Source: a phage. From it: a stretch of DNA of 56,700 nucleotides. Made by a program: the position numbers and the translations under genes. Positions 1 to 56,700 of this stretch are shown one piece after another. How positions within the stretch are numbered: the stretch's first letter is position 1; each line of letters opens with the position of its first letter. The notes under the pieces were generated by a model. It worked only from the letters and a program-made list of their open reading frames with translations. It was not told where the DNA came from and did not search any database. The stretch lies in sequence record PZ544694.1; one strand, given 5' to 3'.

Positions 1-276
1 ATGAGCCGTCCATGCGATGAAACTCTCGCAGTATTAAAACAGCGATATGTTGAAGCGAGCCGAGCATATCACGATTTACAAATCGGGGTGTCTGGCCGAG
101 TGTTTGTCGACCAAAATAGCGAACGTGTTGAATTCACCGCAGCTAACCGTCAGAGTCTACTTGCGTATCTTACCGGGCTACAACGTCAGATTTGTCAGTT
201 AGCCCCGAACGACCCGATCTGTAATTGCGGTGTCGGCTTCGGGTCAATTTCCGCACCACTAGGGGCGTTATTCTAA
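1..276 (+). CDS. head-tail joining protein, lambda gpW-like
   Basis: 91 aa; segment HDLQIGVSGRVFVDQNSERVEFTAANRQSL aligns with lambda gpW ([29 protein letters not shown]); next to portal and terminase ORFs. Confidence 0.6.
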   Translation: MSRPCDETLAVLKQRYVEASRAYHDLQIGVSGRVFVDQNSERVEFTAANRQSLLAYLTGLQRQICQLAPNDPICNCGVGFGSISAPLGALF

Positions 277-1401
277 ATGAAATCAATCAAGGAACTTGTC
301 GCGAGAAGTGCGAACAATCCCCCGGAGGTTAAAGCACAAGGCGGTTATGAGGGTGCTCAGCGAAACTCGCGAGAAATGTATCGCTGGACGCCCGCAATAG
401 TCTCTCCGGATCAGGAATTAGACGGCGGACAAAAAGAATTAGCCGATGCCCGGGTTCAAAACGTTATCCAGAATGACGGTTTTGCGTCCGGTGCCGTATC
501 GATACATCGAGATAATATCGTCGGCTCTCAATACATGCTAAACGCTAAGCCGAATTTGTCCGCGCTAGGACTAAAAGGAGCTGACGCCGAAGCATGGGAG
601 GAGGAGTTTCAAGACGTCGTAGAGTCGAAATTCAACGTGGCTGCGGACTCAACGGAAAACTGGTTTGATGTCACACGACGCAATTCTTTTACCGGCTTGG
701 TTCGCCTCGCGGTGGCCCAAGCACTGATTTCCGGTGAAGTATTGGCATCGGCAGAATGGTCAAGAACCGCAGGTCGTCCTTTCAATACGGCCATTCAAAT
801 GATTAGCCCGCATCGACTGAGCAACCCGAATAACTCGGCCAACACGAAAAACATTCGAGGCGGTGTTCATGTCGATGCGTTCGGACGACCAATCGGGTAC
901 TACATTCAAAACAGTTTCCCGGGAGAGAGTTTAATCAACGGTGAGAATCAAATGTGGCGATATGTTCCATCACGCAAACCGTGGGGACGTCGACAGGTTA
1001 TTCACATCATGGAGCAAATTCTCCCGCACCAAAATCGCGGTATCTCAGACATGGTTGCAGCATTGAAGACCATTAGAATGACTAAGAACTTTCAGGAGAT
1101 AACGCTACAAAACGCGGTAATCAATGCCTCGTATGCAGCCGCAATTGAGTCGGAGCTACCACCGGAAGCCGTTTACGCTCAGTTAGGTTTAGGGCAACGT
1201 CCGTTCGGCGAGATTATCCATGAGATGATGACGAACGCAGCATCGTACTACGCGACTGCTAAAAACATGGAAATAGACGGCGCCAAGATCCCGCATTTAA
1301 TGCCCGGCACTAAGTTGAACTTAAAACCGATGGGGACTCCCGGCGGGATCGGCACGGACTTTGAGGAGTCGTTACTACGCCACATCGCAGCATCGTTATA
1401 A
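277..1401 (+). CDS. portal protein, lambda gpB family (N-terminal ~70 percent only)
   Basis: 374 aa colinear with lambda gpB: SIHRDNIVGS, MISPHRLSNPNN, INASYAAAIESEL, AKIPHLMPG, FEESLLRHIAASL; ends with TAA where homologs continue. Confidence 0.85.
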   Translation: MKSIKELVARSANNPPEVKAQGGYEGAQRNSREMYRWTPAIVSPDQELDGGQKELADARVQNVIQNDGFASGAVSIHRDNIVGSQYMLNAKPNLSALGLKGADAEAWEEEFQDVVESKFNVAADSTENWFDVTRRNSFTGLVRLAVAQALISGEVLASAEWSRTAGRPFNTAIQMISPHRLSNPNNSANTKNIRGGVHVDAFGRPIGYYIQNSFPGESLINGENQMWRYVPSRKPWGRRQVIHIMEQILPHQNRGISDMVAALKTIRMTKNFQEITLQNAVINASYAAAIESELPPEAVYAQLGLGQRPFGEIIHEMMTNAASYYATAKNMEIDGAKIPHLMPGTKLNLKPMGTPGGIGTDFEESLLRHIAASL

Positions 1402-3468
1402 ATGGCTAAATACAAAAATCTCTTTGAGATCGCGGTCAAGATGTCGGATAACTTACGACCCCCGGAAAGGTTGACCGTTTCTAATGCAGCATCTCAATAT
1501 CGATATGTAAATTCTCCCGGGTCGTATGTAGGCCCGTGGTTGAATACAACAACGCCGTATATGGTCGAACCAATGGACGTATTAACTTCGCGCAATCACA
1601 GCAAGATGGCGTTTGTAGGCCCGGCACAGTCAGGTAAAACCGACGCGATTATCATTAATGGCGTGTCATACTCAATCAAAGTCTCACCGATGGATACAAT
1701 GGTATTCTGTCCGACAATGGCAGCCGCCCGAGACTTTTCTATGCGACGTATTGATCGTCTTCACCGACACAGCCCGCTAATCGGCGAGCAATTGTTGAAA
1801 GGTAGAGACACCGACAATAAATTCGATAAACAATACATTACAGGTATGATGTTAACTATCACATACCCTACCGTGACCGAATTGGCCGGACGACCGGTTC
1901 CAAGAATATTGATGACCGACTTTGACCGTATGGACGACGATATCGGCGGTGATGGTAATCCATTTGACTTGGCAACACAGCGTACAACAACCTTTGGTTC
2001 GTTTGCTATGACTATGGCCGAATCGTCCCCGTCGAGAGAGATTCTTGACCCGCACTGGATAGCTAAGTCACCGCATGAGGCTCCGCCGTGTACCGGTATT
2101 ATTGCGCTTTACAACCGTGGGGATAGACGACGTTGGCAATGGCCGTGTCCTCACTGTGACGAATATTTCGAGGGTAAATTCGAGCATCTAACGTGGGACA
2201 ACGGAAAACAGCTATCTAACCGAGAGAAAGCAGAAACCGTACAAATGGTATGCCCGGAATGTGGTTGTTTGATCCACCCCGACGAACGCTTTGAAATGAA
2301 TTTATTCGGAGTGTGGGTTCCGGAGGGTTGTAAAGTTGATAAGAGCGGGAGACTTACGGGCAAAGCCCCTCATACCGACTTCATTTCTTACTGGCTCCGC
2401 GGTACGGCAGCCGCCTTTACGACATGGCAAAAACTGGTAAACATCTACCTCGATGCCCTTGACGAATATCAACGGACGTACTCAGAAGAAGCCTTGAAGA
2501 AATTCTGGAATAACAACATGGGTGAGCCGTATCAGCCTAAGTCGTTAGAATCAGTCCGCGCACCGGAAGCACTGAAAAGCCGGTCATCAGATTACCCGCT
2601 AGGCATGGTTCCGAATGACGTTCGATTCCTCGTAGCAACGATAGACGTTCAATTGAATAGCTTCGTAGTACAGGTGTTCGGTATTTCCCCGGGTTCACCG
2701 TATGACACTCATGTTATAGACCGGTTCTTCATCAACAAGTCGGAGCGTAAGGACGAAGACGGCGACGCAATGATCTTACAGCCGGCGACATACGAAGAAG
2801 ACTGGAAACTTATCGAAAAACAGGTAATAGATAAAGAGTATCCGTTGTCAGACGGTAGCGGTAGAATGATGTCAATTAAGATGACCGGTTGTGACTCCGG
2901 GGGTAAATCTGGCGTAACCGGCATGGCATACGCGTTCTATCGATATTTGAAGACAAAGAATAAACATGCTCGCTTCATCTTATTGAAAGGTGGCACACGA
3001 GTAACAGACCCGAGAACCCGTATTAGCTATCCGGACTCTAACCGGAAAAACGATAAGAATGCAGCTAGAGGAGAAATCCCGGTATTATTCTTAAACTCGA
3101 ACTTGTTGAAAGACGCATTAAACGGACGACTAGATTGTATTGAGCCTCACAAGGGCTATTATAATATGACTAGGGAATTACCGGACGAATTTTTCTCGGA
3201 GCTATGCGCCGAAACGAGAACCGCGAAAGGTTGGGAGAATTTAGCGCAAGCCCGAAACGAAGCATGGGACTTAAGCTACTACTGTTTGGGCCTTTGTACG
3301 TCTCCGGAGTTATTACGAGTAGAGTCGATAAATTGGGACAACCCCCCAACGTGGGCGGAGGAATGGGATAATAATACGATGGTCAGGGAACCCGAGGAAG
3401 AAAAACCATTCGCCTTTCAACCTCGACCGATGTTAGACTTTAGCCGTTTAGGTGAACTATTAGGATAG
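1402..3468 (+). CDS. terminase large subunit (GpA family)
   Basis: 688 aa; Walker A-like GPAQSGKTD; CPHC/CPEC Cys pairs; FTTW, VATIDVQ, MTGCDSGG and NEAWDLSYY blocks colinear with lambda gpA. Confidence 0.85.
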   Translation: MAKYKNLFEIAVKMSDNLRPPERLTVSNAASQYRYVNSPGSYVGPWLNTTTPYMVEPMDVLTSRNHSKMAFVGPAQSGKTDAIIINGVSYSIKVSPMDTMVFCPTMAAARDFSMRRIDRLHRHSPLIGEQLLKGRDTDNKFDKQYITGMMLTITYPTVTELAGRPVPRILMTDFDRMDDDIGGDGNPFDLATQRTTTFGSFAMTMAESSPSREILDPHWIAKSPHEAPPCTGIIALYNRGDRRRWQWPCPHCDEYFEGKFEHLTWDNGKQLSNREKAETVQMVCPECGCLIHPDERFEMNLFGVWVPEGCKVDKSGRLTGKAPHTDFISYWLRGTAAAFTTWQKLVNIYLDALDEYQRTYSEEALKKFWNNNMGEPYQPKSLESVRAPEALKSRSSDYPLGMVPNDVRFLVATIDVQLNSFVVQVFGISPGSPYDTHVIDRFFINKSERKDEDGDAMILQPATYEEDWKLIEKQVIDKEYPLSDGSGRMMSIKMTGCDSGGKSGVTGMAYAFYRYLKTKNKHARFILLKGGTRVTDPRTRISYPDSNRKNDKNAARGEIPVLFLNSNLLKDALNGRLDCIEPHKGYYNMTRELPDEFFSELCAETRTAKGWENLAQARNEAWDLSYYCLGLCTSPELLRVESINWDNPPTWAEEWDNNTMVREPEEEKPFAFQPRPMLDFSRLGELLG

Positions 3469-4053
3469 ATGGCAAAGGCACCGGTAACAACAAGACGTCG
3501 TAGCAATCAGCTAGACCGTGAATCCGAGTCGATGATCTTCGACGGGGTTAACATTACTCAGATCGCAAAGATATTTAACATGGAGCGTAGAGACGTTACG
3601 CCCAAGATCCGAGAAGTTCCTCCTTGCGGGGAACGAGGCGGGTATCCGATTTACAAATTAAATGAAGTGGCGCCATACCTAGTAAAGCCCCTGTATGATG
3701 TCGAAACCTACATTAAGCGAATGCACCCCAACGAGCTTCCTAAAATGCTCTCTAAAGAGTTCTGGAACGGAATGAAAGCTAAGCAGGACTACGAGTTGAG
3801 AGAGGGTGAGCTATGGCCTACCGACCAAGTAGAAGCGCTAATGTCGGAGTCTTTTAAACACTTACGCATGTCATTACTCTTAGTAACGGACTCACTGGAA
3901 CGTGAATCCACCCTCACCGATCATCAAAGAACCCGCATCACGGAAATGATAGACGGCGCGCTAAATGAGATGGCGCAAACACTCGTTGAGGCATTCGGAG
4001 ACCGGGCTAAGACGGAAGTCAAAGAGAGTACCGTAGGTGGCAAGAATGGCTAA
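3469..4053 (+). CDS. terminase small subunit (Nu1-like, HTH DNA-binding)
   Basis: 194 aa; N-terminal HTH-like IFDGVNITQIAKIFNMERRDV; C-terminal region resembles lambda Nu1; last 8 nt (ATGGCTAA) identical to first 8 nt of the terminase large ORF. Confidence 0.55.
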   Translation: MAKAPVTTRRRSNQLDRESESMIFDGVNITQIAKIFNMERRDVTPKIREVPPCGERGGYPIYKLNEVAPYLVKPLYDVETYIKRMHPNELPKMLSKEFWNGMKAKQDYELREGELWPTDQVEALMSESFKHLRMSLLLVTDSLERESTLTDHQRTRITEMIDGALNEMAQTLVEAFGDRAKTEVKESTVGGKNG

Positions 4054-5577
4054 ATGCGAAAGAAATTCTCGAAACGTACGGTTGGGAAGACTAAAGTTAA
4101 CCTACTTGAAGAAATCAGGAAAGGTAGAAAACTTGTTGAAAGACAACGGGAAGACTTACACGAGTATCAAGTTGAAGCCCGACAACTGGCGCATGACATT
4201 CCATTCTGCGGATTATTCCTCGAAATGGGTATAGGCAAAACCGTAATAACCGGAACGCTGATCGCCGACTTACTTGATAACTTTGAAGTAGATAGAGTTC
4301 TCATTATAGGCCCTCGTAGGGTGGCTAAAGTAACATGGCCGGACGAATTCATGGAGTGGGGTCATCTATGTGGGTATAAAGTAACGCCGGCAGTCGGAAC
4401 ACCCAAGGAAAGACTAGCGGTACTAAATAGCAATAGTCCTATCGTATCCATAAACCGAGAGAATGTAAGCTGGCTAGTAAACTATTACAAAGGCAAGTGG
4501 CCGTTCGATATGGTGGTCATAGACGAGTCGAGTTCCTTTAAGTCTCACAAATCTAAGCGGTTTAAGGACTTAACTAAAGTCAGACCGAGGATAAAACGAC
4601 TAATCGAGTTGACGGCCACCCCAAATGGCGAGGGATTTACTTCGTTCTTTTCTCAAATATATTTACTTGATTACGGTAAACGGTTCGGCCGTAGCTTCAA
4701 TAAGTTTAGGGATAAATACTTCGAGTACAACCCGTATAACCACAGCATCAAGCCGAGAGAAGATACGGAGATGCGTATCTTAGAAAAGATAAAAGATATA
4801 TGCGTAGTTATGCGAGCAGAAGACTATCTCGATCGAGTACCGTATGAGCCAAAGGTGATCCCGGTAAAACTCAATAAGAAGATCACCAAGGAGTATTTCG
4901 ACTTCCAAAAGAATTTAGTCATGATGATACCCGAAGCGGAAAACGTCATAGTGGAAGCGCAATCGGCAGCGATACTCGCATTGAAACTGCTACAAATGTG
5001 CTCCGGCGTTATTTACAACACGTACTATGACGGGATAGATGAGAACGAGGAGCCGATAAGGAAGACCGACATCTATGATATCCACGAGGAGAAACTAGAC
5101 GCGCTCGAAGTGTTTCTGGAAGAAGCAAAGGAAGCCGGAAAGAATGTTTTCCTTGGGTATCACTTTCGGTCATCACGAGAAAGAATATTAGCCCGATTCC
5201 CGGATATCGTCGAGATGGATAAAGACGGAAATAACATAAAACAATGGAACGCGGGGCGAATAAAAGTTTACATGGCACACCCTCAAAGTGCGGGGCACGG
5301 CTTGAATTTACAGCGGGGCGGACATACAATTCTTTTCTATGACATTCCGTATTCGTTCGAGAACTATGACCAATTTATCGGCCGGCTCGATAGGCAAGGT
5401 CAAAAGCACCGAGTAACAGTACACCACTTAGTTGCGGTCGGAACAAATGAAGATGGCCGAACAGTCCAACTAGCCGACCGCCACGTTTATAACAATCTGA
5501 GACGTAAGGAAGAAAACCAAGATTGGGCCTTGAAGACCTTACGTGATCTCAGAAAAGCGATGAAAAAGGAAGTTTAG
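4054..5577 (+). CDS. SNF2-family (DEAD/DEAH-like) helicase
   Basis: 507 aa; motifs GIGKT (I), VVIDESS (II), LTATP (III), QSAGHGLNLQ and QFIGRLDRQGQ (VI). Confidence 0.85.
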   Translation: MRKKFSKRTVGKTKVNLLEEIRKGRKLVERQREDLHEYQVEARQLAHDIPFCGLFLEMGIGKTVITGTLIADLLDNFEVDRVLIIGPRRVAKVTWPDEFMEWGHLCGYKVTPAVGTPKERLAVLNSNSPIVSINRENVSWLVNYYKGKWPFDMVVIDESSSFKSHKSKRFKDLTKVRPRIKRLIELTATPNGEGFTSFFSQIYLLDYGKRFGRSFNKFRDKYFEYNPYNHSIKPREDTEMRILEKIKDICVVMRAEDYLDRVPYEPKVIPVKLNKKITKEYFDFQKNLVMMIPEAENVIVEAQSAAILALKLLQMCSGVIYNTYYDGIDENEEPIRKTDIYDIHEEKLDALEVFLEEAKEAGKNVFLGYHFRSSRERILARFPDIVEMDKDGNNIKQWNAGRIKVYMAHPQSAGHGLNLQRGGHTILFYDIPYSFENYDQFIGRLDRQGQKHRVTVHHLVAVGTNEDGRTVQLADRHVYNNLRRKEENQDWALKTLRDLRKAMKKEV

Positions 5578-5865
5578 ATGACTGTTAGAGAGAGCAAAGT
5601 CGAATCGGATATCCGAAAATACGCTTTGGCCCGAGGCTGGTGGGTTTCTAAATTTACTAGCCCCGGTAAACGAGGCGTACCAGACCGGATATTCATTAAA
5701 AACAGTTTTGTAGTTTTTATCGAAATCAAACGCCCCGGAGAGAAGCCGTCGAAGCAACAAGAATTACGCATGGCCGAGATGAAGCGCTACGGGGCTTTAG
5801 TATATTGGGTGGATAATTTAAACGATGCGAAAGAAATTCTCGAAACGTACGGTTGGGAAGACTAA
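5578..5865 (+). CDS. VRR-NUC domain nuclease (PD-(D/E)xK fold)
   Basis: 95 aa; GVPDRIFI ... VFIEIKRPGEKPSKQQ pattern typical of VRR-NUC; last 41 nt identical to first 41 nt of the SNF2 ORF. Confidence 0.6.
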   Translation: MTVRESKVESDIRKYALARGWWVSKFTSPGKRGVPDRIFIKNSFVVFIEIKRPGEKPSKQQELRMAEMKRYGALVYWVDNLNDAKEILETYGWED

Positions 5866-7899
5866 GTGGAATCGAAAAGAACGTTAATTTTTGACTATGA
5901 AACATATAGCGAACTAGACATAAAGAAAGTAGGCGGTCACAAGTATGCACAGCACCCGTCTACTGAAATTCTAATGGTAGCGTGGAAGTTTACTGACTCG
6001 GACGAAATCGGTTTTTGGGACAACACAATGCCCGAAGAAGATTTAGACGAGTTAAAGGGATATTTGCGCGACGATAACATCATAAAACGGGCATTCAACG
6101 CGCAGTTTGAGCGGTTGATCACTAAACACGTCCTAGGTATCGACACACCGTATGACGTCTGGCGTTGTACGATGGTGGCTGCGTACCACCGAGGTTTTAC
6201 CGGCGGGTTAGACATGGTTGGTAAGGCTCTAGGTTTTAAAGGGGATAAAGCAAAAGACGCAGCAGGTAAACGCCTAATTCAGAAATTTTGTAAACCAAGA
6301 AAGCCAACTAAACTCGACAAAAGTACAAGACACGATGCGGAATCACACCCGGAAGAATGGGAAGCATTCGGAGCCTATTGCCGACAAGACGTGATAGCCG
6401 AAGAAAATATCGACCGCCGTCTGAGTGACATCAAGTATGACATGATCGAATTTGAGTGGGAAGTTTACGCGTTAGACCAGAAAATTAATGACCGCGGAAT
6501 AAATATCGATAACGACTTCATCGAAGCAGCAATAAAGATGGCCGAGACACGCAAGCCACAGATTATCGATGAAATGCGAGAACTTACAGGGCTAGCCAAT
6601 CCCGGGTCTCAGAAACAACTATTAGCGTGGCTACAACAAGAGGGATACCCGTTCAACGACCTATTAGCTGACACCGTGAAAAAAGTCATAAACGAGTATC
6701 CGGACAATGGGATCACAGAAAAAGCGTGTCGAGTTCTTAAACTTCGTCGTAAATCTAACAAAACCTCTCTAAAGAAATACAACAAAATGTTAGATATTGA
6801 AAACGACGACGGTAGGGTACGCGGAACAATTCAATGCTACGGGGGTTCTCGAACCGGACGATTCGCCGGGCGGGGCTTACAAACTCACAACTTCGTAAGA
6901 ACACCGAAGATACTTGAAGACGTCGAAGCTACGGAAATCGCTAAAAAGCTAGTTCTCGACCAAGACATGTGGGCTTTAAACGTTTTTGCTGGCGAACCCA
7001 TGGATATGTTGCCGGGGCTACTACGATCCGCACTAATCCCAACGGTAGGTCGTCGCTTCGTTGTAGCGGACTTGTCATCAATTGAATCGGTAGTAATAGG
7101 TTGGCTTACCGGCTGTAAGTGGTTCCTAGATACCTTGCGGGCTAAAAAAGACTTATATCGCGCATTCGCCTCAGCATGGCTAAAAATTCCTTACGAAGAC
7201 ACCCTCCCATTCCGAGGAAAGGCAAAACCGGCCACACTAGGTTGCGGATATCGACTAGGCGGTGGCGAACTTATTGACGGTAAGAAAACCGGACTTTGGG
7301 GTTACGGTGAAAACATGGGAGTCATGCTAACACAAGAGGAGGCTCACGCTTCGGTAGACGCATTCCGAGAGTTGTGCCCTGAGATTGTTGACGGTTGGTA
7401 TAAACTTGAAGATTGCGTAAAAACCACCATTAAGACGCACAAGACAACCCGATGGAGATCGTTAGTATTCGGGTTTAAAAAACCGTTCTTATGGATTAAG
7501 TTGCCATCGGGGCGGAAACTTTATTACTACCGCCCACGCTTAGTAACAAACACCTACAAGAACCGCAGAGGTGAGACGTACACTCGTCAAGAAATAATGT
7601 ACGAGGGTAAAAAAGATCAAGGCGGTTGGGGTGTTCAAACCACGCACGGCGGGAAATTGATTGAGAATATCGTTCAAGCCATAGCAAGAGATGTCCTAGT
7701 AAACGGCATGTTTAATGCGGAAGAAATAGGTTTCGATATCGTATTCCACGTTCACGATGAAATCATAACGGAAGTCGACGAAGATGACCTGTTAGGGCTA
7801 GACGACCTCATTGATTGTATGGCAGCACCGATATCGTGGGCGCCGGGACTACCATTAGGAGCAGCAGGGTGGGAGGGGTATTTTTACCGTAAAGATTAA
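5866..7899 (+). CDS. DNA polymerase, family A, with 3'-5' exonuclease domain
   Basis: 677 aa, GTG start; exo motif LIFDYETYSELD; pol motif A-like VVADLSSIESVV; motif B-like KAKPATLGCGYRLG; motif C FHVHDEIITE. Confidence 0.8.
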   Translation: MESKRTLIFDYETYSELDIKKVGGHKYAQHPSTEILMVAWKFTDSDEIGFWDNTMPEEDLDELKGYLRDDNIIKRAFNAQFERLITKHVLGIDTPYDVWRCTMVAAYHRGFTGGLDMVGKALGFKGDKAKDAAGKRLIQKFCKPRKPTKLDKSTRHDAESHPEEWEAFGAYCRQDVIAEENIDRRLSDIKYDMIEFEWEVYALDQKINDRGINIDNDFIEAAIKMAETRKPQIIDEMRELTGLANPGSQKQLLAWLQQEGYPFNDLLADTVKKVINEYPDNGITEKACRVLKLRRKSNKTSLKKYNKMLDIENDDGRVRGTIQCYGGSRTGRFAGRGLQTHNFVRTPKILEDVEATEIAKKLVLDQDMWALNVFAGEPMDMLPGLLRSALIPTVGRRFVVADLSSIESVVIGWLTGCKWFLDTLRAKKDLYRAFASAWLKIPYEDTLPFRGKAKPATLGCGYRLGGGELIDGKKTGLWGYGENMGVMLTQEEAHASVDAFRELCPEIVDGWYKLEDCVKTTIKTHKTTRWRSLVFGFKKPFLWIKLPSGRKLYYYRPRLVTNTYKNRRGETYTRQEIMYEGKKDQGGWGVQTTHGGKLIENIVQAIARDVLVNGMFNAEEIGFDIVFHVHDEIITEVDEDDLLGLDDLIDCMAAPISWAPGLPLGAAGWEGYFYRKD

Positions 7900-8505
7900 A
7901 TGGCAAAACTTAAACCAGTAAAACGTATTAAACATGAAGGTAAAACAGTAGCGGTAATCTATGAAGACGGCCACGTCCGAATTGATAATGTTCGCTTGTC
8001 ATACCCACACTTAGCAACACCACAAGAGGGTGATGACGGCAGTAAAAAGTTCGGTGCTACATTCTTATTAGACAAGGACATTCATTCTGAAACAGCCGAA
8101 GTCTTAAAAGATTTAGCAGCTAAAACAGCGAAAAACGCGAAAGTGAAAGTCCCGTCATCGAAGTATTTCATCAAAGATGGTGACGAAGAATTTTCGGACA
8201 AACCTGAATGTGAAAATATGTTTGTTATCTCCGCCCGGGAAAAGAAACGTCCTGTTTGTCGAGATGCTGACAAAGAAGAAATCGACGTAGACGATATTGA
8301 AGAAATCCTATACGGCGGTTGCTATGTTAGTGCCTTGATTGGTCTTTGGGTTCAAGATAACAAATACGGAAAACGAGTTAACGCTAACCTCCGTTCAATC
8401 AAATTCATCAAAGACGGCGAGCCGTTCGGTGCTGAAAGAATCGATGATTCCGAAGCGTGGGACGACGAAGACGAATGGGGTGAAGGCGAAGAAGACGACA
8501 TCTAA
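7900..8505 (+). CDS. putative ssDNA-binding protein (DUF2815-like) with acidic C-terminal tail
   Basis: 201 aa; N-terminal RLSYPHLATPQ...FGATFLL resembles DUF2815 phage proteins; C-terminal DDSEAWDDEDEWGEGEEDDI; next to DNA polymerase. Confidence 0.4.
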   Translation: MAKLKPVKRIKHEGKTVAVIYEDGHVRIDNVRLSYPHLATPQEGDDGSKKFGATFLLDKDIHSETAEVLKDLAAKTAKNAKVKVPSSKYFIKDGDEEFSDKPECENMFVISAREKKRPVCRDADKEEIDVDDIEEILYGGCYVSALIGLWVQDNKYGKRVNANLRSIKFIKDGEPFGAERIDDSEAWDDEDEWGEGEEDDI

Positions 8506-9834
8506 ATGGATAAATCATTTTTACATCGACTTATGTTGGCTTGCGAAAATGACGGACATTCGATATTCGCACCGTCATACTCCGCAACTTGGATGAATTG
8601 CCCCGGGTCGCTAGTACCTAGCATCTTGGAGGAAGATTCAGCCGGGTTCGAGGCAGCCGAGGGAACCATCGCCCACGCTATTGCTGAGGAGTGGTTGAGA
8701 ACCGGGAACAGGCCCGACCACTTATTAAATACAACTCAGGTACACGAGGAGAACGGAAATCGATTCGAGATCCCGGTCGACCACGAAATGTTCGAGTATC
8801 TTCAAGAATACATTAAGATGTGCGGTGAGAACAAAGGCGATCAGTTTGTAGAAACTAAAGTGTGGTTCACGGACTTAATGCCGATCGCCAACCCGGACGC
8901 AGACGAGCTAAACGGGGAAGATGAAAGCCCGATTAAGTTTATCCGACAAGGCGGTACGTGTGACCACGCTGTATGCCAACCCGGTAAATTAATCATAACC
9001 GATTTGAAATACGGGCAATTCATTCACGTTTCTACTGACGACAATACTCAATTGAAATTGTACGCATACGGATTCTTTAGAGAGTTCGACGAAAAGTATC
9101 ACTTCGAAGATATAGAGATCCGTATCTGTCAACCGAGAAAATATAATTTTGGCCGGTTTAAGATGACCCGTTCGGAGATTATCGCTTTCGGGGAGCGAGT
9201 GAAAAAAGCCACCAAAGAAGCGTGGAGTATGGACGCTCTACGTTACCCAAGTGAAAAGGCTTGCGAGTGGTGTAAGATATCCTACAAATGCCCGGCGAAC
9301 TTCGCAAGAATACTAGATCTCAAGAACGGCAGATACAGCCCTAACCCATTCGGATACTCGGCGGACGACATGGCAAGTATAAAAGATCTCCTCAGAGAAG
9401 AACTAAATTTACAATTAAAAGAGACTTCCCTATTGACATGGGAGGAAATTTCGTTAATATACCCACATCGCAAGCCGATAGAGAAGTGGTTCAAAGATGT
9501 TGAGAAAGCAGCATCAAAACGGATCATGGAGGGTAAGCCGATAAAAGGCTTGAAGATGGTAGCGAAAAGAGGGACTCGGCAGTTTGTTGAGGAGTCCACG
9601 GCCACGGAAGAACTAGAATTTGTAGGGCTAGACGAAAGTCAAATAAACCCCACAAAGATGATATCCCCGAAACAGGCCGAAACACTATTGAAAAAGCTAG
9701 GATATGATAAAGATGTTGTTAAAAGCATCTTGTCTGACCTGACTTTTACAAAACCGGGCGAACCGACGTTAGTTACAGAGGACGACCCACGAAAAGACCT
9801 AAACGAGAAGTATCAAGAAGTTTGGGACGATTAA
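8506..9834 (+). CDS. Cas4/RecB-like PD-(D/E)xK nuclease with Fe-S cysteines (DUF2800-like)
   Basis: 442 aa; N-terminal Cys (WMNCPGS), ITDLKYGQ (D-x-K), C-terminal C-x2-C-x5-C (CEWCKISYKC). Confidence 0.5.
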   Translation: MDKSFLHRLMLACENDGHSIFAPSYSATWMNCPGSLVPSILEEDSAGFEAAEGTIAHAIAEEWLRTGNRPDHLLNTTQVHEENGNRFEIPVDHEMFEYLQEYIKMCGENKGDQFVETKVWFTDLMPIANPDADELNGEDESPIKFIRQGGTCDHAVCQPGKLIITDLKYGQFIHVSTDDNTQLKLYAYGFFREFDEKYHFEDIEIRICQPRKYNFGRFKMTRSEIIAFGERVKKATKEAWSMDALRYPSEKACEWCKISYKCPANFARILDLKNGRYSPNPFGYSADDMASIKDLLREELNLQLKETSLLTWEEISLIYPHRKPIEKWFKDVEKAASKRIMEGKPIKGLKMVAKRGTRQFVEESTATEELEFVGLDESQINPTKMISPKQAETLLKKLGYDKDVVKSILSDLTFTKPGEPTLVTEDDPRKDLNEKYQEVWDD

Positions 9835-10317
9835 ATGTCACAACAAAACGGCGTTTTAGAAATGTTATTAGCTAGCTTCGCAACTTTAAACGAGAATATC
9901 GAGAAGTTAAACGGAAACATCGAAGCGTTGGTAGCTAACGGCGTAGCATCGGGTAAAACTGAAACTAATGCCGACACTAAAGCTGAAAGCAAATCTGAAA
10001 CTAAAGCAGAAAGCAAGTCAGAGACTAAGACAGAAGAAAAGAAAGCGGATAAAAAATCTAATTCTAAAAAATCTGAAAAACAAGCTGACAAGCCGGCGGA
10101 TAAACCTAAATACACTAAATCAGACATCACCGAAGCGCTTCGCAAAGTTCGAGCTGATATCGACAAAGAAGAAGCGGTTCGCATCATCAATGAAGTCGGC
10201 GGTGTTGAGAAGATGGGCCAGATCCCAGAAGATAAGTATGAAGCTGTTTTCCAAGCGTGTGAAGCATCTCTTAACGGTGAATCAGATGACGACTCAGGCG
10301 ATGACGACGATATGTAA
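9835..10317 (+). CDS. hypothetical protein, charged repeats (KAESKSETK) and acidic C-terminus
   Basis: 160 aa frame-1 ORF; low-complexity Lys/Glu/Ser repeats; no recognised domain. Confidence 0.4.
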   Translation: MSQQNGVLEMLLASFATLNENIEKLNGNIEALVANGVASGKTETNADTKAESKSETKAESKSETKTEEKKADKKSNSKKSEKQADKPADKPKYTKSDITEALRKVRADIDKEEAVRIINEVGGVEKMGQIPEDKYEAVFQACEASLNGESDDDSGDDDDM

Positions 10318-10653
10318 TTGACTGGATTGTCTCGTTTCGACACGGCCTATAATACTCGTTATGAAATCCCTGTCAACACCTTTTTGACGAAATTTTTATA
10401 TCGGGTATCCACCTCAATGTTAGGCCACCCGAAAAGTTTCATTGCCGGTAAGATGTTTATCGCCTTTTAGGTGATACTTTTATCCTCTCAACTGATATCG
10501 CTCTCAGGTGGCCGTAGATTTAAGTCCGTTCACGTATTGACTTTCTGTTTTAAGTGGAATATCCCGCGCGTTGACTTATCTATAATTCTTGCGGTATTAT
10601 CTGCGTCTACCCTCGGGTTAGATTTATCACAACTAAGGAGCAAGTATTTATGA

Positions 10654-10938
10654 ATGAAAGAGAGTAATTTCCCATCGTGGGCGAAGAACAATAAAACGGG
10701 TCGACTTAAATTCATGATCCGGCATTTAGCCAGTTTCGCTTCGGAGGAGGGCCACCTAGTTTTCCTGTGCCGAGACGCTAAACTGTCGGTTCGTGGTGTC
10801 TCACAAGCAATCGACCGAGGAGAATTCACCTTTCAAATGGCGGATAAACTCGTTAAGGCTGCAAGCGTTGCTGGAAACCCGGACGTCACAGTTATGAACC
10901 TATTAAAACCTATGGAATCATTTAAAGAGGACAAATAA
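10654..10938 (+). CDS. hypothetical protein
   Basis: 94 aa frame-1 ORF upstream of primase-helicase; AAGAGGA Shine-Dalgarno-like motif at its 3' end precedes the next ATG. Confidence 0.35.
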   Translation: MKESNFPSWAKNNKTGRLKFMIRHLASFASEEGHLVFLCRDAKLSVRGVSQAIDRGEFTFQMADKLVKAASVAGNPDVTVMNLLKPMESFKEDK

Positions 10939-13614
10939 ATGTCTAACGTTTTCAAATCTCGTGGCCCTGAACTTTTCGACAATGGATACGAAGTCGTACC
11001 TATTACTCGTATCGACGCAACTGACAGCAAAGGGAAATTATTGTCTGGCGCGGGTAAAGCCCCGGCGTTAAAAGGGTGGCAGAAAATAGAGATCACTTCT
11101 GACATCGTTAATGAATGGGCGACGGGTAGTCGCTCTCGCTGTGGTGTGGGTATTCGTACCCACCGTAACCCTGCTGTCGATATCGACTGTTTAGACGCCG
11201 AAGCGTCAGAACACATGACGGCTTTCGTTGAGTCGGAAGTGGGCTTTGCTCCTATCCGTGTTGGGCGTGAACCTAAAGCGCTACTCCTCTATTATACAGA
11301 ACGTCCTTTCACAAAAGTAAAATCAACCATCTTCGTTGATGAAAACGGGAATGAAAACGCTGTCGAGATATTAGGAAGCGGGCAACAATTCGTTGCTTAC
11401 GGTATCCACCCGGGAACTAAGAAACCGTATAAATGGGTTACTAAAGGCGAGTCGCCTGCGGAAAACCAAGCGGATTTTGACCTTGAAGAAATCACACTAG
11501 AAGACGCGAGAAAAATTATTGCGGAATTCGACCGGTATGCGAAAGAGCGCGGTTGGAAACCTTTAAAAAGTAAAAGCGGTACGGTCATCAAGCCATCTTT
11601 GGGCTACTACTTAGATGCTCCGGAAGAACTATCAGACTGGTCGGACGAGTCGGACTTTGACGATGATGAAGACGATTGGGTCACTACTGATGATATCACC
11701 GATAAATGGGACGGTACTTACGAAGAACTTTACGAAATCTTCGAAAATGATATCGAACCATCTTACGATTACCACACTTGGATTCCTGTTCTGGCTGCAC
11801 TTAAAGACGCCGAACGTGAGCCGGACGAGTTTAAAGAGATCGCGAGAATGTGGTCTGCTCGGGCCGAGGAGTCTTTCGATAACGATGCCTTTGAAGATAA
11901 ATGGGAAAACGGTAATTTCAATCGTGTTGGTAAATACGCTAAGACATTACGAGGAGTAATTGCCGAAGCGGAAAAGATCCAAGGCGTTCGCGAAATTGAG
12001 GACGTAGTTATACCTTTATTCGAAAAAGCTACTGACTTGGCCGAGTGGACTTTAGCTGCCGACCGCCTACGTGAAACGTGGGCTTTCGGTTTAGAAAGAG
12101 AGACGGCCATAAACATTGCTTGCGAAAAGTATAAGAAAGTCACTAACGGGTTAAAACTTACGGACGTTCAAAAGAAACGATATCTTAGTATCGATTACTC
12201 TCTCTTTGACGCTCCCGAATGGTTGGCTCCTTGGGTTTATTGTACTACGGATAACGAGTTTATTAACTTAGACAATAGAACCAGAATGAACCCTAAATCT
12301 TTCGCGAATGCCTATAACCGAGAAACTGTGAAGAAATTCGGGGTAGCTGCGGACGTTTTCGCCACGGTTGAAAGACCCGTTCCTGTTATCCACGATACGA
12401 TGTATTACCCGTTGATGCACGGTGAGATGCCTAAGAACAAATGGAAGCGGGTTCCGGGTATTAATGACAAGCGTGTTTTCGAATACAACGGTTTGACGTT
12501 CTTAAATACCTTTGACCATCGTTCCATGCCTGAGACCGCAACAAAAATTTCGACCGCTGGATATAAGGCGATCGGGGAGGTAAAACGATACTTCGAAATA
12601 CAGTATCCAGATCCAGACGAACGAAGACATGCGATGGACTGGATCGCGTGGGTTATCAATAATCCTGTTAGAAAGATTAACTATATGCTTCTCGTTCTTG
12701 GTGGTCAGGGTTCCGGTAAAACCATCGTTAAGAAGTTTATGGAACACATGCTCGGCTCTGATAACGTCTCTACGATTTCGAATAAGGTTATCCATGGTAA
12801 TTTTACCGGGTGGCAGTCTGGTCACATGCTCAAAGTTATTGAGGAAATATCGGTGAGTGGTCATCGCTACGACGTTATGAACTCATTGAAAGAGCCGATA
12901 TCGAATGAAACGTTACAGATCGAAGCGAAGTACCGTGACCCACGCCAGTGTGTGAATACTTCGTCGTATATGGCATTTACCAATGATGTTGGTGCTTTGC
13001 CTCTTACATCAAGTGACCGTCGCTTCTTGTTAGTTCGTAGTGCGTTCCAGCACAAGCGTGAAGTCACTGAATACCTACGGAAAGACCCTAATTACTTTAA
13101 ACGGTTTGAGAAAGCCTTTACTAAACACGCACCGGAGATCCGCAAATGGTTTAGCGAGTGGGAGTATTCCGAGGGCTTCAAACACGATGGTAACGCTCCT
13201 GAAACGGTGAGTATGGGAAGCATGTCTTTAGCGTCAGAAGACGATTTCACCTCCGTAGTAATGGGGGCCGTAGATGATTGTGAGAAAGAGTTAGAATTTA
13301 CATCGGGGATCACAGACGAAGTAATTTTCATTCCATCGGCAGTAGATTTAGTCCGAGATAGGTCTAAGGTTCCTAACGGGAAAATAATATATCGCATACT
13401 CGCTGAATATGGTTTCTTCCGGCCTGTGGATTCTCGTACACAAATAAGATTTAATGACGTAAGAGGACAAGTTGTTGTCGCGAATAGACATAAATGGCTC
13501 TATCCTGATGGGAGTGTCAACGTAGATAAGATTAAAGAGCATTTAGAGGAGAACGAACGCCGGGTAGAAGAACAAGAAAGCAAGAGAGAGTTAGAAGAAA
13601 CTGACGTTTTCTAA
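10939..13614 (+). CDS. DNA primase-polymerase / SF3 helicase (PrimPol N-terminus, D5/P4-type helicase C-terminus)
   Basis: 891 aa; N-terminal GYEVVPI...GKAPALKGWQ PrimPol-like; Walker A LVLGGQGSGKT, Walker B-like region further C-terminal. Confidence 0.7.
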   Translation: MSNVFKSRGPELFDNGYEVVPITRIDATDSKGKLLSGAGKAPALKGWQKIEITSDIVNEWATGSRSRCGVGIRTHRNPAVDIDCLDAEASEHMTAFVESEVGFAPIRVGREPKALLLYYTERPFTKVKSTIFVDENGNENAVEILGSGQQFVAYGIHPGTKKPYKWVTKGESPAENQADFDLEEITLEDARKIIAEFDRYAKERGWKPLKSKSGTVIKPSLGYYLDAPEELSDWSDESDFDDDEDDWVTTDDITDKWDGTYEELYEIFENDIEPSYDYHTWIPVLAALKDAEREPDEFKEIARMWSARAEESFDNDAFEDKWENGNFNRVGKYAKTLRGVIAEAEKIQGVREIEDVVIPLFEKATDLAEWTLAADRLRETWAFGLERETAINIACEKYKKVTNGLKLTDVQKKRYLSIDYSLFDAPEWLAPWVYCTTDNEFINLDNRTRMNPKSFANAYNRETVKKFGVAADVFATVERPVPVIHDTMYYPLMHGEMPKNKWKRVPGINDKRVFEYNGLTFLNTFDHRSMPETATKISTAGYKAIGEVKRYFEIQYPDPDERRHAMDWIAWVINNPVRKINYMLLVLGGQGSGKTIVKKFMEHMLGSDNVSTISNKVIHGNFTGWQSGHMLKVIEEISVSGHRYDVMNSLKEPISNETLQIEAKYRDPRQCVNTSSYMAFTNDVGALPLTSSDRRFLLVRSAFQHKREVTEYLRKDPNYFKRFEKAFTKHAPEIRKWFSEWEYSEGFKHDGNAPETVSMGSMSLASEDDFTSVVMGAVDDCEKELEFTSGITDEVIFIPSAVDLVRDRSKVPNGKIIYRILAEYGFFRPVDSRTQIRFNDVRGQVVVANRHKWLYPDGSVNVDKIKEHLEENERRVEEQESKRELEETDVF

Positions 13615-14030
13615 ATGCACGTTTGGTCAAAAAATGAGCGTACAAAATTTATACAGAAAAACGTTCAATATTTAACCGATTTTCGGGTGATCGGATTTTT
13701 TGAGTGAGTGAATTTCCAATTTTTCATTTTTCCATTTTTTGGTCGAAAAACACCGAAAATGCTGTACAAATTTTATACAGGGTTTTTTGACACAAAGTGT
13801 GTCGGTCATGTGTTCCGACGTGTGCGTGCCAGTTAAATGTTGTACAAAAATCACCCAACACACATGATCGAATTACCTTTATATAGCTTATATATATATT
13901 TTTCTATTTTTCCTTTCCTATCTATTTTTTCTTTCTTCTGGAATTTCTATTTTATTATCTATTACTGTGTTTGCTGTGTCAGAAAGAAAGTAATATAGTT
14001 GCTGTGTCAGAAAGAAAGTAATATAGTAAA
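13615..14030. promoter_or_regulatory. AT-rich repeat-containing region, candidate origin or regulatory region
   Basis: Three copies of AATG-nn-GTACAAA-type motif at 13633-13656, 13757-13780, 13834-13853; T-tracts; 28-bp tandem repeat at 13972-14027; only very short ORFs. Confidence 0.35.
13972..14027. repeat. perfect 28-bp tandem direct repeat x2 (TGCTGTGTCAGAAAGAAAGTAATATAGT)
   Basis: Read directly: copy 1 at 13972-13999, copy 2 at 14000-14027. Confidence 0.9.
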
Positions 14031-14333
14031 AACAATAACTTACCTTGGAACACCTATTGGAACATCAGCCGGCACAGCAATTTCCTGTGACACACCACCA
14101 GCCATGGTAATACCTAAAACGGCGCATAACTATTTGATATTATTACGGAATTACCTAAAATACCGGTCATTACGGTAAATGATGTCCCCTATTGCTAAAG
14201 CCTGTGCGTCGCTCTCCGTGCTTTCTAGAGAAGAATCACTTTTAAATCGAAAAAGGTACTTGGACGAGTTGTCCGGTTGGGCGGGGGTGCGCAGAGCCGT
14301 CTTCCAGAAATTTGTCCGGGATCTGCCATAGAT

Positions 14334-14624
14334 GTTTGGGTGTTCGGGTGGGCGGTGTTGTGGGTTAGATGTGCTTCAAATTGTAAGCGTGTGCGATTGT
14401 GCGAGGCGATCGCGGTGTTAGTTGTCGGTCGTATCCGTTGAGCGGGGGTATAGCGCCTCGGGTGAACACGCCGATCGGGAACGTCGTTTTTACGTTTTGT
14501 GCGGGTGTTCGGGTGTGCGGTTGTACCGCATGACGTTTTTACAAATATAAATGCGGTCGCGCCAGCGCCTACCCACCCAACACCACCACCCCAAGCCCTC
14601 ACTCTCCCCCATTCCCCCCCACCC
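14334..14624. repeat. G-rich imperfect direct repeats followed by a C-rich tract
   Basis: GGGTGTTCGGGTG-type motif at 14334-14366 and 14494-14528; C-rich tract about 14566-14624 (CCCACCCAACACCACCACCCC...). Confidence 0.6.
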
Positions 14625-14766
14625 TATGGAAAATTGCCGTAAAGCCATGTGTTGCGTCCTCAGCGTGTTTTGCCCGCTAGGTAAGGCCGATGTATTACCT
14701 ACGATGAGTTATGCCCGTGTGGTTCGATTGAGGGCGGAAGACGGCGCTTTGTTTGTTCCGACTTAA

Positions 14767-15006
14767 ATGAGCATTCTCAAGATGCTACTCTCCGGTGTGT
14801 ACAACGTGGGCGCCGTGTGTTTCTTCGGCCTAATTTCGATTTATATTCTCTCGTTCTTTTTCCGCGCCCTACAAAACCACGGTTTCGACGGTCTACACCG
14901 CACTACGTTAGTTCTCGAATCAATCGGCGCTATCATGATGGTCGTCTTCATGGTTTGCGTTGCGATCTTGGTGTTCGCCGGAGGCGTCGCCCTAACAATC
15001 CGGTAG
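14767..15006 (+). CDS. small hydrophobic membrane protein, hypothetical
   Basis: 79 aa, two or three predicted TM helices (VCFFGLISIYILSFFF; IMMVVFMVCVAILVFAGGVAL). Confidence 0.4.
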   Translation: MSILKMLLSGVYNVGAVCFFGLISIYILSFFFRALQNHGFDGLHRTTLVLESIGAIMMVVFMVCVAILVFAGGVALTIR

Positions 15007-15585
15007 ATGAGTTGTAACTGTTTCGATCGTATTCAAAAATCGATGGCTGATCGGGTGGCCGGTAAGTTGCCGAACGGCGCAATAATACACTCGGCGGAGT
15101 GGAAAACAGAAGTGTTAGCTATTGAAAATAAAAAGTTGAAAACCCGATATTTTCTAGACTTCACCATAGAGTATCAAGAGCGTAGACCGGACGGGACGCT
15201 CTACTCGACGGTAACAAAATCTGATTTTCCTGTGTTTATGAATTATTGCCCGTTCTGTGGCGTAAAGTTCGAGGAGGACGAACAAACTCAGGATCAGGAA
15301 GACCGTTTTAAATTCCCTGCGCTAGTCTACGTCAAAAATGGAAAAGACCCCATCGCACACACGGGGGCAACGTTACAACGAAGTGGGACAGAACACCCTC
15401 GCGGAATGTTTGCGGAGTACGTGAACGTGCGAACCAATGAGCGGATTTACTTTTCTGAGTCGTTGATGTCCTCCCGCCTAGACGGTGGCGATTACGTCGA
15501 GATCCCCGACGACTGGGAACAACTCAGCGACTATTGCCAGAAAGACATAATCGCAGAACGAAAAGCACGAGGCGGTCGAAAATGA
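15007..15585 (+). CDS. hypothetical protein with Cys pairs (CNC...CPFC)
   Basis: 192 aa frame-1 ORF; possible zinc-ribbon cysteines. Confidence 0.45.
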   Translation: MSCNCFDRIQKSMADRVAGKLPNGAIIHSAEWKTEVLAIENKKLKTRYFLDFTIEYQERRPDGTLYSTVTKSDFPVFMNYCPFCGVKFEEDEQTQDQEDRFKFPALVYVKNGKDPIAHTGATLQRSGTEHPRGMFAEYVNVRTNERIYFSESLMSSRLDGGDYVEIPDDWEQLSDYCQKDIIAERKARGGRK

Positions 15586-15798
15586 ATGGAAATAATCAAC
15601 GCTTGGCCGTTTTGTCTCGGTGTCGTTTTGATGGTGTTAGGGTTCGGCGTGGCTGTCCTGTGTATCGTGGGGACGAACAAAGCGACCCGAAGCGAAACCT
15701 TTGAGAAATTACGCGCTGTAAGTTTAGCCGGAATCACCTTTGTGATGGTGGGCGCGTGTTTCGTCATCTACTCGTCTGTTAGGAGTCAATTATTATGA
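15586..15798 (+). CDS. small membrane protein, hypothetical
   Basis: 70 aa, two hydrophobic helices. Confidence 0.4.
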   Translation: MEIINAWPFCLGVVLMVLGFGVAVLCIVGTNKATRSETFEKLRAVSLAGITFVMVGACFVIYSSVRSQLL

Positions 15799-16488
15799 AT
15801 GATCGTATTAACTGGTTGTACTCAAAACACGTTTGACATGAAGATCCACACTAAAGCGGGCGCCGTTTTCCATACAAATATTAGCTTTGAAGATTTCCGC
15901 ACTAAAGCCAGTGGGGCTTCGTACCACTTGCATAAAATGGGTCATGAACTGGGCGACGTTGAGTCTCTTGGCATGGTTCCGGAAGATAGGTTTAACCGTG
16001 TGCGCTTTTGGGCGCATGGCATGGAAAAGCTGATCGTAGCGCATAATACCGGCTTTCACTCGTTCGACTTTCTCCACGTTGATTTATTGCCGATAAATAC
16101 ACTACTAGGTGAGGTCAAAACGCCGTTAATCATTCCGTCGTTGATTGGTGGCGTGAATCTCGGCACATGGAAAAACGATTGTTATTTAATTACCTCACCC
16201 TTGGCGAAAGATAACGGTAAATCGGTTCTAGTATGTCAAGGGGAGAAAGTTCTAGAGGACGAGGAACTAACGCAATCAGAGCTAGACGCGGGGGAGAACT
16301 TGAACACACTCACCGTATTAACTGACCTGCAAACACTCCGCCAGCCTTACCTAGTCAGCGATGGCGATTTATTTTGCGACCAGTTCGATTCTAGCGTGGG
16401 GATTGTGTTAAACGTTGTCGCGGACACCTACGGGGATATTGTCATTAACCCACACGGAATAGCAAATACTCAATTTATGGATCGCTAG
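15799..16488 (+). CDS. hypothetical protein
   Basis: 229 aa frame-1 ORF; AGGAG upstream; ATGA stop/start duplicated at junction. Confidence 0.5.
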   Translation: MIVLTGCTQNTFDMKIHTKAGAVFHTNISFEDFRTKASGASYHLHKMGHELGDVESLGMVPEDRFNRVRFWAHGMEKLIVAHNTGFHSFDFLHVDLLPINTLLGEVKTPLIIPSLIGGVNLGTWKNDCYLITSPLAKDNGKSVLVCQGEKVLEDEELTQSELDAGENLNTLTVLTDLQTLRQPYLVSDGDLFCDQFDSSVGIVLNVVADTYGDIVINPHGIANTQFMDR

Positions 16489-17289
16489 ATGAAAAAGATT
16501 ACTATCGGTGCTTCAGAACGTGCGGAATTACGTCAAATTTGTAACGTTATCAAAGCTAATCCTACGCACTATGAAACGGTTACTTACACGAATAAAGACG
16601 CGACCGCATCTATCAAAGTTAAATATTCCGCCGGCGAAAAACTAACGTATAAAGCCTTTATCACCGTTATCGTGGGCGAGAAAGTGGCAACCGAAACCGT
16701 AGAAGCCGGAAGTTTTAATATCGTCGAGAACAAGATCCGTGCGTGTGGTTCTGTTGACTACTTGACCGAGTTATCAAATAAAACCGTATCCCTAGATAAA
16801 CCGCTTCACGTATCATTGCGTAAATCAATGCAACCAAGCGCACAGCAACGTAGAGGAATCAAGGAGATGACGCGTAAAGCGGAGAAAGCCGACCCATTGG
16901 ATTTAGTGCTTATGGATAGCCTCTTGATCGTTCGCAAGTCGTTTGGTGTCGTATATCGTGGCCAAGTTCTAAACTTCAAAAGTGCTATAAACAATCAAGG
17001 GGCGATCAAGATTATCGTGTCTATAAATACGATGTTTAATAACGACTTACAATATGTGTGGTCAATGATATACACCCTCGACCGTTTGGCCTACGATATA
17101 CGCAATGGGAACCTCGCCATTCTATCGCATAGTGCGCCGACGAAAGTTTTACGGGTGTACGGTTGGCGCGGTGACTATGAGACTATCGCAGTAAACCAGA
17201 AAGCCCGACTGTCATCAGTGATCGAGAATTTCATGATTGAGGGTGGTTCTCGTCGCATTGAGTTTCGCCCGTTACCTCAAAGAAACTAA
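16489..17289 (+). CDS. hypothetical protein
   Basis: 266 aa frame-1 ORF, no recognised domain. Confidence 0.5.
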   Translation: MKKITIGASERAELRQICNVIKANPTHYETVTYTNKDATASIKVKYSAGEKLTYKAFITVIVGEKVATETVEAGSFNIVENKIRACGSVDYLTELSNKTVSLDKPLHVSLRKSMQPSAQQRRGIKEMTRKAEKADPLDLVLMDSLLIVRKSFGVVYRGQVLNFKSAINNQGAIKIIVSINTMFNNDLQYVWSMIYTLDRLAYDIRNGNLAILSHSAPTKVLRVYGWRGDYETIAVNQKARLSSVIENFMIEGGSRRIEFRPLPQRN

Positions 17290-17511
17290 ATGAAGCCGGT
17301 AAATAATCCAACCTTGGATAAGACGATCGAGATTTACCAAGAGCGAGGCGAAAATATTTATTACGTTGTTGCGGGCGGTGTATGGATCGGGACGATTGCC
17401 AAGACACCACACCACCTCAAGCCGTGGACTTTCTGCGGGCAAGGTGTGAGCCTTGGCGGGGATTCCTTGGAAATGGTTAAAAAATCCGTGGTTACGATGC
17501 TCACACGGTAA
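17290..17511 (+). CDS. hypothetical protein
   Basis: 73 aa frame-1 ORF. Confidence 0.35.
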   Translation: MKPVNNPTLDKTIEIYQERGENIYYVVAGGVWIGTIAKTPHHLKPWTFCGQGVSLGGDSLEMVKKSVVTMLTR

Positions 17512-18153
17512 ATGAGACGCGTTGATCCTAAAGACTGTTTAGACATAATCCTAAACTACCATTATGCGAAACGTCGACCTAGCATATCTTACGCTTTCGG
17601 GTTCTTCGAAGACGAGGAGCTTGTCGGGGTTCTAACTATCGGTAAGCCGGCCAGCAACCCGCTATGTGTTGGAATATTGGGCGAGGAGTACAAAAGCCAC
17701 GTTTTTGAGTTAAACCGACTTTGTTTTATTCGTCCAATCCGTAACGCTCCGTCGCAGTTGATCGCCTTCGCTATGGCTGAGTTGAAAAGTGAAAACCTTG
17801 TCATCGTGTCGTATGCGGATCGCGGTATGAACCACAACGGATATATTTATCAAGCGTCTAATTTCATCTACACGGGGGCGACGAAAGCGCGCACCGATAA
17901 ATACACGGAGCAAGGTAAACACTCTCGGCATTATCAAGGAAAGGAAAGCAAGACGTATCGACAAGTCAGAACATCTAAGCATCGTTACGTTTATTTTACG
18001 GGGAGCCGTTCGGTCGTGAAGAAGTATAAAAAGTTGCTTCGATATCCGGTATTGCCTTATCCCAAGGAAGAAAATAAAAATTATGTGCTCGGATCCGAGT
18101 ACAAGCAAGAACTCGTTAAGATTAAAGGGGGAGAAAATGAAGCCGGTAAATAA
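17512..18153 (+). CDS. putative Mom-like DNA modification protein
   Basis: 213 aa; HYAKRRP, LVGVLTIGKPASNP, VIVSYADRGMNHNGYIYQASNFIYTG, KHRYVYF, PVLPYPKE recalled as characteristic of Mom-family proteins; recalled from memory, not searched. Confidence 0.4.
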   Translation: MRRVDPKDCLDIILNYHYAKRRPSISYAFGFFEDEELVGVLTIGKPASNPLCVGILGEEYKSHVFELNRLCFIRPIRNAPSQLIAFAMAELKSENLVIVSYADRGMNHNGYIYQASNFIYTGATKARTDKYTEQGKHSRHYQGKESKTYRQVRTSKHRYVYFTGSRSVVKKYKKLLRYPVLPYPKEENKNYVLGSEYKQELVKIKGGENEAGK

Positions 18154-18894
18154 ATGACTTTCATTTCTAACGTTGTAACCGATAACAGCCCTTTTGATAT
18201 GCCCGAAAGTGTTCGTAATTATATTTTGACAGTTAACCCTCGCGCCAAGGTGGGCGATGTTAAAACATTATCGGGGGCGATAGCATTAATTGCGGATTTC
18301 GATAAATTCATTCCACTAGCACGTTACCTATTTGAGAGCGTCGAGGTGAGCGTGTTCGATCATGGTGCGAGCTGTCATATGGCCAATGATGCGGACTTAT
18401 CCGCACGAACTATCGCCGTAATGAAAGCGCTGGGGTTCTCTTTAGACCTTGATAAATCTCACGGAGCGACAACATTTGCGAAAACAATCGACGGGAAAGA
18501 ATTAAAAGCCATATTTTTTAGCCGTGGCGAAGAAGCCGAAGGTTGGGACATAACTTTCACGATCGGCGGGTGTGTGACGCTTAAACGTAACGCGGTTAGC
18601 GATTTAGACGCCTTGATCTTGGCGTCACTCCCTGAAAGTTTCGACACAATGCGCCCACTGTTAGACGGCCTGTCAAGCCTTGGTTTCGAAGTGAACAACG
18701 AAGCATCAGTTGACGGGCTTACAGTGTTCTACTGCGAAGACGACGGGCGAGAAATCCACGTGAAAGATGGCGACGTGTTCGGGCATTTTTTCGCGGTCTA
18801 CTTCGTTGATGGTAAAGACGTTGCGATACGCGCGAATCGTCCGGCCGAAATTATTGTTCGTGACGCCTCAGAATCGTGGACGTGGGAGGGTTAA
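18154..18894 (+). CDS. hypothetical protein
   Basis: 246 aa frame-1 ORF. Confidence 0.5.
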   Translation: MTFISNVVTDNSPFDMPESVRNYILTVNPRAKVGDVKTLSGAIALIADFDKFIPLARYLFESVEVSVFDHGASCHMANDADLSARTIAVMKALGFSLDLDKSHGATTFAKTIDGKELKAIFFSRGEEAEGWDITFTIGGCVTLKRNAVSDLDALILASLPESFDTMRPLLDGLSSLGFEVNNEASVDGLTVFYCEDDGREIHVKDGDVFGHFFAVYFVDGKDVAIRANRPAEIIVRDASESWTWEG

Positions 18895-18970
18895 TTGTTT
18901 TCATGTTTTCAAATCAAGGCTATATTAACGGATATTTTTCAACTTGTAAACAATAAATTTCTCAGCGGAA

Positions 18971-18998
18971 AAGAAAAAAGCCCGCATATACGGGCTTA
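18971..18998 (-). terminator. intrinsic terminator-like hairpin (T-tract on complementary strand)
   Basis: GAAAAAAGCCCG-CATATA-CGGGCTT; 6-bp GC-rich stem, 6-nt loop; reverse complement gives hairpin followed by TTTTTTC. Confidence 0.45.
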
Positions 18999-19179
18999 AA
19001 TGGTGATCAGGGAAAAGAAAAACTGGTATTATTGTTCATGCGGTAAGCCGTTTAGATCTGAGGCTCGCAGTAGTAACGGGCTAGTTTTGTTTCGATTAAA
19101 GTGCGTATCCTGTGGGATATATTCACCGTGGCGCGGTTCAATTGGGCTATGTGTAGCGACGCTTGACAGCACCACGTAA

Positions 19180-19545
19180 ATGGGTAACTCAGTAAATTGT
19201 TTCAAATTTTATGAGGTTTGTAATGAGTTTCTAAATCTACCGGTAGTGGCTATCGGGAGGCCTAGCAACGATTTATCATTACCGGAATTTAATTACTCTT
19301 ATGGCGTGGTGTTCCATGTTAACAACAAGTTGCTTAGAGTCCTAACCGTCCGATATTCTTATGGACACCGGAGGGCATACGTTAGGATCGACGACGTAAG
19401 AACGGATTACCCTAATGTCACTTATCCGGTTTACGAGCCGGTTCTTTTCTCGGGGGAGATCGCCGGCGAATGGATACGAGGCGCAAAAAATTTATACCGG
19501 AGTTATAGGGACACGCTAACGAACGTAAGGGGGTCTGTATGGTGA
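19180..19545 (+). CDS. hypothetical protein
   Basis: 121 aa frame-1 ORF. Confidence 0.45.
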   Translation: MGNSVNCFKFYEVCNEFLNLPVVAIGRPSNDLSLPEFNYSYGVVFHVNNKLLRVLTVRYSYGHRRAYVRIDDVRTDYPNVTYPVYEPVLFSGEIAGEWIRGAKNLYRSYRDTLTNVRGSVW

Positions 19546-20115
19546 ATGGCAGAATTAGCATACACTAAAGCGTCTATCTTCCAATCTATCGTTGATGATG
19601 TTAGTACGGGTCTACCTAAAGGAACTTCATTAGATACCCGCGGAGATTTCGAAAATCAATTACGCGACCTTTTCGAAGAAAATAATCTTATGAATGCGCC
19701 GGAATGTATCAGCGTCGACTACTTCGGGGAAGCATGGGAGATCGTCCAGTCTAGCGAGTTTGATTCTGTTGAGCTAGAAACGCCTTTAGATTTCAGCGGG
19801 TGCAAAAGTTCATTAAAATGTTTGATGATGGAAGCTAACGCATTAATAAGCGCGTCTTGGCGTGAACAAGTGGAAGCCTACATCGAAGAACTGGCCGAAG
19901 CACTGGAAGAAGTTGTCGAGGGTTGCGAGGAGTTCGGAACAATCGACGAACTGGTAATCACTGGCGGGTGCCGTTTCGGTCACATTCCACACCTAAGAGA
20001 GTTCGATGCTGGCGACTTTTCTGTGTGCATGTGGGCGCCGAACGAAGCCGGAGAGTCTGAAATTTATTATAATTTCCGAGGTCTGGAACTGCGCGGGGTT
20101 GTATATCATGGGTAA
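19546..20115 (+). CDS. hypothetical acidic protein
   Basis: 189 aa frame-1 ORF, Glu/Asp-rich. Confidence 0.45.
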   Translation: MAELAYTKASIFQSIVDDVSTGLPKGTSLDTRGDFENQLRDLFEENNLMNAPECISVDYFGEAWEIVQSSEFDSVELETPLDFSGCKSSLKCLMMEANALISASWREQVEAYIEELAEALEEVVEGCEEFGTIDELVITGGCRFGHIPHLREFDAGDFSVCMWAPNEAGESEIYYNFRGLELRGVVYHG

Positions 20116-20493
20116 GTGGACGGTGTGACATACTTTTCATCAGTTCCTAAAGATACCAATTCACGCCGGGCGAGATCCCGGCTTTCTTCGTTCTTGAGTC
20201 CGCACGAAAAAGAGTTACAACTATCTACGCACGACATACAGACTATTTTAAACCTAGCTAATGCGTTTTACTTCCGAGCTGATCCGGAGAGTAAACCGGC
20301 TTACTCAGACAACAAAACTATTGTAAGCCTTCGCATATCCGGAATAGTCGAAGATGATCGGGGCTGGCTCATTATCCGCCGGCATTTCCTTAATTCTGGT
20401 CAGTGCTGGAAGACGTTGCACTTAGAGGTTATTTTTACCCACATAGAAAATCTGACCTTATGTGAGTGTAAAATTCCCTATTTCCCCGATTGA
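20116..20493 (+). CDS. hypothetical protein
   Basis: 125 aa, GTG start directly after preceding stop. Confidence 0.4.
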   Translation: MDGVTYFSSVPKDTNSRRARSRLSSFLSPHEKELQLSTHDIQTILNLANAFYFRADPESKPAYSDNKTIVSLRISGIVEDDRGWLIIRRHFLNSGQCWKTLHLEVIFTHIENLTLCECKIPYFPD

Positions 20494-20685
20494 ATGATGA
20501 AGAATAAAATCACATTAAACAGCGGTATGATTTTAATCGCTGACGACGAAAAAGTTACGGTAAACGCAGACGGTTCGCTATTCTGTCCGGCGTGGGATAT
20601 GCGCTTTATGTTAACTCGTAACATTTCATATAATCGAACGGTTACACATCGAGAGGTGAAAAGTTTTGAGCGATTATACAGTTGA
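20494..20685 (+). CDS. hypothetical protein
   Basis: 63 aa frame-1 ORF. Confidence 0.3.
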   Translation: MMKNKITLNSGMILIADDEKVTVNADGSLFCPAWDMRFMLTRNISYNRTVTHREVKSFERLYS

Positions 20686-20928
20686 ATGGCTAAGAAATTA
20701 AATAATTTAGAGGCTCGCGGGGCGTTTGGTTTTGTCGTCGCGTCTCTTTGTGCGGTAGGGTTCGCGGGGGCGGTGGGAACTTTGGCCGTATATGGTGATC
20801 TAACCGTCGCGCGTTTCTGTCTTTATGGGGTAGCGTTTGGGGTGGTCGGCGGGATTGCGTGGCCTGATCAGGAGAGCGGGGAGGCGTTTATATCTGCGAT
20901 ACGTGGGGGCGGTAATGATGAAGAATAA
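20686..20928 (+). CDS. small membrane protein, hypothetical
   Basis: 80 aa, Gly/Ala/Val-rich hydrophobic segments. Confidence 0.4.
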   Translation: MAKKLNNLEARGAFGFVVASLCAVGFAGAVGTLAVYGDLTVARFCLYGVAFGVVGGIAWPDQESGEAFISAIRGGGNDEE

Positions 20929-21255
20929 ATGAGCAAACAAATTCCTTTCGATCTTTTCCGTTCTGCGCATCGTCTGACTGTCACAGGGATCGAGGCGAAC
21001 TATGAGCAATATGTCGTTCTCTCCCATAAAGCCGACGCGGATTATCTGGAAAAGTTCATCGATAACTTATTGAATGATTTCCCTTTCCCTGTTGCGATAT
21101 CAGAAGAAAGAGTGAGTAGCCCGTCTTCTGTAATTATCCGGTCGGGCTTGATGGTGTCCGAGATTAAAAAGGATATAAAAAGCGGTAAGGTGGCTAATAT
21201 GTATTTATCGGAGCCGGTTCGAACTCGCAACGATAATATTATTATTCACCCGTAA
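20929..21255 (+). CDS. hypothetical protein
   Basis: 108 aa frame-1 ORF. Confidence 0.4.
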   Translation: MSKQIPFDLFRSAHRLTVTGIEANYEQYVVLSHKADADYLEKFIDNLLNDFPFPVAISEERVSSPSSVIIRSGLMVSEIKKDIKSGKVANMYLSEPVRTRNDNIIIHP

Positions 21256-21474
21256 TTGTACTTATCTACAAAAATTTCGGGCTTACTTCAAAAACCTCGC
21301 GGGCCGATGATTTTCTGTGACGATTTAAAAACTTTTCCGGCCGGCTTACTTCAAAAACCTCGCGGGCTGAAAAAATTCCCGTGAGTGAGAAATAAAAACC
21401 GGCCAATGGATTTATCTACAAAAATTAGAACCTTACTTCAAAAACCTCGCCGGTTGACGGAAATCCTCGGGTAA
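21256..21474. repeat. cluster of ~22-bp direct repeats (CTTACTTCAAAAACCTCGCGGGC), candidate regulatory elements
   Basis: Copies at 21282-21304, 21345-21367, 21432-21453 (last with 2 mismatches); TTATCTACAAAAATT at 21262-21276 and 21412-21426. Confidence 0.6.
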
Positions 21475-21906
21475 ATGATCGAGTCAGAAGATATTATTTT
21501 CGTAAACGGCGACAAACCTAAAATCGATAACTCGCCAGCGCTAGAAAGACGCAACACGGTTAGTGTAGAACTAGAACGAGAGTTAACCGCAGCGTCTTCG
21601 ATTCCGGACAAACTTACAGTAGTACCAACAAAAGGGAGACCAACCAGCATGGTAGGTATGATCGTATCGTTAGATGTCGGAGACGTGTTCACTAAATCCG
21701 AGTTTATTCTTGAAGTTTCAGGTCTCGACGCCATGAGCGAGAGCGTAGACCTGACTACACGAAAAGAAAAACTCAGACAAAGCGTAAAAGCGTCTATGAC
21801 ACACGCTAAAAAGAAAACTAAGGGCGAATATACTTTAGAAACGCACCACTTTATTACGCCGTTGGGTCGCCTTTACATTCAAGTTTTAGTGACCCGTATT
21901 TCCTGA
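21475..21906 (+). CDS. hypothetical protein
   Basis: 143 aa frame-1 ORF. Confidence 0.45.
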   Translation: MIESEDIIFVNGDKPKIDNSPALERRNTVSVELERELTAASSIPDKLTVVPTKGRPTSMVGMIVSLDVGDVFTKSEFILEVSGLDAMSESVDLTTRKEKLRQSVKASMTHAKKKTKGEYTLETHHFITPLGRLYIQVLVTRIS

Positions 21907-22218
21907 ATGGAACGCAACGACAATTTAGAGCACACCACCCCCGCAGACCCGGATACGCAAATCGTCAAGTTGTTAGAGGGGAACCCGGATCTTTTAAAGC
22001 ACTTTTATAAACTTTCCGCATTAGCGGGAAACGTGGGGGAGATGGAACGCTCTTTCGAAGAACGAGTTGACGCCGTGTTTAAAGTAGGTATCCGCCTAGT
22101 CATGGTCGCGAGCAACCGGAAAAACCTTATCGTAACCGATGACGATGTGGCAAAGGCGGAGAACTCAACACTGGAAGTTAGCGAAAATAACGGCAATGTT
22201 AAATATATGATCAAGTAG
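21907..22218 (+). CDS. hypothetical protein
   Basis: 103 aa frame-1 ORF. Confidence 0.4.
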   Translation: MERNDNLEHTTPADPDTQIVKLLEGNPDLLKHFYKLSALAGNVGEMERSFEERVDAVFKVGIRLVMVASNRKNLIVTDDDVAKAENSTLEVSENNGNVKYMIK

Positions 22219-22539
22219 ATGAAAAATTCAAACGTAGCACTCGCCATTGATTCCGTTTTGGTAAAAAAGAAAATTGATATTATCCCGGTTTTTAAATCGT
22301 TAGAGGAAGAATATCAAATGCGGATACAAGCGTCGTGGTCAGGCATCACCGCGCACACGCCAGAACGACGCATCTACACCCACGGCCACCCGACTACTAA
22401 GATGGCAACAACACCGGAACAACGTACAACGTATCGCCTCCGTCTATTGAAATTCCTACGGTGGCTCTACGCGAACAACTACACAACGGGGCCACTGTTA
22501 GAAATCAAATCGTGGCTAGAGGAGCAAGAGGAATGGTAA
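22219..22539 (+). CDS. hypothetical protein
   Basis: 106 aa frame-1 ORF. Confidence 0.4.
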   Translation: MKNSNVALAIDSVLVKKKIDIIPVFKSLEEEYQMRIQASWSGITAHTPERRIYTHGHPTTKMATTPEQRTTYRLRLLKFLRWLYANNYTTGPLLEIKSWLEEQEEW

Positions 22540-22887
22540 ATGGTAAAGGTCTTATACAACAGCGAACAAGCGCAAGTAAACCAGTTGCGAGACCAGATTA
22601 AATCGCACACTGAGTCGTTTGAAACAGCGATGGCCGAAGTCGACCAGATCATTAAAGAAAATATCGAGACATACCTAAACGATATATCCGGGTTAATGAT
22701 GTCGATAGTTAGAGTGTATGACAACGCGGAGATTGAGGACAAAGCGGTGGCCTTAGATCTTGTTCACTCTAAAGCGGTAACTCGTTTAGCTGCTATCGAA
22801 GATAAGAGCATAGAACTACGCGCCCATATTGAAAACTTAGTATCCACCATTAAAACCGGAGTGATTAAAAACAATGAAACCATTTGA
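22540..22887 (+). CDS. hypothetical protein
   Basis: 115 aa; AGAGGA Shine-Dalgarno-like motif upstream; last 14 nt duplicated as start of next ORF. Confidence 0.45.
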   Translation: MVKVLYNSEQAQVNQLRDQIKSHTESFETAMAEVDQIIKENIETYLNDISGLMMSIVRVYDNAEIEDKAVALDLVHSKAVTRLAAIEDKSIELRAHIENLVSTIKTGVIKNNETI

Positions 22888-23976
22888 ATGAAACCATTTG
22901 ATAAATTTATTGCTTTTGCAATATCTGAACCAGCAGACCCTAACAATACGACTTCGTTTTCCGCATTAGCTAACGGGACAGAAGACCAACTAAAACAACT
23001 AGGCCGAGAACTAGAAACAAGCCTGAGAAACTTACCGATCGGAGACCCAAGCGCTATGCAGTGGACGCGCCACGGTTTTGCTAAACCCGACGAGAACGCC
23101 GAACCGATCACCGTTGTAGATGAAGTCCTAGGGGACATGGAAGACACACCATACGTTATGATAGACGAAGCGGGTAAATATCTTGTGTTCACTTTCGAAG
23201 AACGTGCTCGAATGCTAAGCCCGACAACGATCAAGGACGAATTAGAGGTTAAAGTAAAAGATTGGATAGAACGAGTTGGTGACACCCCGACAAAACGTGA
23301 ACGTAATGATATGCGCGATGAAATCATCAATGACTTGTTGCCAAAGGCCACAATAAAGCGCACCAAGACATACGCCATGATCATCAAGGGTGTTCTTATT
23401 GTCTTCGCCGGTAGCAATAACATCGGTGAAAAAGTAGCATCGGCCGTAAGAAAGGTAGTAGGGTCTCTCCCAGTAGTACCATGGTTTGAGCATTCGGCCC
23501 TCATTACGGAGTTTCTAAAGAAAATCGCTACGGTAGACTTTGACCCGGAAGATGCAGTAGGCCAAGCGCTAGATAAATTTGAGATTGTCCGTAGTGCTAA
23601 AGTCTCCGCTGAAACCGGTGCGTACACTTTCAAAGATGTTTTTGACATCACGAATGACGTTTCCTTCAAAGAAGCGCTAGGACAAACTAACGGATACTCA
23701 TACCCTCTCGGGATCACCGAAGCGAATTTAGAATTACGACATGACGCCACAGACAGCCCTATCGGTTTTGTTCTTACGGCCAAAGGCGTTTTAAAGAGCG
23801 TAAATTGGAATGACGAGCCGGAAAATATTTTCGACGACTCAGTGTTTGACACGAACGAGGAACGGGAGCGTGCTCGATTTATTTTCTCTACGTGGGACGC
23901 TTACACCTTAGTTACGGCCGTGCTAGGAGCGCTACACAACGCAAACGCAAACCGATTTGTAGAAGACGATATGTAA
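22888..23976 (+). CDS. rdgC: recombination-associated protein RdgC-like
   Basis: 362 aa; RNDMRDEIINDLLPKATIKRTKTYAMIIKGVLIVFAGS...VRKVVGSLPVVPW colinear with E. coli RdgC (KDEVLHSLLPRAF...LRKSLGSLPVVP). Confidence 0.7.
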   Translation: MKPFDKFIAFAISEPADPNNTTSFSALANGTEDQLKQLGRELETSLRNLPIGDPSAMQWTRHGFAKPDENAEPITVVDEVLGDMEDTPYVMIDEAGKYLVFTFEERARMLSPTTIKDELEVKVKDWIERVGDTPTKRERNDMRDEIINDLLPKATIKRTKTYAMIIKGVLIVFAGSNNIGEKVASAVRKVVGSLPVVPWFEHSALITEFLKKIATVDFDPEDAVGQALDKFEIVRSAKVSAETGAYTFKDVFDITNDVSFKEALGQTNGYSYPLGITEANLELRHDATDSPIGFVLTAKGVLKSVNWNDEPENIFDDSVFDTNEERERARFIFSTWDAYTLVTAVLGALHNANANRFVEDDM

Positions 23977-24177
23977 ATGAATACAGAACGTAAAAAACTG
24001 GCGTCTAACCTGACAAGACTAAAAGTCGGAGAGTCTTTCTTCGTAGAATGTCTTCCGAAAGACCTAGCCCACGTTCGACGCCTAGCTTATAAGCTGAATA
24101 TTAAGTTATCCATGGTTCGTGTCGATGTCGACCCGATCTACGGTACATTGGGGACGAGGATATCTCGCGTCAAGTAA
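23977..24177 (+). CDS. hypothetical protein
   Basis: 66 aa frame-1 ORF. Confidence 0.3.
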   Translation: MNTERKKLASNLTRLKVGESFFVECLPKDLAHVRRLAYKLNIKLSMVRVDVDPIYGTLGTRISRVK

Positions 24178-24996
24178 ATGATTAAACTTATGCACTATGC
24201 GGATTACGACTACCGCGACCCAAGTAAACATGAACACCGAATATTCCCGGTTCCGGCCGGAATTAGAGTCGGGGTGATCATTAAACGCGTTAAGTCCATC
24301 GCGAACCCAACAAAGATTGAGGTGTGGCAATACGACGAAAAAGGTAACGCGATTACTGACCTTACCGGCTTCGCCCCACACATCGAGGAAATATGTTTAA
24401 AAGCGTACCAATGGCTTACAGAACATACATTATCTCTATCCGGGATCTCTGATACTGAGTCCGATGCGTATGACTCCGGGATCGTAATCGATGGGTATTT
24501 CCAAGATATCCGTCCCAACTATGGAACGGCCGACGAGACATTAGACCAGTTGGAAGAATGGTTATTAGATGAATTCGAGACGACGGACGAAACTAAAACC
24601 ATATTTCAATATCTGGCCGTTACGACCTACGAGTCAGCGCTTCGCGGTAAAGACGGTAAAGACATTCATCTACGCCGTTCTAACCTACGCCATGCGTTGT
24701 GCGCATCGAACAATGCTGACCACACCCGAGCAAATATCTCTGTCTCGGATAATGTGCCACGTTTTACCGTGTGGCCGATGTCTATGTCACCTCGTTCTTG
24801 GGATATGAGCAAGCCCGGCCCGAACGCTTGGGACTCCATGGCGGGCGTCGCAGCACCAAGAGGTCAACAATTCGAAGACCAGTTAAATACATGCTTTGAG
24901 CGCGGTTTTATCGGCGGGCTAGATATGCGAGCGTTTCACGGCTGGAATACAAGAGTTACCGCGTACCAGTTTATTACTGAGGACGCAACGTTATGA
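24178..24996 (+). CDS. hypothetical protein
   Basis: 272 aa frame-1 ORF. Confidence 0.5.
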   Translation: MIKLMHYADYDYRDPSKHEHRIFPVPAGIRVGVIIKRVKSIANPTKIEVWQYDEKGNAITDLTGFAPHIEEICLKAYQWLTEHTLSLSGISDTESDAYDSGIVIDGYFQDIRPNYGTADETLDQLEEWLLDEFETTDETKTIFQYLAVTTYESALRGKDGKDIHLRRSNLRHALCASNNADHTRANISVSDNVPRFTVWPMSMSPRSWDMSKPGPNAWDSMAGVAAPRGQQFEDQLNTCFERGFIGGLDMRAFHGWNTRVTAYQFITEDATL

Positions 24997-25764
24997 ATGA
25001 TTGACGGGGAATTGGATATTATGGCACTACCACAGATTAAAGACTTTGCCGGATACGATGGCCCGTTAGACCACCCGATCATTATGCCTGTTCCGTCCCT
25101 CATGAGGGCGGAAGTCTATGTATCCCACGATTTAAAGGATATAGAAATCAACGGCGTTTTTCGCGACGGAACCTATTCTGCGTCGAGATGGACGGGGTTA
25201 TGCCCGGAATTAGAAGAACAATTTTTATTCCTAGCGGAGTTGTTGAAAGACGACTTTAAGGAAAAATGTATCCTCCCATTTAGAGTTGGTCGAGACAAGT
25301 CCGAACTACGGGAAGTCGATAGATTTATCCCGGGGATCACCGGAAACATCGGTTTTGAAGTGTATTTACATGACACCGGGGATTTCGGCACCAAGTATAC
25401 TCAGAAATACTTAGCCAACAGTAAGATGACGGGAGAGAAAGACGACGGCGGGCTAGTATCCGCCTCGATCGTGAGCGCTTACGGGTTCGGGGAACTAACG
25501 CCAGTTTCGCGCGAGGTAATAGACGTTGTGCGGATTTACGAAAGACGTTATCAGATTAGCCACCGACTCAACCTCATGGACGACGAGGGGTATTTGCTGT
25601 CATTAGCTCCCGGAGAACTGAAACGCGTTGACGCGGTACGAACTGCTGAATTCTATTTCGAACAAGGATACCCCAACGTGATTATTCTCAATTCCGGACG
25701 TCCGTACAACTCCGACGCTACCGGACAAATGTATTACTATTCACCGGAGACATACGACTTATGA
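24997..25764 (+). CDS. hypothetical protein
   Basis: 255 aa; ATGA stop/start duplicated at both junctions. Confidence 0.5.
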   Translation: MIDGELDIMALPQIKDFAGYDGPLDHPIIMPVPSLMRAEVYVSHDLKDIEINGVFRDGTYSASRWTGLCPELEEQFLFLAELLKDDFKEKCILPFRVGRDKSELREVDRFIPGITGNIGFEVYLHDTGDFGTKYTQKYLANSKMTGEKDDGGLVSASIVSAYGFGELTPVSREVIDVVRIYERRYQISHRLNLMDDEGYLLSLAPGELKRVDAVRTAEFYFEQGYPNVIILNSGRPYNSDATGQMYYYSPETYDL

Positions 25765-26211
25765 ATGACCGAGCACAAGAAATTAACCCGCGTGTACGGC
25801 GCTAACCTTTGTACTTTTTGCGGTAGAGCATGGGAAGACGGAGAAGAAATCCCCGATTGCGTTGCGCCCCAAGAGGAGGTTCAAAAAACACGCAAGAAAT
25901 TTTTCCGGGCATACTTCCCGGCGCCAACCCACTTTACCGCATGGTTGTTATATGGGAATAACGGTAAAGCGATGGTCGCCTATGCGGATCATCGGGAGGT
26001 GGCTTTACGCATCGGGTATTATTGGACGAGAAACAGAAAAGATATTGTAAAGGTAGAAGAATCGGCGGAGCTAACCCGTTTTGCTGTTTGGCAATCCGTA
26101 CCCTATATTGAGATTAATCCGGTAATTATTAATAAACTAAACCAGTTAAGCAAAAAAGGGGATAACATAATAATATCTCCCGCTAATTTTAAAAAGGCCA
26201 TTTATGACTAA
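25765..26211 (+). CDS. hypothetical protein
   Basis: 148 aa frame-1 ORF. Confidence 0.45.
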   Translation: MTEHKKLTRVYGANLCTFCGRAWEDGEEIPDCVAPQEEVQKTRKKFFRAYFPAPTHFTAWLLYGNNGKAMVAYADHREVALRIGYYWTRNRKDIVKVEESAELTRFAVWQSVPYIEINPVIINKLNQLSKKGDNIIISPANFKKAIYD

Positions 26212-26844
26212 ATGACTAAGTTAGATGAAGTACGCAAATTATCATACTCGTTCAAACTGCCCGAAGATGTCCGAGAGGGAACCTATGTAGTTTTACGCTT
26301 CGAATCTGAGGTAGGAAAGTGGTATCAGAACGCAAATATTGTTAGCTATATGCTCGGTGTTATCAGCCACACTACTAAGACACAATTCCAAGTTTCTTGT
26401 GAGGGTTTATCCTCCCCGATGCGTTTCGGGCGCGATGGCGGTATCCGCGCAGACAGCAAGGGACAAGTTGGTGGCGCACTAAGAACGTCAGTATTCCTTG
26501 CCGGTAGTGCAGATACCGCAGAAGAATACATCAAGGGCCAAGTAGAACAACACAACGACCCCGAAGTAGTAAGACGCGAGCCAACGTTCCACTTAAAAAA
26601 TGCTGACGATTTGATAGGTATCATCGTCAAGCTGGACAAGCTGATAAACGATGCGACAACGCTATGGGGCGCAATACCTGAAAAATGGAAAGGCCGAGAG
26701 CAACGACGTAGCCGAAACGACCGAATACCGCATGATATGTTAGTAGCGATCTTGTGTAATCCGGACGCATCGGACATATTAGCAGACCTATTTAAGTCCA
26801 TAGCTAAAGCATTCGGAGTATCAACCAAAAAAGAGGAAGAATGA
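26212..26844 (+). CDS. hypothetical protein
   Basis: 210 aa frame-1 ORF. Confidence 0.45.
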   Translation: MTKLDEVRKLSYSFKLPEDVREGTYVVLRFESEVGKWYQNANIVSYMLGVISHTTKTQFQVSCEGLSSPMRFGRDGGIRADSKGQVGGALRTSVFLAGSADTAEEYIKGQVEQHNDPEVVRREPTFHLKNADDLIGIIVKLDKLINDATTLWGAIPEKWKGREQRRSRNDRIPHDMLVAILCNPDASDILADLFKSIAKAFGVSTKKEEE

Positions 26845-27585
26845 ATGATGATCAATCCCTACGCGGTGGAATTACAGAAATTGAAAGACGCCAAGAAACA
26901 CATTCCAAAGCAGATAAAAGACCAATGGCGTACTCCGGACTGGCTTTTCTACGCGCTAAACTCTTTATACGGCCCGTTCTTGGTAGATTTGTTTTCAGAT
27001 GGACAGAATGCTAAGTGCTCCCGGTATTTCATGGCCGAGGATAATGCGCTACAACAGAACTGGAAAGAAGCACTAGAAGACGCCAAGTTTGAATTCCTTA
27101 TCGATGCAGACTGTGCGGGGTACGATGCTACTGACGATCTAAAGACGGCCAAGTGTTTTGCTAACCCGCCATACAGCCCGGCTAAGTATATCGGTAAAGG
27201 GCGTAAGAATAGAATACCGCTCTGTGGTATGCGAAATATCATGGCTAAGGCCTACGAGGAACACAAGGCCGGTTGCCCTTCATTCTGGTTGCTTAAATCC
27301 GCCACGTCAGAAGATTGGTGGCCTAACGAGACCGCAAGCCAGATAATCCACATCAAGGGTAGAATTGCTTTCGAGAAACCGGTGTGGTTTAGAGATGAGG
27401 TCGTAGACCGCGTGGAAAGTAGTGCTGCTTTCGGTGCGTCCGTTGCTATTTTTAACGGAATAAACGATATTCAAGAACCGGAAGCCTACATCAGTCGAGA
27501 TACCTTAAAATTAATAGGGGAGCCACTTGCTGAAATTAATGCGGAAAGACGCGCCGAGTGGATAGCTAGTTTCGACGATCTATAA
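26845..27585 (+). CDS. dam: DNA N6-adenine methyltransferase (phage Dam family)
   Basis: 246 aa; WRTPDWLF...FLVDLFSDGQNAKC and catalytic NPPYS motif. Confidence 0.8.
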   Translation: MMINPYAVELQKLKDAKKHIPKQIKDQWRTPDWLFYALNSLYGPFLVDLFSDGQNAKCSRYFMAEDNALQQNWKEALEDAKFEFLIDADCAGYDATDDLKTAKCFANPPYSPAKYIGKGRKNRIPLCGMRNIMAKAYEEHKAGCPSFWLLKSATSEDWWPNETASQIIHIKGRIAFEKPVWFRDEVVDRVESSAAFGASVAIFNGINDIQEPEAYISRDTLKLIGEPLAEINAERRAEWIASFDDL

Positions 27586-27816
27586 GTGGCCTCCCTATTA
27601 AAAGGTAAATCCCGTGAAAATTCTAAAGTATACATTGCTTGTGTTGATTGTGATTTCTGCGGTTGTCGGCTCATACATGGCAATACGATCAACCTCATGC
27701 GCGGAGTATGGCCAGAAGAACAAAGTTGCGACCGAATACTCATTGTACGAGGGTTGTGTGATAAAAAACTCCGGCCACCCGTAAAAAAGTTCACCTCAAG
27801 CGAGAAAAATAGTTGA
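27586..27816 (+). CDS. hypothetical Cys-rich protein
   Basis: 76 aa, GTG start; CVDCDFCGC and C-x-C pattern. Confidence 0.3.
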   Translation: MASLLKGKSRENSKVYIACVDCDFCGCRLIHGNTINLMRGVWPEEQSCDRILIVRGLCDKKLRPPVKKFTSSEKNS

Positions 27817-28350
27817 ATGGATCATAAGTACAAGGTTTCGGACAGGAATACCGTCGCCCGAGTAGTGGGCCGTCATCGCCAATGGTGCGACGCATACGTT
27901 GAGGTAAAACGTATCGTTCGTGAAATGTCCGAAAAAGGGATAACCGATCTGGAAGTTGACGCGATGCCGATCCACGCGCACCTAAACCGGATTGCTGGTT
28001 TCAACTCATTTTTTGCCAACACTCAAAACGAATGGTGGCTAAGATTTAGACCATTTGAAGCCTACCCACAAGATAACGGGAAGACGCTAATTAAGTACCG
28101 CGACTCCCACCCGTGTAACATCTGGCGAAAAGTAGAAAAGATGGAATTCGACCGAGAAGATTTAGAACGAAGAATAAGTCGTATCGAACAAATATTACAA
28201 GGACAGCCGGAAACAATCGCATACGATAGAAAAGTATTTCGAATTCGTAGAACACAAGAATTATCTCAAACCGGCATGTCAAACCGAAAAGCGAGAAAAA
28301 TCGCATGGGAGGAAGCCGGTAGAGAATTCCCGGGAGAAGACCATGTTTGA
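27817..28350 (+). CDS. hypothetical protein
   Basis: 177 aa frame-1 ORF. Confidence 0.45.
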   Translation: MDHKYKVSDRNTVARVVGRHRQWCDAYVEVKRIVREMSEKGITDLEVDAMPIHAHLNRIAGFNSFFANTQNEWWLRFRPFEAYPQDNGKTLIKYRDSHPCNIWRKVEKMEFDREDLERRISRIEQILQGQPETIAYDRKVFRIRRTQELSQTGMSNRKARKIAWEEAGREFPGEDHV

Positions 28351-28602
28351 ATGTTTGATGAAATACGGAGAATAAAACGGAAATATGAAATGTTGCCTCC
28401 CGGAGATAACATACCTCTGTATGGCGATTTCATTGAGTTTAAGGACGAATTTAACGGAGCAACATATATTGGGGAGGTGTTAGATCACCATTTCAGTTCA
28501 ACACCTCACGATCAAATTTGGAATGTCTTCGTAGACGGCGTGACCATATCTGCGAAACAATCTGAGATAACAAGAGTATACCGACGCAAACGGAGAAAAT
28601 AG
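28351..28602 (+). CDS. hypothetical protein
   Basis: 83 aa; first 8 nt duplicate last 8 nt of upstream ORF. Confidence 0.35.
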   Translation: MFDEIRRIKRKYEMLPPGDNIPLYGDFIEFKDEFNGATYIGEVLDHHFSSTPHDQIWNVFVDGVTISAKQSEITRVYRRKRRK

Positions 28603-29466
28603 ATGAAAGACCTAACAAAACCTTTAGTAGAAATCGATATCGACGTTAGAACGGATTACCTACCTCACGGTGTTTTATCCGTTGATATCAAAACCGAGGA
28701 AATATCTCACGAACTAAAATCGTTACTAGCCGATACATTTGAAGCCATGGTAGTTCGTTTGATTTCTTCGGAGAGAAAATACCAAAGAGGGAACTCTTAC
28801 CAGAACGAAGAACTAGCGCAAAGCGGTGAACTCGCATTCCGGATCGCCGACCGGCTTAAAAATTTCCAAGATATTGACGCCATGAATTTGATTATGTTTT
28901 CCATGTACCATCAGGCGTATTCTGGACAACAAATTCATCTAATGGATAGTTGTATTAAAGATTTCCATCGCGGGGTGGTAGACGCGTATAACTTCATTGA
29001 TTCTACTTGCCCTCCCGGTTGTGCTGAGGAAGCGTTCCGAACACTGCTTATGAGCGAGTTAGTCGACACTACCATGAAAGAACTCGGCAAAGGCGATAAA
29101 ACCTCATACAAGATGTTAGGTGGCGATACGGCCAAGTTATCCGTTAACCCCCCTAAGTCCCTAAAAGCATTTGCGGATCAACTAGGCGACGAGGAGCTTT
29201 ACATCTATAACATTCTAGGCATGAATTTTGTGATCCCATGGTGGGGCGATACCGTAGTAGCGAATAAGGAAAAACAACTACTCGTGTTCCCGGGTGTACC
29301 ATATGTTGATCGAGAGACCGATAGATGGCGTTCACCAGACTGTGAAGATTTCCAAAAAGACGGTCTCGTTATCGGCACAATAGATGTCTCGAAAGAAAGA
29401 GAATATCTCATTGATGGTTTTATTCTATCTCTGTCCGCATTCAACCGCAAACCGCTAGAGGGCTAA
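28603..29466 (+). CDS. hypothetical protein
   Basis: 287 aa frame-1 ORF. Confidence 0.5.
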   Translation: MKDLTKPLVEIDIDVRTDYLPHGVLSVDIKTEEISHELKSLLADTFEAMVVRLISSERKYQRGNSYQNEELAQSGELAFRIADRLKNFQDIDAMNLIMFSMYHQAYSGQQIHLMDSCIKDFHRGVVDAYNFIDSTCPPGCAEEAFRTLLMSELVDTTMKELGKGDKTSYKMLGGDTAKLSVNPPKSLKAFADQLGDEELYIYNILGMNFVIPWWGDTVVANKEKQLLVFPGVPYVDRETDRWRSPDCEDFQKDGLVIGTIDVSKEREYLIDGFILSLSAFNRKPLEG

Positions 29467-29931
29467 ATGAAATTAGTATACATAGCTGGCCCATACCGCG
29501 CAGACACCAAAGAGGGCGTGGCTGAAAATATCCGTAAGGCACAAGTAATCGGGCTATCTCTAACCACCAACGGACATACATTAGGGGTATTCCCCGTGAT
29601 CCCTCACATGAATACGGCGCACTTTGAGACCCACACTTTAACCGTATCACAAAAATTCAGCGCTTTTATTGAGCCGGTGCCAGATGAATACTGGCTACAA
29701 GGAACAATGGCATTGATGGAAAAATGCGATGCGGTTTTATTGACGCACCCACAAGCCGGCATAACAAGCAAGGGAACGCGGGCGGAGGTTATGCGCGCTA
29801 TTGAGTTGGGTATTCCTGTTTATGACCACATAAACGGTCTACTATCTGACCTTAGAGACGAATCAACGCCTCTACGAAGTATTAATGTTTTGAATGACAA
29901 GCGAGAATTTCTCGGGGCGGTTGATGAGTGA
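29467..29931 (+). CDS. DUF1937/DUF4406-like protein (nucleoside 2-deoxyribosyltransferase-like fold)
   Basis: 154 aa; N-terminal LVYIAGPYRAD and mid-protein CDAVLL...G pattern. Confidence 0.35.
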   Translation: MKLVYIAGPYRADTKEGVAENIRKAQVIGLSLTTNGHTLGVFPVIPHMNTAHFETHTLTVSQKFSAFIEPVPDEYWLQGTMALMEKCDAVLLTHPQAGITSKGTRAEVMRAIELGIPVYDHINGLLSDLRDESTPLRSINVLNDKREFLGAVDE

Positions 29932-29968
29932 ATGACAAGCGAGAATTTCTCGGGGCGGTTGATGAGTG
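29893..29968. repeat. perfect 38-bp tandem duplication spanning a stop/start junction
   Basis: AATGACAAGCGAGAATTTCTCGGGGCGGTTGATGAGTG at 29893-29930 and 29931-29968; copy 1 is the 3' end of ORF 29467-29931, copy 2 is the 5' end of ORF 29932-30035 in another frame. Confidence 0.9.
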
Positions 29969-30035
29969 ATGTAGCGTACTTAATAGTCGTTGCGATGTGT
30001 GCCTTAGTTATAACACTAGGGATACGGAAATAAAT
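29932..30035 (+). CDS. small single-TM membrane peptide (33 aa), lysis-region candidate
   Basis: MTSENFSGRLMSDVAYLIVVAMCALVITLGIRK; hydrophobic core; below the ORF-track size cut-off, found by reading frame 1. Confidence 0.3.
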
Positions 30036-30147
30036 GCCCCTTTACTTTATTATCAAAACCGGCAAGACCGCTCACCGTCTTCACCACCCCAACCGCACAA
30101 CCTTTGTCCTAGGCAGTTATGAAATAAAACTTGGTCGGCCGTTTTAG

Positions 30148-30402
30148 ATGTCCTTTTGGGCTAAAATCAAGGCGATGGCTCTAGGGGTCGTCGCCTTTTT
30201 TGTCCTCCTATTCCTAACGTGGCGTAAAGGAAAACAGGACGGAAAGAACGAGAAAGTTATCGAAGATATTATCGATAACCATATTGAACAAGAACGAGTT
30301 AATGAGGTAAAACAAGATGTCGATTCGGGGATTAATAGCTTACCGGACGGCGGTAGTTCTGATCGTCTTCGCAGTGGTTGGTTGCGTAAAGACCGTAAAT
30401 AA
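30148..30402 (+). CDS. membrane protein with N-terminal TM and charged C-terminal domain (holin- or spanin-like candidate)
   Basis: 84 aa; TM ALGVVAFFVLLFL then Lys/Glu/Asp-rich tail. Confidence 0.3.
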   Translation: MSFWAKIKAMALGVVAFFVLLFLTWRKGKQDGKNEKVIEDIIDNHIEQERVNEVKQDVDSGINSLPDGGSSDRLRSGWLRKDRK

Positions 30403-31107
30403 ATGGCGAATTTAAAGCCTAAAGGTATCAGACAAAATAACCCGGGTAACTTGGAGTGGGGATCTCCTTGGCAGGGGCTAGTACCGAAAGCGGAGAGAAC
30501 GTCTCCTCGCTTTTGTGAATTCGTAAATCCGGTTTATGGTATTCGTGCGATCGCAGTAACGTTAATCACGTATTACGATAAGCGCAAATCAAAGAACGGC
30601 TCTCGCATCGACTCCGCGCGTGAAATCGTTGAGCGTTGGGCGCCGGGGTCGGAGAAAGGGAATAATACCAACGTATACGCTAAAAACTTAGCAGACCTAC
30701 TAGGCGTTGGCCCGGACGACGAAGTTATCGATATGCACGACTACGACCAGTTGTTTTTATTGGTGTCAGGCATCATCGGTACAGAAAACGGCTTCAATGG
30801 GCCACTCAAAGGCAAAACGGTAAACACTTGGTATTCTGACGAGACTATCGAAGAAGCCCTCCGTATGGCCGGGGTGACTAAGAAACCGAAAGTCGTTAAT
30901 TCTACTGCAACCGTAGCAGCCGGCACCGCAGCACTAGGCGTCGCTCAGTTGGTTGAGGTCGTCCAGCCGGTCAAGGAGGCGGTACACAATGCCTCGGGAG
31001 ACCTTTCATCTGGCGACTACGCTAGAATCTTCCTCGGCGTCGCCACCGTCGGGATCGGGATTTACCTCGGCTATGTCCGCTACCGTAAATTCAAATTGGG
31101 GCAGTGA
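30403..31107 (+). CDS. hypothetical protein, possible peptidoglycan hydrolase (endolysin candidate) with C-terminal hydrophobic segments
   Basis: 234 aa; N-terminal GIRQNNPGNLEWG; two C-terminal hydrophobic stretches; sits among small membrane proteins. Confidence 0.25.
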   Translation: MANLKPKGIRQNNPGNLEWGSPWQGLVPKAERTSPRFCEFVNPVYGIRAIAVTLITYYDKRKSKNGSRIDSAREIVERWAPGSEKGNNTNVYAKNLADLLGVGPDDEVIDMHDYDQLFLLVSGIIGTENGFNGPLKGKTVNTWYSDETIEEALRMAGVTKKPKVVNSTATVAAGTAALGVAQLVEVVQPVKEAVHNASGDLSSGDYARIFLGVATVGIGIYLGYVRYRKFKLGQ

Positions 31108-31422
31108 ATGGCGGGTAGAGATGGAGGTACGGGAGGCGTTCGCATTGACTTGGCGATCAATATCCCGACTATCCTTTCGCTAATAGCAGCGTTGTGTAGC
31201 GGTATAATGTGGGTTAATAACCAGTTTAGCAATGTTAGAAACGATGTTTTGTTGGTCACGGCTGACGTTAGAGTCCTAGAACAACGAACAACGCAAGCCG
31301 AGCGGGAAATCGCCGATATAAAACATAATACCGCACAACAAATAAACCAGTTTCGAGGTGAAGTTCGCGAAGACCTTAGAGACATTAAAACTAGCGTTCA
31401 AAAACTCGCAGATAAAAAATAG
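31108..31422 (+). CDS. membrane protein with N-terminal TM and coiled coil (i-spanin-like candidate)
   Basis: 104 aa; TM INIPTILSLIAALCSGIMWV then heptad-like charged helix. Confidence 0.3.
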   Translation: MAGRDGGTGGVRIDLAINIPTILSLIAALCSGIMWVNNQFSNVRNDVLLVTADVRVLEQRTTQAEREIADIKHNTAQQINQFRGEVREDLRDIKTSVQKLADKK

Positions 31423-33408
31423 ATGGCAGTCAACGCAAGGAACACTTCGCGGGCTGTCGTTTATCAGATCTTGCCTGACTTTAGGGCAAGGTCTACCCAC
31501 CGGAATGTTCTATATCAGGTCTCCGCGAAACTGCGTTTTCGGTCGCAGCACCGAAACGTGGTCTACCAAATACCGCCATTTCGTGCTAGGTCGGTCGTTT
31601 CTAATATAGTATATAGTACCGATTCAACTGCAAGAACGGTAATTACTGTCCCACAAGCGCTAAACCAAGTTGTCTATAACACGTCGTACCAGTTTGAGAT
31701 TTCAAACAATATCATTGGTGGGGTAATAAATACCGCGACCTATTCATGGGTTGAAGCGTTGCCGATCTCTAAACTTGATGTGAAGTCTTTTACGCAACTG
31801 GTGGTCGTTGGTACGGAATACGACACTACGTCCATGAAGTTTATCGGGCAAAACGTCCACCTCGTAAACCAAGGGCTACCGCAACCCCGCCCGGTCGATA
31901 CATGGTCGAACACGGAGATGGGTTCCGAGGTTATGCTCGTTTGTCAGTCTTTGGATATCGAATATATCCCGAGATCCGGGGTTGACTCTCCTAGCGTTGT
32001 ATCGTTGGTTTCCTACTCATCTCCGATAAAATGGGAGACAAGACCGGCTGACGTCGGTACGGTAACACATTTAGCATCGGTTCCGACGGATTTGTTCGGC
32101 CTCCCTAACTCTTTCACATCTTCCGGGAGTGTCGTTCAATTGTCGTCGTACCCGTCCACACCTCCGGCACGAGTAGGGGTTGAAAACGTCCCTCAGATTG
32201 TCAGTTTAGCCTCGATACCGGTAGGCGATGATCCGACCGTCGGAGTGGAGAAATCGTCTCAGGTTTTCACTCAAGCGATTCTGTCATCGGATTATGTATA
32301 TCCGCAATCCGATACTGATGTCGGCCAAGTTTTATTGTCACAAGTTGAGTCGGTCATTGATGAACTACCGATTTCCCCGGAGGACGTTAGTTCCGTTGTG
32401 TCCTTATCGGCGATTGGGGTCGACGCAACATGGAGTTGGTCAGATATATCTTCACCGTCAGTTAATATTTTGGCCGTACAAGATAGCCCGCAACCTCCGC
32501 TAGAGTCGTACTTCGTTTTAAATGCGGTAGGGTCTGCTACGGTGGCGATGTTATTAGAATCGGACTTCGGGCCGGCACACAAAGACAGTTACACCGAAAC
32601 GTATTCCGTACCGATCCTATCGTTGATGACTGCGCCTAAACGGTTTTACCCGCCTCTTGATAACGTGGTAGAACTTGAGAAAGGAAACCATGTTACTCAA
32701 TACGTTACGTCTACTGCGATGAAACGTGACGACGGTATGCCGATATCTACGGAAGATGTCGCCTCACTATCCATTGTTTCCGGGATAAAATCTCCGATGC
32801 CAACTCCGGACGAAGTTGCGAGGAAAGGCGACTTTATTTCGGGCCTATCGCAACACACCATGGTTACGAGTTCGTTCCCGTCTACGGAAGAACCTCAGAG
32901 TTATGTTGAAACGGGTAGTTTAGCTAAAAATATCGCGGTAACGGCATCGTACCCTGATATTCGTCTACCGATGACAGTTGGCCAAACGGACTTAGTAGCA
33001 TTTAATATCGCTAACTCGGTTGACTACCCGCCGGTGAAATCGTTTTTAATGTATGATTTCGCGGGATTAGTAACACAAAATATCGCGTGTAAGGCTAACT
33101 ATTTGCCCGCAAATACGCTAAACTCCTTATCGTTGACGACACAAACTTCGGCTAACGTTGCGTTCTCGGCCAGATACCCTGATAAAAGTACGGTTTATTC
33201 GCGAATTAATTCCGCTCAGGTTTCATCTTCGCTGGCAACGGTAGCTGAGTACCCGGATAAAGACTCAGTTCTTTCAGACATAAAGTCTACGTCCGTGTAT
33301 CAAAATGTTGTGCGCGTCGATTCTTCGTTATATCACATGCCACACCCACCGCAGAGACATCGCGTTAGGATCGTGTGTAAGATGATATATGGATATAAGA
33401 ACCGATAA
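31423..33408 (+). CDS. putative tail fiber / structural protein with internal repeats
   Basis: 661 aa; N-terminal RNVLYQV / RNVVYQI / SNIVYS repeats; recurring (S/E/R/D)YP(D/S/Q) motifs; Ser/Val-rich. Confidence 0.45.
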   Translation: MAVNARNTSRAVVYQILPDFRARSTHRNVLYQVSAKLRFRSQHRNVVYQIPPFRARSVVSNIVYSTDSTARTVITVPQALNQVVYNTSYQFEISNNIIGGVINTATYSWVEALPISKLDVKSFTQLVVVGTEYDTTSMKFIGQNVHLVNQGLPQPRPVDTWSNTEMGSEVMLVCQSLDIEYIPRSGVDSPSVVSLVSYSSPIKWETRPADVGTVTHLASVPTDLFGLPNSFTSSGSVVQLSSYPSTPPARVGVENVPQIVSLASIPVGDDPTVGVEKSSQVFTQAILSSDYVYPQSDTDVGQVLLSQVESVIDELPISPEDVSSVVSLSAIGVDATWSWSDISSPSVNILAVQDSPQPPLESYFVLNAVGSATVAMLLESDFGPAHKDSYTETYSVPILSLMTAPKRFYPPLDNVVELEKGNHVTQYVTSTAMKRDDGMPISTEDVASLSIVSGIKSPMPTPDEVARKGDFISGLSQHTMVTSSFPSTEEPQSYVETGSLAKNIAVTASYPDIRLPMTVGQTDLVAFNIANSVDYPPVKSFLMYDFAGLVTQNIACKANYLPANTLNSLSLTTQTSANVAFSARYPDKSTVYSRINSAQVSSSLATVAEYPDKDSVLSDIKSTSVYQNVVRVDSSLYHMPHPPQRHRVRIVCKMIYGYKNR

Positions 33409-34986
33409 ATGTTGACGGGAGGTTATAGCGATGAAAGTTGGTTGCCTGACGATTCTTACGCTCCTAATGGCTCTCTAGACGTATCTAAGATCCCGCTATT
33501 CACGGTAGATAGTCGTGGCTTATTTAATGGCGGTAATACTGGGGCTATGTTGTATACTTTTAGAGCTTCCGGCCTCTATGCTCCCGTATCCGCACCGTGG
33601 TCGCCTAGCTACCCTTTCGGGTATCCGTTCAATAGTCCGAGTATTCGACCGGAGTTATCCCCGAGCGGTTTTTCTATTGTACCTTGCCCGACTAGACCCG
33701 GAAGAAAGCGCTTCATGTTCCCCGGAAAAAAGATGGTCGGTAGACCCCTTACTTCTACAAGTAGCAGTGATAACTGGTCGGGGTCTCCTAACTGCTTCTC
33801 AATTCGCTATCGCATTCCTAGACCGTCGGTATCGGCTCCGGCAGGGCGTCAAACTAGCATATCTTTTGTAGCTAGATTTAATAGACGTACGGATAAGACC
33901 ACTAGACTAGCTTGGTATTTTTCTGTCGGATACCCGTCGATTAAGGTTCGACCGGGATACCAAACTAACTGGAGGAATTATGGGCTATCCAGTTTATGTC
34001 CGGGGTTCTTCGCTAGTTATATAATTTTTGGGAGTTCTAAACGTATAAATCTAGGGTCAGGAACACCGGGAGATACGGAGACTTGCACTTATTCAGATGG
34101 TCTTCCGTGGGTGTGCTTAAGACCTAACAACGAATTAGCTACGGATATACCCAACCCGACGGTACCGGGGAGAGACGGTCATTTTTTCAAATTTGAGTTC
34201 GACCGAGATTACCATATAGAAATTTTGTTGAGGATAAACTCCGCTACAAACAATTATGTAACTCGACCCTCCGTGAAAGTATTCATCGATGGGGAACCCG
34301 TCAGCAGTTGGAACGTTTCTGGAGCCAATGACGAGTTCTGGATTCCGCCCGAGGATACGTCAAATTTAGCTACTTCGGATCGGGTAAACTCAGAGAACTT
34401 TCTTACAGGGTTGCAGTTTAATTTTCAGATGAATCATAAGTACAACGTGTCAGTTTACCCGACGTATCACTATCCGGAGATGGCGGAGGAGTCCGGCCCG
34501 GTATTGATTAGTGATATCGTGGTAGGGGAGTCCAGTGCTTCCGACGGAGAAGTTGTCTTCGGGCCGTCAACTCGCGTATGGGGAGACGCTCCTAACTCGG
34601 ATATCGAGACATCATTCAAACGGCCACAAAGTTTCGATTCTAATGCTAGCGTGGTTGGTGCCCCCATGGGGTCGAATGTTGTTGATGAGGGGGCCGAGTT
34701 ATCCGGTGGGGCTGGAGACCGAGACATGTATAAAACCGATGGTAGTTCTATGCCGGATTTCGCCGGGAATATCTTAGGAGTTCAAGTAAAATCGATAGTT
34801 CGTGCCCCGTCCGCTGACGGCGAGGTCGTATCGCTACTAGGAGAAAGAGAATTGGGGTCTACCGAACTAAAGGCTTCGAATGGCGGGCGCTATTCGTCCG
34901 TAGCTCACACGATTACTTATACAACCCCCACCTCTCCTGAAGAAATATCCAATACTGCTTACGGTATATCAGTGAAAGAGGTATAA
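33409..34986 (+). CDS. putative tail fiber / receptor-binding-like protein
   Basis: 525 aa; central DRDYHIEILLRINSATNNYVTRPSVKVFIDGEPV resembles the WYYFEI...V(W/F)INN motif of the three downstream paralogs. Confidence 0.4.
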   Translation: MLTGGYSDESWLPDDSYAPNGSLDVSKIPLFTVDSRGLFNGGNTGAMLYTFRASGLYAPVSAPWSPSYPFGYPFNSPSIRPELSPSGFSIVPCPTRPGRKRFMFPGKKMVGRPLTSTSSSDNWSGSPNCFSIRYRIPRPSVSAPAGRQTSISFVARFNRRTDKTTRLAWYFSVGYPSIKVRPGYQTNWRNYGLSSLCPGFFASYIIFGSSKRINLGSGTPGDTETCTYSDGLPWVCLRPNNELATDIPNPTVPGRDGHFFKFEFDRDYHIEILLRINSATNNYVTRPSVKVFIDGEPVSSWNVSGANDEFWIPPEDTSNLATSDRVNSENFLTGLQFNFQMNHKYNVSVYPTYHYPEMAEESGPVLISDIVVGESSASDGEVVFGPSTRVWGDAPNSDIETSFKRPQSFDSNASVVGAPMGSNVVDEGAELSGGAGDRDMYKTDGSSMPDFAGNILGVQVKSIVRAPSADGEVVSLLGERELGSTELKASNGGRYSSVAHTITYTTPTSPEEISNTAYGISVKEV

Positions 34987-36003
34987 ATGTTAAAACATCA
35001 AGACGGTTTCGACCACTACGCAGATATCGGCAAGAAAGGTTCCGTAGTCGAGCCGTACTTAAAAGCAGCCGGGTATGATATCCGAAATGCTACTGACGAT
35101 ACGTTCCAGATTGACCTAGGTCGTCGTGACGGCGCTAAGAGCCTTAAATTTACCGTAGAACGTAACTCCGCAACCAATGCGTCGCTATCATGGGGGTTCA
35201 CTCCGGCCGGAAACTACGCGTGTTTCGGTTTCGCGATGAAAGCCAATGGTTCTCGTATGCGAGTATGTCGGGTTGAGAACTTGGTCGACGTGGAGTGGGA
35301 TAGCGAAGACGGTAAGCTAGAAATTGATGGCCAAAAAGGGGTAAACCCGCTGATCCTTAATGCGTGGTATTTTTTCGAGATAGAACTTGATAAGTCCGCT
35401 AAGAAAGTAACCGTATGGGTTAATAACGAAAAGCAAATCGAGGCGACCCTTACTACTTCTTGGCCTGAAAAACTCGTTCTGGTATGGGGGCAAGTGGGTA
35501 CAGCGCCCAATGCGGGTATCCAGTACCTAGATGATTTTTACGCTATGGACGATTCGGGGTCGGTAAACACTTCCCGCCTAGGGCCGATTGAGGTTGCTAC
35601 CCGCGCTCCTACTTCTGATGTTACGACCGAATGGGAGATCGTTAACGGCACTAACGAAAATCACTACCAAGTTGCCTCCCAACTGGAGCCGGGGAGACCT
35701 AACGCACCGTATTTACAGTCTAACAAGTCGGGAGCTAAAGACATTTTCCGTTCTAATACGATCCTACCGACTAACAACAAGGTTTTCGGCGTGTCGGTGA
35801 TTGCGTATGCCCGTAAAGGGGACTTAGACGACCGCAAACTCGGTATGGTGATCCAGACTGACGGGGGTTCTGAGAAAGAAGTCCAAGTACCGTTGACCGA
35901 AGACTATAAATACTACCAAGTTACCCACGAACAAACTCCGGGTAATACCGACTGGAATAAAGGCGCTGTCGAAGCATTGCAGTTCGGCATCGTGACTCGA
36001 TAG
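34987..36003 (+). CDS. putative receptor-binding / tail fiber protein, paralog 1
   Basis: 338 aa; shares WYFFEIELDK, LGPIEVATRAPTSDVTTEW, YLQSNKSGAKDIF with ORFs 36004 and 36988. Confidence 0.5.
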   Translation: MLKHQDGFDHYADIGKKGSVVEPYLKAAGYDIRNATDDTFQIDLGRRDGAKSLKFTVERNSATNASLSWGFTPAGNYACFGFAMKANGSRMRVCRVENLVDVEWDSEDGKLEIDGQKGVNPLILNAWYFFEIELDKSAKKVTVWVNNEKQIEATLTTSWPEKLVLVWGQVGTAPNAGIQYLDDFYAMDDSGSVNTSRLGPIEVATRAPTSDVTTEWEIVNGTNENHYQVASQLEPGRPNAPYLQSNKSGAKDIFRSNTILPTNNKVFGVSVIAYARKGDLDDRKLGMVIQTDGGSEKEVQVPLTEDYKYYQVTHEQTPGNTDWNKGAVEALQFGIVTR

Positions 36004-36987
36004 ATGATGCAATTTATGGACGGTTTCGACCAGCTAAAAGATATGCCGTCGGATAAGATGGTAAATTTACTCAACAACTCGGGGTACAACGCAGTACCGC
36101 CGATCCGTATTGCGGAGGGACGTAATACAGAAACCCGATGCTTATACCTAGGTGATGTAAACGAGAACGCAGCAAGCCCGGCAACACTGTCTCGACTTTT
36201 TAACTCCGAGACTAACCGTGTGGTTATCGGTTTTGCGTATTGTGCGGACAAAGTGCGGGACGATATTATCCGTATTCCCGGTTTTGGGGTGCTCGCTTGG
36301 AACCGCGACAATGGTAAAGTCTCCTTGGCCGGTGTTACGGGTCAAGCTATCTTGCTCCTAGGTATCTGGTACTATTTCGAGATCGTCATCAACAAAGAAA
36401 CAAATACTTTCCAAGTTTTTATTAATAACGGTGCGGACTTAGCTGGACAACTACCGGATAGTGTTCGTTTCATGACAGACTACAAATGCGAATGGCCGGG
36501 CGGTTCTGGCGGTAAAAAATTAGATGATATCGTTTTTATCGATGCGCAAGCCGGCAAATACGTTGACCGAGTTGGCCCGATTGAAATACTCACCCGAATG
36601 CCGACGGTGGACGTGGTGAGCGAATGGTCGCCATCGAAAGGCGATAACCACTGGTCTCTTGTCAGTAATCGCCCTCCGAAAGAGGACGAATATATTCAGT
36701 CTAACGTCTCCGGCGCGATGGATACTTTCAAAAGTGAAATCCCGCTCGACGCTAAAGGCGACATCTTGGCCGTGAGTGTCACCGCGATCAACCGTAAATC
36801 TGACGTAGATAATAGACAACTCGGGTTGGTGGTTGGCGAGAAAGACAAACAGTTGGAAAAGGTAGATGAAAAACTTACCTTGACTGACAAAATAAGTTAT
36901 GCTGTATTCGAAAATTCTCCGCTCGGCGCTAATTGGGATCGCGATAATATCCCTGAAACTCCGTTCGGTGTAGTTATTAGACCATAA
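36004..36987 (+). CDS. putative receptor-binding / tail fiber protein, paralog 2
   Basis: 327 aa; WYYFEIVINK, VGPIEILTRMPTVDVVSEW, YIQSNVSGAMDTF. Confidence 0.5.
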   Translation: MMQFMDGFDQLKDMPSDKMVNLLNNSGYNAVPPIRIAEGRNTETRCLYLGDVNENAASPATLSRLFNSETNRVVIGFAYCADKVRDDIIRIPGFGVLAWNRDNGKVSLAGVTGQAILLLGIWYYFEIVINKETNTFQVFINNGADLAGQLPDSVRFMTDYKCEWPGGSGGKKLDDIVFIDAQAGKYVDRVGPIEILTRMPTVDVVSEWSPSKGDNHWSLVSNRPPKEDEYIQSNVSGAMDTFKSEIPLDAKGDILAVSVTAINRKSDVDNRQLGLVVGEKDKQLEKVDEKLTLTDKISYAVFENSPLGANWDRDNIPETPFGVVIRP

Positions 36988-37908
36988 ATGTTTTTCTTCG
37001 AGGGGTTCGAACAGTTCGCCTTCGATGGGGATTCCCCGGCTTTCATGCGTAGAGCCGGGTATACCGTTTCGGGGTCTTTCGGCTTCGGCGCAGGACGTAA
37101 GAACGGCGCAAGCGTCCTACTCGGCCGAGGTCGAATATCCCGAGATTTCCCATCTGATACCGGCAATTTTACCGTAGGTTTCGCGTTCAATATGACCACG
37201 AGAGGAAATCTCGTAGGCATCTCAGGCGGGGATAGTACGCTTAAAGTTGGTGTAGACCAGACCACAGGGTTATTACAGTCCGAGGGAGAGTCAGGTTACG
37301 TTATCCCATTGCGTAACAACTGGTACTATCTAGAAGTGGAAGTAAACAAAGACGCAAAGACGGCCGACGTCTATATCAATGGTAAAAAAGACATTACGGT
37401 TTCGATACCAGATGGCGTAGCGACGGCAGACACGCTCACAATAACATTGCGGGACTTCGACGAGTCGGATTTTGCGGACATTCGCTTCGATGACTTGTAT
37501 TATGCCGACACTACGAGAGTCGGGCCTATCACCGTCACTACTCGCGTTCCGACGAAAGACGTATCGAAAGATTGGGGTGTTTCCGGTGGGGAATCTCACC
37601 ATGAGGTCGTAGCTCCCGCACTACCGAACTTAGTTGACCGGTTCATCTATACGGGGACGAATGGTGCTACGGATTCTTTCACCTCGGAAACCGTGCTATC
37701 AGAGGAGACAGAAGTAAAAGGTGTTTCGGTGATAACACTCCTCCGAAAAGCCACCGTAGATCCAGTTAGCGTAGATGTGTTCACAAACGAGCTAGTTAAA
37801 AACGAAGCTACGTTACCTCGTGATTGGGAGTACCGCTACTCAGAACTTGGAGTGCTCCCGGAGCACGTAATACCGGACTCAACTTTCGGAATAACTCTAA
37901 AAGCGTAA
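36988..37908 (+). CDS. putative receptor-binding / tail fiber protein, paralog 3
   Basis: 306 aa; WYYLEVEVNK, VGPITVTTRVPTKDVSKDW, FIYTGTNGATDSF. Confidence 0.5.
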   Translation: MFFFEGFEQFAFDGDSPAFMRRAGYTVSGSFGFGAGRKNGASVLLGRGRISRDFPSDTGNFTVGFAFNMTTRGNLVGISGGDSTLKVGVDQTTGLLQSEGESGYVIPLRNNWYYLEVEVNKDAKTADVYINGKKDITVSIPDGVATADTLTITLRDFDESDFADIRFDDLYYADTTRVGPITVTTRVPTKDVSKDWGVSGGESHHEVVAPALPNLVDRFIYTGTNGATDSFTSETVLSEETEVKGVSVITLLRKATVDPVSVDVFTNELVKNEATLPRDWEYRYSELGVLPEHVIPDSTFGITLKA

Positions 37909-38646
37909 ATGAAAATTGCCCCTAACATGGGGCTTTCCTATGGTTGGGTGAGAGGCGAGGATTTTTGGGGTGGCCCAATGAACGAGACGCTAACCACCTT
38001 AGATACTGTTACGTTTCTACGCCTACAATCTATCACGTTTAGTGCGCCACCGGCTGACGCTAAAAACGGCGACACCTATTTTATCTATAAAAACCCGACT
38101 GGCCCTTGGGTTGGCCAAGAAAGAAAACTGGCCGTATTGATCGACGGCGTGTGGCAATTCATCGAACCCAAACGAGGTTGGCGAGCATTCTTAGACCCGA
38201 CCAGTGAGTTTATCTGGTGGGACGGGGAGACGTGGCGTATTGAGAATACCGGAGTTGACCCGATCAACCCTAACCCATCTCCCGATGTTGTACCTATGGC
38301 GTTTGATGTATCCGCGACTATTTCGGAGAAGATGTATCCATCGGAAGTGCTCGTACACTTGCCAATTATCGACAATATGTACCTACCGGCTAACATGGCA
38401 CAATCTCAATTCGACGCCCGTAGTGCTTTTCTCGATAAAGCTAAGTTCACTGTGCAGAGAAATAACCAAACTGTCGGCACATTCACTGTCGATCGGGGGC
38501 AATATAACGCCACTTTCGTGACGTCTGGTAGCGTTGCCGTGAGATTTTTCAAAGGTGACAGGCTGACAATCTTAGCTCCGGTTGATACAATCGACTCAGC
38601 CGTTAACTTCGGCTTTATTATTAGATTAATGATTCAGGGGGCTTAA
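37909..38646 (+). CDS. DUF2793-like tail fiber-associated protein
   Basis: 245 aa; GDTYFIYKNPTGPWVGQ...IDGVWQFIEPKRGWRAF...WWDGETW aromatic/Gly pattern. Confidence 0.4.
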   Translation: MKIAPNMGLSYGWVRGEDFWGGPMNETLTTLDTVTFLRLQSITFSAPPADAKNGDTYFIYKNPTGPWVGQERKLAVLIDGVWQFIEPKRGWRAFLDPTSEFIWWDGETWRIENTGVDPINPNPSPDVVPMAFDVSATISEKMYPSEVLVHLPIIDNMYLPANMAQSQFDARSAFLDKAKFTVQRNNQTVGTFTVDRGQYNATFVTSGSVAVRFFKGDRLTILAPVDTIDSAVNFGFIIRLMIQGA

Positions 38647-41600
38647 ATGGGGCTACACATGGGGATCGGCCGTGGCCCTATTGATGAATTGATGGAAATC
38701 GAGGTCGGCGGAAGAACCGCTTGGCGTGGTTCCGTTAAAGAGTCCTCGTTCTTTCGGATACGGGCTGAAAATCTTTTCGGGGGTAAGAAAGCGGAGGGAG
38801 GCATTGAGGGTGGTTTCGAACTCTACATGGGCGATAAGGATCAGGTCGTTAGCGACAAACTTAAATCCATGTTGGGCGGTGGGAGCCAACCGGAGTTTCG
38901 CGGAGTAGCTACCGGCTATTTCGATGGTTTAGTGTCGGCCATGAACCCATACCCGAAAGCGTGGCGATTTAAAATACGTCGCATCTTAAAAGGTTGGGAC
39001 GGTGGGGTGTGGTATCCGGAAAAAGCGGTCATAGAACTTACCGGCCACGATGACGAGGGGAAAGAGTATCCCATCAAGGCGATGAACCCGGCTCACGTTA
39101 TTTACGAGTGTATGACAAACCGAGATTGGGGCCGAGGTATCTCTCGTGACCTACTGTTTGACTCGGAGTTCCGAAAGGTGGCCGATACGTTGTTCGAGGA
39201 GGGGTTCGGGATCTGTATTGCGTGGAGACGCCAAGACACCCTAGAGTCTTTTATCCAGAATATACTTAACCACATTTCAGGCGTGTTATACGTCGATAAG
39301 TTTACCGGTACTTTCAAACTCAAGTTACTTCGTAATGACTACGATGCGGATAACTTGCCGGTGTACGGTTTTGAGAGCGGGTTACTACAAATCGAGGAAG
39401 CGACTAACGGCGCAATCCATGGTCTGATGAATGAGTGTGTCGTTAAATGGTTCAACCCGATCGTCGGTAAAGAGAGTCAAGTTCGAGCACAGAACCTAGC
39501 CCTGATTCAGACTTCCGGCGCCATCAAAAGCGACACATTCACGTATGAGGGGGTGCCAACCGCAAAACTGGCCACTATCATAGCAGAAAGAGACTTACGT
39601 GTTGCGTCTACTAACGTCCGCCGGTTCACCCTAGTTTGTGACCGTCGAGCATGGCGAGTACAACCGGGAGACGTTTTGAAGATTTCCGACCCAAAGACAC
39701 GCGGACTTGAGAGCGTAATCGTTCGTGTAGCGGACACAGAGGAGAGTAAACAATCCGATGGTCAGATACGATTATCTTGCGTACAAGACACGTTCTCGTT
39801 CGACCTGAACACGTTTACTGGTGTTCAAGACCCGTCTTTCCCTAAACCGAACCTAAACCCGGTTCCGGCCAGACGTTTAGTTTATGAGGCGACATACGCA
39901 GAATTGTCGTCCCTATTCCCACTAGGAGAGTTTGAGGCCATCAAGCCGTCTTTCGGGTATTTGCGGGCACAGGCGGAAAAAGGCTCACCGGTAACGATGG
40001 CGTTCGAGATGCACGTCCAAAACCCGACCACTGGAAAGTATGAGAAAACAGGTGCGGGGGATTTCACTGCGCTATTCGAATTACCGGTTGACCTTGGATA
40101 TTTAGACCGCTATATCCGAATGAAAGATCCGGTAGATGAAGACTTGATTGAAGTCGGGGACGTTTTTTACGTCAACCAAGAAATAATCATGATCCAGTCT
40201 ATCGAGGAAGACGGGTTAGTCGAAATACGTCGAGGCGTGTACGACACCGTACCTCACCAACACCCCGCTGGCTCCGTAGTGTGGGATATGGTTCAAGGTG
40301 GCGGGCTTGACCTGACAACCCGACAAGCGGGAGAAACCTTATCGGTGAAGATACTCCCATGGACGCTATCGGGTGGGGTTCTCGACGAGTCTAACGTGTC
40401 CGAAGATGAACTGACTTTCAATTACCGATTCTACCGCCCATACGCTCCGGGTAAAGTAGAACTCACCTCAGTGGAAAGCACGGAACCGAACCCTTGGTTT
40501 AATGGCCATGTTTTACGAGCGGACGTCGGAGAGGCCGAAGTGCCTGACGCCTTGACGATAACGTGGGCGCACCGAGATAGACCGATGCAACAAGACAAGC
40601 CTATTTATCATGAGCAAGATAGTATCGGGCCGGAGCCGGGAACGACATACCGAATTAGTATCCTAAACGCTAAGGGTGAAGTAATCCGCAGAGAAAACGG
40701 GATTACCGGCACACAGTTTGTCTACACTTACGGCCAAGCGAGCCTAGATTTGAACGTGGAAGCGTCAGCCATAGATCCGGTTGCTGGGTACTTGAGATTA
40801 GAGTCTATGCGCGACGGGTTCGAATCGTGGCAAAACTACTTAATACCGATCACCGTTTTCAAGAAACCGCCTCAAATGGCGTATGTTAGTTTCTTAAACC
40901 AATCTGTCGCTCAGGTGTCCGATAAAATCGACCCCGAAGATAAAGACGGAGAGACGGCCGTAGACGCAAAAGCCATGGTTAGTTTTGTCAACCAATCCGT
41001 AGCACAGGAGAGCGAAGATCTATCTTCCGGTGGCGGGGGCCTACCTGATGGCGTGAATGTTAGCTATGTGCGACAACCGGTTTCGCAACAAGGCAAATTA
41101 GTTCCTATCGTAGATAGCCAACTGTTTGAGTTCCCTTACTTAATGTTGCTACGCCATGGGTTCGAACCGTCCGCCTCACAATTCTTCGCTACGGTAGCTA
41201 GACCGTCAGACCGTGTAACCGACGGGTACGATTTGTTCGAGAAAGAGAAGAACGATACAGAGTACGTGAACCAAGGGGCGCAACCGTGGACGCCGTGGGG
41301 GATTCTGTCTAAGGCAATCTCATATCTGGATAATGAGATAATCCTCGATGCTACGTCGGATTCTGACGGGGTTCCTACTGAGGACGCGATGCCGGGCGAC
41401 GTGATTTTCGTCGGAGCCGAAGCGATGGTGATCCGGGGCATCGATGGTAAACGTATTACGGTTGGCCGTGGTTGTGTTGATACAATCCCCGCACTTCATG
41501 GGAAAGGTCAAGTTGTGTGGTTTGTCGACAAACAAATAGCTTCCGGGCAACGTAAATATCACGACGGCCAGACTTGCGTAGTTGCCGTAAGGCCTCATTC

Positions 41601-42426
41601 TCTCGCAGCAGAAATCCAGCCTAAAGACGTGGTAAACAAACAACTGGAAGTGAAACTACGCGCGGATAGACCATATCCACCGGGGTTCTTGCTCGGCAAC
41701 GGTGAGCACTTTTTCAAAGGGTGGGACGCACTGGCCGATAACTTTGACTACTATGACCCGCAAGGCAAAGACTTAGTGATGACGTGGGCGCACCGTAACC
41801 GAGTTCGTCAAGGGGAAACCGTGTTAGACCATCTTGATGTGGGACAACAACGGCCAAGCGACGTAATGTATCGAGTGTGGATCGGGAAACGATATACTCC
41901 TAGATACAGCAATCGCACAGTTACTATCACCATGGGGACGTATTATACTCGCGACGCAGGAATGACGATCAAGGCCGAAGACTTACACGCGTTCGGCAGA
42001 CGAGTAGGGATCTTGACGGAATCCACCGGCTACGTCTATGTTTCGATCACGGTATCCGCTGTCGATGAAAACGAGCTTAGTAGCTGGCAAGGATATAATA
42101 CTCAGTGTAAAGTACCCTCAATTCCGGCCAAGCGAGATGTTGACCCCAATCCGGGAAGACCTGACCCGGGAACTGGCGGTGGCGAAACTGGCGGTGGCGG
42201 AACTGGCGGTGGTACGAACCCCGGCAATCCAGATCCGGGTCAGCCTGATAGACCGAACCCCGACCCCGACCCGGGCAACCCTGATCCAGAACCTAATCCG
42301 GGCAACCCTGACCCTGATCCGGTCGAGCCTCCGCCACCGTTGGTTGTTGCCGGTTGGTCAAACAAGTGGGATCATGATTGGGCGGAACGACTACCAGACC
42401 AAGACGTCAAAGAGGATACTGAATAA
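38647..42426 (+). CDS. host specificity / central tail fiber protein (lambda gpJ-like) with Gly/Pro-rich C-terminal tract
   Basis: 1259 aa; region GISRDLLFDSEF...GFGICIAWRRQDTLESFIQNI colinear with lambda J (GMGKRLGAADVDKW...); C-terminal PNPGRPDPGTGGGETGGGG... at about 42145-42345. Confidence 0.6.
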   Translation: MGLHMGIGRGPIDELMEIEVGGRTAWRGSVKESSFFRIRAENLFGGKKAEGGIEGGFELYMGDKDQVVSDKLKSMLGGGSQPEFRGVATGYFDGLVSAMNPYPKAWRFKIRRILKGWDGGVWYPEKAVIELTGHDDEGKEYPIKAMNPAHVIYECMTNRDWGRGISRDLLFDSEFRKVADTLFEEGFGICIAWRRQDTLESFIQNILNHISGVLYVDKFTGTFKLKLLRNDYDADNLPVYGFESGLLQIEEATNGAIHGLMNECVVKWFNPIVGKESQVRAQNLALIQTSGAIKSDTFTYEGVPTAKLATIIAERDLRVASTNVRRFTLVCDRRAWRVQPGDVLKISDPKTRGLESVIVRVADTEESKQSDGQIRLSCVQDTFSFDLNTFTGVQDPSFPKPNLNPVPARRLVYEATYAELSSLFPLGEFEAIKPSFGYLRAQAEKGSPVTMAFEMHVQNPTTGKYEKTGAGDFTALFELPVDLGYLDRYIRMKDPVDEDLIEVGDVFYVNQEIIMIQSIEEDGLVEIRRGVYDTVPHQHPAGSVVWDMVQGGGLDLTTRQAGETLSVKILPWTLSGGVLDESNVSEDELTFNYRFYRPYAPGKVELTSVESTEPNPWFNGHVLRADVGEAEVPDALTITWAHRDRPMQQDKPIYHEQDSIGPEPGTTYRISILNAKGEVIRRENGITGTQFVYTYGQASLDLNVEASAIDPVAGYLRLESMRDGFESWQNYLIPITVFKKPPQMAYVSFLNQSVAQVSDKIDPEDKDGETAVDAKAMVSFVNQSVAQESEDLSSGGGGLPDGVNVSYVRQPVSQQGKLVPIVDSQLFEFPYLMLLRHGFEPSASQFFATVARPSDRVTDGYDLFEKEKNDTEYVNQGAQPWTPWGILSKAISYLDNEIILDATSDSDGVPTEDAMPGDVIFVGAEAMVIRGIDGKRITVGRGCVDTIPALHGKGQVVWFVDKQIASGQRKYHDGQTCVVAVRPHSLAAEIQPKDVVNKQLEVKLRADRPYPPGFLLGNGEHFFKGWDALADNFDYYDPQGKDLVMTWAHRNRVRQGETVLDHLDVGQQRPSDVMYRVWIGKRYTPRYSNRTVTITMGTYYTRDAGMTIKAEDLHAFGRRVGILTESTGYVYVSITVSAVDENELSSWQGYNTQCKVPSIPAKRDVDPNPGRPDPGTGGGETGGGGTGGGTNPGNPDPGQPDRPNPDPDPGNPDPEPNPGNPDPDPVEPPPPLVVAGWSNKWDHDWAERLPDQDVKEDTE

Positions 42427-42636
42427 ATGGAAAAAAGAATTTACATCAAACATGTTCGTCAAGCCGGATATTGTGCTAACGGCGTAGGCCGGGTATTAGA
42501 GCGGATCGGTGTTGACGAAAGAGACTTTTTACAGAACGGGTTGCTGATCACCCCGCAACTGGCTAACAACACAAACCCGATGATACGACGTGTGGTAGAA
42601 ATCGCACTCGCTGATAGTGAGGTAAAACGTGGGTAA
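42427..42636 (+). CDS. hypothetical protein (tail module)
   Basis: 69 aa frame-1 ORF. Confidence 0.3.
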   Translation: MEKRIYIKHVRQAGYCANGVGRVLERIGVDERDFLQNGLLITPQLANNTNPMIRRVVEIALADSEVKRG

Positions 42637-42873
42637 ATGGGTATCGAATGGGCTTTAGCAGCCATGGTCGCAAGTTTGCTGATCTCAATTGCGTTAACCC
42701 CGAAACCGGCTTCGGCAAAACCGCCGACGTTTGATGACTCTAACATACCTCAGATTGAAGACGGCACACCGCAAACCGTATATTTCGGGGAGTGCTGGAC
42801 AGGAGATTGGCAGGTGTTAGGTTACGGCGATATGAGAACTTCAAAAATCAAAGCAAGTCAGGCTAAAAAATAA
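42637..42873 (+). CDS. hypothetical small protein with N-terminal TM (tail module)
   Basis: 78 aa; TM LAAMVASLLISIAL; PQTVYFGECWTGDWQVLGYG motif. Confidence 0.3.
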   Translation: MGIEWALAAMVASLLISIALTPKPASAKPPTFDDSNIPQIEDGTPQTVYFGECWTGDWQVLGYGDMRTSKIKASQAKK

Positions 42874-43689
42874 ATGGCATATAATCAACTAGAAATATCC
42901 ACTGATGACGGTCAGCCGATTTACTTATATGAGTTTCGGCTGAACGACAATTATTGGCGATACACTTCCGCTAAAAAAGATATCCAGATGTTAGGGCAAA
43001 CTTGGCTTGGCACCCCCATGGAAGATGACGGGATACGCCAAACAAGTGACGCCCAATCGGATAGCCTAACCATCTTAATGCCTCAGTCGGCGGTAATAGT
43101 CGATTTGTTCCGGGGCACACCACCAATCAATGCAGTAACGTTAAAGATCCGCAGGTTCCACCGTGGCGATACCGAAGCAGCCGTCTGTTACGTCGGCGAA
43201 GTGCTACAACTAGATACTGCTAACGCTGCCGCAGCTAAGATTACGTGTAACACCCTTTCCGCGTCGATGGAGCAAAACGGTTTACGTTTAGCGTGGTCTC
43301 GCTCGTGCCCCCACGCGTTATACAATTCGTCATGTGGCGTAAACCCGGCCGAGTTTATGGTCGAAGCTACGATACAAAGCGTCGGGTCAAACAATATCAT
43401 GTCTAAGGATTTAGCACCTTACGGGGAATCCTATTTCGCCGGCGGATACATCGAATGGGTAGATAAACTCCGCGGGGTGGAGAGACGCGCTATTCAGGCA
43501 CACAGCTACGACTCAATAGAAATTTTCGGAACCGTGGGCGGAATTACCGGCGGAATGATCATAAAGGTATTTCCCGGCTGTCCTCGAACCGTGGCATCTT
43601 GCCGAGATAAGTTTAATAACCTCGCTAATTATGGCGGAATACCATCAATGCCGGGGCGTTCTCCGTTTGACGGAAATCCGGTTTACTAA
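42874..43689 (+). CDS. DUF2163-domain distal tail protein (GTA gp13-like)
   Basis: 271 aa; conserved Cys pattern SCPHALYNSSCG and GCPRTVASCRDKFNNLANYGGIPSMPG. Confidence 0.6.
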   Translation: MAYNQLEISTDDGQPIYLYEFRLNDNYWRYTSAKKDIQMLGQTWLGTPMEDDGIRQTSDAQSDSLTILMPQSAVIVDLFRGTPPINAVTLKIRRFHRGDTEAAVCYVGEVLQLDTANAAAAKITCNTLSASMEQNGLRLAWSRSCPHALYNSSCGVNPAEFMVEATIQSVGSNNIMSKDLAPYGESYFAGGYIEWVDKLRGVERRAIQAHSYDSIEIFGTVGGITGGMIIKVFPGCPRTVASCRDKFNNLANYGGIPSMPGRSPFDGNPVY

Positions 43690-45378
43690 ATGGCACTATT
43701 AGGATTACGGCCGTTTAGGGAGACAAATTCCGAGGGGTTGGCGCCAGAACAGAGCGCCCGCCTTTCGGGGGCGTACCAAATATTCGCCCAAGAAATCTAT
43801 GACAAGCCCGACGTCGGTCAAAAATATTACGGGTCTAAATGGACTCGTTTTCCGGCGGGGGAATATACGATATCGATGATCGCTAACGGCTTCGGCGGTG
43901 TTGGTCTTGAGGGAACCGTCATCGCGGATAATGTTAGTAACGGTGGGTCTTGGACTACGCCCACTACCGCAAAATTTTCGATAACGGCCAACGCGGTAAT
44001 TAAATTCGATATCTGGTATACGGCCAACGCGACTAATGAGCCAGCGTATTTCATCTACGTGATACATGATAGTACCGGAGAAGTATTTGAAGTATCGAGA
44101 GCGAATGAGTATATAGGGAATATCGTTCCTATCGAAATGGAAGATATGCCCCCACGACCTCCGTTCTCGGTAGACAATCGACTACAATTGCCGGTGTTCC
44201 TACCGAAACCAAACTGGAAAGATGGCGTAGTTGAGGGGCTATCGTGGCTCACTGACGTTCTTCAATCAGAAACGGGCGCGGAACAACGTAGACGACTAAG
44301 AGAGCAACCGAGACAACACTTGACGGCGAGTTTTGCTAGTTTCGGAGTAACGAGAAACCTAATTGACGGATACCTTACGGCCGTTGGCCCTAACGAGGGT
44401 TTAGTCCCCTTATGGTTTTACGAAGAAGTCGTAGACAACAAACTAACCGTGGCTACCGTGGAAGTGTTGGGGGACTTTAAAGACATACCGCTACGCGTTA
44501 ATGATACGGTGATCATTAGAGAACCTTACGACATGCTCGCTTTTGAGTTGAATGTCATCAAAGAATACTCCGACAATAAAATCGTATTACGGTATGGTTT
44601 ACAAAGAGATTTCATTCTCGGTAGCACAATAACGCCTATGCGACAATCTCGCGTGGAACTAACGGCCGAAGTATCGCAACTCACGGATCAAGTTAGCACG
44701 ACTCAACTACAATTCAGCGTAACCGAAGACCCGACAATATTTGAGAAGTGGGACGCTCCGGTTTACAAAAATACCGGATTGCGTGTGTTCACTATGGAAC
44801 CTAACTTTAGGGATATCGCATTTACATACGGGTCGAATGCAGTATTTTTCGATGGTCAGGTGGGCGGTATTTCAATGGCCTATCCGGGAGGTCAAGCGCA
44901 ACAATGGGAACGACTCGGGTTCCATATTAACGGCCGTGAGGATATGCGTAAATTCGTAGAGATGATCCACACAATGAATGGCCGGTGGAAATCATTTCAC
45001 TTACCGACGTACCGAGATGAATTTGAACTGATACAAGATATCAATACCAACGACGGGGCGCTTAGAGTACACCCATCAGGCTATACGCTTTACGGCCAAA
45101 GTAGCCAGAACACCCGAAAACACATCATGATCGAGTTGTTTGACGGCCGAGTTTTTTACAACACGATAATCTCAAGTAGAACTATGCGAGGGGAGGAGTG
45201 GCTATTCTTAGCAGAGACACTACCTAACATTGCAATGAGTGACGTTCGTCGTGTATGCTATATGCCGATAACTCGCTTAGATATAGATTCTATTGAGTTC
45301 CAACGATTAACTGATAGTCGGGGAGTAAGCACAGTTACGCTCGTATTCGTAAATATTCCGATGGAGCGAACCGTTTAG
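43690..45378 (+). CDS. putative distal tail / tail tip assembly protein
   Basis: 562 aa ORF between tape measure and DUF2163 protein; no motif recognised. Confidence 0.3.
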   Translation: MALLGLRPFRETNSEGLAPEQSARLSGAYQIFAQEIYDKPDVGQKYYGSKWTRFPAGEYTISMIANGFGGVGLEGTVIADNVSNGGSWTTPTTAKFSITANAVIKFDIWYTANATNEPAYFIYVIHDSTGEVFEVSRANEYIGNIVPIEMEDMPPRPPFSVDNRLQLPVFLPKPNWKDGVVEGLSWLTDVLQSETGAEQRRRLREQPRQHLTASFASFGVTRNLIDGYLTAVGPNEGLVPLWFYEEVVDNKLTVATVEVLGDFKDIPLRVNDTVIIREPYDMLAFELNVIKEYSDNKIVLRYGLQRDFILGSTITPMRQSRVELTAEVSQLTDQVSTTQLQFSVTEDPTIFEKWDAPVYKNTGLRVFTMEPNFRDIAFTYGSNAVFFDGQVGGISMAYPGGQAQQWERLGFHINGREDMRKFVEMIHTMNGRWKSFHLPTYRDEFELIQDINTNDGALRVHPSGYTLYGQSSQNTRKHIMIELFDGRVFYNTIISSRTMRGEEWLFLAETLPNIAMSDVRRVCYMPITRLDIDSIEFQRLTDSRGVSTVTLVFVNIPMERTV

Positions 45379-48300
45379 GTGGCAAATAGAGACGTAGAAC
45401 TACGGATCAGAGCCAGAGATGATAGTCAGAAAACGCTAAAGCAAGTATCAAAGACGTTAGATGACTTAACATCGGCGCAGACCCGTAACGCGGACGCAGC
45501 GAAACGAGGTGACGCTTCGGTCAGAGAACTAGAACAACAATATAAGAAATTAGAGAATGCCGGACAACAATTGCTCCGGCTTAATTCTTTAACAGAGATG
45601 TTTACCCGCCAGAAAGAGGCGCTTAATAAGGTAAACACTCAATTGGCCGAAGCCAAGAAAAAACATAGTGACCTTTCCTCCGCTATGAACGGTGCGTCTA
45701 ATGTCACTAAGAAAATGCAGTCCGACTTAGACAAAGCAGAACGAGCGGTAAAGCGTTTGACCGACCAACAAGACCGGTCGACCAAGAGCGTACAAAAGAC
45801 CGCCAAGGAACTATCTCGTTTCGGGATTTCGTCGAATGATATTGCGACCGCACAGAAAAGAATACGTGATGAAGTAACCCGGACAAACCAAGCGCTAGCC
45901 CGCCAAGAGAAGATCATAGGTGACGTGCCGACTCGCGCACAGAAAGCCCACGCCCAACTACTAGCAAGTTTGAAGTTACAAGCAAACCAACTGGTAGCGA
46001 GCACGAAAGGCTATCAAACACTTGGCCGAGTGATCTCGTCTTTACCGTCAATGTCCGGGCAAATGGCCGACTTGATGGCTCCGGCAGAAGCAGCTAGGCG
46101 TAAGATAGGTACACTAGAAAAACAGATAAACGATTTAGCTACGGCATCAAAACGTTGGCGCAAAGACGCTAGCGGTATGAATTCAGACCTAAAGGCCCTA
46201 GAAGCCTCCGCGAAATCGGCGATAGGAATGTCCCGCATGATCGAGACTTTCCAACGTCAAACCGAAGCGGTGAGAAAAGCGAGAGCGGAATACCGATCAG
46301 CACAGGCCGACGCTAAGAACTTAGCAAATCAGGTAAGACAAGCCGGCACAGCGAATGCCGAGATGGGCGCAAAACTTCAAGCGTCTAATGCTCGACTACG
46401 CGAAGCAAGCCAAGCGTTACGGAATGAAACGGCTTCCGCTAGACAGACTCAATCCGCGTTACGGTCAGCCGGTATTGATACTAGAAACCTAGGAGCGGAA
46501 CAACAACGACTCCGGGGATTAGTACAAAACTCGGTGGGCGGTATTAATAACCTCCGAGCATCGTTAGAGCGGTTGTCCGGTAGCGCCCGATCTTCCGGCA
46601 AAGCCTTTTCATTCTTCCGAGACGAGGGACGTACCACGTTGTCATTCATGCAGAGAATGCGTGGTGACGTTCTTAGTCTGGCGTCAGCCTACATCGGGGT
46701 TCAAGGCGCCGTAGACATGGCGAAAGGTGCGGTAGAGGCCTTTAAGGTTCAACAACAAGCCATGGTTAAAATCGGAACGGTGGTGGGGTCTGGCCCGGAA
46801 GAACGAGCGAAAGAATGGGAGTATATGTTAGGCCTCTCAGATGCGCTCGGTATTAAAATTGAAACACTAAGTAAGGCATATACCAAGTTTGCGGTATCGG
46901 CTAAGGAAGTAGGCCTATCGCAGAAAGAAGCTAAATTTATCTTTGAGAATATCGCAAAGACGGCTCGCGTATATCACCTATCCGACGATGATATGAACGG
47001 CGTGTTCTTGGCCTTGGAACAAATGCTCTCGAAAGGACAAGTTTATGCAGAGGAGTTGAGGCAACAATTAGGTGAACGTCTCCCCGGCGCCGTAGCGATG
47101 TTCGCGAAAAGTTTAGGTAAGACCATACCCGAATTTACAAAGATGATGGAGAATGGCGAGGTAGACGCCAGATCCGTGATTAACTTCGCGAACGAACAAG
47201 GCAAAGCTATCGAAGCGCAACTCGCCGAAGCGCAAAAAGGCGTAGATGCGATCGAAGCTAGAGCATCAAATGCGATGTTCAACCTCAAACTGGCGATATC
47301 AAAATCCGGGTTCATCGAAGCGTATACCTCGATGTTGGAGAAACTGACGGAGTTCATCACATCAGACCGAGGTAAAGAAGCAGCCGAAAAACTCGGAACA
47401 GCGTTCTCCGCGATTGCCGACGGGGTGATATGGGCCGTGGATAATGTAGACCTACTAATAGACGCCCTAAAGGTCTTAGCATCGATAAAGGTGATAAAGA
47501 TCTTAGTATCCACCGGCCGGAATTTGATATCCGTATTCAAGGAAGTTAAGGGCGTCATTTCAACGGTATTGCCTCTAGGAAAACGCTTGGTAGGAGGTAT
47601 CGGATCTCTAATTGCTAGCACAGGACTACTCACCGGTGCGCTGAAACTTCTACTAAGAGCGATACCGTTTGTCGGGGTGGCCCTGTTAGCGTGGGATATG
47701 GTTTCCATTCTCTACGAGAACAACGAAGCGTTCCGGAAGTTTTGCGACGAGACGATCGAGCGGGCTAAGTACCTCGGCAAGATGCTAATCGATTATGCGA
47801 AAGTACCGGGTACTGCGATATATGATTTATTAGTGTCGTTCGTCAGGCCAATAACTACGTTGTTCGGTGATTCCATCAAACAAGTTGGCAAGTGGTTGGC
47901 AGACCTGTTAGGAATGTTACCTGTGGTGGGGGACTCACTAAGCGCATGGGTCATGGGTATTACTGACGACCTGACGAAAGCTGACCGTGAGATATTCGAG
48001 TCTTCGAATAAGCTCAGCAAAGATATCGTAGACAATTGGGATAAGATGACCGGCGACGTATCTTATGTCCACGAAAAAGCCATGGAAACGGTGGCAGACA
48101 ATGCCGGAAAGACCGCCGGAGCCGTAATCGGTTCAATGGAACTGGTGAGCAAGGCTGCAGAACAGTTAGCCAAGAAACAAAGCGGATTCGAGTTTCAGAA
48201 AGACCCCGGAACGGGAATAGGTCAAAGAGACCTCGACATGCGTGCGTTGAAAAAGGAGATCGAGAAACGCCAGAACGCGGAGGAGAAAGCCGACCTAGCA

Positions 48301-49710
48301 GCCAGAAAAGCAGCACAACGTAAGAGCCTCGCAGGACGCCTACAAATCATCGATGAAGAATACGCTAAGATGTATGAAAAAGCGAAAGCCATCGGTGGCA
48401 AAGAGGGCGACGAGATGAAAAAGCAAATCGACGACCTAGTAGCTCACGCGAAACGGTCAGAGACGATGCTATTCAATGCTCAACAAAGTTCTAGCGGTGG
48501 CCTAGATAAGCGTAAGCGCAAGATCGATGCTATCACGCAAGCGCTTGAAAGAATGAACGCAGAAGTTAACAGACGTCAAACTAAGGCTGATCCGGAGTCG
48601 TCTCTCGATGACCGAATTAACGCGGAGATCGAGAAGTCAAACGTTAAGATTAATGCGTTGAAAAAAGAGGCCCTAGCCATAGGCGGACAAGAGGGCAAAC
48701 AACTGGCCGACAACTTGGAGAAGCTACGAGAGAAAACAAACCTCTATCTCTCAGAGAAAATGCAAGTCGAGGAGGTTAAGCGTCTTCAAGATGCAGTTAA
48801 TGCGCAATTAGAGATCAAAAAGAACAAGATTGAAGAAATCAACGCCAAAAGAAAAGCGGGCTTGATTGATGACCAGCAACAAGCTGACGCGATCAAGGCC
48901 ATAAATGAGGGGTCAATAGGGGCGATATCTTCATCACTAGACGCTCTTAGCAACCAAGTGGCGCAGTCATCTACATTATTCAGTGAAGAAGAACTAGTCC
49001 GGATAACAACTGGTATTAGTAAAATACGTTCCGAACTACAAGGCGTTGAGGGTGAATTCACTAAACTAGACAGCCAAGTTGTAAACGGGGTTCTAGGAGG
49101 TTTCGACACGGCGATCAACTCGGCTTATGATGGGATCGTTAAAGTCGCAACTGGGGCAGAAAGTATCGGAGACGCATTCGCAAACCTAGGCGTCGCAGTG
49201 GCTCAGTTTTTCGCAGATTTCCTAAAACAAATAGCTATGGCAATAATGCAACAAATGGTACTCAATGCGATAGCCGGCATGGGTGGAGGGGTAGGAGCAG
49301 CAGCAGTATCGATGGGCGGTGTGGTAGCCCCGGTAAAACACTCCGGCGGTGCGGTCGGGAGCGGAGGTAGGTCTAGAACCGTGGCTCCCTCTACATTTGC
49401 ATCGGCTCCGAAGTTCCATAACGGGGGAATGCCCGGAATTAAGCCTAACGAAATACCGACAATATTAGAGCGAGGGGAAGAAGTCTTATCCAAGAACGAC
49501 CCTAGAAATATCGCAAATGGCGGACAGGCAGCAAGACCGGGAGGACAAGCCGGCCCGACAAACATCAAACTAGTAGCAGTTGATGACCGTAGCAAGATAC
49601 CGGAAGCCATGGCAACGGCCGAGGGCGAGCAGGTTATGATTGTTAACTTAAACCGAAAATCACCCGCGATCCGTAGCATATTAAATCGCGGAAGCTCTAA
49701 GAGGACATAA
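45379..49710 (+). CDS. tail tape measure protein
   Basis: 1443 aa, GTG start; long coiled-coil N-terminal half, Gly/Ala-rich hydrophobic segments; position between chaperone and distal tail genes. Confidence 0.8.
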   Translation: MANRDVELRIRARDDSQKTLKQVSKTLDDLTSAQTRNADAAKRGDASVRELEQQYKKLENAGQQLLRLNSLTEMFTRQKEALNKVNTQLAEAKKKHSDLSSAMNGASNVTKKMQSDLDKAERAVKRLTDQQDRSTKSVQKTAKELSRFGISSNDIATAQKRIRDEVTRTNQALARQEKIIGDVPTRAQKAHAQLLASLKLQANQLVASTKGYQTLGRVISSLPSMSGQMADLMAPAEAARRKIGTLEKQINDLATASKRWRKDASGMNSDLKALEASAKSAIGMSRMIETFQRQTEAVRKARAEYRSAQADAKNLANQVRQAGTANAEMGAKLQASNARLREASQALRNETASARQTQSALRSAGIDTRNLGAEQQRLRGLVQNSVGGINNLRASLERLSGSARSSGKAFSFFRDEGRTTLSFMQRMRGDVLSLASAYIGVQGAVDMAKGAVEAFKVQQQAMVKIGTVVGSGPEERAKEWEYMLGLSDALGIKIETLSKAYTKFAVSAKEVGLSQKEAKFIFENIAKTARVYHLSDDDMNGVFLALEQMLSKGQVYAEELRQQLGERLPGAVAMFAKSLGKTIPEFTKMMENGEVDARSVINFANEQGKAIEAQLAEAQKGVDAIEARASNAMFNLKLAISKSGFIEAYTSMLEKLTEFITSDRGKEAAEKLGTAFSAIADGVIWAVDNVDLLIDALKVLASIKVIKILVSTGRNLISVFKEVKGVISTVLPLGKRLVGGIGSLIASTGLLTGALKLLLRAIPFVGVALLAWDMVSILYENNEAFRKFCDETIERAKYLGKMLIDYAKVPGTAIYDLLVSFVRPITTLFGDSIKQVGKWLADLLGMLPVVGDSLSAWVMGITDDLTKADREIFESSNKLSKDIVDNWDKMTGDVSYVHEKAMETVADNAGKTAGAVIGSMELVSKAAEQLAKKQSGFEFQKDPGTGIGQRDLDMRALKKEIEKRQNAEEKADLAARKAAQRKSLAGRLQIIDEEYAKMYEKAKAIGGKEGDEMKKQIDDLVAHAKRSETMLFNAQQSSSGGLDKRKRKIDAITQALERMNAEVNRRQTKADPESSLDDRINAEIEKSNVKINALKKEALAIGGQEGKQLADNLEKLREKTNLYLSEKMQVEEVKRLQDAVNAQLEIKKNKIEEINAKRKAGLIDDQQQADAIKAINEGSIGAISSSLDALSNQVAQSSTLFSEEELVRITTGISKIRSELQGVEGEFTKLDSQVVNGVLGGFDTAINSAYDGIVKVATGAESIGDAFANLGVAVAQFFADFLKQIAMAIMQQMVLNAIAGMGGGVGAAAVSMGGVVAPVKHSGGAVGSGGRSRTVAPSTFASAPKFHNGGMPGIKPNEIPTILERGEEVLSKNDPRNIANGGQAARPGGQAGPTNIKLVAVDDRSKIPEAMATAEGEQVMIVNLNRKSPAIRSILNRGSSKRT

Positions 49711-49869
49711 ATGGTACAGGCCGAAGTAGACATTGTTATCAAGCGAGTTAATAATCAAATAGCAACGGAAGCAATATTAATGCAACAATGTATCGCCTCC
49801 GCCGTATGGGGGAAAGAGGGCGCTAAGATTTTCAACAAGACGATAAAGGGGCTACAAGGTGGCAAATAG
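49711..49869 (+). CDS. small ORF in tape-measure/chaperone intergenic (gpT-like) region
   Basis: 52 aa; first 19 nt identical to last 19 nt of ORF 49870-49965. Confidence 0.25.
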   Translation: MVQAEVDIVIKRVNNQIATEAILMQQCIASAVWGKEGAKIFNKTIKGLQGGK

Positions 49870-49965
49870 ATGCGGAGAAAATCAGGGAGGGGGTTAGCCT
49901 CCTCCTGTCCCACGGTCATACGTTCGCACGACACTACCCGATCGGCATGGTACAGGCCGAAGTAG
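49870..49965 (+). CDS. small ORF in gpT-like region
   Basis: 31 aa; read from frame 1. Confidence 0.2.
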   Translation: MRRKSGRGLASSCPTVIRSHDTTRSAWYRPK

Positions 49966-50418
49966 ATGTCATTATCCGCATTCGAACCAACGAAAAAAAG
50001 CGTAACTATCAATGATTCTATTTCCATCGAAGTTCGAGGCTTATCACTAAACGATATCTCTCGATTAATCCAGTTACACGCCCAAGATTTAGACGGCGTA
50101 TTCGACTTATATTCACAAGGAGTTGGGGCCGGGAAAGAATTAGATAGTTTAGTATTCGCTAACTACTTGCTCACCCTGATATCCTCCGCACCGGGGCTAA
50201 TTAGTAGCATTATCGCGGTTTCTGCGGACGAACCTACCATGGCCGATAAAGCCTCCCTCCTACCGATAACGGCGCAATACGATTTAATGATGGCCGTATT
50301 TGAGTTAACTTTCTCGGACATTGCTACGCTAAAAAAGATCATGGCGAACGTAATGGAGAAAGTGGGAGAAGCGAACGGGAAAACAGTTCCGGCCAAGAAA
50401 GCCAAGAAAAAGGGTTAA
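49966..50418 (+). CDS. tail assembly chaperone (gpG-like)
   Basis: 150 aa acidic protein between major tail and tape measure; ends KKAKKKG with AAGAAAAAGGG stretch. Confidence 0.45.
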   Translation: MSLSAFEPTKKSVTINDSISIEVRGLSLNDISRLIQLHAQDLDGVFDLYSQGVGAGKELDSLVFANYLLTLISSAPGLISSIIAVSADEPTMADKASLLPITAQYDLMMAVFELTFSDIATLKKIMANVMEKVGEANGKTVPAKKAKKKG

Positions 50419-51606
50419 ATGGCACAACCATGTACAAGCAGCAACGACCAGAATTACGTCGTAGGGCGTGGTCGACTATTCTTCGACAAGTTCGTCGACG
50501 GTTGTAACAACTCCGAGCATGGCGAAATGTATTTCGGTAATACCCCGGAGTTATCACTATCTTCTGACACAGAAACGTTAGACCATTATTCGTCTGATTA
50601 TGGTATGCGTGAAAAAGACCTAACCGTGATGCTAGAGCATTCTCGTTCTGGTTCATTCACAACCGACCATATCTCCGCGGACAACCTAGCGTTGTTCTTC
50701 CTAGGGGACAAAACGCATGTTACTCAGACTCAGGTGACAGGCAACAAAGAAGTATTCGAAAACGTGGCATTAGGTCGTCACTACCAACTCGGCACAACGG
50801 ATATCCTACCGATGGGCGTTCGTAACATCGAGAATCTGTTAGTTTACGTGGCGGACGGTGATACAACCATCAACCTAGGCGATGGCGATGTGTCAACTAT
50901 CGACGGTGTAACTAAAGTAAATTTTGCCGGCCAGATCGACTACGACCTAGAGTTAGGACGTATCTATATCGAACCTACCGCTACTGAAATTAAAAACGGT
51001 CAGCAGTTAGTAGTCCAGTATGACATCGAGGCGCAGGCTCGCGAAATCATCATTGCCCGTAACCGCATGATCTACGGCTCACTGCGATTCTTGTCAGCTA
51101 ACCCGGTAGGTAGCGCGAAAGATTTCTACTGGCCCAAAGTCATGTTACAACCTGACGGAGACTATGCACTTAAAGGTGACGACTGGCAACAAATTGGGTT
51201 TACCTTTAGCGTTCTTCGCAAAAACCGCAAAGTGGAGCAGGTTTACATCGAGTCAGCGATGGCAAGAGCATCTACGCCCCCAAAGCCTGATCCGGAGCCG
51301 GAATACCGTCTAACTCTTAGCGTTACTCCGACCTCCGGTACTGAGGGTGATACTTTAGTAGCTAAGGTAAAAGCTACGAAAGACGGCGCTCCGAGAAAAA
51401 CAAAAGTGGTCTTTGCCTTTAGCTCCGACGAGGTGGAACTGGCCGATAGTCACCCTGACGGTGTAGAGACAGACGGGGTTACGGGAGAGGCCACTGTGAA
51501 TCTTACGGTAGGCCCCGTGTCCGGTTCCGCGACAAAAGTTACGATAACAGTAACCGATAGCGACGGAGGAAGTGCGACGGAGGAAGTTACCGTCAACCCA
51601 AAGTAA
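50419..51606 (+). CDS. major tail protein with C-terminal Ig-like domain
   Basis: 395 aa; C-terminal ~100 aa beta-rich Ig-like (TLSVTPTSGTEGDTLVAKVKAT...VTITVTDSDGG); position as in lambda gpV. Confidence 0.5.
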   Translation: MAQPCTSSNDQNYVVGRGRLFFDKFVDGCNNSEHGEMYFGNTPELSLSSDTETLDHYSSDYGMREKDLTVMLEHSRSGSFTTDHISADNLALFFLGDKTHVTQTQVTGNKEVFENVALGRHYQLGTTDILPMGVRNIENLLVYVADGDTTINLGDGDVSTIDGVTKVNFAGQIDYDLELGRIYIEPTATEIKNGQQLVVQYDIEAQAREIIIARNRMIYGSLRFLSANPVGSAKDFYWPKVMLQPDGDYALKGDDWQQIGFTFSVLRKNRKVEQVYIESAMARASTPPKPDPEPEYRLTLSVTPTSGTEGDTLVAKVKATKDGAPRKTKVVFAFSSDEVELADSHPDGVETDGVTGEATVNLTVGPVSGSATKVTITVTDSDGGSATEEVTVNPK

Positions 51607-52119
51607 ATGGCAAGTAAAAAATTAGAAATACTAAAAGCACTAACGTCTCTACTAGAAACAGTATCATCGGACGGTAACGAAAATATACGGCCGTATAGTT
51701 TGGCCGGAAGTGTCTATCGCGGTAGAACCGTTTTTGGAGATAACGACCCCGTACCTTTGGTGAGTATACTTGAAGCGAAAGGGGCTAATTACGCTGATTA
51801 CGCTGATGACTTCAAGATCATAAACAAAACCGGCTGGAACCTATTAATACAAGGGTGGGTCGACCCGATAGACCCTAAACAAGAAACCGACCCGGTATAC
51901 GAGCTAGTACAAGACGTAATATGTGCGTTACAAAAGATTAATGCGGTACGGCCGGAGACCGGTAAACCGCTATACCCGGAGTATTATCGACTAGGTGGGC
52001 GGATTTTTGAATTAACTTTAGGTGACGAGGTTGTCAGACCAAGCGAAGTTGAGGTATCATCTAAGGCGTTTTTCTACCTCCCGATAGTAATCGGCATCAC
52101 TAATCAAGCAAGAGGGTAA
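51607..52119 (+). CDS. putative tail terminator (gpU-like)
   Basis: 170 aa; position between gpZ-like and major tail genes; weak N-terminal similarity to lambda U. Confidence 0.35.
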   Translation: MASKKLEILKALTSLLETVSSDGNENIRPYSLAGSVYRGRTVFGDNDPVPLVSILEAKGANYADYADDFKIINKTGWNLLIQGWVDPIDPKQETDPVYELVQDVICALQKINAVRPETGKPLYPEYYRLGGRIFELTLGDEVVRPSEVEVSSKAFFYLPIVIGITNQARG

Positions 52120-52737
52120 ATGGCGATATCGGTGGAGACGGTGGGCGTTAATGCGTTAAAACTGTATTTCGACGGTATGCCGAAGATGACGGCGCGGTCT
52201 ATGCGTTTAGCGATAAATACGGTAGTCCGCCGGTCAGGCATGAAAGCGCTACGGGACGGAATGTTGGCCGAGATAAGTTTCCCTAGGGGATACCTAAAAG
52301 GTGACAGACTGAAAGTGGCTCGATACGCCTCAGACAATAAACTAGAAGCGACAATACTCGCGAGGAAAAGGGCCACCAGCCTAGCGCGTTTTGCCACCTC
52401 CGGAACGATGGGTAAGTCCGGGGTAACAGTTAAAGTTCGTCGGGGGAGAACAACCTTTCTTAAGAAAGCGTTTCTTGTTAAACTGAAAGCAGGTGCGAGT
52501 ATGTCAGAAGACAATTACAACACCGGACTAGCAGTTCGTCTCTCTCCCGGGGAGAAACTTAACAACAAAGCAAGCGCCCACAAAGCGTGGCTTGTTCCCG
52601 GGCGAGTGGCCCTCCTTTACGCCCCATCGGTAAATCAGGTTATGGAAACTACGGCCGGAAAAGTGTCACCTCAGATCGCGAAGTTAGTTGAAGGCGAGTT
52701 CTTCCGGCAGTTTGAGAGATTAAGCAATGGCAAGTAA
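52120..52737 (+). CDS. tail completion protein (lambda gpZ-like)
   Basis: 205 aa; MAISVETVGVNALKLYF...RSMRLAINTVVRRSGMKAL aligns with lambda Z N-terminus (MAIKGLEQAVENLSRIS...AAMAINRVASSAISQSA). Confidence 0.55.
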   Translation: MAISVETVGVNALKLYFDGMPKMTARSMRLAINTVVRRSGMKALRDGMLAEISFPRGYLKGDRLKVARYASDNKLEATILARKRATSLARFATSGTMGKSGVTVKVRRGRTTFLKKAFLVKLKAGASMSEDNYNTGLAVRLSPGEKLNNKASAHKAWLVPGRVALLYAPSVNQVMETTAGKVSPQIAKLVEGEFFRQFERLSNGK

Positions 52738-53091
52738 ATGACCGCTTGGGCTAGACAAAAATATAAAATGAGAAAGGCGGTTCATTCCGCCTTTCGCCTA
52801 TCTGCTATCTTGATAAGAGGGAATCAGGAGCCGGTCGCCCTGTATGTCCGATATCACAATAAGATAGCAATCATGGGCGACCTCATGGAAGCGGGCTATT
52901 CAGAAGTTATTGACGGAGTAGACCGAATGATCTTCGATAGAGACGAACTGAAAGAAAAAGGTGTCGTACTAGCATACGGAAATATCATTCAATTGACAGA
53001 CCCGGGATTCGAAGATATCCGAGTGTCGTTGGTAGCGCAAGAGCCGTACAACGGCCCGGTCGAATCAAAGTGGCAAGTTAAAAGGATATAA
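52738..53091 (+). CDS. putative head-tail adaptor (FII-like position)
   Basis: 117 aa; position after major capsid in transcription order; beta-rich. Confidence 0.3.
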   Translation: MTAWARQKYKMRKAVHSAFRLSAILIRGNQEPVALYVRYHNKIAIMGDLMEAGYSEVIDGVDRMIFDRDELKEKGVVLAYGNIIQLTDPGFEDIRVSLVAQEPYNGPVESKWQVKRI

Positions 53092-53439
53092 ATGTCAGAG
53101 ACCAAAGAAACTGTAGTACAACGCGTGGCGCTTCAAACGATCATCTTACGTCGTAACGGCCAGCAATTCGTTCCGGCCATCGGCGATGTAGTTGAACTCA
53201 CAACCTCCGAGTTAGAACAGATTAACGCAACTAACCCTAGCGCTATCGGCCACATTAAGATTAATCAATCTGTGGCAAAGGCCCTCGTCGAAAAGACGGT
53301 TGATATGGAAGCCATCAAACGAGAAGCACTAGAACAAGCCCGTGCAGAACTCGCAGCCGAACAAGCTAAATCCGCAGACACGGCAAAGAGCAATAAGAAA
53401 GGAGCCAAAGCGAAGACCGACGCTGACGACGATCTATAA
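53092..53439 (+). CDS. hypothetical head-module protein (FI-like position)
   Basis: 115 aa; helical Ala/Glu/Lys-rich C-terminus. Confidence 0.3.
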   Translation: MSETKETVVQRVALQTIILRRNGQQFVPAIGDVVELTTSELEQINATNPSAIGHIKINQSVAKALVEKTVDMEAIKREALEQARAELAAEQAKSADTAKSNKKGAKAKTDADDDL

Positions 53440-54507
53440 ATGGCTGGACAGTATTCAACCGTACAACTTTTACCGGTATTGCGTAAAATCGAATCGCTAC
53501 CGTCGTTTTTCTTAGGGTTCTTCCCGAACACGATCAACTTTGATACCGACGAAATCGCGATCGATAAAGTAAGCGACAACTACAAACGCGTAGCACCGTT
53601 CGTCGCTCCTAACGTACAAGGCGTGGTGATCAAAGAGAAAGGTTTCCACACCGTAGCGTTTAAACCGGCGTACCTGAAACCTAAACATGCTATCGACCCA
53701 TCGATGGTGTTTCCTCGTCGCCCGGGCGAAAACCTACTAACTGGTTCCTTGACGCCAGACCAAAAATTCAAGATGGCCGTCGCAGAAACGCTACGCAAAC
53801 ATAAGTCAATGATCGAGAATACGTTCGAGGTTATGGCAGCGTCAGCGGTGATCTATGGCTACGTTGATGTTGAAGGGCCGGACTATCCGAAAACCCGTGT
53901 AGACTTCCGACGTGACCCGTCGCTGACCATCACAACCGACTGGACGGCTCCCGGCATCACATCGGAGCAGACCTTTAAAGACTTACGCTTAGGCAAGCAA
54001 CTGGTTAATGACAAGTCTGCTAGCGGTACGGTTGTTCGTGACTACATCTTCGGCCAAGACGCTTGGGATTTATTCGTCAAGATCAACAAAGACGAATTGT
54101 TCGGCGATCACGGCTTGATGGATACTCGTTTCAAAGGTTCTGAAACATTGATTACGCGTATCTCAGATGGCCTTGAGGGCATTGAATACATGGGCCGTAT
54201 CGCGGGTGTAAATGGCGCGGGTGCAATGGATATCTACGTCAACACGCAGAAATTCGTTAACCAAGACGGCAAAGAAGAATACCTAGTACCACAAGGCGGT
54301 ATCGTAGGTGTATCTCGTGCTATCGAGGGCTACCGTTGCTTCGGTGCAATCCACGACAAGAAAGCGGGCTTCCGTTCATTAGAAATGTTCCCTAAAATGT
54401 GGGAAGAAGAAGACCCAAGTGTTGATTATGTGATGACGCAATCGGCTCCGTTAATGGTTCCACGCGATCCTAACACTTCATTCTTACTGATGGTATCCAC
54501 CAAGTAA
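53440..54507 (+). CDS. major capsid protein (lambda gpE family)
   Basis: 355 aa; YLKPKHAIDP vs lambda YVKPKHEVNP; QSAPLMVPRDPNTSFLLMV vs QSAPLMLLADPDEFVSVQLA. Confidence 0.85.
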   Translation: MAGQYSTVQLLPVLRKIESLPSFFLGFFPNTINFDTDEIAIDKVSDNYKRVAPFVAPNVQGVVIKEKGFHTVAFKPAYLKPKHAIDPSMVFPRRPGENLLTGSLTPDQKFKMAVAETLRKHKSMIENTFEVMAASAVIYGYVDVEGPDYPKTRVDFRRDPSLTITTDWTAPGITSEQTFKDLRLGKQLVNDKSASGTVVRDYIFGQDAWDLFVKINKDELFGDHGLMDTRFKGSETLITRISDGLEGIEYMGRIAGVNGAGAMDIYVNTQKFVNQDGKEEYLVPQGGIVGVSRAIEGYRCFGAIHDKKAGFRSLEMFPKMWEEEDPSVDYVMTQSAPLMVPRDPNTSFLLMVSTK

Positions 54508-54903
54508 ATGTTAGCAGGTTCTCGCGACCTTAACGCATGGGAACCAACTCAGATTTTCGCCGGCGAGTCACCGATCCATACGGACAACGGCGTGGCGTCA
54601 AGCGATATCGATATGTACCAAGTGGTATATCGTAAAGAAGACGGCACTATCGCAGCATTTGACGACACGGTTTATCCGGGTACGGGTTCCGGCGGTGACG
54701 AGGGTGAGGGGACTGCAACGGCGATATTACCAGTCGGGATCTCGGCACAAGCAACGAAAAGCGGTCAGACAGTACAGTTCTACACCGGCGGTACGTTTAA
54801 TATCGATGCGATCACATGGCCGAAAGCCATTGATGACCTAGTGAAAGCCAAATCGCTTTTCGAGTTAGGTCGCTCAACAATCATTATCAAAAAACTGTAT
54901 TAA
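54508..54903 (+). CDS. head decoration protein (lambda gpD-like)
   Basis: 131 aa; TATAILPVGISAQATKSGQTVQFYTGGTF...WPKA...FELGRSTIII colinear with lambda D. Confidence 0.65.
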   Translation: MLAGSRDLNAWEPTQIFAGESPIHTDNGVASSDIDMYQVVYRKEDGTIAAFDDTVYPGTGSGGDEGEGTATAILPVGISAQATKSGQTVQFYTGGTFNIDAITWPKAIDDLVKAKSLFELGRSTIIIKKLY

Positions 54904-56181
54904 ATGACGCAAGGCACTTATCAAGCTGCTGCCGTACAAGCGGTACAAGCTATTAATCTACGCCCGGCGTTTCTGGACGAACGTTCAGTCGGTTCTATGG
55001 GGAGTAACTTACAGTTGCTAGCTAACGTAGAGGCCGACATGACTGACGAAACTTGGTCAACAATGCTAAACAACGTGTGTATGACGTATGGGGTGTCTAA
55101 CAGCGCACCAACTAACAAACCATACGGATTCTCTAACGGAACCGCTTTCATTCCGGTACACGGCTCTCTAATTAACCGCTTCGGCGGTTCTTGGGGATTC
55201 GTTACAGGATATAGCTATATTCGTAGAGCACACGCAATGGCCTTGAATGATCCGGACGTCGAGAGAATCGTCTATGACGTTAATTCGGGTGGAGGCGAGG
55301 CAGCCGGTTGTATGGAACTATCGGACGAGATTTTCAGTCGTCGCGGTGAAAAACCTACACTGGCCGTCATCAACTCAAGTTGCTATTCTGCTGCTTACGC
55401 GATCGCAAGTGCGTGTGACGCGATAAGTATCACGCCCTCGGGTGGCGCGGGTTCAATTGGGGCGTTGATTATTCACGCTGATATGTCTAAAATGTTGTCT
55501 GACGTAGGAATTAAAGTATCTGTGATACGCGCCGGCGACAGAAAGGCAGAAACCAACCCTTTCGAGGAACTTAGCGATCAAGCGAGAGCAGAGCTACAAT
55601 CAGGCGTCAACGCTTGTAGAAAAACGTTTGTAGCAACCGTAGCAAGAAATCGCGGTTTGTCGGAAAAGCTAGTATTCGACACCGAAGCGAAAACATACGA
55701 CGCGAATGATGCTAAAGACTTAGGTCTAGTTGACCGCGTTGAATCGCCAGAAATGGCATTACACAACTTCATTAACGGAACAGAGAGCGAAACTGATATG
55801 GCCGTAAAAAACACAAACGCGGAGCAACCGACAATCAATGCGTCCGAAGAACAAGCTAAAGGTGCGAAAGCAGAACAAGCGCGTATCAAGGGCATTCTTG
55901 GTTGTGATGAAGCAAAAGGGCGCGAATCGTTAGCACAACACATCGCGTTCAACACCTCAATGAGCGAAGAAGATGCTAAGGCAATGCTTAACGCTTCTCC
56001 GGTTGAGAAAGCGGAAGAACCAAAGCAAGAAGAAAAGCCGAACGCTTTTAAGAAAGCAATGGACGAAGGCGAACAGCCGGGCATCAAAGCCGAGCCACAG
56101 GACACGGATAAGCCCTTAGCAACGGACGAGAATAACTCGTTATTAGACGACCTTTCAGGTCTTGGCTATTTCGGTAACTAA
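54904..56181 (+). CDS. head maturation protease (S49 / SppA-like, lambda gpC-like) with scaffold-like C-terminal region
   Basis: 425 aa; S49 core GFVTGYSYIRRAH...VINSSCYSAAYAIASACD...GSIGALIIH; C-terminal ~110 aa Ala/Glu/Lys-rich, Nu3-like. Confidence 0.8.
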   Translation: MTQGTYQAAAVQAVQAINLRPAFLDERSVGSMGSNLQLLANVEADMTDETWSTMLNNVCMTYGVSNSAPTNKPYGFSNGTAFIPVHGSLINRFGGSWGFVTGYSYIRRAHAMALNDPDVERIVYDVNSGGGEAAGCMELSDEIFSRRGEKPTLAVINSSCYSAAYAIASACDAISITPSGGAGSIGALIIHADMSKMLSDVGIKVSVIRAGDRKAETNPFEELSDQARAELQSGVNACRKTFVATVARNRGLSEKLVFDTEAKTYDANDAKDLGLVDRVESPEMALHNFINGTESETDMAVKNTNAEQPTINASEEQAKGAKAEQARIKGILGCDEAKGRESLAQHIAFNTSMSEEDAKAMLNASPVEKAEEPKQEEKPNAFKKAMDEGEQPGIKAEPQDTDKPLATDENNSLLDDLSGLGYFGN

Positions 56182-56700
56182 ATGAACCTTTCATACGAAC
56201 AGTTTAGCCGAGACTACACGAAGACTAACTATTCTTCCGCGAGAGCCTCAATGGGGGAAACATGGAAATTCATGCAGTCTCGCAAAAAGATCATTGCTGA
56301 TGCTTTCGCTACAAACATTTATGCGTTGTGGTTAGAGGAGATGATAAACAAAAACGAAATCCCGTTGCCACGAGGAAAAACGAGCGACTGGTTTTACGAA
56401 CCGTTAGTGAAAGACTGTTTAATTCGTTGCGACTGGATAGGTGCAGCCCGCGGTCAAATCGACGAGAAGAAAGAGACCGAAGCAGCTATCATGAGAATTA
56501 ACAGTGGTCTGAGCACTCGTGAGAAAGAAATCGCTCGACTCGGCGAAGACTGGAGAGAGATTTTTAGGCAGTTAGAACGAGAAAAACGAATAAAAGATAA
56601 ATACGGGCTTGTTTTCTCCGGAGATGTGAGTAATATATCCGCTAACGAGAAAACAAACTCGGAAGATGACGAAGAAACTAACAGTGGGGATTCGGAATGA
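56182..56700 (+). CDS. portal protein, lambda gpB family (C-terminal ~30 percent only)
   Basis: 172 aa; NLSYEQFSRDY...YSSARAS...WLEEMI...CDWIGAARGQID...INSGLSTREKE colinear with the lambda gpB C-terminal third; continues ORF 277-1401 with no residues missing; ends with TGA at the last window base. Confidence 0.8.
   Translation: MNLSYEQFSRDYTKTNYSSARASMGETWKFMQSRKKIIADAFATNIYALWLEEMINKNEIPLPRGKTSDWFYEPLVKDCLIRCDWIGAARGQIDEKKETEAAIMRINSGLSTREKEIARLGEDWREIFRQLEREKRIKDKYGLVFSGDVSNISANEKTNSEDDEETNSGDSE

What the first reader, a model, noticed from the sequence alone, without database searches (positions are those of the whole stretch)
1..56700. Whole window is a gap-free tiling of same-frame ORFs, each stop immediately followed by a start codon
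Every + strand gene starts at a coordinate equal to 1 mod 3 (checked for 1, 277, 1402, 3469, 4054, 5578, 5866, 7900, 8506, 9835, 10939, 15007, 22888, 26845, 31423, 38647, 45379, 49966, 53440, 56182). Each in-frame stop I inspected is followed directly by ATG, GTG or TTG, including inside stretches that look non-coding (TGA 13705-13707 then GTG; TAA 13834-13836 then ATG; TAG 10468-10470 then GTG; TAA 18892-18894 then TTG; TAA 21253-21255 then TTG). The window starts exactly on an ATG and ends exactly on a TGA. Natural genomes do not have this property; it is expected if annotated ORFs were extracted in sense orientation and abutted, or if the sequence was designed. Strand and intergenic inferences are affected.
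Basis: seen in the sequence. Interest (0 to 1): 0.85.

Follow-up and report, generated by a model that had tools for sequence, protein, structure and literature searches.

The report
Concatenated predicted genes of phage E21
The window is not a natural stretch of genome: it is 85 computer-predicted genes of Escherichia phage E21, cut out, all turned to the same strand and glued end to end, so the gap-free same-frame tiling comes from data preparation, not biology.

Summary
Frame +1 has only 85 stop codons, against 559-1406 in the other five frames. All 84 internal stops are followed directly by ATG, GTG or TTG, against 2-7% in the other frames. The window is 56,700 nt (0 mod 3), starts on ATG and ends on TGA.

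The source is Escherichia phage E21 (MN604053 / NC_052983, 58,536 bp, Casjensviridae, Lavrentievavirus). 83 of the 85 blocks are exact substrings of that record: 29 on the + strand and 54 reverse-complemented. The other two are also minus-strand. They are the halves of the portal gene, which the record origin cuts. One half carries an added TAA (window 1399-1401) and the other an added ATG (56182-56184); neither triplet exists in the phage.

Relative to E21, 2,123 nt of intergenic DNA in 52 gaps are missing. 281 nt of natural gene overlaps appear twice. Only 1 of 84 junctions is contiguous in nature.

The gene calls are not the public annotation. 21 blocks are extra, and most of these are short ORFs with no coding signature, lying over the Chi-type cos site and promoter regions.

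Verdict: a preprocessing artefact, not a real feature. A functional designed genome is effectively excluded.

The parts
1..56700 (+). Artificial concatenation of 85 ORF blocks, all in frame +1, each running from a start codon to its first in-frame stop.
1..10317 (+). Blocks 1-10. These are minus-strand genes of E21 (record 1-10438), reverse-complemented one by one, so their order is the reverse of the transcription order (adaptor, portal N-terminal part, TerL, TerS, helicase, VRR-NUC, DNA polymerase and so on).
277..1401 (+). Block 2: N-terminal 374 codons of the lambda-family portal gene (record 1122..1, minus strand) followed by a non-native TAA.
   Evidence: 100% over 1122 nt; the last 3 nt do not align. 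(PF05136, profile positions 2-320 of 354).
1399..1401 (+). Added stop codon TAA, absent from the phage genome.
   Evidence: The natural sequence reads ...GCATCGTTA|AACCTTTCA... across the record origin.
10318..14178 (+). Blocks 11-18: plus-strand ORFs of E21 (record 10459-14391), including the primase. The junction 10470|10471 is the only one of 84 that is also contiguous in the natural genome.
13615..14766 (+). Blocks 15-22: eight ORFs of 29-71 aa called over the 1.4-kb stretch of E21 (record 13751-15160) that is unannotated in the E21 records and in most relatives. Their substitutions show no third-position bias, so they are probably not genes.
14286..14297 (+). GGTGCGCAGAGC, the 12-nt cohesive-end (cos) sequence of Chi-like phages. 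It sits inside block 19 (14179-14331), which is likely spurious.
   Evidence: PMC4342425; PMC9022528.
14179..18894 (+). Blocks 19-30: minus-strand ORFs (record 14465-19498), reverse-complemented.
18895..18999 (+). Block 31: a lone 34-aa plus-strand ORF (record 19657-19761) between minus-strand genes. A terminator-like hairpin on the opposite strand (record 19759-19740) lies inside it, so it is probably spurious.
19000..21255 (+). Blocks 32-38: minus-strand ORFs (record 19875-22221), reverse-complemented.
21256..30147 (+). Blocks 39-58: plus-strand ORFs (record 22366-31515), including RdgC and the Dam-like methyltransferase.
30148..56700 (+). Blocks 59-85: minus-strand ORFs (record 31575-58536), reverse-complemented. 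They cover lysis, tail and head genes, in reverse of the transcription order.
4054..4094 (+). First copy of a 41-nt natural gene overlap (record 5545-5585). The second copy is at 5825-5865. This is the largest of 30 overlaps (281 nt in all) that appear twice because each ORF was cut out whole.
29894..29969 (+). Tandem duplicate (2 x 38 nt: 29894-29931 and 29932-29969) created by abutting two plus-strand ORFs that overlap by 38 nt in nature (record 31288-31325). The same effect gives 2 x 28 nt at 13971-14026.
56182..56184 (+). Added start codon ATG, absent from the phage genome.
56182..56700 (+). Block 85: the added ATG followed by the C-terminal 171 codons and natural TGA of the portal gene (record 58536..58021, minus strand).
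   Evidence: query positions 4-519 align at 100%. (PF05136, profile positions 322-353 of 354).

Best explanation
The window was produced by sequence preprocessing. An ab initio gene finder was run on the GenBank/RefSeq record of Escherichia phage E21, treated as a linear molecule. Each of the 85 predicted ORFs was extracted from start codon to stop codon in its own sense orientation. The ORFs were then joined head to tail in record order, with nothing between them. The two partial ORFs at the record edges are the halves of the portal gene, which the arbitrary record origin cuts. They were made to look complete by appending TAA to one and prepending ATG to the other. Every block is a multiple of 3 nt long, so all blocks fall in frame +1 and every stop is followed by the next block's start. 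The tiling therefore has no biological mechanism. Shown: the mapping, the missing, duplicated and added bases, and the difference from the public annotation. Inferred: which gene finder was used (it behaves like PHANOTATE), and why block 1 and block 2 are swapped.
For:: the only matches at 99.9-100% identity are MN604053 and NC_052983, and they come in 24-28 separate pieces per 25 kb; 83 of 85 blocks are exact substrings of the record, in ascending record coordinate; with the two portal halves, 29 blocks are plus-strand and 56 are minus-strand; block 2 is record 1122..1 plus TAA; block 85 is ATG plus record 58536..58021; read across the record origin, the natural sequence is one uninterrupted 545-aa ORF; that ORF covers the Pfam lambda-portal model at positions 2-353 of 354, and the two blocks cover 2-320 and 322-353; the origin-spanning 300 nt are contiguous, inside an annotated portal gene, in 25 related phages; the window's junction 84|85 is contiguous in none of 28 matching records; 2,123 nt of the genome in 52 gaps are absent, 281 nt in 30 natural overlaps are present twice, 6 nt are non-native, and only 1 of 84 junctions is natural; both copies of every overlap of 7 nt or more were located in the window; between record 9000 and 27000, all 12 best sigma-70-like sites (at least 10 of 12 matches) lie in excised gaps (7 fully, 1 partly) or in the extra small ORFs (4). 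Three identical TTGACA-17-TATATT sites and the three strongest terminator-like hairpins lie in gaps; the shortest block is 90 nt, 96.4% of the genome is tiled, and 21 blocks are absent from GenBank.
Against: The order is not perfectly ascending. Block 1 (record 1128-1403) precedes block 2 (record 1-1122), and no simple coordinate sort explains this. The gene caller could not be identified; the products of blocks 19 and 2 are not in the large gene-position collection. Nothing found argues that the sequence is natural.
Confidence: 0.97

Rival explanations
1. A deliberately designed, refactored or 'decompressed' synthetic phage genome, in which every gene was separated, put on one strand and abutted so that the construct could be built and expressed.
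For: Natural overlaps are resolved by duplication, as in published refactoring projects (my own knowledge: T7.1 and decompressed phiX174). All genes are co-oriented.
Against: The essential portal gene is split into two ORFs about 55 kb apart, with a fake stop and a fake start. All intergenic DNA is gone, including the best promoter-like and terminator-like sites. Natural sequence upstream of the start codon survives at only 1 of 84 junctions. Minus-strand operons are in reverse gene order. About 18 short ORFs with no coding signature are kept as if they were genes. The G/GT-type frameshift arrangement upstream of the tape measure gene is broken up. No scars, restriction sites or linkers are present.
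Confidence: 0.015
2. A natural phage genome with extreme gene packing and translational coupling, where every stop abuts the next start.
For: Phage genes are often tightly packed. The E21 genome itself has 30 overlaps between neighbouring predicted ORFs and one exact stop/start abutment.
Against: The window maps to its 100%-identical natural source only as 85 separate pieces, 56 of them inverted. It contains 6 nt not found in the phage. Among the 28 phage records that match the tested junction region (84|85), none holds that junction contiguously. All genes falling in one frame out of three across 56.7 kb has no natural precedent that I know of.
Confidence: 0.002
3. Concatenation of the deposited GenBank or RefSeq CDS features, rather than of a fresh gene prediction.
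For: 48 of 85 blocks have exactly the coordinates of deposited CDS.
Against: The records hold 64 CDS, not 85. 16 blocks share a stop with a deposited CDS but have a different start. 21 blocks are not annotated at all, including the portal N-terminal part at record 1-1122.
Confidence: 0.01

Closest known systems
Concatenated CDS multi-FASTA (gene-caller output joined into one string), a bioinformatic artefact
   Same: Every unit runs from a start codon to its first in-frame stop. Units are exact substrings of one genome on either strand. No intergenic DNA is present, overlapping bases are duplicated, and the total length is a multiple of 3.
   Different: The partial edge genes were padded with an artificial ATG and TAA, which standard gene-caller output does not do. 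One adjacent pair of blocks is out of coordinate order.
Escherichia phage E21 (Lavrentievavirus E21, Casjensviridae; MN604053 / NC_052983), the natural source
   Same: 100% identity over 56,694 of the window's 56,700 nt. It carries the same Chi-type cos 12-mer.
   Different: The natural genome is 58,536 bp with genes on both strands in seven strand runs. It has 2,123 nt of intergenic DNA that the window lacks, 281 nt of overlaps present once rather than twice, and an intact 545-aa portal gene.
Refactored synthetic phage genomes (T7.1, decompressed phiX174; from my own knowledge, not checked in the paper library)
   Same: Gene overlaps are removed by duplicating the shared bases, so each gene becomes a separate cassette.
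   Different: Refactored genomes keep promoters, ribosome-binding sites, terminators, gene order and all essential genes intact. The window keeps none of these.
PHANOTATE-style tiling gene calls for phages (from my own knowledge)
   Same: Near-complete tiling of the genome (96.4%), a 90-nt minimum ORF, and many 29-60 aa ORFs on either strand that fill otherwise non-coding gaps. GTG or TTG starts are frequent among these extra ORFs (9 of 20, against 3 of the other 65).
   Different: The program could not be run here, so this attribution is an inference. Prodigal also has a 90-nt minimum.

Membership tests
Concatenated-ORF preprocessing artefact | Every unit begins with ATG/GTG/TTG, ends at its first in-frame stop, and abuts the next unit with no spacer. 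| tested here: met
   85 blocks, and 84 of 84 internal stops are followed by a start.
Concatenated-ORF preprocessing artefact | Units are exact copies of ORFs of one natural genome, taken from both strands and all presented in sense. | tested here: met
   83 blocks are exact and 2 are exact apart from padding; 29 are plus-strand and 56 minus-strand.
Concatenated-ORF preprocessing artefact | Intergenic DNA of the source is absent, and overlapping bases are duplicated. | tested here: met
   2,123 nt in 52 gaps are missing, and 281 nt in 30 overlaps are present twice.
Concatenated-ORF preprocessing artefact | Non-native bases occur only where needed to complete a truncated ORF. | tested here: met
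   TAA at 1399-1401 and ATG at 56182-56184, at the two halves of the origin-split portal gene.
Natural contiguous phage genome segment | The sequence is collinear with a natural isolate across gene junctions. | tested here: not met
   only 1 of 84 junctions is natural; the best record matches in 24-28 pieces per 25 kb; the junction is contiguous in 0 of 28 records.
Refactored / designed functional phage genome | All essential genes are intact. | tested here: not met
   the portal is split into a 374-aa and a 172-aa ORF at opposite ends of the window.
Refactored / designed functional phage genome | Promoters, ribosome-binding sites and terminators are retained or replaced by designed parts. | tested here: not met
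   the best promoter-like and terminator-like sites of the natural genome lie in the excised gaps; there are no spacers at all; an SD-like motif is found upstream of 33 of 84 starts in nature and 20 of 84 in the window.
Lavrentievavirus / Chi-like phage (source of the DNA) | Near-identical nucleotide sequence to a classified member. | tested here: met
   100% to Lavrentievavirus E21 and 96-98% to the Proteus phages PM87, Jing313 and P2-71.
Lavrentievavirus / Chi-like phage (source of the DNA) | 12-nt cohesive end 5'-GGTGCGCAGAGC. | tested here: met
   one exact copy at window 14286-14297, with none in 100 shuffles; the same 12-mer forms both ends of the linear Jing313 record. Literature. The physical ends of E21 itself were not determined here.

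The most novel reading that the evidence does not exclude
The window is a deliberately designed all-sense, spacer-free 'recoded layout' of a Chi-like phage, intended for synthesis or expression, rather than a by-product of data handling.
Probability: 0.01. Interest if true: 0.4.

Novelty: not a real feature. Interest (0 to 1): 0.06.

Why it matters
It matters for the scan, not for biology. Any inference drawn from this window about strand, gene order, operon structure, intergenic signals, repeats or frame is compromised. Examples are the 38-nt and 28-nt tandem duplicates and the dispersed 41-nt repeat, which all come from the concatenation.

Other findings from this window should be re-evaluated on the natural E21 genome (MN604053). 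Some features seen in the window are purely artificial: the duplicates at 29894-29969 and 13971-14026, the TAA at 1399-1401, the ATG at 56182-56184, the apparently truncated portal, and the uniform positive GC skew (that this skew comes from the sense orientation of the blocks is my inference).

Real regulatory DNA is either missing or disguised as short ORFs. This includes the promoter-like and terminator-like sites and the cos region.

Tried and rejected
(1) Exact scans of IMG/VR viral contigs for two window junctions found nothing. The control, the natural origin-spanning portal sequence, also found nothing, so these scans are uninformative. They were replaced by BLAST controls in the phage collection.

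(2) I tried to trace the gene calls to the large gene-position collection. Neither the block 19 product nor the block 2 product is on record, so the gene caller remains unidentified.

(3) A paper search for phage E21 returned only an unrelated phage, vB_EcoP_E212. No description of E21 was found.

(4) A Shine-Dalgarno motif count upstream of starts gave 33 of 84 in the natural genome, 20 of 84 in the window and 9% at random positions. The contrast is modest, because the motif test is crude and many extra ORFs have no ribosome-binding site in nature either. I do not rely on it.

(5) tRNA scans of the window and of the natural genome found none, so no tRNA genes were lost in the excised gaps.

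(6) Sorting keys that might explain why block 1 precedes block 2 (left end, right end, 5' end, stop position) were considered. None fits.

(7) The idea that the window concatenates the deposited CDS features was rejected.
Full report
OBSERVATION. A direct count shows that frame +1 of the 56,700-nt window has only 85 stop codons. The other five frames have 559 to 1,406. Each of the 84 internal frame-1 stops is followed directly by ATG, GTG or TTG, and the 85th stop is the last codon of the window. In the other frames only 1.8-7.0% of stops are followed by a start codon. At p = 0.052, 84 of 84 has a probability near 1e-108. The window starts with ATG, ends with TGA and is a multiple of 3 nt long. 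GC skew is positive almost everywhere, which I read as what is expected when every gene is shown in sense.

SOURCE. Megablast of both halves of the window against 50,697 phage records gives 99.9-100% identity only to Escherichia phage E21. This is MN604053.1, identical in sequence to NC_052983.1 (58,536 bp, recorded as circular; Casjensviridae, Lavrentievavirus). The matches come in 24-28 separate pieces per 25 kb. About 30 related Proteus, Salmonella and Providencia phages match at 96-98%.

MAPPING. Exact string matching places 83 of the 85 blocks as perfect substrings of the E21 record. With the two portal halves included, 29 blocks lie on the plus strand and 56 on the minus strand, the latter reverse-complemented. 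Apart from one adjacent pair, the blocks follow ascending record coordinate. As a result the minus-strand operons appear in reverse gene order.

The two non-exact blocks are the most telling. Block 2 (window 277-1401) is record 1122..1 on the minus strand plus three extra bases, TAA. Block 85 (window 56182-56700) is three extra bases, ATG, plus record 58536..58021. In the natural sequence the minus strand reads straight across the record origin (...GCATCGTTA|AACCTTTCA...) as one 545-aa ORF. That ORF matches the Pfam lambda-family portal model PF05136 over positions 2-353 of 354. The two blocks match positions 2-320 and 322-353. In 25 related phages the same 300 nt are contiguous inside an annotated portal gene, at 100% identity in two of them. 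The window's own junction 84|85 is contiguous in none of 28 matching records. So the gene finder saw the record as linear and produced two edge-truncated ORFs. The pipeline then completed them with a fake stop and a fake start. These 6 nt are the only bases in the window that are not phage sequence.

BOOKKEEPING. Of the 58,536 genome bases, 2,123 are absent from the window, in 52 gaps of 1-161 nt. 56,132 are present once. 281 are present twice, in 30 natural overlaps of 1-41 nt. Both copies of each overlap of 7 nt or more were found in the window. Examples are 4054-4094 = 5825-5865 (41 nt), the tandem 29894-29931 = 29932-29969 (38 nt) and 13971-13998 = 13999-14026 (28 nt). Only one of 84 junctions, 10470|10471, is also contiguous in the natural genome. 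Seven natural strand runs are flattened into one.

WHICH GENE CALLS. The blocks are not the deposited annotation. GenBank and RefSeq list 64 CDS. Of the 85 blocks, 48 have identical coordinates, 16 share the stop but differ in the start, and 21 are not annotated. The shortest blocks are exactly 90 nt, and 16 blocks are shorter than 60 aa. Of the 20 extra ORFs other than the portal half, 9 start with GTG or TTG, against 3 of the other 65 blocks.

I compared the blocks with two relatives, Jing313 and PM87. In the annotated blocks 76.5% of 3,060 substitutions fall on codon position 3. In the 20 extra blocks the split is 32/30/38% over 203 substitutions. Only blocks 33 and 35 show a coding pattern, and both correspond to genes annotated in Jing313. 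Several extra ORFs carry in-frame stops or indels in relatives (blocks 21, 22 and 52; block 19 in PM87). About 18 blocks are probably spurious ORFs laid over non-coding DNA by an over-calling, tiling gene finder. The behaviour resembles PHANOTATE, but that is an inference because I could not run it. Look-ups of two block products in the large gene-position collection found nothing.

WHAT THE NON-CODING DNA REALLY IS. The 1.4-kb region at record 13751-15160 corresponds to window blocks 15-22. It is unannotated in the E21 records and in most relatives. The ends of several linear relatives fall inside it. The Jing313 record begins and ends with GGTGCGCAGAGC. This is the 12-base cohesive end determined by primer extension for phage Chi (PMC4342425) and predicted by PhageTerm for Chi-like Proteus phages (PMC9022528). 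The 12-mer occurs once in the window, at 14286-14297 inside block 19, and in none of 100 shuffles. It corresponds to E21 record 14499-14510.

Between record 9000 and 27000, all 12 best sigma-70-like matches (at least 10 of 12) lie outside the deposited CDS. Seven lie fully and one partly in excised gaps, and four lie in the extra small ORFs (blocks 11, 12, 17, 18). Three are identical TTGACA-17-TATATT sites in the gaps 17738-17898, 19499-19656 and 20976-21080. The three strongest terminator-like hairpins also lie in gaps. These are consensus matches, not proof of function. They do show that the window has lost, or has disguised as ORFs, the places where regulation is expected.

EXPLANATION AND RIVALS. 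The best explanation (confidence about 0.97) is a data-preparation artefact: predicted ORFs of E21 were extracted in sense, padded at the record edges and concatenated. Three rivals were considered.

A functional designed or refactored genome is contradicted by several findings. The portal is split. All intergenic signals are lost. The minus-strand operons are in reverse order. Spurious ORFs are retained. The tail-chaperone frameshift arrangement is broken up.

A natural genome with extreme gene packing is refuted by the mapping itself.

Concatenation of the deposited CDS features is refuted.

One detail stays unexplained. Block 1 (record 1128-1403) precedes block 2 (record 1-1122), and no coordinate sort produces this order. 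It is probably a side effect of how the edge-partial gene was handled.

COMPARISON AND VERDICT. The closest known things are a concatenated CDS FASTA (same in every defining respect) and refactored phage genomes such as T7.1 or decompressed phiX174. The refactored genomes share only the duplication of overlaps; this comparison rests on my own knowledge. The underlying DNA is an ordinary, already sequenced Chi-like phage. The finding is a correct and useful quality flag, but it is not a biological feature. Interest is low (0.06) and the novelty rating is 'not a real feature'. All other stage-1 findings from this window should be re-examined on the natural E21 genome.

Noticed in passing
window 277-1401 and 56182-56700 (E21 record 1-1122 and 58021-58536): The public E21 records (MN604053, NC_052983) annotate only the C-terminal 149 aa of the portal protein (58021-58470) and nothing at 1-1125, because the record origin cuts the gene. 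Joined across the origin it is one 545-aa lambda-family portal (PF05136, profile positions 2-353 of 354). It is contiguous and annotated in 25 relatives.
   Followed up: yes
window 14286-14297 (E21 record 14499-14510, minus strand): This is the Chi-type 12-nt cohesive-end sequence GGTGCGCAGAGC, a single copy. It forms both ends of the linear Jing313 record. E21 is deposited as circular with an arbitrary origin, and its true virion ends are probably here. In the window the site is hidden inside block 19, a 50-aa ORF that is probably spurious.
   Followed up: yes
window 49711-50418 (blocks 74-76; E21 record 51318-52021, minus strand): This looks like a lambda G/GT-type tail-chaperone arrangement. 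Block 76 is a Pre_tape_measure protein (PF23789). The -1 frame is open from record 51683 to 51318, overlapping the last 112 nt of block 76 and containing block 74. Candidate slippery heptamers are A AAA AAG (record 51656-51650) and A AAG GGT (record 51578-51572, just before the stop). Block 74 is probably the tail of a frameshift product, and block 75 (31 aa) is probably spurious.
   Followed up: partly
E21 record 17791-17819, 19553-19581 and 21030-21058 (minus strand); all absent from the window: Three identical near-consensus promoter-like sites, TTGACA-17 nt-TATATT, lie in three intergenic gaps of the leftward early-gene cluster. A 12-bp-stem terminator-like hairpin at 17852-17881 lies just upstream of one of them. 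They may be repeated early promoters of the phage.
   Followed up: partly
window 17512-18153 (block 29), 26845-27585 (block 51), 29467-29931 (block 56): The phage carries a DNA-modification gene set. Block 29 is a Mom-family protein (PF25680, E = 5e-35). Block 51 is a Dam-like N6-adenine methyltransferase (PF05869, E = 9e-30), which RefSeq names 'phosphoadenosine phosphosulfate reductase'. Block 56 is a protein that RefSeq calls nucleoside 2-deoxyribosyltransferase, and here it gives only a weak DUF7768 match. The RefSeq and Pfam names disagree for block 51.
   Followed up: partly
window 1-1401 (blocks 1 and 2): Block order is ascending in E21 record coordinate except that block 1 (record 1128-1403) comes before block 2 (record 1-1122). 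No coordinate sort explains this. It is probably a quirk of how the edge-partial ORF was handled.
   Followed up: partly
phage collection records PV596763 (Pseudomonas phage E21), OR506460 (Enterococcus phage AS-M1_NWU), PV593182 (Staphylococcus phage SVV09-A): Records labelled as Pseudomonas, Enterococcus and Staphylococcus phages are 94-97% identical to this Proteus/Escherichia Lavrentievavirus over the regions searched. Such host labels across phyla are implausible for near-identical genomes and suggest contamination or mislabelling in the public records.
   Followed up: no

Follow-up and report, generated by a model that had tools for sequence, protein, structure and literature searches.

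The window, i.e. the whole stretch of 56,700 nucleotides analyzed here, carries portal gene sequences towards both of its ends. ORF 277–1401 on the plus strand encodes 374 amino acids with the C-terminus ...LLRHIAASL, which is followed by a TAA stop codon. ORF 56182–56700, likewise on the plus strand, encodes 172 amino acids and starts with MNLSYEQFSRDY. When compared with the Pfam profile PF05136 (Phage_portal_2, lambda family; cut-off 32.9 bits), the N-terminal piece matched profile positions 2–320 of 354 with 232 bits, while the C-terminal piece matched positions 322–353 of 354 with 32.5 bits, which on its own is just below the cut-off. Together, both pieces span positions 2–353 of the 354 positions, and as the two ranges are complementary, the pieces fit inside a single domain of which no part is missing. 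Hence, ORF 277–1401 encodes the N-terminal and ORF 56182–56700 the C-terminal part of a single lambda-family portal. A preliminary description of this DNA had assigned the portal to these two ORFs and had stated that nothing of the protein is missing, and both statements agree with these data. It had also reported a TAA-ATG at the break. Indeed, both codons are present in the window, but they do not adjoin: immediately behind the TAA, at position 1402, stands the native ATG start codon of the terminase large subunit, whereas the ATG of the C-terminal piece is located at 56182–56184.

Further head genes border the portal pieces, all in plus orientation. The window opens with the gene of a gpW-like head-tail joining protein (1–276; PF02831 gpW, E = 6.9e-9), an assignment that is also given by the annotation of the source record described below. 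The terminase large subunit of the lambda GpA type (TerL; 1402–3468; PF05876 and PF20454) follows the N-terminal portal piece, and an S49 prohead protease (54904–56181; PF01343) precedes the C-terminal one. In addition, a 63-amino acid ORF is present on the minus strand at 1248–1439; it crosses the junction 1401/1402, which is artificial (see below), and therefore cannot exist in the real genome.

Translation showed that in frame 1 of the plus strand all 56,700 bases of the window divide into 85 segments with zero spacing, each of which opens with ATG, GTG or TTG and closes with a stop codon. Such head-to-tail packing of ORFs without any spacing is unlike natural phage DNA, and the window is synthetic. 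Its source was found by megablast against a phage collection, in which the window ends matched record MN604053.1 with 99.9–100% identity. This record represents Escherichia phage E21 (RefSeq copy NC_052983.1; Casjensviridae, Lavrentievavirus) and is circular with a length of 58,536 bp. The window start corresponds to record positions 1–3483 and the window end to 56747–58536, in both cases on the minus strand. Each of the 85 segments was then looked up in the whole record, and 83 proved to be exact substrings from start to stop codon. On the record, 56 of the segments lie on the minus strand and 29 on the plus strand; the two inexact segments are precisely the portal pieces.

The base tally adds up without remainder: 56,694 bases stem from the record and 6 were added, giving 56,700. 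The bases of the record that are missing from the window (2,123) are all intergenic, and 281 bases are present twice, resulting from overlapping neighboring calls that were each copied in full. These duplicated overlaps create artificial short direct repeats that flank segment junctions, the largest measuring 41 and 38 nt. Duplicated stretches are found at window 5537–5618 (record 5545–5585) and correspond further to record positions 31288–31325, 14212–14239, 51458–51476 and 18104–18120. The segments are arranged in ascending record coordinates with a single exception, namely gpW (record 1128–1403), which is placed ahead of the N-terminal portal piece (record 1–1122). No sorting key that would account for this placement was found among low or high coordinate, 5’ end, 3’ end and midpoint. 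In the minus-strand blocks, to which 56 calls belong in all, the genes of the window stand in the opposite order to that in which they are transcribed.

The calls differ from the GenBank annotation in number, as the window holds 85 calls versus 64 annotated CDS in the record, and they also differ in length: TerL comprises 688 versus 675 and the SNF2 helicase 507 versus 450 amino acids. Calls unlike those in GenBank are located in window regions 1402–3468, 4054–5577 and 13615–14766, and many calls of 29–71 amino acids, down to 90 nt in length and several of which start with TTG or GTG, have no counterpart in the GenBank annotation. The minimum segment length of 90 nt, the use of TTG starts and the 85 calls versus 64 annotated CDS lead us to suspect that an over-calling, PHANOTATE-like gene finder is behind the calls in the window.

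Next, we consider how the two portal segments relate to the record. The N-terminal 374 codons of the portal gene (277–1398) are an exact substring of the minus strand from 1122 to 1, and segment 277–1401 fits record positions 1–1122 only when its final TAA is omitted. Likewise, the C-terminal 171 codons with the native TGA (56185–56700) are an exact substring of the minus strand from 58536 to 58021, and segment 56182–56700 fits record positions 58021–58536 only without its initial ATG. Both the TAA at 1399–1401 and the ATG at 56182–56184 are missing from MN604053.1; each of these foreign codons caps a call that is truncated at the record edge. To the base, the break is where the circular record closes, at position 1/58536. 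The six bases must have been introduced by some person or process, and the window, when read as a circle, carries gpW out of order between the two pieces, both of which would also be compatible with a split that was deliberately engineered or planted independently of the record origin, e.g. as a designed split-gene construct. However, the break falls exactly at position 1/58536 of the public record, and modification is confined to the two segments that run off the record ends. As automatic capping of partial calls covers both facts without intent, we regard a deliberate split as very improbable.

At the record origin itself, the sequence is continuous. The minus strand ends at position 1 with ...GCA TCG TTA (A S L) and opens at 58536 with AAC CTT TCA TAC (N L S Y; AACCTTTCATAC). 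Across the origin, the record thus reads ...GCATCGTTA|AACCTTTCA..., with TTA|AAC in frame, and the joined ends 58536/1 would read ...GCATCGTTAAACCTTTCA... The ORF that crosses the origin is one unbroken frame of 545 codons, which is identical to the N- and C-terminal pieces joined. Its start may be located two codons upstream of window position 277 (ATGAGCATG, MSMKS...; record 1122–1128), where it would overlap the stop codon of gpW as TAATG; the call in the window uses the second ATG, and with the upstream ATG as start the gene would have 547 codons. Judged from the window alone, in which both pieces possess start and stop codons, one could also envisage a natural two-piece portal, i.e. a genome that encodes two ORFs separated by a stop and a restart and whose products assemble into one ring. 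This reading is at odds with the source record, from which TAA and ATG are missing, so that MN604053.1 does not contain the stop and restart codons of a naturally split gene, and which reads through the origin in frame. Moreover, the separation of the pieces by ~55 kb arises only from linearization of the record.

Further evidence came from related genomes. A 240-nt probe centered on the break matched 28 related records. In 25 of these, it matched as a single piece with at least 99% coverage and 95–100% identity, usually under a feature annotated as portal protein. The three exceptions are the two E21 records and PV596763.1, all of which have their origins at exactly the break position. In other words, the junction is uninterrupted in 25 of the 25 relatives whose origin lies elsewhere, and a break at the same site does not recur among them. 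In phage RP6, the two portal matches adjoin at 41489 and 41488, and only one portal protein, B, is listed in the corresponding paper (PMC10194311). With a continuous source record and 25 intact relatives, the natural two-piece portal is refuted, and its residual probability is negligible. A scan of IMG/VR for the junction with 0–6 inserted bases (CGCAGCATCGTTA N{0,6} AACCTYTCATACGAAC) returned no matching stretches and thus provides no evidence either way. Several records matching at the portal junction carry unexpected host names: Staphylococcus phage SVV09-A (PV593182.1), Enterococcus phage AS-M1_NWU (OR506460.1) and Salmonella phages SD-11 to SD-14 are 97–99.6% identical to Proteus Lavrentievavirus phages at this site. 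These host labels look doubtful, in particular the Gram-positive ones.

Closure points of circular records are common sites of assembly errors, and GenBank and RefSeq annotate only a portal fragment of 149 amino acids for E21. Both observations could indicate that an assembly or sequencing error has lost or duplicated bases where the E21 record closes and thereby breaks the gene. However, the minus strand over the origin is colinear with Proteus phage PM87, without gap or duplication and in frame, and the truncated annotation is accounted for by linear treatment of the record. An error of this kind, which had been listed among the candidate explanations in the preliminary description, is thus extremely improbable. 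The circular closure of the E21 record was taken as deposited, its backing being the colinearity with relatives. Finally, the ends of E21 could be physical, representing termini of packaged DNA or a genuine discontinuity of the portal gene, with E21 and the Egyptian ‘Pseudomonas phage E21’ expressing the portal in two parts. No observation speaks in favor of this possibility, whose probability we consider close to nil.

Reading of the record also restores the gene order of the head module. On the coding strand, which is the minus strand of the record, the order is TerS-TerL-gpW-portal-S49 protease-decorator-major capsid, and the same holds true for PM87. Thus, gpW (record 1403–1128) lies directly upstream of the portal gene, TerL (record 3482–1416, of which window segment 1402–3468 is an exact substring) is located upstream of gpW, and the S49 protease gene (record 58024–56747) directly follows the portal gene, whose stop codon it overlaps by 4 nt. 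The portal gene therefore occupies the position within the head-assembly module that is expected for a lambda-family portal. The order portal-C, gpW, portal-N, which results from reading the window as a circle, is a product of the construction of the window; the previous proposal that only the gpW-like ORF separates the portal halves upon circular closure does not apply to the real genome.

Taken together, the split portal is almost certainly an artefact of the window, reflecting one ordinary, continuous portal gene that was cut at the record origin and whose pieces were capped with codons. Directly observed are which record served as the source, that this record lacks the six bases, and that the gene is continuous across the origin as well as in relatives. 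Two of the explanations offered beforehand turned out to be correct in combination: a record origin divides a wrap-around gene, as the break is position 1/58536 of MN604053.1, and the split is artefactual, as TAA and ATG are missing from this record. Contiguity of the pieces in the source had been proposed as a check, with a continuous portal ORF pointing to a construction artefact, and exactly this was found: the record is continuous over the origin and lacks the TAA-ATG.

The window represents an artificial concatenation of gene calls from a linearized record of E21, a member of the genus Lavrentievavirus. According to this model, the arbitrary origin of the circular record was placed inside the minus-strand portal gene, and treating the record as linear would have yielded two edge-truncated portal calls, one at each end. 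All calls were oriented in the sense direction and strung together in one reading frame, and at this stage TAA was presumably appended to the portal piece without a stop codon, whereas the other piece, which had no start codon, received ATG. As for the software, we infer that a PHANOTATE-like gene finder made the calls and that partial genes were capped automatically. The relative order of gpW and the N-terminal portal piece speaks against this model, as it is unexplained by a simple rule of concatenation. The portal itself is biologically ordinary, being a standard lambda-family portal (PF05136) within a standard head module, and judged by its sequence, it presumably forms a normal dodecameric ring at one vertex of the capsid. 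Findings on the window that rest on adjacency, order, strand, intergenic signals, repeats at boundaries or minus-strand ORFs should be rechecked against MN604053.1.

The public annotation of E21 is affected by the same origin. GenBank and RefSeq list as portal only the 149-amino acid C-terminal fragment (58021..58470; QGF21957.1 / YP_009998168.1), and record positions 1..1127, which encode the N-terminal ~1.1 kb of the portal gene, are without annotation. The 149-amino acid annotation is explained by annotators having treated the record as linear, and the truncation is a curation error due to the record origin. Rotation of the record, or a portal CDS annotated as a join that spans the origin, could remedy it. 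In PV596763.1, both ends are annotated as misc_features ‘similar to portal protein’. This linear record of 58,554 bp, designated ‘Pseudomonas phage E21’ and originating from Egypt, is ~97.5% identical to window positions 1–3468 and shares exactly the origin of E21 inside the portal gene. The common arbitrary origin together with the common name suggests that Escherichia phage E21 served as the reference for orienting or assembling PV596763.1. The paper on Pseudomonas phage E21 contains no statement on the portal, on termini or on reference-guided assembly, and a literature search for a description of Escherichia phage E21 retrieved only the unrelated phage vB_EcoP_E212.

Comparison with known portals places the break within a continuous protein. 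Alignment of both pieces to lambda-family portals, which had been suggested earlier as a check, was carried out with the joined protein and detected homology to two experimentally solved portals. The match to 8vhx chain D (‘Portal’) had an E-value of 1e-208 and covered query residues 20–543 in one stretch through the break. A literature search for ‘8VHX’ found nothing, and for this entry the PDB molecule name alone is therefore given here. Portal protein B of phage lambda (gpB; 8k38) matched with E = 4e-95 over query residues 20–515. In the latter alignment, FEQSLLRYIAAGLGVSYEQLSRNY of gpB is paired with feesllrhiaaslnlsyeqfsrdy, and LLRHIAASLNLSYEQFSRDY is placed against LLRYIAAGLGVSYEQLSRNY, without a gap at the break in either case; the initial claim that the pieces, once joined without the stop and the Met, align gap-free to gpB is thereby borne out. 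Unlike the 8vhx portal, gpB is moderately diverged, its identity to the joined portal being far lower.

The closest comparison is provided by Lavrentievavirus phages, among them Proteus phage PM87 (ATW69872.1, MG030346.1), whose portal is identical to that of E21 over 545 residues except for I358V. Its junction DNA is colinear base for base and in the same register (GCATCGTTAAACCTCTCATAC), and there, too, gpW is located upstream and the S49 protease downstream of the portal gene. In contrast to E21, the record origin of PM87 is located elsewhere, leaving the gene intact, and a single portal of 547 amino acids is annotated from the ATG two codons upstream (MSMKS...). In a wider context, the E21 portal resembles other origin-spanning genes in circular GenBank records in being cut by an arbitrary record start, with only a fragment annotated by the depositor in MN604053.1 and two misc_features in PV596763.1. 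What sets the present case apart from origin-spanning genes in general is that the window adds a stop and a start codon, and hence the fragments look like complete ORFs.

Follow-up and report, generated by a model that had tools for sequence, protein, structure and literature searches.

Escherichia phage E21 (MN604053.1 / NC_052983.1; Casjensviridae, Lavrentievavirus) has a genome of 58,536 bp, and both of its records have a natural arrangement in which intergenic DNA is kept and 64 CDS lie on both strands. When a description of E21 was sought in the literature, only the unrelated phage vB_EcoP_E212 turned up. On the E21 minus strand the transcription order is DNA polymerase, small nuclease, SNF2 helicase, small terminase (TerS), large terminase (TerL), adaptor and portal, followed by protease, decoration protein, major capsid protein, tail terminator, major tail protein and chaperone G/G-T, and then by the tape measure, distal tail proteins, J-like protein, fibres and lysis genes. 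In natural order these minus-strand blocks match the lambda-type late operon, or Chi-like (Casjensviridae) layout, with no notable difference, the matches being TerS, TerL of the GpA type, the adaptor W, a lambda-family portal, an S49/ClpP protease, the decoration protein D, the major capsid protein E, the tail terminator, the major tail protein, a chaperone with a predicted -1 frameshift, the tape measure and a J-like protein. On this strand TerS is immediately preceded by the polymerase, nuclease and SNF2 helicase genes, as it is in other Lavrentievavirus genomes. In the independently annotated Proteus phages pPM_01 and vB_PmiS_Inception, polymerase, endonuclease, helicase, TerS and TerL likewise follow one another on one strand; the helicase start precedes the endonuclease stop by 41 nt in each of them, and pPM_01 has an 8-nt TerS/TerL overlap too. 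A further related record is that of Proteus phage Q29 (OM962992.1), for which manual annotation with ORFfinder and SnapGene and figures with CDS on both strands have been published (PMC10410936). Concatenated "CDS from genomic" FASTA files form a third point of comparison, since in them CDS stand in sense orientation and are sorted by coordinate, with overlaps doubled and intergenic DNA absent.

The stretch of DNA analysed here, called the window, is 56,700 nt long and shares all of these properties of a CDS file. It is almost certainly a derived pseudo-sequence, in which the CDS of E21 were concatenated in coordinate order, and not contiguous natural DNA. Lambda-like gene order, which is seen in natural E21 minus-strand coordinates and in the relatives, is not found in the window as written. 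When the window was read from base 1 to the first stop, with reading restarted at the next base and the procedure repeated, it resolved into 85 ORF tiles, every one of which (85/85) had an ATG, GTG or TTG start and a stop. The tiles jointly cover positions 1-56700 and leave 0 intergenic bases. The same tiling of shuffled sequence gave about 1,030 pieces, with a start codon opening just 37-56 of them, and on the two natural E21 strands start codons opened 42 of 939 and 34 of 972 pieces, which places start-codon tiles at about 4-5% in shuffles and natural E21 strands versus 85/85 in the window. A gap-free layout of this kind is the signature of concatenated coding sequences and is foreign to any natural genome, and all three properties tested for membership among such artefactual pseudo-sequences were found. 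The tile set itself, with 85 calls, a 90-nt minimum, six TTG starts and numerous tiny ORFs, looks like the output of a permissive phage caller; it matches neither the deposited nor the RefSeq annotation of E21 (64 CDS each).

1-56700, plus strand: the whole window, 85 predicted CDS of Escherichia phage E21 joined head to tail (tiling and exact mapping to MN604053.1)

In a megablast search of a phage collection, window positions 1-20000 matched E21 with 99.9% identity, in 24 pieces. By exact string matching, 83 of the 85 tiles were placed uniquely and perfectly on E21; the remaining two, which each hold one half of the portal gene, are identical to E21 save for 3 added bases each. Identity is therefore 100% over 56,694 nt, which are all the non-synthetic bases of the window, and it holds tile by tile. 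The mapped 56,694 nt and the 6 synthetic nt add up to 56,700, and 56,694 less 281 doubly covered nt plus 2,123 uncovered nt restores the 58,536 of the genome. E21 differs from the window in its length of 58,536 bp, in having genes on both strands, 2,123 bp of intergenic DNA and 64 deposited CDS, in that its overlaps are present in single copy, and in that its portal gene runs uninterrupted across the record origin. Tiles are arranged by rising E21 coordinate, every tile in its own coding orientation, with one local exception, namely the adaptor tile (E21 1128-1403), which is placed ahead of the portal N-terminal fragment (E21 1-1122). Sorting by left or right end, by start or stop codon, by string order or by wrapped coordinates does not reproduce the order of this pair. 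That misordered pair, together with the ATG- or TAA-capped end fragments, also sets the window apart from an ordinary "CDS from genomic" file, and neither feature can be attributed to a specific tool.

It could be proposed that the artefact sits in the public record, as it does with Q29, and that the window faithfully reproduces a deposit already corrupted. Deposits of this type do exist, but the two E21 records are natural, with their intergenic DNA and 64 CDS distributed over both strands, and the phage collection contains no record that spans the window contiguously, the best match to 1-20000 being the one that falls into 24 pieces. We consider this origin of the artefact highly improbable.

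The Q29 record deserves attention in its own right. A 400-nt probe across the TerS|helicase boundary of the window was compared with phage records, and 32 of them matched; in 31 of the 32 the halves of the probe lie at two separate places. Only OM962992.1 contains the junction of the TerS end with the helicase start in one piece, at 95.8% identity, and all 18 of its features (18/18) are given on the plus strand, in window order. Both Q29 and the window, read on the plus strand, run from the J-like gene through tape measure, capsid, protease and portal to TerS, and in both the minus-strand genes have been individually reverse-complemented with coordinate order kept. Unlike the window, Q29 keeps its intergenic DNA, has only some of its genes flipped, and is 96-99% identical to E21 and not 100%; its flips were moreover made in place, breaking overlapping genes, which is not the case in the window.

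It might be argued from this record that the window order is natural, that is, that a real phage exists in which replication and late genes are inverted gene by gene into the reverse of lambda order, as the Q29 record states with its contiguous junction and its 18 plus-strand features. Were such an inverted layout present in a living phage, the genes of late operons would be read from one strand in the opposite order, and every gene would require expression signals of its own. The alignment of Q29 with E21, however, is a mosaic in which about 25 single-gene segments are in minus orientation and yet ascend on both genomes, these inverted segments alternating with unflipped spacers and unflipped genes, and some 25 precise single-gene inversions are not plausible. 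An upstream Shine-Dalgarno (SD)-like motif was found for 7 of 21 flipped genes versus 23 of 29 unflipped genes (Fisher p=0.0015), while the motif reverse-complemented after the stop was found for 9 of 21 flipped versus 4 of 29 unflipped genes. In the same record the portal, TerS and J-like genes have been demoted to "similar to" misc_features. Taken together with the two-strand CDS of the Q29 paper, the mosaic, the lost SD-like motifs and the misc_features indicate that the deposit has genes reverse-complemented in place, and OM962992.1 is a damaged deposit and a cousin of the window artefact. The window, furthermore, is 100% E21 and not Q29, has no intergenic DNA and carries synthetic caps, so a natural window order is extremely improbable. 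The earlier note had set against its own reading any natural genome with the window order on one strand; the junction does occur in the Q29 record, but Q29 is itself artefactual. The corruption of OM962992.1 may be useful for curators to know.

The reading that the window is a concatenation of E21 coding sequences is borne out by the duplicated gene ends. Three pairs had been pointed out in the earlier note, and all three proved exact: positions 5825-5865 equal 4054-4094 (41 nt), 4046-4053 equal 1402-1409 (ATGGCTAA, 8 nt), and 49947-49965 equal 49711-49729 (19 nt). The 41-, 38-, 28-, 19- and 17-mers each have two copies in the window and one in E21, and the long duplicates cannot be chance. 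The 8-mer ATGGCTAA occurs five times in the window, and the ORF at 20686 begins with it too; taken alone it is within chance expectation. It is nevertheless the true TerS/TerL overlap, as its mapping shows. Suffix/prefix comparison of all neighbouring ORFs gave reverse-order duplicates of 8, 41, 4, 4, 17, 7, 8, 14, 11, 19, 11 and 4 nt, and forward-order duplicates of 4, 4, 28, 4, 7, 14, 4, 4, 8, 4, 8 and 38 nt. All 30 natural overlaps of neighbouring calls (281 nt) are duplicated in the window at exactly their natural length, and in 30/30 the direction of the duplicate follows the source strand, being in reverse order for minus pairs and in forward order for plus pairs. This strand rule, the duplicated overlaps and the mapping on which they rest are direct observations. 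It is vanishingly improbable that the 41-nt, the 19-nt and the remaining duplicates represent real direct repeats of the genome, such as recombination or regulatory sites flanking genes. They are exact, and the length of several goes far beyond what chance would give, but every one is single-copy in the natural E21 genome, always extends from a start codon to a stop codon in adjacent tiles, and agrees exactly in length with the overlap of the natural genes.

When the tiles were assigned to their source strands, the window was found to consist of the following blocks, all written on the plus strand of the window and placed by mapping.

1-10317, E21 minus strand: 10 tiles, transcription order reversed; as written, adaptor W, portal N-terminal fragment, TerL, TerS, SNF2 helicase, nuclease, DNA polymerase, ssDNA-binding protein, exonuclease and a hypothetical gene
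10318-14178, E21 plus strand: 8 tiles including primase, natural order, with forward duplicates of 4, 1, 4 and 28 nt
14179-18894, E21 minus strand: 12 tiles, reversed, with reverse duplicates of 4, 4 and 17 nt; missed by the earlier note
18895-18999, E21 plus strand: a single tile, a 34-aa ORF with a TTG start, within a minus-strand region
19000-21255, E21 minus strand: 7 tiles, reversed, with reverse duplicates of 7, 8 and 14 nt
21256-30147, E21 plus strand: 20 tiles, the early region including RdgC, natural order, with forward duplicates of 4 to 38 nt
30148-56700, E21 minus strand: 27 tiles, reversed; lysis genes, tail fibres, J-like protein, tape measure, chaperone, major tail protein, head genes and portal C-terminal fragment

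The 34-aa ORF at 18895-18999 had no PHROG match and is not in the deposited E21 annotation; it is probably an over-call. Gene order had been described as reversed in 1-10317 and 38647-56700, and both regions are indeed reversed, but these limits are too narrow, as 14179-18894, 19000-21255 and 30148-38646 are reversed as well. The claim that overlaps between 15 and 31 kb run forward holds for 21256-30147 only (and outside that range for 10318-14178), but not for 15007-21255, which bears reverse-order duplicates of 4, 4, 17, 7, 8 and 14 nt. The order of head and tail genes on the plus strand had been given correctly.

The longest duplicate involves the helicase and nuclease genes, which in the window are neighbours of the terminase genes.

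1402-3468, plus strand: large terminase TerL CDS, with GpA ATPase and nuclease domains (mapping)
3469-4053, plus strand: small terminase TerS (DUF1441) CDS; the 8 nt at its 3' end (4046-4053) recur at the TerL start (1402-1409)
4054-5577, plus strand (E21 5585-4062, minus strand): SNF2-family helicase CDS (Pfam and exact mapping; relatives annotate the same 1,524-nt gene)
5578-5865, plus strand (E21 5832-5545, minus strand): small nuclease CDS, 95 aa (phrog_93 and deposited name)
4054-4094, plus strand: 41-nt nuclease/helicase overlap (E21 5545-5585), second written copy (mapping and copy count)
5825-5865, plus strand: the same 41-nt overlap (E21 5545-5585), first written copy (mapping and copy count)

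The helicase matched Pfam SNF2-rel_dom (PF00176) over residues 54-281 with 34.8 bits versus a gathering cut-off of 24.9, and motif I is present in LHEYQ...LEMGIGKT; Helicase_C (PF00271) reached 21.3 bits, just under its cut-off of 23.5. For the nuclease, PHROG gave phrog_93 "endonuclease" (E 9.6e-28) and phrog_5702 "Holliday junction resolvase" (1.7e-6), and no Pfam family was matched at E<=0.001; its VRR-NUC label rests on the depositors' annotation ("VRR-NUC domain-containing"). It had been suggested that in nature the nuclease lies upstream of the helicase and overlaps it. This was confirmed by the mapping to E21 and by the relatives, which have the same 41-nt overlap on one strand, and the overlap is probably real biology. 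The deposited E21 helicase start at 5414 is a methionine within motif I (LEMGIGKT); both the LHEYQ motif and the point where the Pfam match begins lie upstream of it. The ORF has a single alternative start codon, at E21 5585, and this is the start that relatives annotate. As a separate observation that may help curators, the deposited start cuts short the ATPase motif I region.

The third duplicate lies in the tail assembly chaperone region, where three tiles were called.

49711-49869, plus strand: the final 52 codons of the "T" extension in the -1 frame, given as an ORF of their own (phrog_11703 positions 183-232 of 232)
49870-49965, plus strand: 31-aa zero-frame ORF over the T region, which shares 19 nt with the tile before it (the third duplicate)
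49966-50418, plus strand: tail assembly chaperone "G" (Pfam Pre_tape_measure), ending in slippery A_AAG_GGT

The 3' end of chaperone G reads ...AAG AAA AAG GGT TAA, with the heptamer A_AAG_GGT, of the canonical slippery type X_XXY_YYZ, immediately before the stop. The -1 frame after G runs open as far as E21 51318 and overlaps the start of the tape-measure gene at 51328, and a conceptual G-T fusion of 234 aa matched phrog_11703 over positions 1-232 of 232 (E 1.6e-60). With a slippery heptamer, an open -1 frame and end-to-end family homology all present, the chaperone fits the lambda G/G-T type of predicted programmed -1 frameshift. The tiles at 49711-49869 and 49870-49965 are not independent genes, and the latter, for which no homologue was found, is probably spurious.

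The two tiles that could not be placed perfectly on E21 stand at or near the opposite ends of the window.

277-1401, plus strand (E21 1122-1, minus strand): portal N-terminal 374 codons, then a TAA at 1399-1401 foreign to the genome
56182-56700, plus strand (E21 58536-58021, minus strand): portal C-terminal 171 codons, preceded by an ATG at 56182-56184 foreign to the genome

In blastn comparisons with E21, positions 1-1122 of the N-terminal fragment align at 100% and its last 3 nt are unaligned, and positions 4-519 of the C-terminal fragment align at 100%. The Pfam profile Phage_portal_2 (lambda-family; 354 positions) is divided between them, with positions 2-320 in the second tile and 322-353 in the last. 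This split of the portal profile between the two tiles indicates that the portal gene crosses the record origin, was cut there, and that the fragments were capped to resemble complete ORFs. The origin-spanning portal gene of E21 and its predicted G-T chaperone frameshift are unannotated or partly annotated, which may also be of help to curators.

A simple procedure almost certainly produced the window. On this reading a de novo gene caller made 85 calls on the linear E21 record (MN604053.1 / NC_052983.1); every CDS was then taken out in its own 5' to 3' coding orientation and joined head to tail by ascending coordinate, all DNA between genes being discarded. With CDS in sense orientation and in coordinate order, minus-strand runs appear on the plus strand in the reverse of their transcription order, and extraction CDS by CDS causes bases common to two overlapping genes to be written twice. 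In minus pairs the shared bases close the later tile and open the earlier one, and vice versa in plus pairs. As the record origin cuts the portal gene, its two fragments fall at opposite ends of the window, one closed by a synthetic TAA and the other opened by a synthetic ATG. The gene-calling program and the capping step are inferred. Counting against this explanation are the adaptor-before-portal order, the 85 versus 64 CDS, and the existence of Q29 with its contiguous junction, a record that is itself artefactual. The earlier note had read the window as minus-strand genes flipped singly and listed by coordinate, and the 83 of 85 exact tiles, their ascending order and the strand-wise duplication of overlaps bear it out; the points that it missed were the zero intergenic DNA, the extra reversed blocks, the split and capped portal, and a Q29 record with a comparable artefact.

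It had also been proposed that reordering the minus blocks and collapsing the overlaps should restore a canonical operon with sensible ribosome-binding-site spacing. The direct mapping to E21 accomplishes this restoration, and the ribosome-binding context favours the natural order as well. For that comparison the set of SD-like motifs was broadened, since strict AGGA/GGAG/GAGG misses the AAGGGG-type sites of structural genes, and the background was re-measured (about 17%); among the 52 genes with a product of 100 aa or more, a motif was then found upstream of 39 in their natural context versus 18 in the context of the window.

The reversed gene order and the duplicated gene ends thus stem from the construction of the window and not from any genome; they are not a real feature, and the finding of reversed order has no biological significance. 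Observations made on the window that concern adjacency, order, spacing, intergenic signals, repeats at ORF boundaries, strand asymmetry or missing non-coding DNA are artefactual and should be discounted. The underlying biology is ordinary, being that of a Lavrentievavirus (Casjensviridae) genome.

The origin of the Escherichia phage E21 record (MN604053.1) cuts the portal gene, which is therefore represented by two tiles (a tile being one predicted ORF) at opposite ends of the window:
window 277-1401 (E21 1-1122), portal N-fragment, with an extra TAA at 1399-1401
window 56182-56700, portal C-fragment, with an extra ATG at 56182-56184
Both the added TAA and the added ATG are absent from the E21 genome. 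In the deposited annotation the portal is given only as a 450-nt C-terminal piece (58021-58470), and E21 1-1122 carries no feature. At the window's start (1-1401) the tile for the adaptor (E21 1128-1403) comes ahead of the portal N-fragment, which is the sole break in the ascending coordinate order of the tiles and was reproduced by none of the sorting rules tried. The window is also without 2,123 nt of E21, spread over 52 gaps that take in every larger intergenic region where the coding strand switches, among them the following:
E21 17738-17898, absent from the window
E21 19499-19656, absent
E21 22222-22365, absent
E21 52022-52159, absent
For promoters, terminators and packaging sites the window gives no basis for judgement.

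Two start sites differ between the window and the deposited annotation:
window 4054-4224 (E21 5585-5415), stretch lost under the deposited helicase start
window 1402-1440 (E21 3482-3444), TerL start difference
The helicase start deposited for E21 (5414) lies inside motif I (MGIGKT) and cuts 57 residues from the N-terminal end, the LHEYQ motif among them; the only alternative start, 5585, is the one found in the independently annotated Proteus phages pPM_01 and vB_PmiS_Inception. The deposited TerL start (3443) lies 39 nt later than the call used in the window (3482). TerL of pPM_01 is annotated in the longer, 2,067-nt form, with an 8-nt overlap with TerS, and that of Inception is longer still.

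An unannotated programmed -1 frameshift is predicted from the sequence in the tail assembly chaperone (G/G-T):
window 49711-50418 (E21 52021-51318, minus strand), G/G-T chaperone
The gene holds a slippery A_AAG_GGT with the -1 frame open, and the conceptual G-T fusion (234 aa) matches phrog_11703 end to end; in the extension region the window's gene caller gave two small ORFs instead (52 aa and 31 aa). Of the 85 tiles, 21 were unmatched among the 64 deposited E21 CDS, in these parts of the window:
10318-10653
13615-14766
18895-19545
20116-20493
21385-21474
27586-27816
29932-30147
These are mostly of 29-60 aa, and several start with TTG or GTG; the ones searched against PHROG lacked a match. 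Over-calling into intergenic gaps probably accounts for many of them.

Among related records, Staphylococcus phage SVV09-A, Enterococcus phage AS-M1_NWU and Pseudomonas phage E21 share 96-99% identity with this Proteus/E. coli phage lineage; their host labels look doubtful, perhaps through contamination or mislabelling. In the public 'complete genome' of Proteus phage Q29 (OM962992.1), about 25 single genes are reverse-complemented in place, with the surrounding intergenic DNA unaltered, so that all features lie on the plus strand and the order of the late genes is reversed. The flipped genes have RBS-like motifs stranded on their wrong side, and genes that overlap are disrupted. OM962992.1 is likely to misdirect synteny analyses.

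Follow-up and report, generated by a model that had tools for sequence, protein, structure and literature searches.

The replisome and recombination genes of phage T7 encode gp5, gp2.5, gp4, gp6 and gp3. A gene set termed the “duf2800-gp2.5-polA module”, which comes without a separate ssb gene, has been described in Firmicutes and Gram-negative phages (PMC8093625). In these phages, as well as in APSE-7 and a Guernseyvirinae phage, the three genes are adjacent and in the order found in Escherichia phage E21; as in E21, VRR-NUC is encoded downstream of the trio and a divergently oriented primase-helicase upstream. Unlike in E21, the modules of those phages are interspersed with tRNA, regulator, HNH and Lar genes, and the primase present is VirE or “helicase-primase” in type; the stretch of APSE-7 examined showed no SNF2 gene.

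E21 itself (MN604053.1/NC_052983.1) belongs to the Casjensviridae, genus Lavrentievavirus, which also includes pPM_01, RP6 and Inception, and the publication of the RP6 genome refers to a replication module (PMC10194311). Within the Casjensviridae, Enc34, Chi-like and “Nazgul-like” phages have the same gene set and order as E21: a primase and small regulator divergent from a hypothetical gene, DUF2800, DUF2815 SSB, PolA, VRR-NUC, helicase and terminase. In Enc34 the replication module was described as a primase, transcription factor, polymerase, VRR-NUC, helicase and four hypotheticals (PMC5686142). The preliminary description of the DNA analyzed here had called the polymerase, DUF2815 and DUF2800 trio a recurring phage cassette. 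Indeed, the same divergent architecture is present in Chivirus, Burkholderia phage AH2 (Ahduovirus), APSE-7 and a Guernseyvirinae phage. Protein identity between E21 and its orthologues in Chivirus and AH2 is only about 25–54%; the polymerase of AH2 gives a poor alignment with the other polymerases of the same slot, and AH2 carries regulator and excisionase genes inserted ahead of the terminase. The replication module of E21, widely conserved among phages, is already annotated and known, and its observation here is correct but ordinary: the GenBank/RefSeq labels (SNF2/DNA helicase, VRR-NUC/endonuclease, DNA polymerase I, Gp2.5-like SSB, exonuclease and primase) match the six identities proposed.

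Native arrangement of the module

The window, a phage sequence record of 56,700 nucleotides, consists of 85 ORFs chained in a single frame, in which each stop codon abuts the next start with 0 intergenic bases. Each ORF is 100% identical to an E21 (NC_052983.1) CDS, and they follow one another in the ascending order of the E21 record, each oriented separately so as to read in sense. Rather than native genomic DNA, the window is a string of E21 gene sequences joined head to tail, and it therefore misrepresents the gene arrangement: strand, overlap and intergenic information present in the E21 genome is lost. The features of the region are as follows; the six ORF boundaries proposed previously (4054-5577, 5578-5865, 5866-7899, 7900-8505, 8506-9834 and 10939-13614) are exact.

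4054-5577, plus strand: SNF2-family ATPase/translocase, 507 aa (Pfam, PHROG, solved-structure matches, motifs)
5578-5865, plus strand: VRR-NUC-type PD-(D/E)XK nuclease, 95 aa (solved-structure and PHROG matches, motif)
5866-7899, plus strand: family A DNA polymerase, 677 aa, GTG start (Pfam, PHROG, profile, fold)
7900-8505, plus strand: T7 gp2.5/Enc34 ORF6-type ssDNA-binding protein, 201 aa (Pfam, PHROG, solved structure)
8506-9834, plus strand: DUF2800 RecB-family (Cas4-like) nuclease, 442 aa (Pfam, PHROG, fold, invariant residues)
9835-10317, plus strand: gp09, 160 aa, first gene of the native leftward operon (phrog_7721, RBS)
10318-10653, no strand: divergent intergenic region, most of the native 352 bp (E21 10459-10794)
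10349-10376, minus strand: predicted leftward promoter (TTGACA-16-TATTAT, 11/12)
10571-10600, plus strand: predicted rightward promoter (TTGACT-18-TATTAT, 10/12)
10654-10938, plus strand: gp10, conserved small protein, 94 aa (phrog_7401, 2e-30)
10939-13614, plus strand: AEP PrimPol, PriCT_2 and SF3 (D5/VapE-like) helicase fusion, 891 aa (Pfam, PHROG)

The four ORFs at 9835-10938 fall inside the range of the preliminary description, which left them unmentioned.

That description had presented the replication genes as one block, which does not hold for the native genome: since the CDSs were joined and flipped to sense, the window's construction itself lets them appear as one block on a single strand. 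In native E21 the replication genes are contiguous and split into two divergent transcription units. The leftward unit, from the helicase gene to gp09, occupies the minus strand, its genes running opposite to their order in the window (SNF2 gene, E21 5585->4062; VRR-NUC gene, 5832->5545). Gaps between its genes range from −41 to +64 nt, the SNF2 gene shares 41 nt with the 3' end of the VRR-NUC gene, and the unit leads directly into the terminase genes. It faces, across 352 bp, the primase unit, whose primase gene (E21 11075-13750) is on the opposite, plus strand. A reading in which adjacency is a mere artefact of CDS concatenation, with no functional unit in the native genome, draws on the missing intergenic DNA and erased strand information of the window; it deserves practically no credence, as the native genes are contiguous and face the primase unit, and the same neighborhood recurs in four other phage lineages. 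The native E21 record already refutes it.

The gene calls also differ, with 85 CDSs in the window and 64 in the E21 annotation. The helicase and DUF2800 gene starts in the window are longer and better supported: the RefSeq helicase start at M58 has no RBS and removes a conserved YQ motif, which favors the long ORF. Across the promoter region the window has two additional, very small ORFs (TTG start, 50 aa; GTG start, 60 aa), which are probably spurious, having rare start codons, no RBS and no Pfam or PHROG matches in a region to which GenBank and RefSeq assign no CDS. This control region contains the two predicted promoters, which would be strong and σ70-like as judged from their consensus matches. 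Its counterpart in APSE-7 carries the annotation of a putative replication origin; no iterons or origin-like repeats were found in that of E21.

Flanking the control region on the left, gp09 is preceded in native DNA by a strong RBS, and the protein contains repeats rich in Lys, Glu and Ser as well as an acidic tail; it matches phrog_7721 (“unknown function”, 2.5e-50), and a hypothetical gene occupies its position in Chivirus, AH2 and VLCpiS11a. On the right, gp10 has a strong RBS and is translationally coupled to the primase, whose gene it overlaps through an ATGA. Gp10 has no Pfam match; in pairwise comparison it weakly resembles AH2 gp77 “Cro” (2e-5) and Chivirus ORF3 (4e-4), and in position it corresponds to the Cro-like/HTH gene of related modules. 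It is a putative regulator.

Proteins of the module

All six protein identities proposed previously are supported by Pfam, PHROG and solved-structure matches and by folds, with qualifications for individual domains. The family A polymerase (Pfam DNA_pol_A, 40 bits against a cut-off of 34.3; phrog_17, 1.4e-120; profile match to Klenow/Taq, 3e-13) comprises a 3'-5' exonuclease domain (~aa 1-200) and a polymerase domain (~aa 210-677). Full-length Foldseek matches of its AF2 model (pLDDT 94) to G20c Pol I, Klenow, Bst LF and DpoZ (E about 1e-18) span the exonuclease domain, and this comparison shows a Klenow-like protein in which the 5'-nuclease domain is absent. The DEDDy residues D10, E12, E82, Y171 and D175, along with D402/E407, R450/K454 and H630-D631-E632, are invariant in 67 homologues.

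The SSB matches PF10991 (formerly DUF2815; 1.5e-29), phrog_112 (3.9e-47) and the Enc34 ORF6 structure 5ODJ (E=3.9e-54), along with 4KLK and 4JG2; its family is present in 295 phage records. Enc34 ORF6 has been shown to be an SSB in which the acidic tail is important (PMC5686142), and the E21 protein has the acidic C-terminal tail noted earlier, DDSEAWDDEDEWGEGEEDDI. As its family label suggests, it is probably also an annealing protein.

DUF2800 has been classed as RecB-like (PMC3424549), and Lavrentievavirus relatives annotate the gene as “putative Cas4-like protein”. The E21 protein (PF10926, 2.7e-66; phrog_69 exonuclease, 4.3e-96) has a RecB/Cas4/AdnAB/Exo5-type fold, its AF2 model (pLDDT 89.8) matching AdnAB, Cas4 SSO0001, RecE, RecB, Exo5, Dna2, AddAB and MGME1 in Foldseek. 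The nuclease core, with a four-Cys cluster, occupies ~aa 1-270: the cysteine motif noted earlier is present as C253-x2-C256-x5-C262, with Cys32 upstream, and C32, D153, D166, K168, Y186, C253, C256 and C262 are invariant in 66 homologues. For the C-terminal domain (~170 aa) Foldseek matched no solved structure.

The primase-helicase has Prim-Pol (1.9e-10), PriCT_2 (3.2e-6) and DUF5906 (2e-15) domains above the Pfam cut-offs, a VapE-like match below cut-off, a phrog_1156 DNA primase match (4.1e-134) and a Walker A motif, GGQGSGKT, at 588; residues 543-700 match PDB 6K9C “Primase” (7.6e-5). The anticipated D5_N domain was not detected. The fusion is the probable replicative primase-helicase.

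VRR-Nuc dimers cut four-way (Holliday) junctions (PMC4103454). The 95-aa protein was recognized through the published VRR-Nuc structures stNUC (4QBO, E=4.4e-12) and saNUC (4QBN, 1.4e-4) (PMC4103454), phrog_93 endonuclease (9.6e-28) and the motif D35...E48-x-K50, while Pfam VRR_NUC fell below cut-off (15.7 against 23.8 bits). It is probably a dimeric Holliday-junction/branch resolvase. Similarly, in the SNF2 protein SNF2-rel_dom exceeds its cut-off (34.8 against 24.9 bits, 1.3e-8) and Helicase_C falls just below (21.3 against 23.5 bits); ResIII, phrog_62 DNA helicase (8.7e-135) and the solved structures of INO80, Rad54 and RapA (about 1e-9) also match, and GIGKT (59-63) and DESS-box motifs are present.

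SNF2-type ATPases and PD-(D/E)XK nucleases occur in defense systems too, Cas4-like folds serve outside replication, and NCBIfam shows weak, sub-threshold similarity to DISARM DrmD and DpdE, all of which could suggest that the DUF2800, SNF2 and VRR-NUC proteins act mainly in counter-defense or host-DNA degradation. We regard this as very improbable: the NCBIfam scores are far under the cut-offs (56 against 610 bits), the genes share one operon with the interleaved polymerase and SSB genes, in an order that is fixed across distant phages, and the published reading is a replication/recombination module (PMC8093625, PMC5686142).

Model for replication and host dependence

The E21 module is very likely a T7-like minimal replisome combined with a recombination and concatemer-processing kit, seen here through a concatenation of CDSs. 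No experiment on a protein of E21 or any Lavrentievavirus was found; starting from the observed gene identities, folds, conserved catalytic residues and native layout, conserved across phage lineages, we infer the biochemical activities, protein contacts, promoter use and division of labor. Given two diverging σ70-type promoters, host RNA polymerase would drive both units from the 352-bp control region. Rightward transcription would yield gp10 and the primase-helicase, which would unwind the fork and lay primers; leftward transcription would yield gp09, the DUF2800 nuclease, SSB, PolA, VRR-NUC and SNF2 proteins, followed by terminase and head proteins. PolA, with its proofreading exonuclease, would synthesize DNA, while the SSB would coat single-stranded DNA and contact the polymerase and primase-helicase through its acidic tail. 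The DUF2800 Fe-S nuclease would resect 5' ends, forming with the annealing SSB a two-component recombinase analogous to T7 gp6 and gp2.5; since PolA has no 5'-nuclease domain, the DUF2800 nuclease may also help in primer removal. The VRR-NUC dimer would resolve junctions to make concatemers packageable, and, as the weakest part of the scheme, SNF2 may remodel or branch-migrate forks and junctions.

The preliminary description went further, proposing a complete module and largely host-independent replication. In favor of a self-sufficient replisome, the phage encodes its own polymerase, SSB and primase-helicase together with two nucleases and an accessory ATPase. However, the E21 annotation and Pfam scans covering the 20 larger ORFs of the middle region revealed no ligase, clamp or clamp loader, topoisomerase, RNase H, 5'-flap nuclease or 5'-nuclease domain, nucleotide-metabolism gene or phage RNA polymerase; PolA is Klenow-like and the promoters look σ70-type. 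Both terms are overstated, and self-sufficiency is unlikely, although absence of these functions is not proven because many small E21 ORFs lack an assignment. Genes for RdgC-like, Dam and Mom proteins lie outside the replication block.

The likeness of the E21 module to T7 is one of functional analogy, not membership. The two phages share a proofreading family A polymerase, an acidic-tailed SSB of the gp2.5 fold, a primase fused to a helicase, an exonuclease that is a protein of its own and an endonuclease that resolves junctions. The primase-helicase is an AEP PrimPol-SF3 fusion in E21 and a DnaG-like/DnaB-like one in T7, the exonuclease is of the RecB/Cas4-like Fe-S type rather than FEN-like as in gp6, and VRR-NUC stands in place of endonuclease I. 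Compared with T7, a phage ligase and RNA polymerase were not found in E21, and the SNF2 ATPase is extra.

Composition of the window and native gene order

Dissection of the window by ORF walk reveals 85 consecutive ORFs in one frame on the plus strand, beginning at base 1 and ending with a final ORF at base 56700; throughout the whole window, every stop codon directly abuts an ATG, GTG or TTG. Such a chain is unlike natural phage DNA. Each of the 85 ORFs is 100% identical to Escherichia phage E21 (MN604053.1/NC_052983.1; 58,536 bp; Casjensviridae, Lavrentievavirus), and they follow the ascending order of that record, each flipped individually to its sense orientation. A megablast of 4054–13614 against phage records likewise returned E21 at 100% identity, in separate pieces. 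The abutting ORFs and their ORF-by-ORF mapping onto E21 identify the window as a head-to-tail concatenation of predicted E21 coding sequences, from which intergenic DNA, strand information and gene overlaps are missing, the sequence of native overlaps being duplicated. Because of this construction, inferences about strand, operons, gene order, promoters, terminators, intergenic signals and small ORFs drawn from the window are unreliable and should be checked against NC_052983.1. Because the circular E21 record is opened within the portal gene, this gene is split in two (window 277–1401 and 56182–56700); its N-terminal part (E21 1122→1) carries a TAA and its C-terminal part (E21 58536→58021) starts with an ATG, both absent from E21, and the RefSeq portal annotation is a 450-nt fragment only.

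The preliminary description presented 4054–13614 as one block, a picture that proved to be an artefact of the concatenation: in the native record these genes form two divergent units, with the order of the leftward one reversed. E21 4062–10438 lies entirely on the minus strand and is transcribed leftward as gp09, DUF2800 nuclease, SSB, PolA, VRR-NUC and SNF2, opposite to the order in the window. Neighbouring genes within the unit are spaced by −41 to +64 nt, and the unit continues directly into the terS, terL, adaptor and portal genes. The two units are separated by 352 bp, non-coding according to both GenBank and RefSeq. The features of this region and of the rightward unit are as follows.

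Rightward unit and divergent control region
E21 10791–11075, plus strand: gp10, the small gene before the primase (window 10654–10938)
E21 11075–13750, plus strand: primase gene, divergent from the leftward unit
E21 10517→10490, minus strand: leftward sigma70-like promoter match, TTGACA-16-TATTAT
E21 10712–10741, plus strand: rightward sigma70-like promoter match, TTGACT-18-TATTAT
Window 10318–10470: tiny ORF with a TTG start
Window 10471–10653: tiny ORF with a GTG start, which together with the preceding ORF lies over most of the control region

The two putative promoters are the best sigma70-like matches in the area by consensus matching. That the two tiny ORFs covering them are real small genes is unlikely, given their rare start codons, the lack of a ribosome-binding site (RBS), of any PHROG match and of any Pfam match at E ≤ 10, and their omission from both annotated records; they were rejected as spurious gene calls. 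A search of the native control region for iterons or origin-like repeats returned only short, probably chance repeats, and for that reason no origin is claimed here. Between gp09 and the DUF2800 gene, the minus strand of E21 has a hairpin at 9915–9936 that resembles a terminator and precedes a T-run; this sequence is absent from the window and could act as an attenuator of transcription entering the replication genes.

Identity of the replication proteins

All six gene identifications made in the preliminary description were right, and the support differs from protein to protein; in NCBIfam, none of the eight proteins scored above any curated cut-off. The SSB-like DUF2815 protein (7900–8505) matches PF10991, formerly DUF2815, with 103.3 bits against a cut-off of 26 (1.5e-29), and its acidic C-terminal tail is evident in the last 20 residues, DDSEAWDDEDEWGEGEEDDI. 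The OB fold proposed for it is borne out by matches to solved OB-fold structures, above all the crystal structure of Enc34 ORF6 (5ODJ, 3.9e-54) and also 4KLK and 4JG2; for ORF6, a close relative, the fold was solved experimentally (PMC5686142). Binding of single-stranded DNA has been demonstrated for Enc34 ORF6 only (PMC5686142), while strand annealing by the E21 protein is suggested by its family label.

For the polymerase (5866–7899), described earlier as a family A enzyme with an exonuclease domain, Pfam DNA_pol_A scored 40.0 bits against a gathering cut-off of 34.3, aligning only amino acids 226–470. A profile built from four orthologues matched Klenow (3.2e-13) and Taq (~3e-13) in the PDB over motifs A–B, and motif C was also matched. 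Sequence evidence for the exonuclease domain was weak: DNA_pol_A_exo1 alone fell below threshold (18.2 versus 23.6 bits, E=0.0023), NCBIfam alignments to this region were faint, and a PDB sequence search with the single-sequence N-terminus returned only noise. For this reason 67 homologues were aligned. The DEDDy exonuclease residues D10, E12, E82, Y171 and D175 are invariant among them, as are D402/E407, R450/K454 and H630-D631-E632 of motifs A, B and C. The AlphaFold (AF2) model of the protein (pLDDT 94) was aligned by Foldseek over 700–800 columns to phage G20c Pol I, the Klenow fragment, the Bst large fragment, the apicoplast polymerase and DpoZ (E ~1e-18). The invariant motifs and full-length fold matches thus point to a Klenow-type polymerase with a predicted 3'–5' exonuclease and no 5'-nuclease domain, in agreement with the earlier reading, and this fold-level evidence backs a proofreading domain that is weak in the database profiles for this polymerase clade. 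In the Burkholderia phage AH2, the polymerase occupying the same slot (AH2 6270–8324) shows no more than 25% identity and a poor alignment across the polymerase motifs; an exchange of the polymerase within a conserved module may have taken place.

The DUF2800 protein (8506–9834) matches PF10926 with 224.7 bits against 21 (2.7e-66), and many of its homologues also carry PF12705; the family has been grouped as RecB-like (PMC3424549). Across 66 homologues, C32, D153, D166, K168, Y186, C253, C256 and C262 never vary, and conservation of Q182 reaches 90% or more, so that an active-site pattern D...D-x-K...Q..Y and four cysteines (one plus CX2CX5C) are kept. Sequence searches of the PDB gave nothing significant (no hits with the single sequence; only AdnA, E=1.1, with a five-sequence profile), and structure prediction was therefore used. 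Foldseek matched the AF2 model (pLDDT 89.8), over about amino acids 1–270 and with low TM-scores, to AdnAB (1.5e-4), Cas4 SSO0001 (1.6e-3), RecE, RecB, Exo5, Dna2, AddAB and MGME1. Several of these nucleases carry the same 1+3 cysteine iron-sulfur cluster. The Cas4-like nuclease with C-x2-C-x5-C of the preliminary description is thereby upheld, the Fe-S cluster itself being predicted, and the fold-level evidence backs a RecB/Cas4-like nature that is weak in database profiles. Cas4 proper, the CRISPR adaptation protein of about 200 aa found with cas1/cas2, was also considered and rejected: the E21 protein is 442 aa long and has an additional domain at its C-terminus, its neighbours are SSB and polymerase genes, and no cas genes are present in E21. 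On the predicted model, the resemblance of the DUF2800 protein to Cas4 is confined to the fold. Its gene is probably nine codons too short in the public E21 annotation.

The C-terminal domain of the DUF2800 protein (residues ~275–442; window 9328–9834) is conserved and confidently predicted, and these ~170 residues matched no solved structure in Foldseek. The product of gp09 (window 9835–10317), first gene of the leftward operon, contains Lys/Glu-rich repeats of the KAESKSETK type arranged in tandem, and its C-terminus, SDDDSGDDDDM, recalls the acidic tail of the SSB. We regard it as quite improbable that this domain and gp09 hide something new within the known module, be it an adaptor docking the nuclease onto the replisome or a tail mimic regulating SSB-binding sites on the polymerase and primase-helicase.

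The VRR-NUC assignment (5578–5865) stands on structural relatives and motif, whereas the Pfam VRR_NUC profile proposed as a check stayed under its gathering cut-off (15.7 versus 23.8 bits, E=0.016). In the PDB, the 95-aa protein matched 4QBO (4.4e-12) and 4QBN (1.4e-4), which represent stNUC and saNUC, two VRR-Nuc proteins of the stand-alone type; cleavage of four-way junctions by a dimer has been demonstrated for these two and psNUC only (PMC4103454). The D...ExK motif is present as D35 and E48-I-K50, opposite GVPDR...EVK of stNUC in the alignment.

In the SNF2 helicase (4054–5577), the SNF2-rel_dom domain (34.8 versus 24.9 bits) and ResIII exceed their Pfam cut-offs, but Helicase_C falls just short (21.3 versus 23.5 bits), although RapA and INO80 C-lobe alignments over amino acids 395–467 reach ~1e-9 and a C-terminal lobe may be present. 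Motifs I (GIGKT) and II (VVIDESS) are present, the protein matches solved structures of INO80, Rad54 and RapA (~1e-9) as well as a Sulfolobus SNF2 protein, and its PHROG is phrog_62 (8.7e-135). RefSeq starts this gene at Met58, and the GKT of the ATP-binding loop follows three residues later; that start has no RBS and loses the conserved YQ motif, whereas Met1, the sole other in-frame start, has a plausible RBS. The 507-aa helicase of the window is therefore probably the better gene model, and the protein is probably cut short in the public record, just ahead of its ATP-binding motif. A role in defence or counter-defence, raised by similarity to DrmD and DpdE, was rejected, as the scores reached about one tenth of the NCBIfam cut-offs.

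In the primase-helicase (10939–13614), Prim-Pol (41.9 versus 22.8 bits), PriCT_2 (27.9 versus 22) and DUF5906 (57.9 versus 27.6) all exceed their Pfam cut-offs; a Walker A motif, GGQGSGKT, is found at residue 588, and the primase 6K9C is matched over the P-loop region (7.6e-5). These results sustain the PrimPol/SF3 reading, while the D5_N domain expected earlier gave no Pfam match at E ≤ 0.01; D5_N is not required for the AEP PrimPol–SF3 helicase fusion family.

Recurrence of the module and probable dependence on the host

Members of the SSB family occur in 295 phage records, whose hosts span many genera. The neighbourhoods of four increasingly distant SSB matches were inspected: Chivirus 118970_sal1, Burkholderia phage AH2, the aphid-symbiont phage APSE-7 and a Guernseyvirinae Klebsiella phage. 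In all four, DUF2800, SSB, PolA and VRR-NUC occur in order, facing a divergent primase with a small Cro-like gene in front of it. A SNF2/helicase gene comes next in three of them, whereas the portion of APSE-7 inspected contained none; the APSE-7 annotation places a putative origin between the two units. AH2 ‘Cro’ and Chivirus ORF3 are weakly similar to E21 gp10, for which Pfam returned nothing at E ≤ 10. The arrangement is that of a Casjensviridae-type module (Enc34/Chi/Nazgul-like), E21 sharing the order of Chivirus, AH2 and published Enc34: primase and small regulator divergent from a hypothetical gene, DUF2800, SSB, PolA, VRR-NUC and helicase, followed by terminase. The Enc34 replication module (PMC5686142) and a ‘duf2800-gp2.5-polA module’ lacking a separate ssb gene (PMC8093625) have already been described. 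The cassette is thus indeed a recurring one, as first proposed, by its identical order in the four inspected phages and by these publications. The feature is already known: the public E21 record labels its genes, publications on related phages describe the module, and the biological gain is correspondingly small.

The host labels of some matching records look doubtful. Genomes that share at least 98% identity with this Proteus-phage genus have been submitted under E. coli, Salmonella and Staphylococcus as hosts; Enterococcus and Pseudomonas labels also occur among the records matching the region, and a Chivirus-like SSB gene is present in a 5.9-kb ‘Listeria phage’ record.

The terms ‘complete’ and ‘host-independent’ initially applied to the module were overstated. 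The E21 annotation and Pfam scans of the 20 larger ORFs of the middle region yielded no ligase, clamp or clamp loader, topoisomerase, RNase H, nucleotide-metabolism enzyme or RNA polymerase, although many small ORFs are without assignment and absence is unproven; in addition, PolA is without a 5'-nuclease domain and the promoters look sigma70-type. The evidence favours a core fork machinery encoded by the phage, with ligation, DNA topology, precursors and transcription supplied by the host. We infer that a T7-like minimal replisome is most likely, in which the PrimPol–SF3 protein would stand in for gp4, PolA for gp5 and the gp2.5-type SSB for gp2.5. The DUF2800 nuclease and SSB would then act as a resection-and-annealing pair analogous to T7 gp6 and gp2.5, and VRR-NUC, aided by SNF2, may assume the junction-resolving role of T7 gp3 before packaging, which fits the terminase genes immediately downstream in the leftward unit.

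By E21 annotation and Pfam, three further proteins of note lie outside the block. The protein at window 26845–27585 matches Pfam Dam (DNA N6-adenine methyltransferase, PF05869, 9e-30), and its RefSeq name, ‘phosphoadenosine phosphosulfate reductase’, is probably a mis-annotation. The Mom-family protein at 17512–18153 (PF25680, 5e-35) suggests that the phage modifies its own DNA. An RdgC-like recombination-associated protein (PF04381, 2e-22) is encoded at 22888–23976, where the window ORF extends 168 nt further 5' than the RefSeq call.

Follow-up and report, generated by a model that had tools for sequence, protein, structure and literature searches.

Does the AT-rich, repeat-bearing DNA downstream of the primase-helicase gene in this phage sequence contain an origin of replication, as the initial annotation proposed, and what would its repeats bind? 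The sequence itself has to be reconstructed before its features can be read. A single reading frame of the window, meaning the whole 56,700-base stretch of DNA that was analysed, consists of 85 abutting ORFs with zero gaps, and every tiled ORF opens with ATG, GTG or TTG directly behind the preceding stop codon. The source was identified by similarity search as Escherichia phage E21 (NC_052983.1/MN604053.1; 58,536 bp; 99.9% identity), a chi-like phage classified in the Casjensviridae, Lavrentievavirus, and 48 of the 49 window pieces tested (window 1-26211) match E21 exactly on one strand or the other. The window is a concatenation of the predicted coding sequences of E21 and not natural DNA. 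Because of this construction each coding sequence is set on its coding strand, intergenic DNA is lost and overlaps are doubled. The caveat entered with the origin proposal, that the stretch is tiled by very short ORFs and may join pieces taken in separate orientations, was therefore correct. The pieces, their junctions and the other features of the locus are located in Table 1.

Several of the features first described derive from this build. The perfect 28-bp tandem repeat is an artefact: Tandem Repeats Finder detects the array in the window and not in E21, and it arose when two called ORFs that share 28 nt, E21 14078-14239 and 14212-14391, were joined end to end. The record of Salmonella phage SD-13_S19 annotates such an overlapping ORF pair. 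The stretch does not lie directly after the primase-helicase gene either: the window omits the 79 natural bases past the primase stop, in which the gene has a strong intrinsic terminator (-16.7 kcal/mol, z = -4.9, with six U behind it). GC skew, suggested as a guide to the origin, is no help in locating it. The skew of the window is positive almost throughout because all pieces stand in coding-strand orientation, and the skew of E21 itself tracks gene orientation. The practical lesson is that windows made of concatenated coding sequences fake tandem repeats out of overlapping gene calls and also conceal intergenic terminators and binding sites.

Table 1. Positions of the features discussed, in the window and in the natural E21 genome, with corresponding features of related phages.
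Feature	Window	E21	Strand	Remark
Primase-helicase gene, gp11	10939-13614	11075-13750	+	proposed initiator
Window piece	13615-13707	13830-13922	+	preceded by 79 nt dropped
Window piece	13708-13836	13919-14047	+	4-nt overlap duplicated
Window piece	13837-13998	14078-14239	+	preceded by 30 nt dropped
Window piece	13999-14178	14212-14391	+	28-nt overlap duplicated
Window piece	14179-14331	14465-14617	-	reverse-complemented
Concatenation junction	13704-13711			GTGA overlap of two called ORFs present twice
Junction	13834-13836			30 natural bases (E21 14048-14077) gone; IHF-consensus site TAACGTGTTGATT cut
Fis-consensus 15-mers GGTCAAAAAATGAGC, GTACAAAATTTATAC, GTTCAATATTTAACC	13625-13639, 13640-13654, 13663-13677	13840-13892		GTACAAAATTTATAC is motif copy 1 (E21 13855-13869)
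T-run cluster, TTTCCATT x 3.4	13713-13739	13924-13950		8-nt period
Fis-consensus site GTACAAATTTTATAC	13764-13778	13975-13989		motif copy 2; invariant in 12 Lavrentievavirus genomes
Left GRCACA pair, inverted (GACACA aag TGTGTC)	13789-13803	14000-14014		candidate iterons
Motif copy 3, GTACAAAAATCACCC	13842-13856			relaxed Fis consensus only; not conserved in other genera
IHF-consensus site TAACGTGTTGATT		14045-14057	-	in block conserved across genera
AT-richest tract	13872-13959	14113-14200		88% AT in peak 40-bp window; proposed unwinding element
Artefactual 2 x 28-bp repeat	13971-14027			real TGTGTC (E21 14216-14221) doubled: 13975-13980, 14003-14008
Right hexamers GGCACA (14071-14076), GACACA (14089-14094)	14071-14094	14284-14307		candidate iterons
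IHF-consensus site TATCAAATAGTTA	14127-14139	14340-14352	-	part of cos-proximal segment
cosN 12-mer GGTGCGCAGAGC	14286-14297	14499-14510	+	reverse-complemented in window; within spurious ORF spanning the cohesive end
Fis-type sites, Kokobel1				after primase stop: +104 GTACAAAAATTGAAC; +235 GTACGTTTTTTGTAC
Fis-type sites, L062 (74% primase identity)				+114 GTACAAAAAACGTAC; +244 GTACGTTTTTTGTAC
Fis-type sites, Saba				+105 GGTCATTTTTTAACC; +129 GCTCATTTTTTAACC; +147 GATTAATTAATAGGC; +247 GTTCATTTTTTAGGC
Fis-type sites, L063 (57% primase identity)				+122 GGTTATTTTTTGTAC; +138 GGTTAATTTTTGACC
Flanking repeats, Kokobel1 and Saba				GRCACA around AT-rich centre; layout as in E21
Flanking repeats, L063				GACACA x 3; contig ends at AT-rich tract, before right-hand side
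Flanking repeats, L064				GACACAGTA x 7 around AT/TA/CA-rich centre
Flanking repeats, JC01				GACACAC around AT/TA/CA-rich centre
Flanking repeats, L066				GTGACAC x 10 around AT/TA/CA-rich centre
Flanking repeats, L067				GTCCCAC around AT/TA/CA-rich centre
Flanking repeats, chi				GTTACA x 10, all between gp1 and cos
Flanking repeats, vB_C4				GTTGCA; region upstream of primase cassette

In natural DNA the stretch corresponds to E21 13830-14240, between the terminator of the primase-helicase gene and cosN. It is part of a 1.4-kb zone (E21 13751-15160) that carries no annotated gene in RefSeq, is bordered by the end of the primase gene at 13750 (plus strand) and the start of gp12 at 15161 (minus strand), and is flanked by convergent terminators. 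The sequence GCTCTGCGCACC at E21 14499-14510 is the reverse complement of 5'-GGTGCGCAGAGC, the 12-base cohesive end determined for phage chi (PMC4342425), and identical ends are reported in Proteus chi-like phages (PMC9022528). Several relatives' records begin or finish exactly at cosN. The defined cohesive-end sequence of a lambda-type cos is thus present, but beyond the coordinates of the noted stretch, which lies 260-670 bp from cosN and the left cohesive end. The terminase genes are >10 kb off in E21, as in chi.

Within the genus the region diverges by 2-3%, similar to the primase gene, and therefore gives no extra sign of constraint. Divergence leaps to 16-18% at E21 14311-14497, which looks like a two-haplotype mosaic and is uninformative on constraint. 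An alignment of the zone across four genera resolves into short conserved blocks with indel-rich spacers between them, which, as read from the alignment, is the pattern of cis-acting DNA. A search of the region against Rfam returned no RNA family match, its GATC sites are not enriched, and its single 8-of-9 match to a DnaA box equals chance expectation.

This conservation pattern bears on the short ORFs (30, 42, 53 and 59 aa) called in the stretch. If they were real genes, the repeats would be merely incidental to coding sequence. The gene caller produces them, and four Salmonella-phage records, SD-11 to SD-14, annotate five similar ORFs on the plus strand; however, RefSeq and most submitters leave the zone blank and others pick differing ORFs on the minus strand. 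In 9 of 12 genomes the 53-aa ORF lacks its ATG, two genomes carry frameshifts, and in pPM_01 the 59-aa ORF is cut short by a premature stop. No translated similarity to the small ORFs was detected in Kokobel1, Saba or chi, and none matched a PHROG family. Conserved blocks set apart by indel-rich spacers likewise argue against coding sequence, and real genes at this locus are exceedingly improbable. Repeats lying inside well-supported genes had been named as grounds for abandoning an origin here; RefSeq has no CDS in the stretch and the small ORFs are not conserved, and this check does not overturn the proposal.

The initial annotation listed three copies of one motif. Two of them are full, genuine copies of GTACAAAWTTTATAC and are its only full occurrences in the natural 58.5-kb genome; each is a near-palindrome of 15-19 bp (CTGTA-N9-TACAG). 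The third amounts to a half-site, TGTACAAA; the AATG seen for it in the window spans the splice junction 13836|13837, where 30 natural bases are missing, and the natural bases at that position read ATACTG in 9 of 12 related genomes. When up to two mismatches are allowed, the motif pattern has five matches in the window; 100 shuffles average 0.48 and none of them gets to five. These copies do not form an iteron-like array, as they consist of two full near-palindromes 120 bp apart and a half-site 108 bp further on. A classical array of the lambda or plasmid type, with at least four direct repeats of ~17-22 bp at ~20-bp spacing, is not found here. An RNA hairpin or terminator formed by the motif copies was also considered and rejected; the calculated energies are 0 and -5.6 kcal/mol and no stable hairpins result.

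The published Fis consensus has the 15-bp core GNtYAaWWWtTRaNC, and matches to it are poor predictors of affinity (PMC2816674). The strict form, GNNYAWWWWWTRNNC, occurs five times in the E21 genome and four of the five are in the zone (E21 13840, 13855, 13878 and 13975). The mean in dinucleotide-preserving shuffles of the region was 0.04-0.08, and no shuffle in 1000 reached four. The relaxed form, GNNYRWWWWWYRNNC, occurs eight times in the genome and five times in the zone (the strict four plus copy 3 at 14083) against a shuffle mean of 0.12-0.20. Sites of the relaxed consensus stand at matching offsets, with differing sequences, in Kokobel1, L062, Saba and L063, and Fis-like sites lie +100 to +250 past the primase stop in five lineages. 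The syntenic counterparts of GTACAAATTTTATAC are GTACGTTTTTTGTAC in Kokobel1 and L062 and GTTCATTTTTTAGGC in Saba. Retention of the Fis-consensus positions while the others drift would be the expected outcome of selection on a degenerate host-factor site, and the supposed iterons are probably sites for host Fis. The Fis-type cluster was not found in chi, Salado, MA11, vB_C4, AH2, Suzuki, R16L or L064-L067.

Exact matches to the IHF consensus (WATCAANNNNTTR) are also concentrated here, with three of the five in the genome falling in the zone (E21 14045, 14340 and 14442). The same shuffles give 0.1, and fewer than 1 in 1000 attain the observed number. Kokobel1 has three IHF-consensus sites whose offsets and orientations match those of E21. 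The two cos-proximal sites have counterparts in chi and Salado no more than 170 bp from the end, and probably belong to cos. These counts were weighed against the possibility that the region is spacer DNA without specific function and that its motifs are chance products of AT-rich sequence. AT-rich DNA does inflate matches to AT-rich consensus sequences, and the within-genus divergence adds no signal. Spacer DNA would nevertheless have to yield 4-5 Fis-type sites where shuffles that preserve dinucleotides give 0.04-0.2, and three IHF-type sites where they give 0.1, and to reproduce sites and architecture at matching offsets across genera with primases that share only 45-76% identity with the E21 protein. 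It is very unlikely that the region is such a spacer.

A 19-mer identical to that of E21 occurs in multi-copy arrays of pelagiphage-like contigs. The SAR11 hosts of pelagiphages are not known to have Fis. Since the arrays occur where hosts are not expected to have it, the palindrome could bind a phage protein instead. A shared protein behind the two occurrences was rejected as an explanation, as tblastn of all E21 proteins against the pelagiphage-like 19-mer loci returned nothing and the TerS families are unrelated. The identity may be coincidental. A text search of the literature with the motif string returned unrelated primer matches only.

The T-rich phased tracts reported for the stretch are real as T-runs and as high AT content, but they lack helical phasing: the runs recur every ~8 nt rather than every 10.5, with a periodicity no stronger than in shuffles (P = 0.27). 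T-run clusters comparable to that of E21 are present in Kokobel1 and Saba. The AT-richest 200-bp segment of the genome is E21 14056-14255 (76% AT), and a centre rich in AT, TA and CA occupies the same place in all relatives examined.

Hexamers of sequence GRCACA that flank this centre are a better candidate for iterons than the motif copies. The 697 bp that separate the terminator from cosN contain five, where 0.49 are expected, and these five form the densest cluster in the genome. Two lie to the left of the AT-richest tract, at E21 14000(+) and 14009(-), and three to the right, at 14216(-), 14284(+) and 14302(+), so that both orientations are represented. The first is located 250 bp past the gp11 stop with only the terminator and the Fis-type cluster intervening, and neither divergent promoter region of E21 contains GRCACA. 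The order terminator, repeats, AT-rich centre, repeats and cos block is found in Kokobel1, Saba, L063, L064 and JC01, and also in L066, L067, chi and vB_C4. The flanking repeats themselves are lineage-specific, being variously GACACA(GTA), GTGACAC, GTCCCAC, GTTACA or GTTGCA. As motifs go, a hexamer with one degenerate position is weak, and five copies are a small number.

The protein proposed to act at these repeats is gp11. Pfam domains identify a Prim-Pol domain, PriCT_2 and a DUF5906 helicase, followed by a C-terminal domain of ~190 aa, and the PHROG match is DNA primase. A homologue search with the C-terminal fragment alone returned nothing, and the full-length query gave matches. The AF2 model of residues 640-891 contains an H-b-H-H-b-b winged-helix-like unit with pLDDT above 90, and the C-terminal domain is predicted on this basis to be winged-helix-like. 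A motif in the predicted wing, RxQxRxNGxRG, is common to all seven lineages with aligned primases in the GACACA clade, of which L062 contributes only a short flank of stored sequence without a visible hexamer. The predicted wing differs in four lineages with other repeats. This co-variation of wing and hexamer is suggestive and is confounded by phylogeny. Between E21 and chi the primase C-terminus is 22-32% identical and is the most diverged part of the protein.

The proximity of cos raises the alternative that the region is a packaging accessory resembling lambda cosB, in which the hexamers and/or palindromes would bind TerS and bending by IHF and Fis would organise the left end so that cos is cut and packaging begins. 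The region always adjoins both cos and the primase cassette, and in Aeromonas phage vB_C4 it stays with cos despite an inverted primase cassette. Because both neighbours are present in all relatives, synteny cannot separate replication from packaging. E21 resembles lambda cos (cosQ-cosN-cosB) in its 12-nt cohesive end, its conserved cosN flanks and its IHF-consensus sites within ~170 bp of cosN, and the enrichment of such sites accords with packaging, as IHF and HU aid lambda terminase at cos. Lambda cosB, however, lies within ~150 bp of cosN, and the noted E21 repeats are 200-670 bp away, beyond the cosN-proximal segment; the distance of the terminase genes is a further difference from lambda. 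The 19-mer arrays of the pelagiphage-like contigs are directly upstream of the TerS gene, but E21 TerS belongs to PHROG 141 (DUF1441) and pelagiphage TerS to PHROG 2538; the two are unrelated and do not align.

The comparison of E21 with chi bears on this choice. The DNA conserved between these phages closely flanks cosN, over ~70 bp on its left side and ~170 bp on its right, and this conservation matches that of the terminase proteins: TerS is 57% identical with an N-terminal part at ~80%, and TerL is 62% identical. The hexamers differ (GRCACA versus GTTACA) between phages whose TerS DNA-binding regions are ~80% identical. The conserved proteins would thus pair with the conserved cosN-flanking DNA, and the diverged primase domain with the diverged repeats, an indirect argument. 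Replication is favoured over packaging because the repeats diverge with the primase C-terminus while TerS and the cosN DNA are conserved, and we consider a packaging role for the repeats improbable.

Transcriptional control is a further possibility: the AT-rich zone would contain a promoter served by the palindromes, acting as operators or as Fis upstream-activating sites. One candidate promoter, at E21 14223-14195, points leftward; its product could be an antisense or other non-coding RNA, or a transcript that acts as primer or activator. Alternatively, the region may be what is left of a regulatory module to which, in chi, the HTH gene gp1 belongs. In chi, gp1 (Xre-type HTH) fills the syntenic space with a perfect palindrome, ATAACAAATTTGTTAT, upstream of it, and the half-site of this palindrome resembles the E21 motif. 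The minus strand of E21 has a 10-of-12 sigma-70 match (CTGACA-17-GATAAT) at the position of the leftward promoter, and strong promoters such as rrnB P1 typically have clustered Fis sites upstream. The number of promoter-like matches is nevertheless that of shuffled sequence (3 versus 2.6), and a real divergent promoter region of E21 scores 11-of-12 and 10-of-12. The zone sits between two convergent terminators with no conserved gene to express, and no homologue of gp1 was found in E21, Kokobel1 or Saba. The absence of an Rfam family and of stable RNA hairpins at the motif copies also weighs against this reading. We consider transcriptional control rather unlikely; such a role might stand alone or be coupled to initiation.

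A replication origin remains the best-supported reading of the locus, although the tandem repeat and iterons on which it was first proposed fail as grounds for it. The core, approximately E21 13997-14310 (window ~13789-14094), may be the origin of lytic replication, assisted by host Fis and IHF, and we place the probability of this reading a little short of even, at roughly 0.45. The winged-helix-like C-terminal domain of gp11 would bind the GRCACA hexamers that flank the AT-richest tract, the gp11 helicase would load itself at this hexamer-flanked site, the AT tract would melt after helicase loading and the Prim-Pol domain of gp11 would prime synthesis. The GTACAAAWTTTATAC copies would serve as binding sites for the host bending protein Fis and, jointly with the adjacent IHF site, would shape the DNA and tie initiation to the growth state of the host. 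The analysis shows how the sequence is arranged, that its sites exceed chance numbers and that the arrangement is conserved between lineages; the binding partners and the origin activity are inferred from sequence. A literature search on the replication origin of chi-like phages (Casjensviridae) found no paper.

The closest parallel is the experimentally defined SaPI origin, located immediately downstream of rep, where an AT-rich centre is flanked on each side by penta- or hexanucleotide iterons; the iterons are bound by the C-terminal winged helix of a self-loading helicase, and SaPI5 encodes a Pri-Rep fusion (PMC9371898). The E21 hexamers similarly flank an AT-rich centre with at least two per side in both orientations, and they are downstream of a fused primase-helicase with a predicted C-terminal winged-helix-like domain. 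E21 differs from the SaPI/PICI type in having only five hexamers, spread over ~300 bp, and in a module that begins ~250 bp past the stop codon, behind a terminator and the Fis-site cluster. Its helicase domain is of the DUF5906/D5 type and not of the SaPI Rep type, and E21 is a lytic cos phage in which the region abuts cos.

Two other systems share parts of this arrangement. In phage P4 a single polypeptide, the alpha protein that acts at ori/crr, is both primase and helicase and binds the origin through a C-terminal winged helix. The P4 sites are octamer repeats (TGTTCACC) in two separate regions, and the primase fold of alpha is different. By description, E21 resembles P4 ori/crr in having short repeated sites in a cis-acting region beside a primase-helicase gene. 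The E21 region would be an origin of the SaPI/P4-like type with a self-loading primase-helicase. Clusters of Fis and IHF sites occur at oriC or upstream of stable-RNA promoters, and E21 has consensus Fis sites and an IHF site beside an AT-rich tract of the unwinding type; unlike those clusters, it has no DnaA boxes and no strong promoter downstream.

If the origin is confirmed, the logic of the SaPI-type self-loading initiator extends to a family of lytic cos phages. The hexamers, the AT tract and the proposed winged-helix domain together form a defined candidate that makes the origin question directly testable, and the region flags a possible dependence on host Fis and IHF. Several chi-like phages are under test as therapy phages against Proteus, Salmonella and Klebsiella.

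The chi comparison also suggests a more speculative relationship between the Fis sites and gp1. Among chi-like phages, those of Proteus and Providencia (Lavrentievavirus, Kokobelvirus, Saba and two uncultured lineages) may have a cluster of host Fis sites in place of the gp1 HTH gene and its operators. A host protein that depends on growth phase would then have taken over from a phage repressor in governing when the origin fires, or in governing the chromosome end. We regard this replacement as unlikely; were it correct, full phage replication would take place only in fast-growing, Fis-rich cells.

The window (1-56700) joins 85 predicted CDSs from Escherichia phage E21 in one frame, all in coding-strand orientation, and lacks the intergenic features of that genome. 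Because the window is a concatenation of coding sequences, features that cross piece boundaries may be artefacts.

One predicted ORF spans cosN, the 12-nt cohesive end, and is split in linear virion DNA; it almost certainly does not represent a gene. Its seeming conservation in the chi-like phage Kokobel1 (E = 1e-11) arises because cos DNA itself is conserved. The GC-rich DNA to the right of cosN contains 8-nt tandem units, CACCCAAA and ACACCCGC, together with repeats of the type ACCGCxCACCCGAACACCC, and the short ORFs called there are probably spurious as well. The first ~170 bp of this flank are kept in both Kokobel1 and chi and are therefore candidate terminase-recognition DNA. The AT-rich zone and cos of E21 are bracketed by two copies of a 21-mer direct repeat, AAAAACGACGyTCCCGATCGG, which lie 980 bp apart and match at 20/21 positions; a third, partial copy is at E21 14390.

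Positions of features in E21, in the window and in related sequences
Feature	Position	Strand or orientation	Remark
gp10 of E21	window 10654-10938		94 aa; abuts the primase gene
50-aa ORF	window 14179-14331 = E21 14465-14617	minus	spans cosN
cosN, GGTGCGCAGAGC	window 14286-14297		inside the 50-aa ORF
GC-rich right side of cosN	window 14332-14550 = E21 14618-14856	reversed	
21-mer, copy 1	E21 13807-13827		outside the window
21-mer, copy 2	E21 14787-14807		within window piece 14422-14550, which is reversed
Perfect 16-bp palindrome, ATAACAAATTTGTTAT	within chi (L006) 520-613		upstream of gp1; the span also covers a second related site
YTGTACAAAAWTTRTACAG arrays	L011 4740-4960; L014 2280-2510; L013 5678-5713		pelagiphage-like contigs
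Further YTGTACAAAAWTTRTACAG copies	L016, L021, L030, L035, L036, L038, L040, L041		pelagiphage-like contigs

The primase gene is preceded in all relatives examined by a gp10-type protein, which could be a co-initiator or regulator. E21 gp10 is a weak homologue (29% identity) of chi gp3, a 'transcriptional regulator', and its gene overlaps the primase gene by one base, compared with four bases at the chi counterpart. The interval from cos to the primase gene, which in E21 is occupied by the Fis-type cluster, holds in chi the gene gp1, of the Xre-type HTH class. A second site related to the chi palindrome is likewise found upstream of gp1 (520-613). In Aeromonas phage vB_C4 (L056 577-1439) the regulator-primase cassette is inverted relative to cos, and the non-coding repeat and AT-rich region, with the repeat GTTGCA, consequently lies upstream of the cassette.

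The 19-mer palindrome of E21, YTGTACAAAAWTTRTACAG, which the initial annotation took for iterons, occurs in 2-5 copies each in pelagiphage-like IMG/VR contigs with a GC content of ~0.35. A small-terminase gene lies directly downstream of the array in both contigs inspected (L011 and L014). No proteins common to E21 and these contigs were found in the stored parts of the contigs, and the presence of the palindrome in both may reflect convergence, chance or a shared binder.

The metagenomic assemblies of two relatives (L062 and L063) terminate at the AT-rich tract rather than at cos, 315-360 bp beyond the stop codon of the primase gene, which suggests that this tract breaks assemblies. The records named Staphylococcus phage SVV09-A, Enterococcus phage AS-M1_NWU and Pseudomonas phage E21 have ~95% identity to Proteus phages in this region, and their host labels look doubtful.
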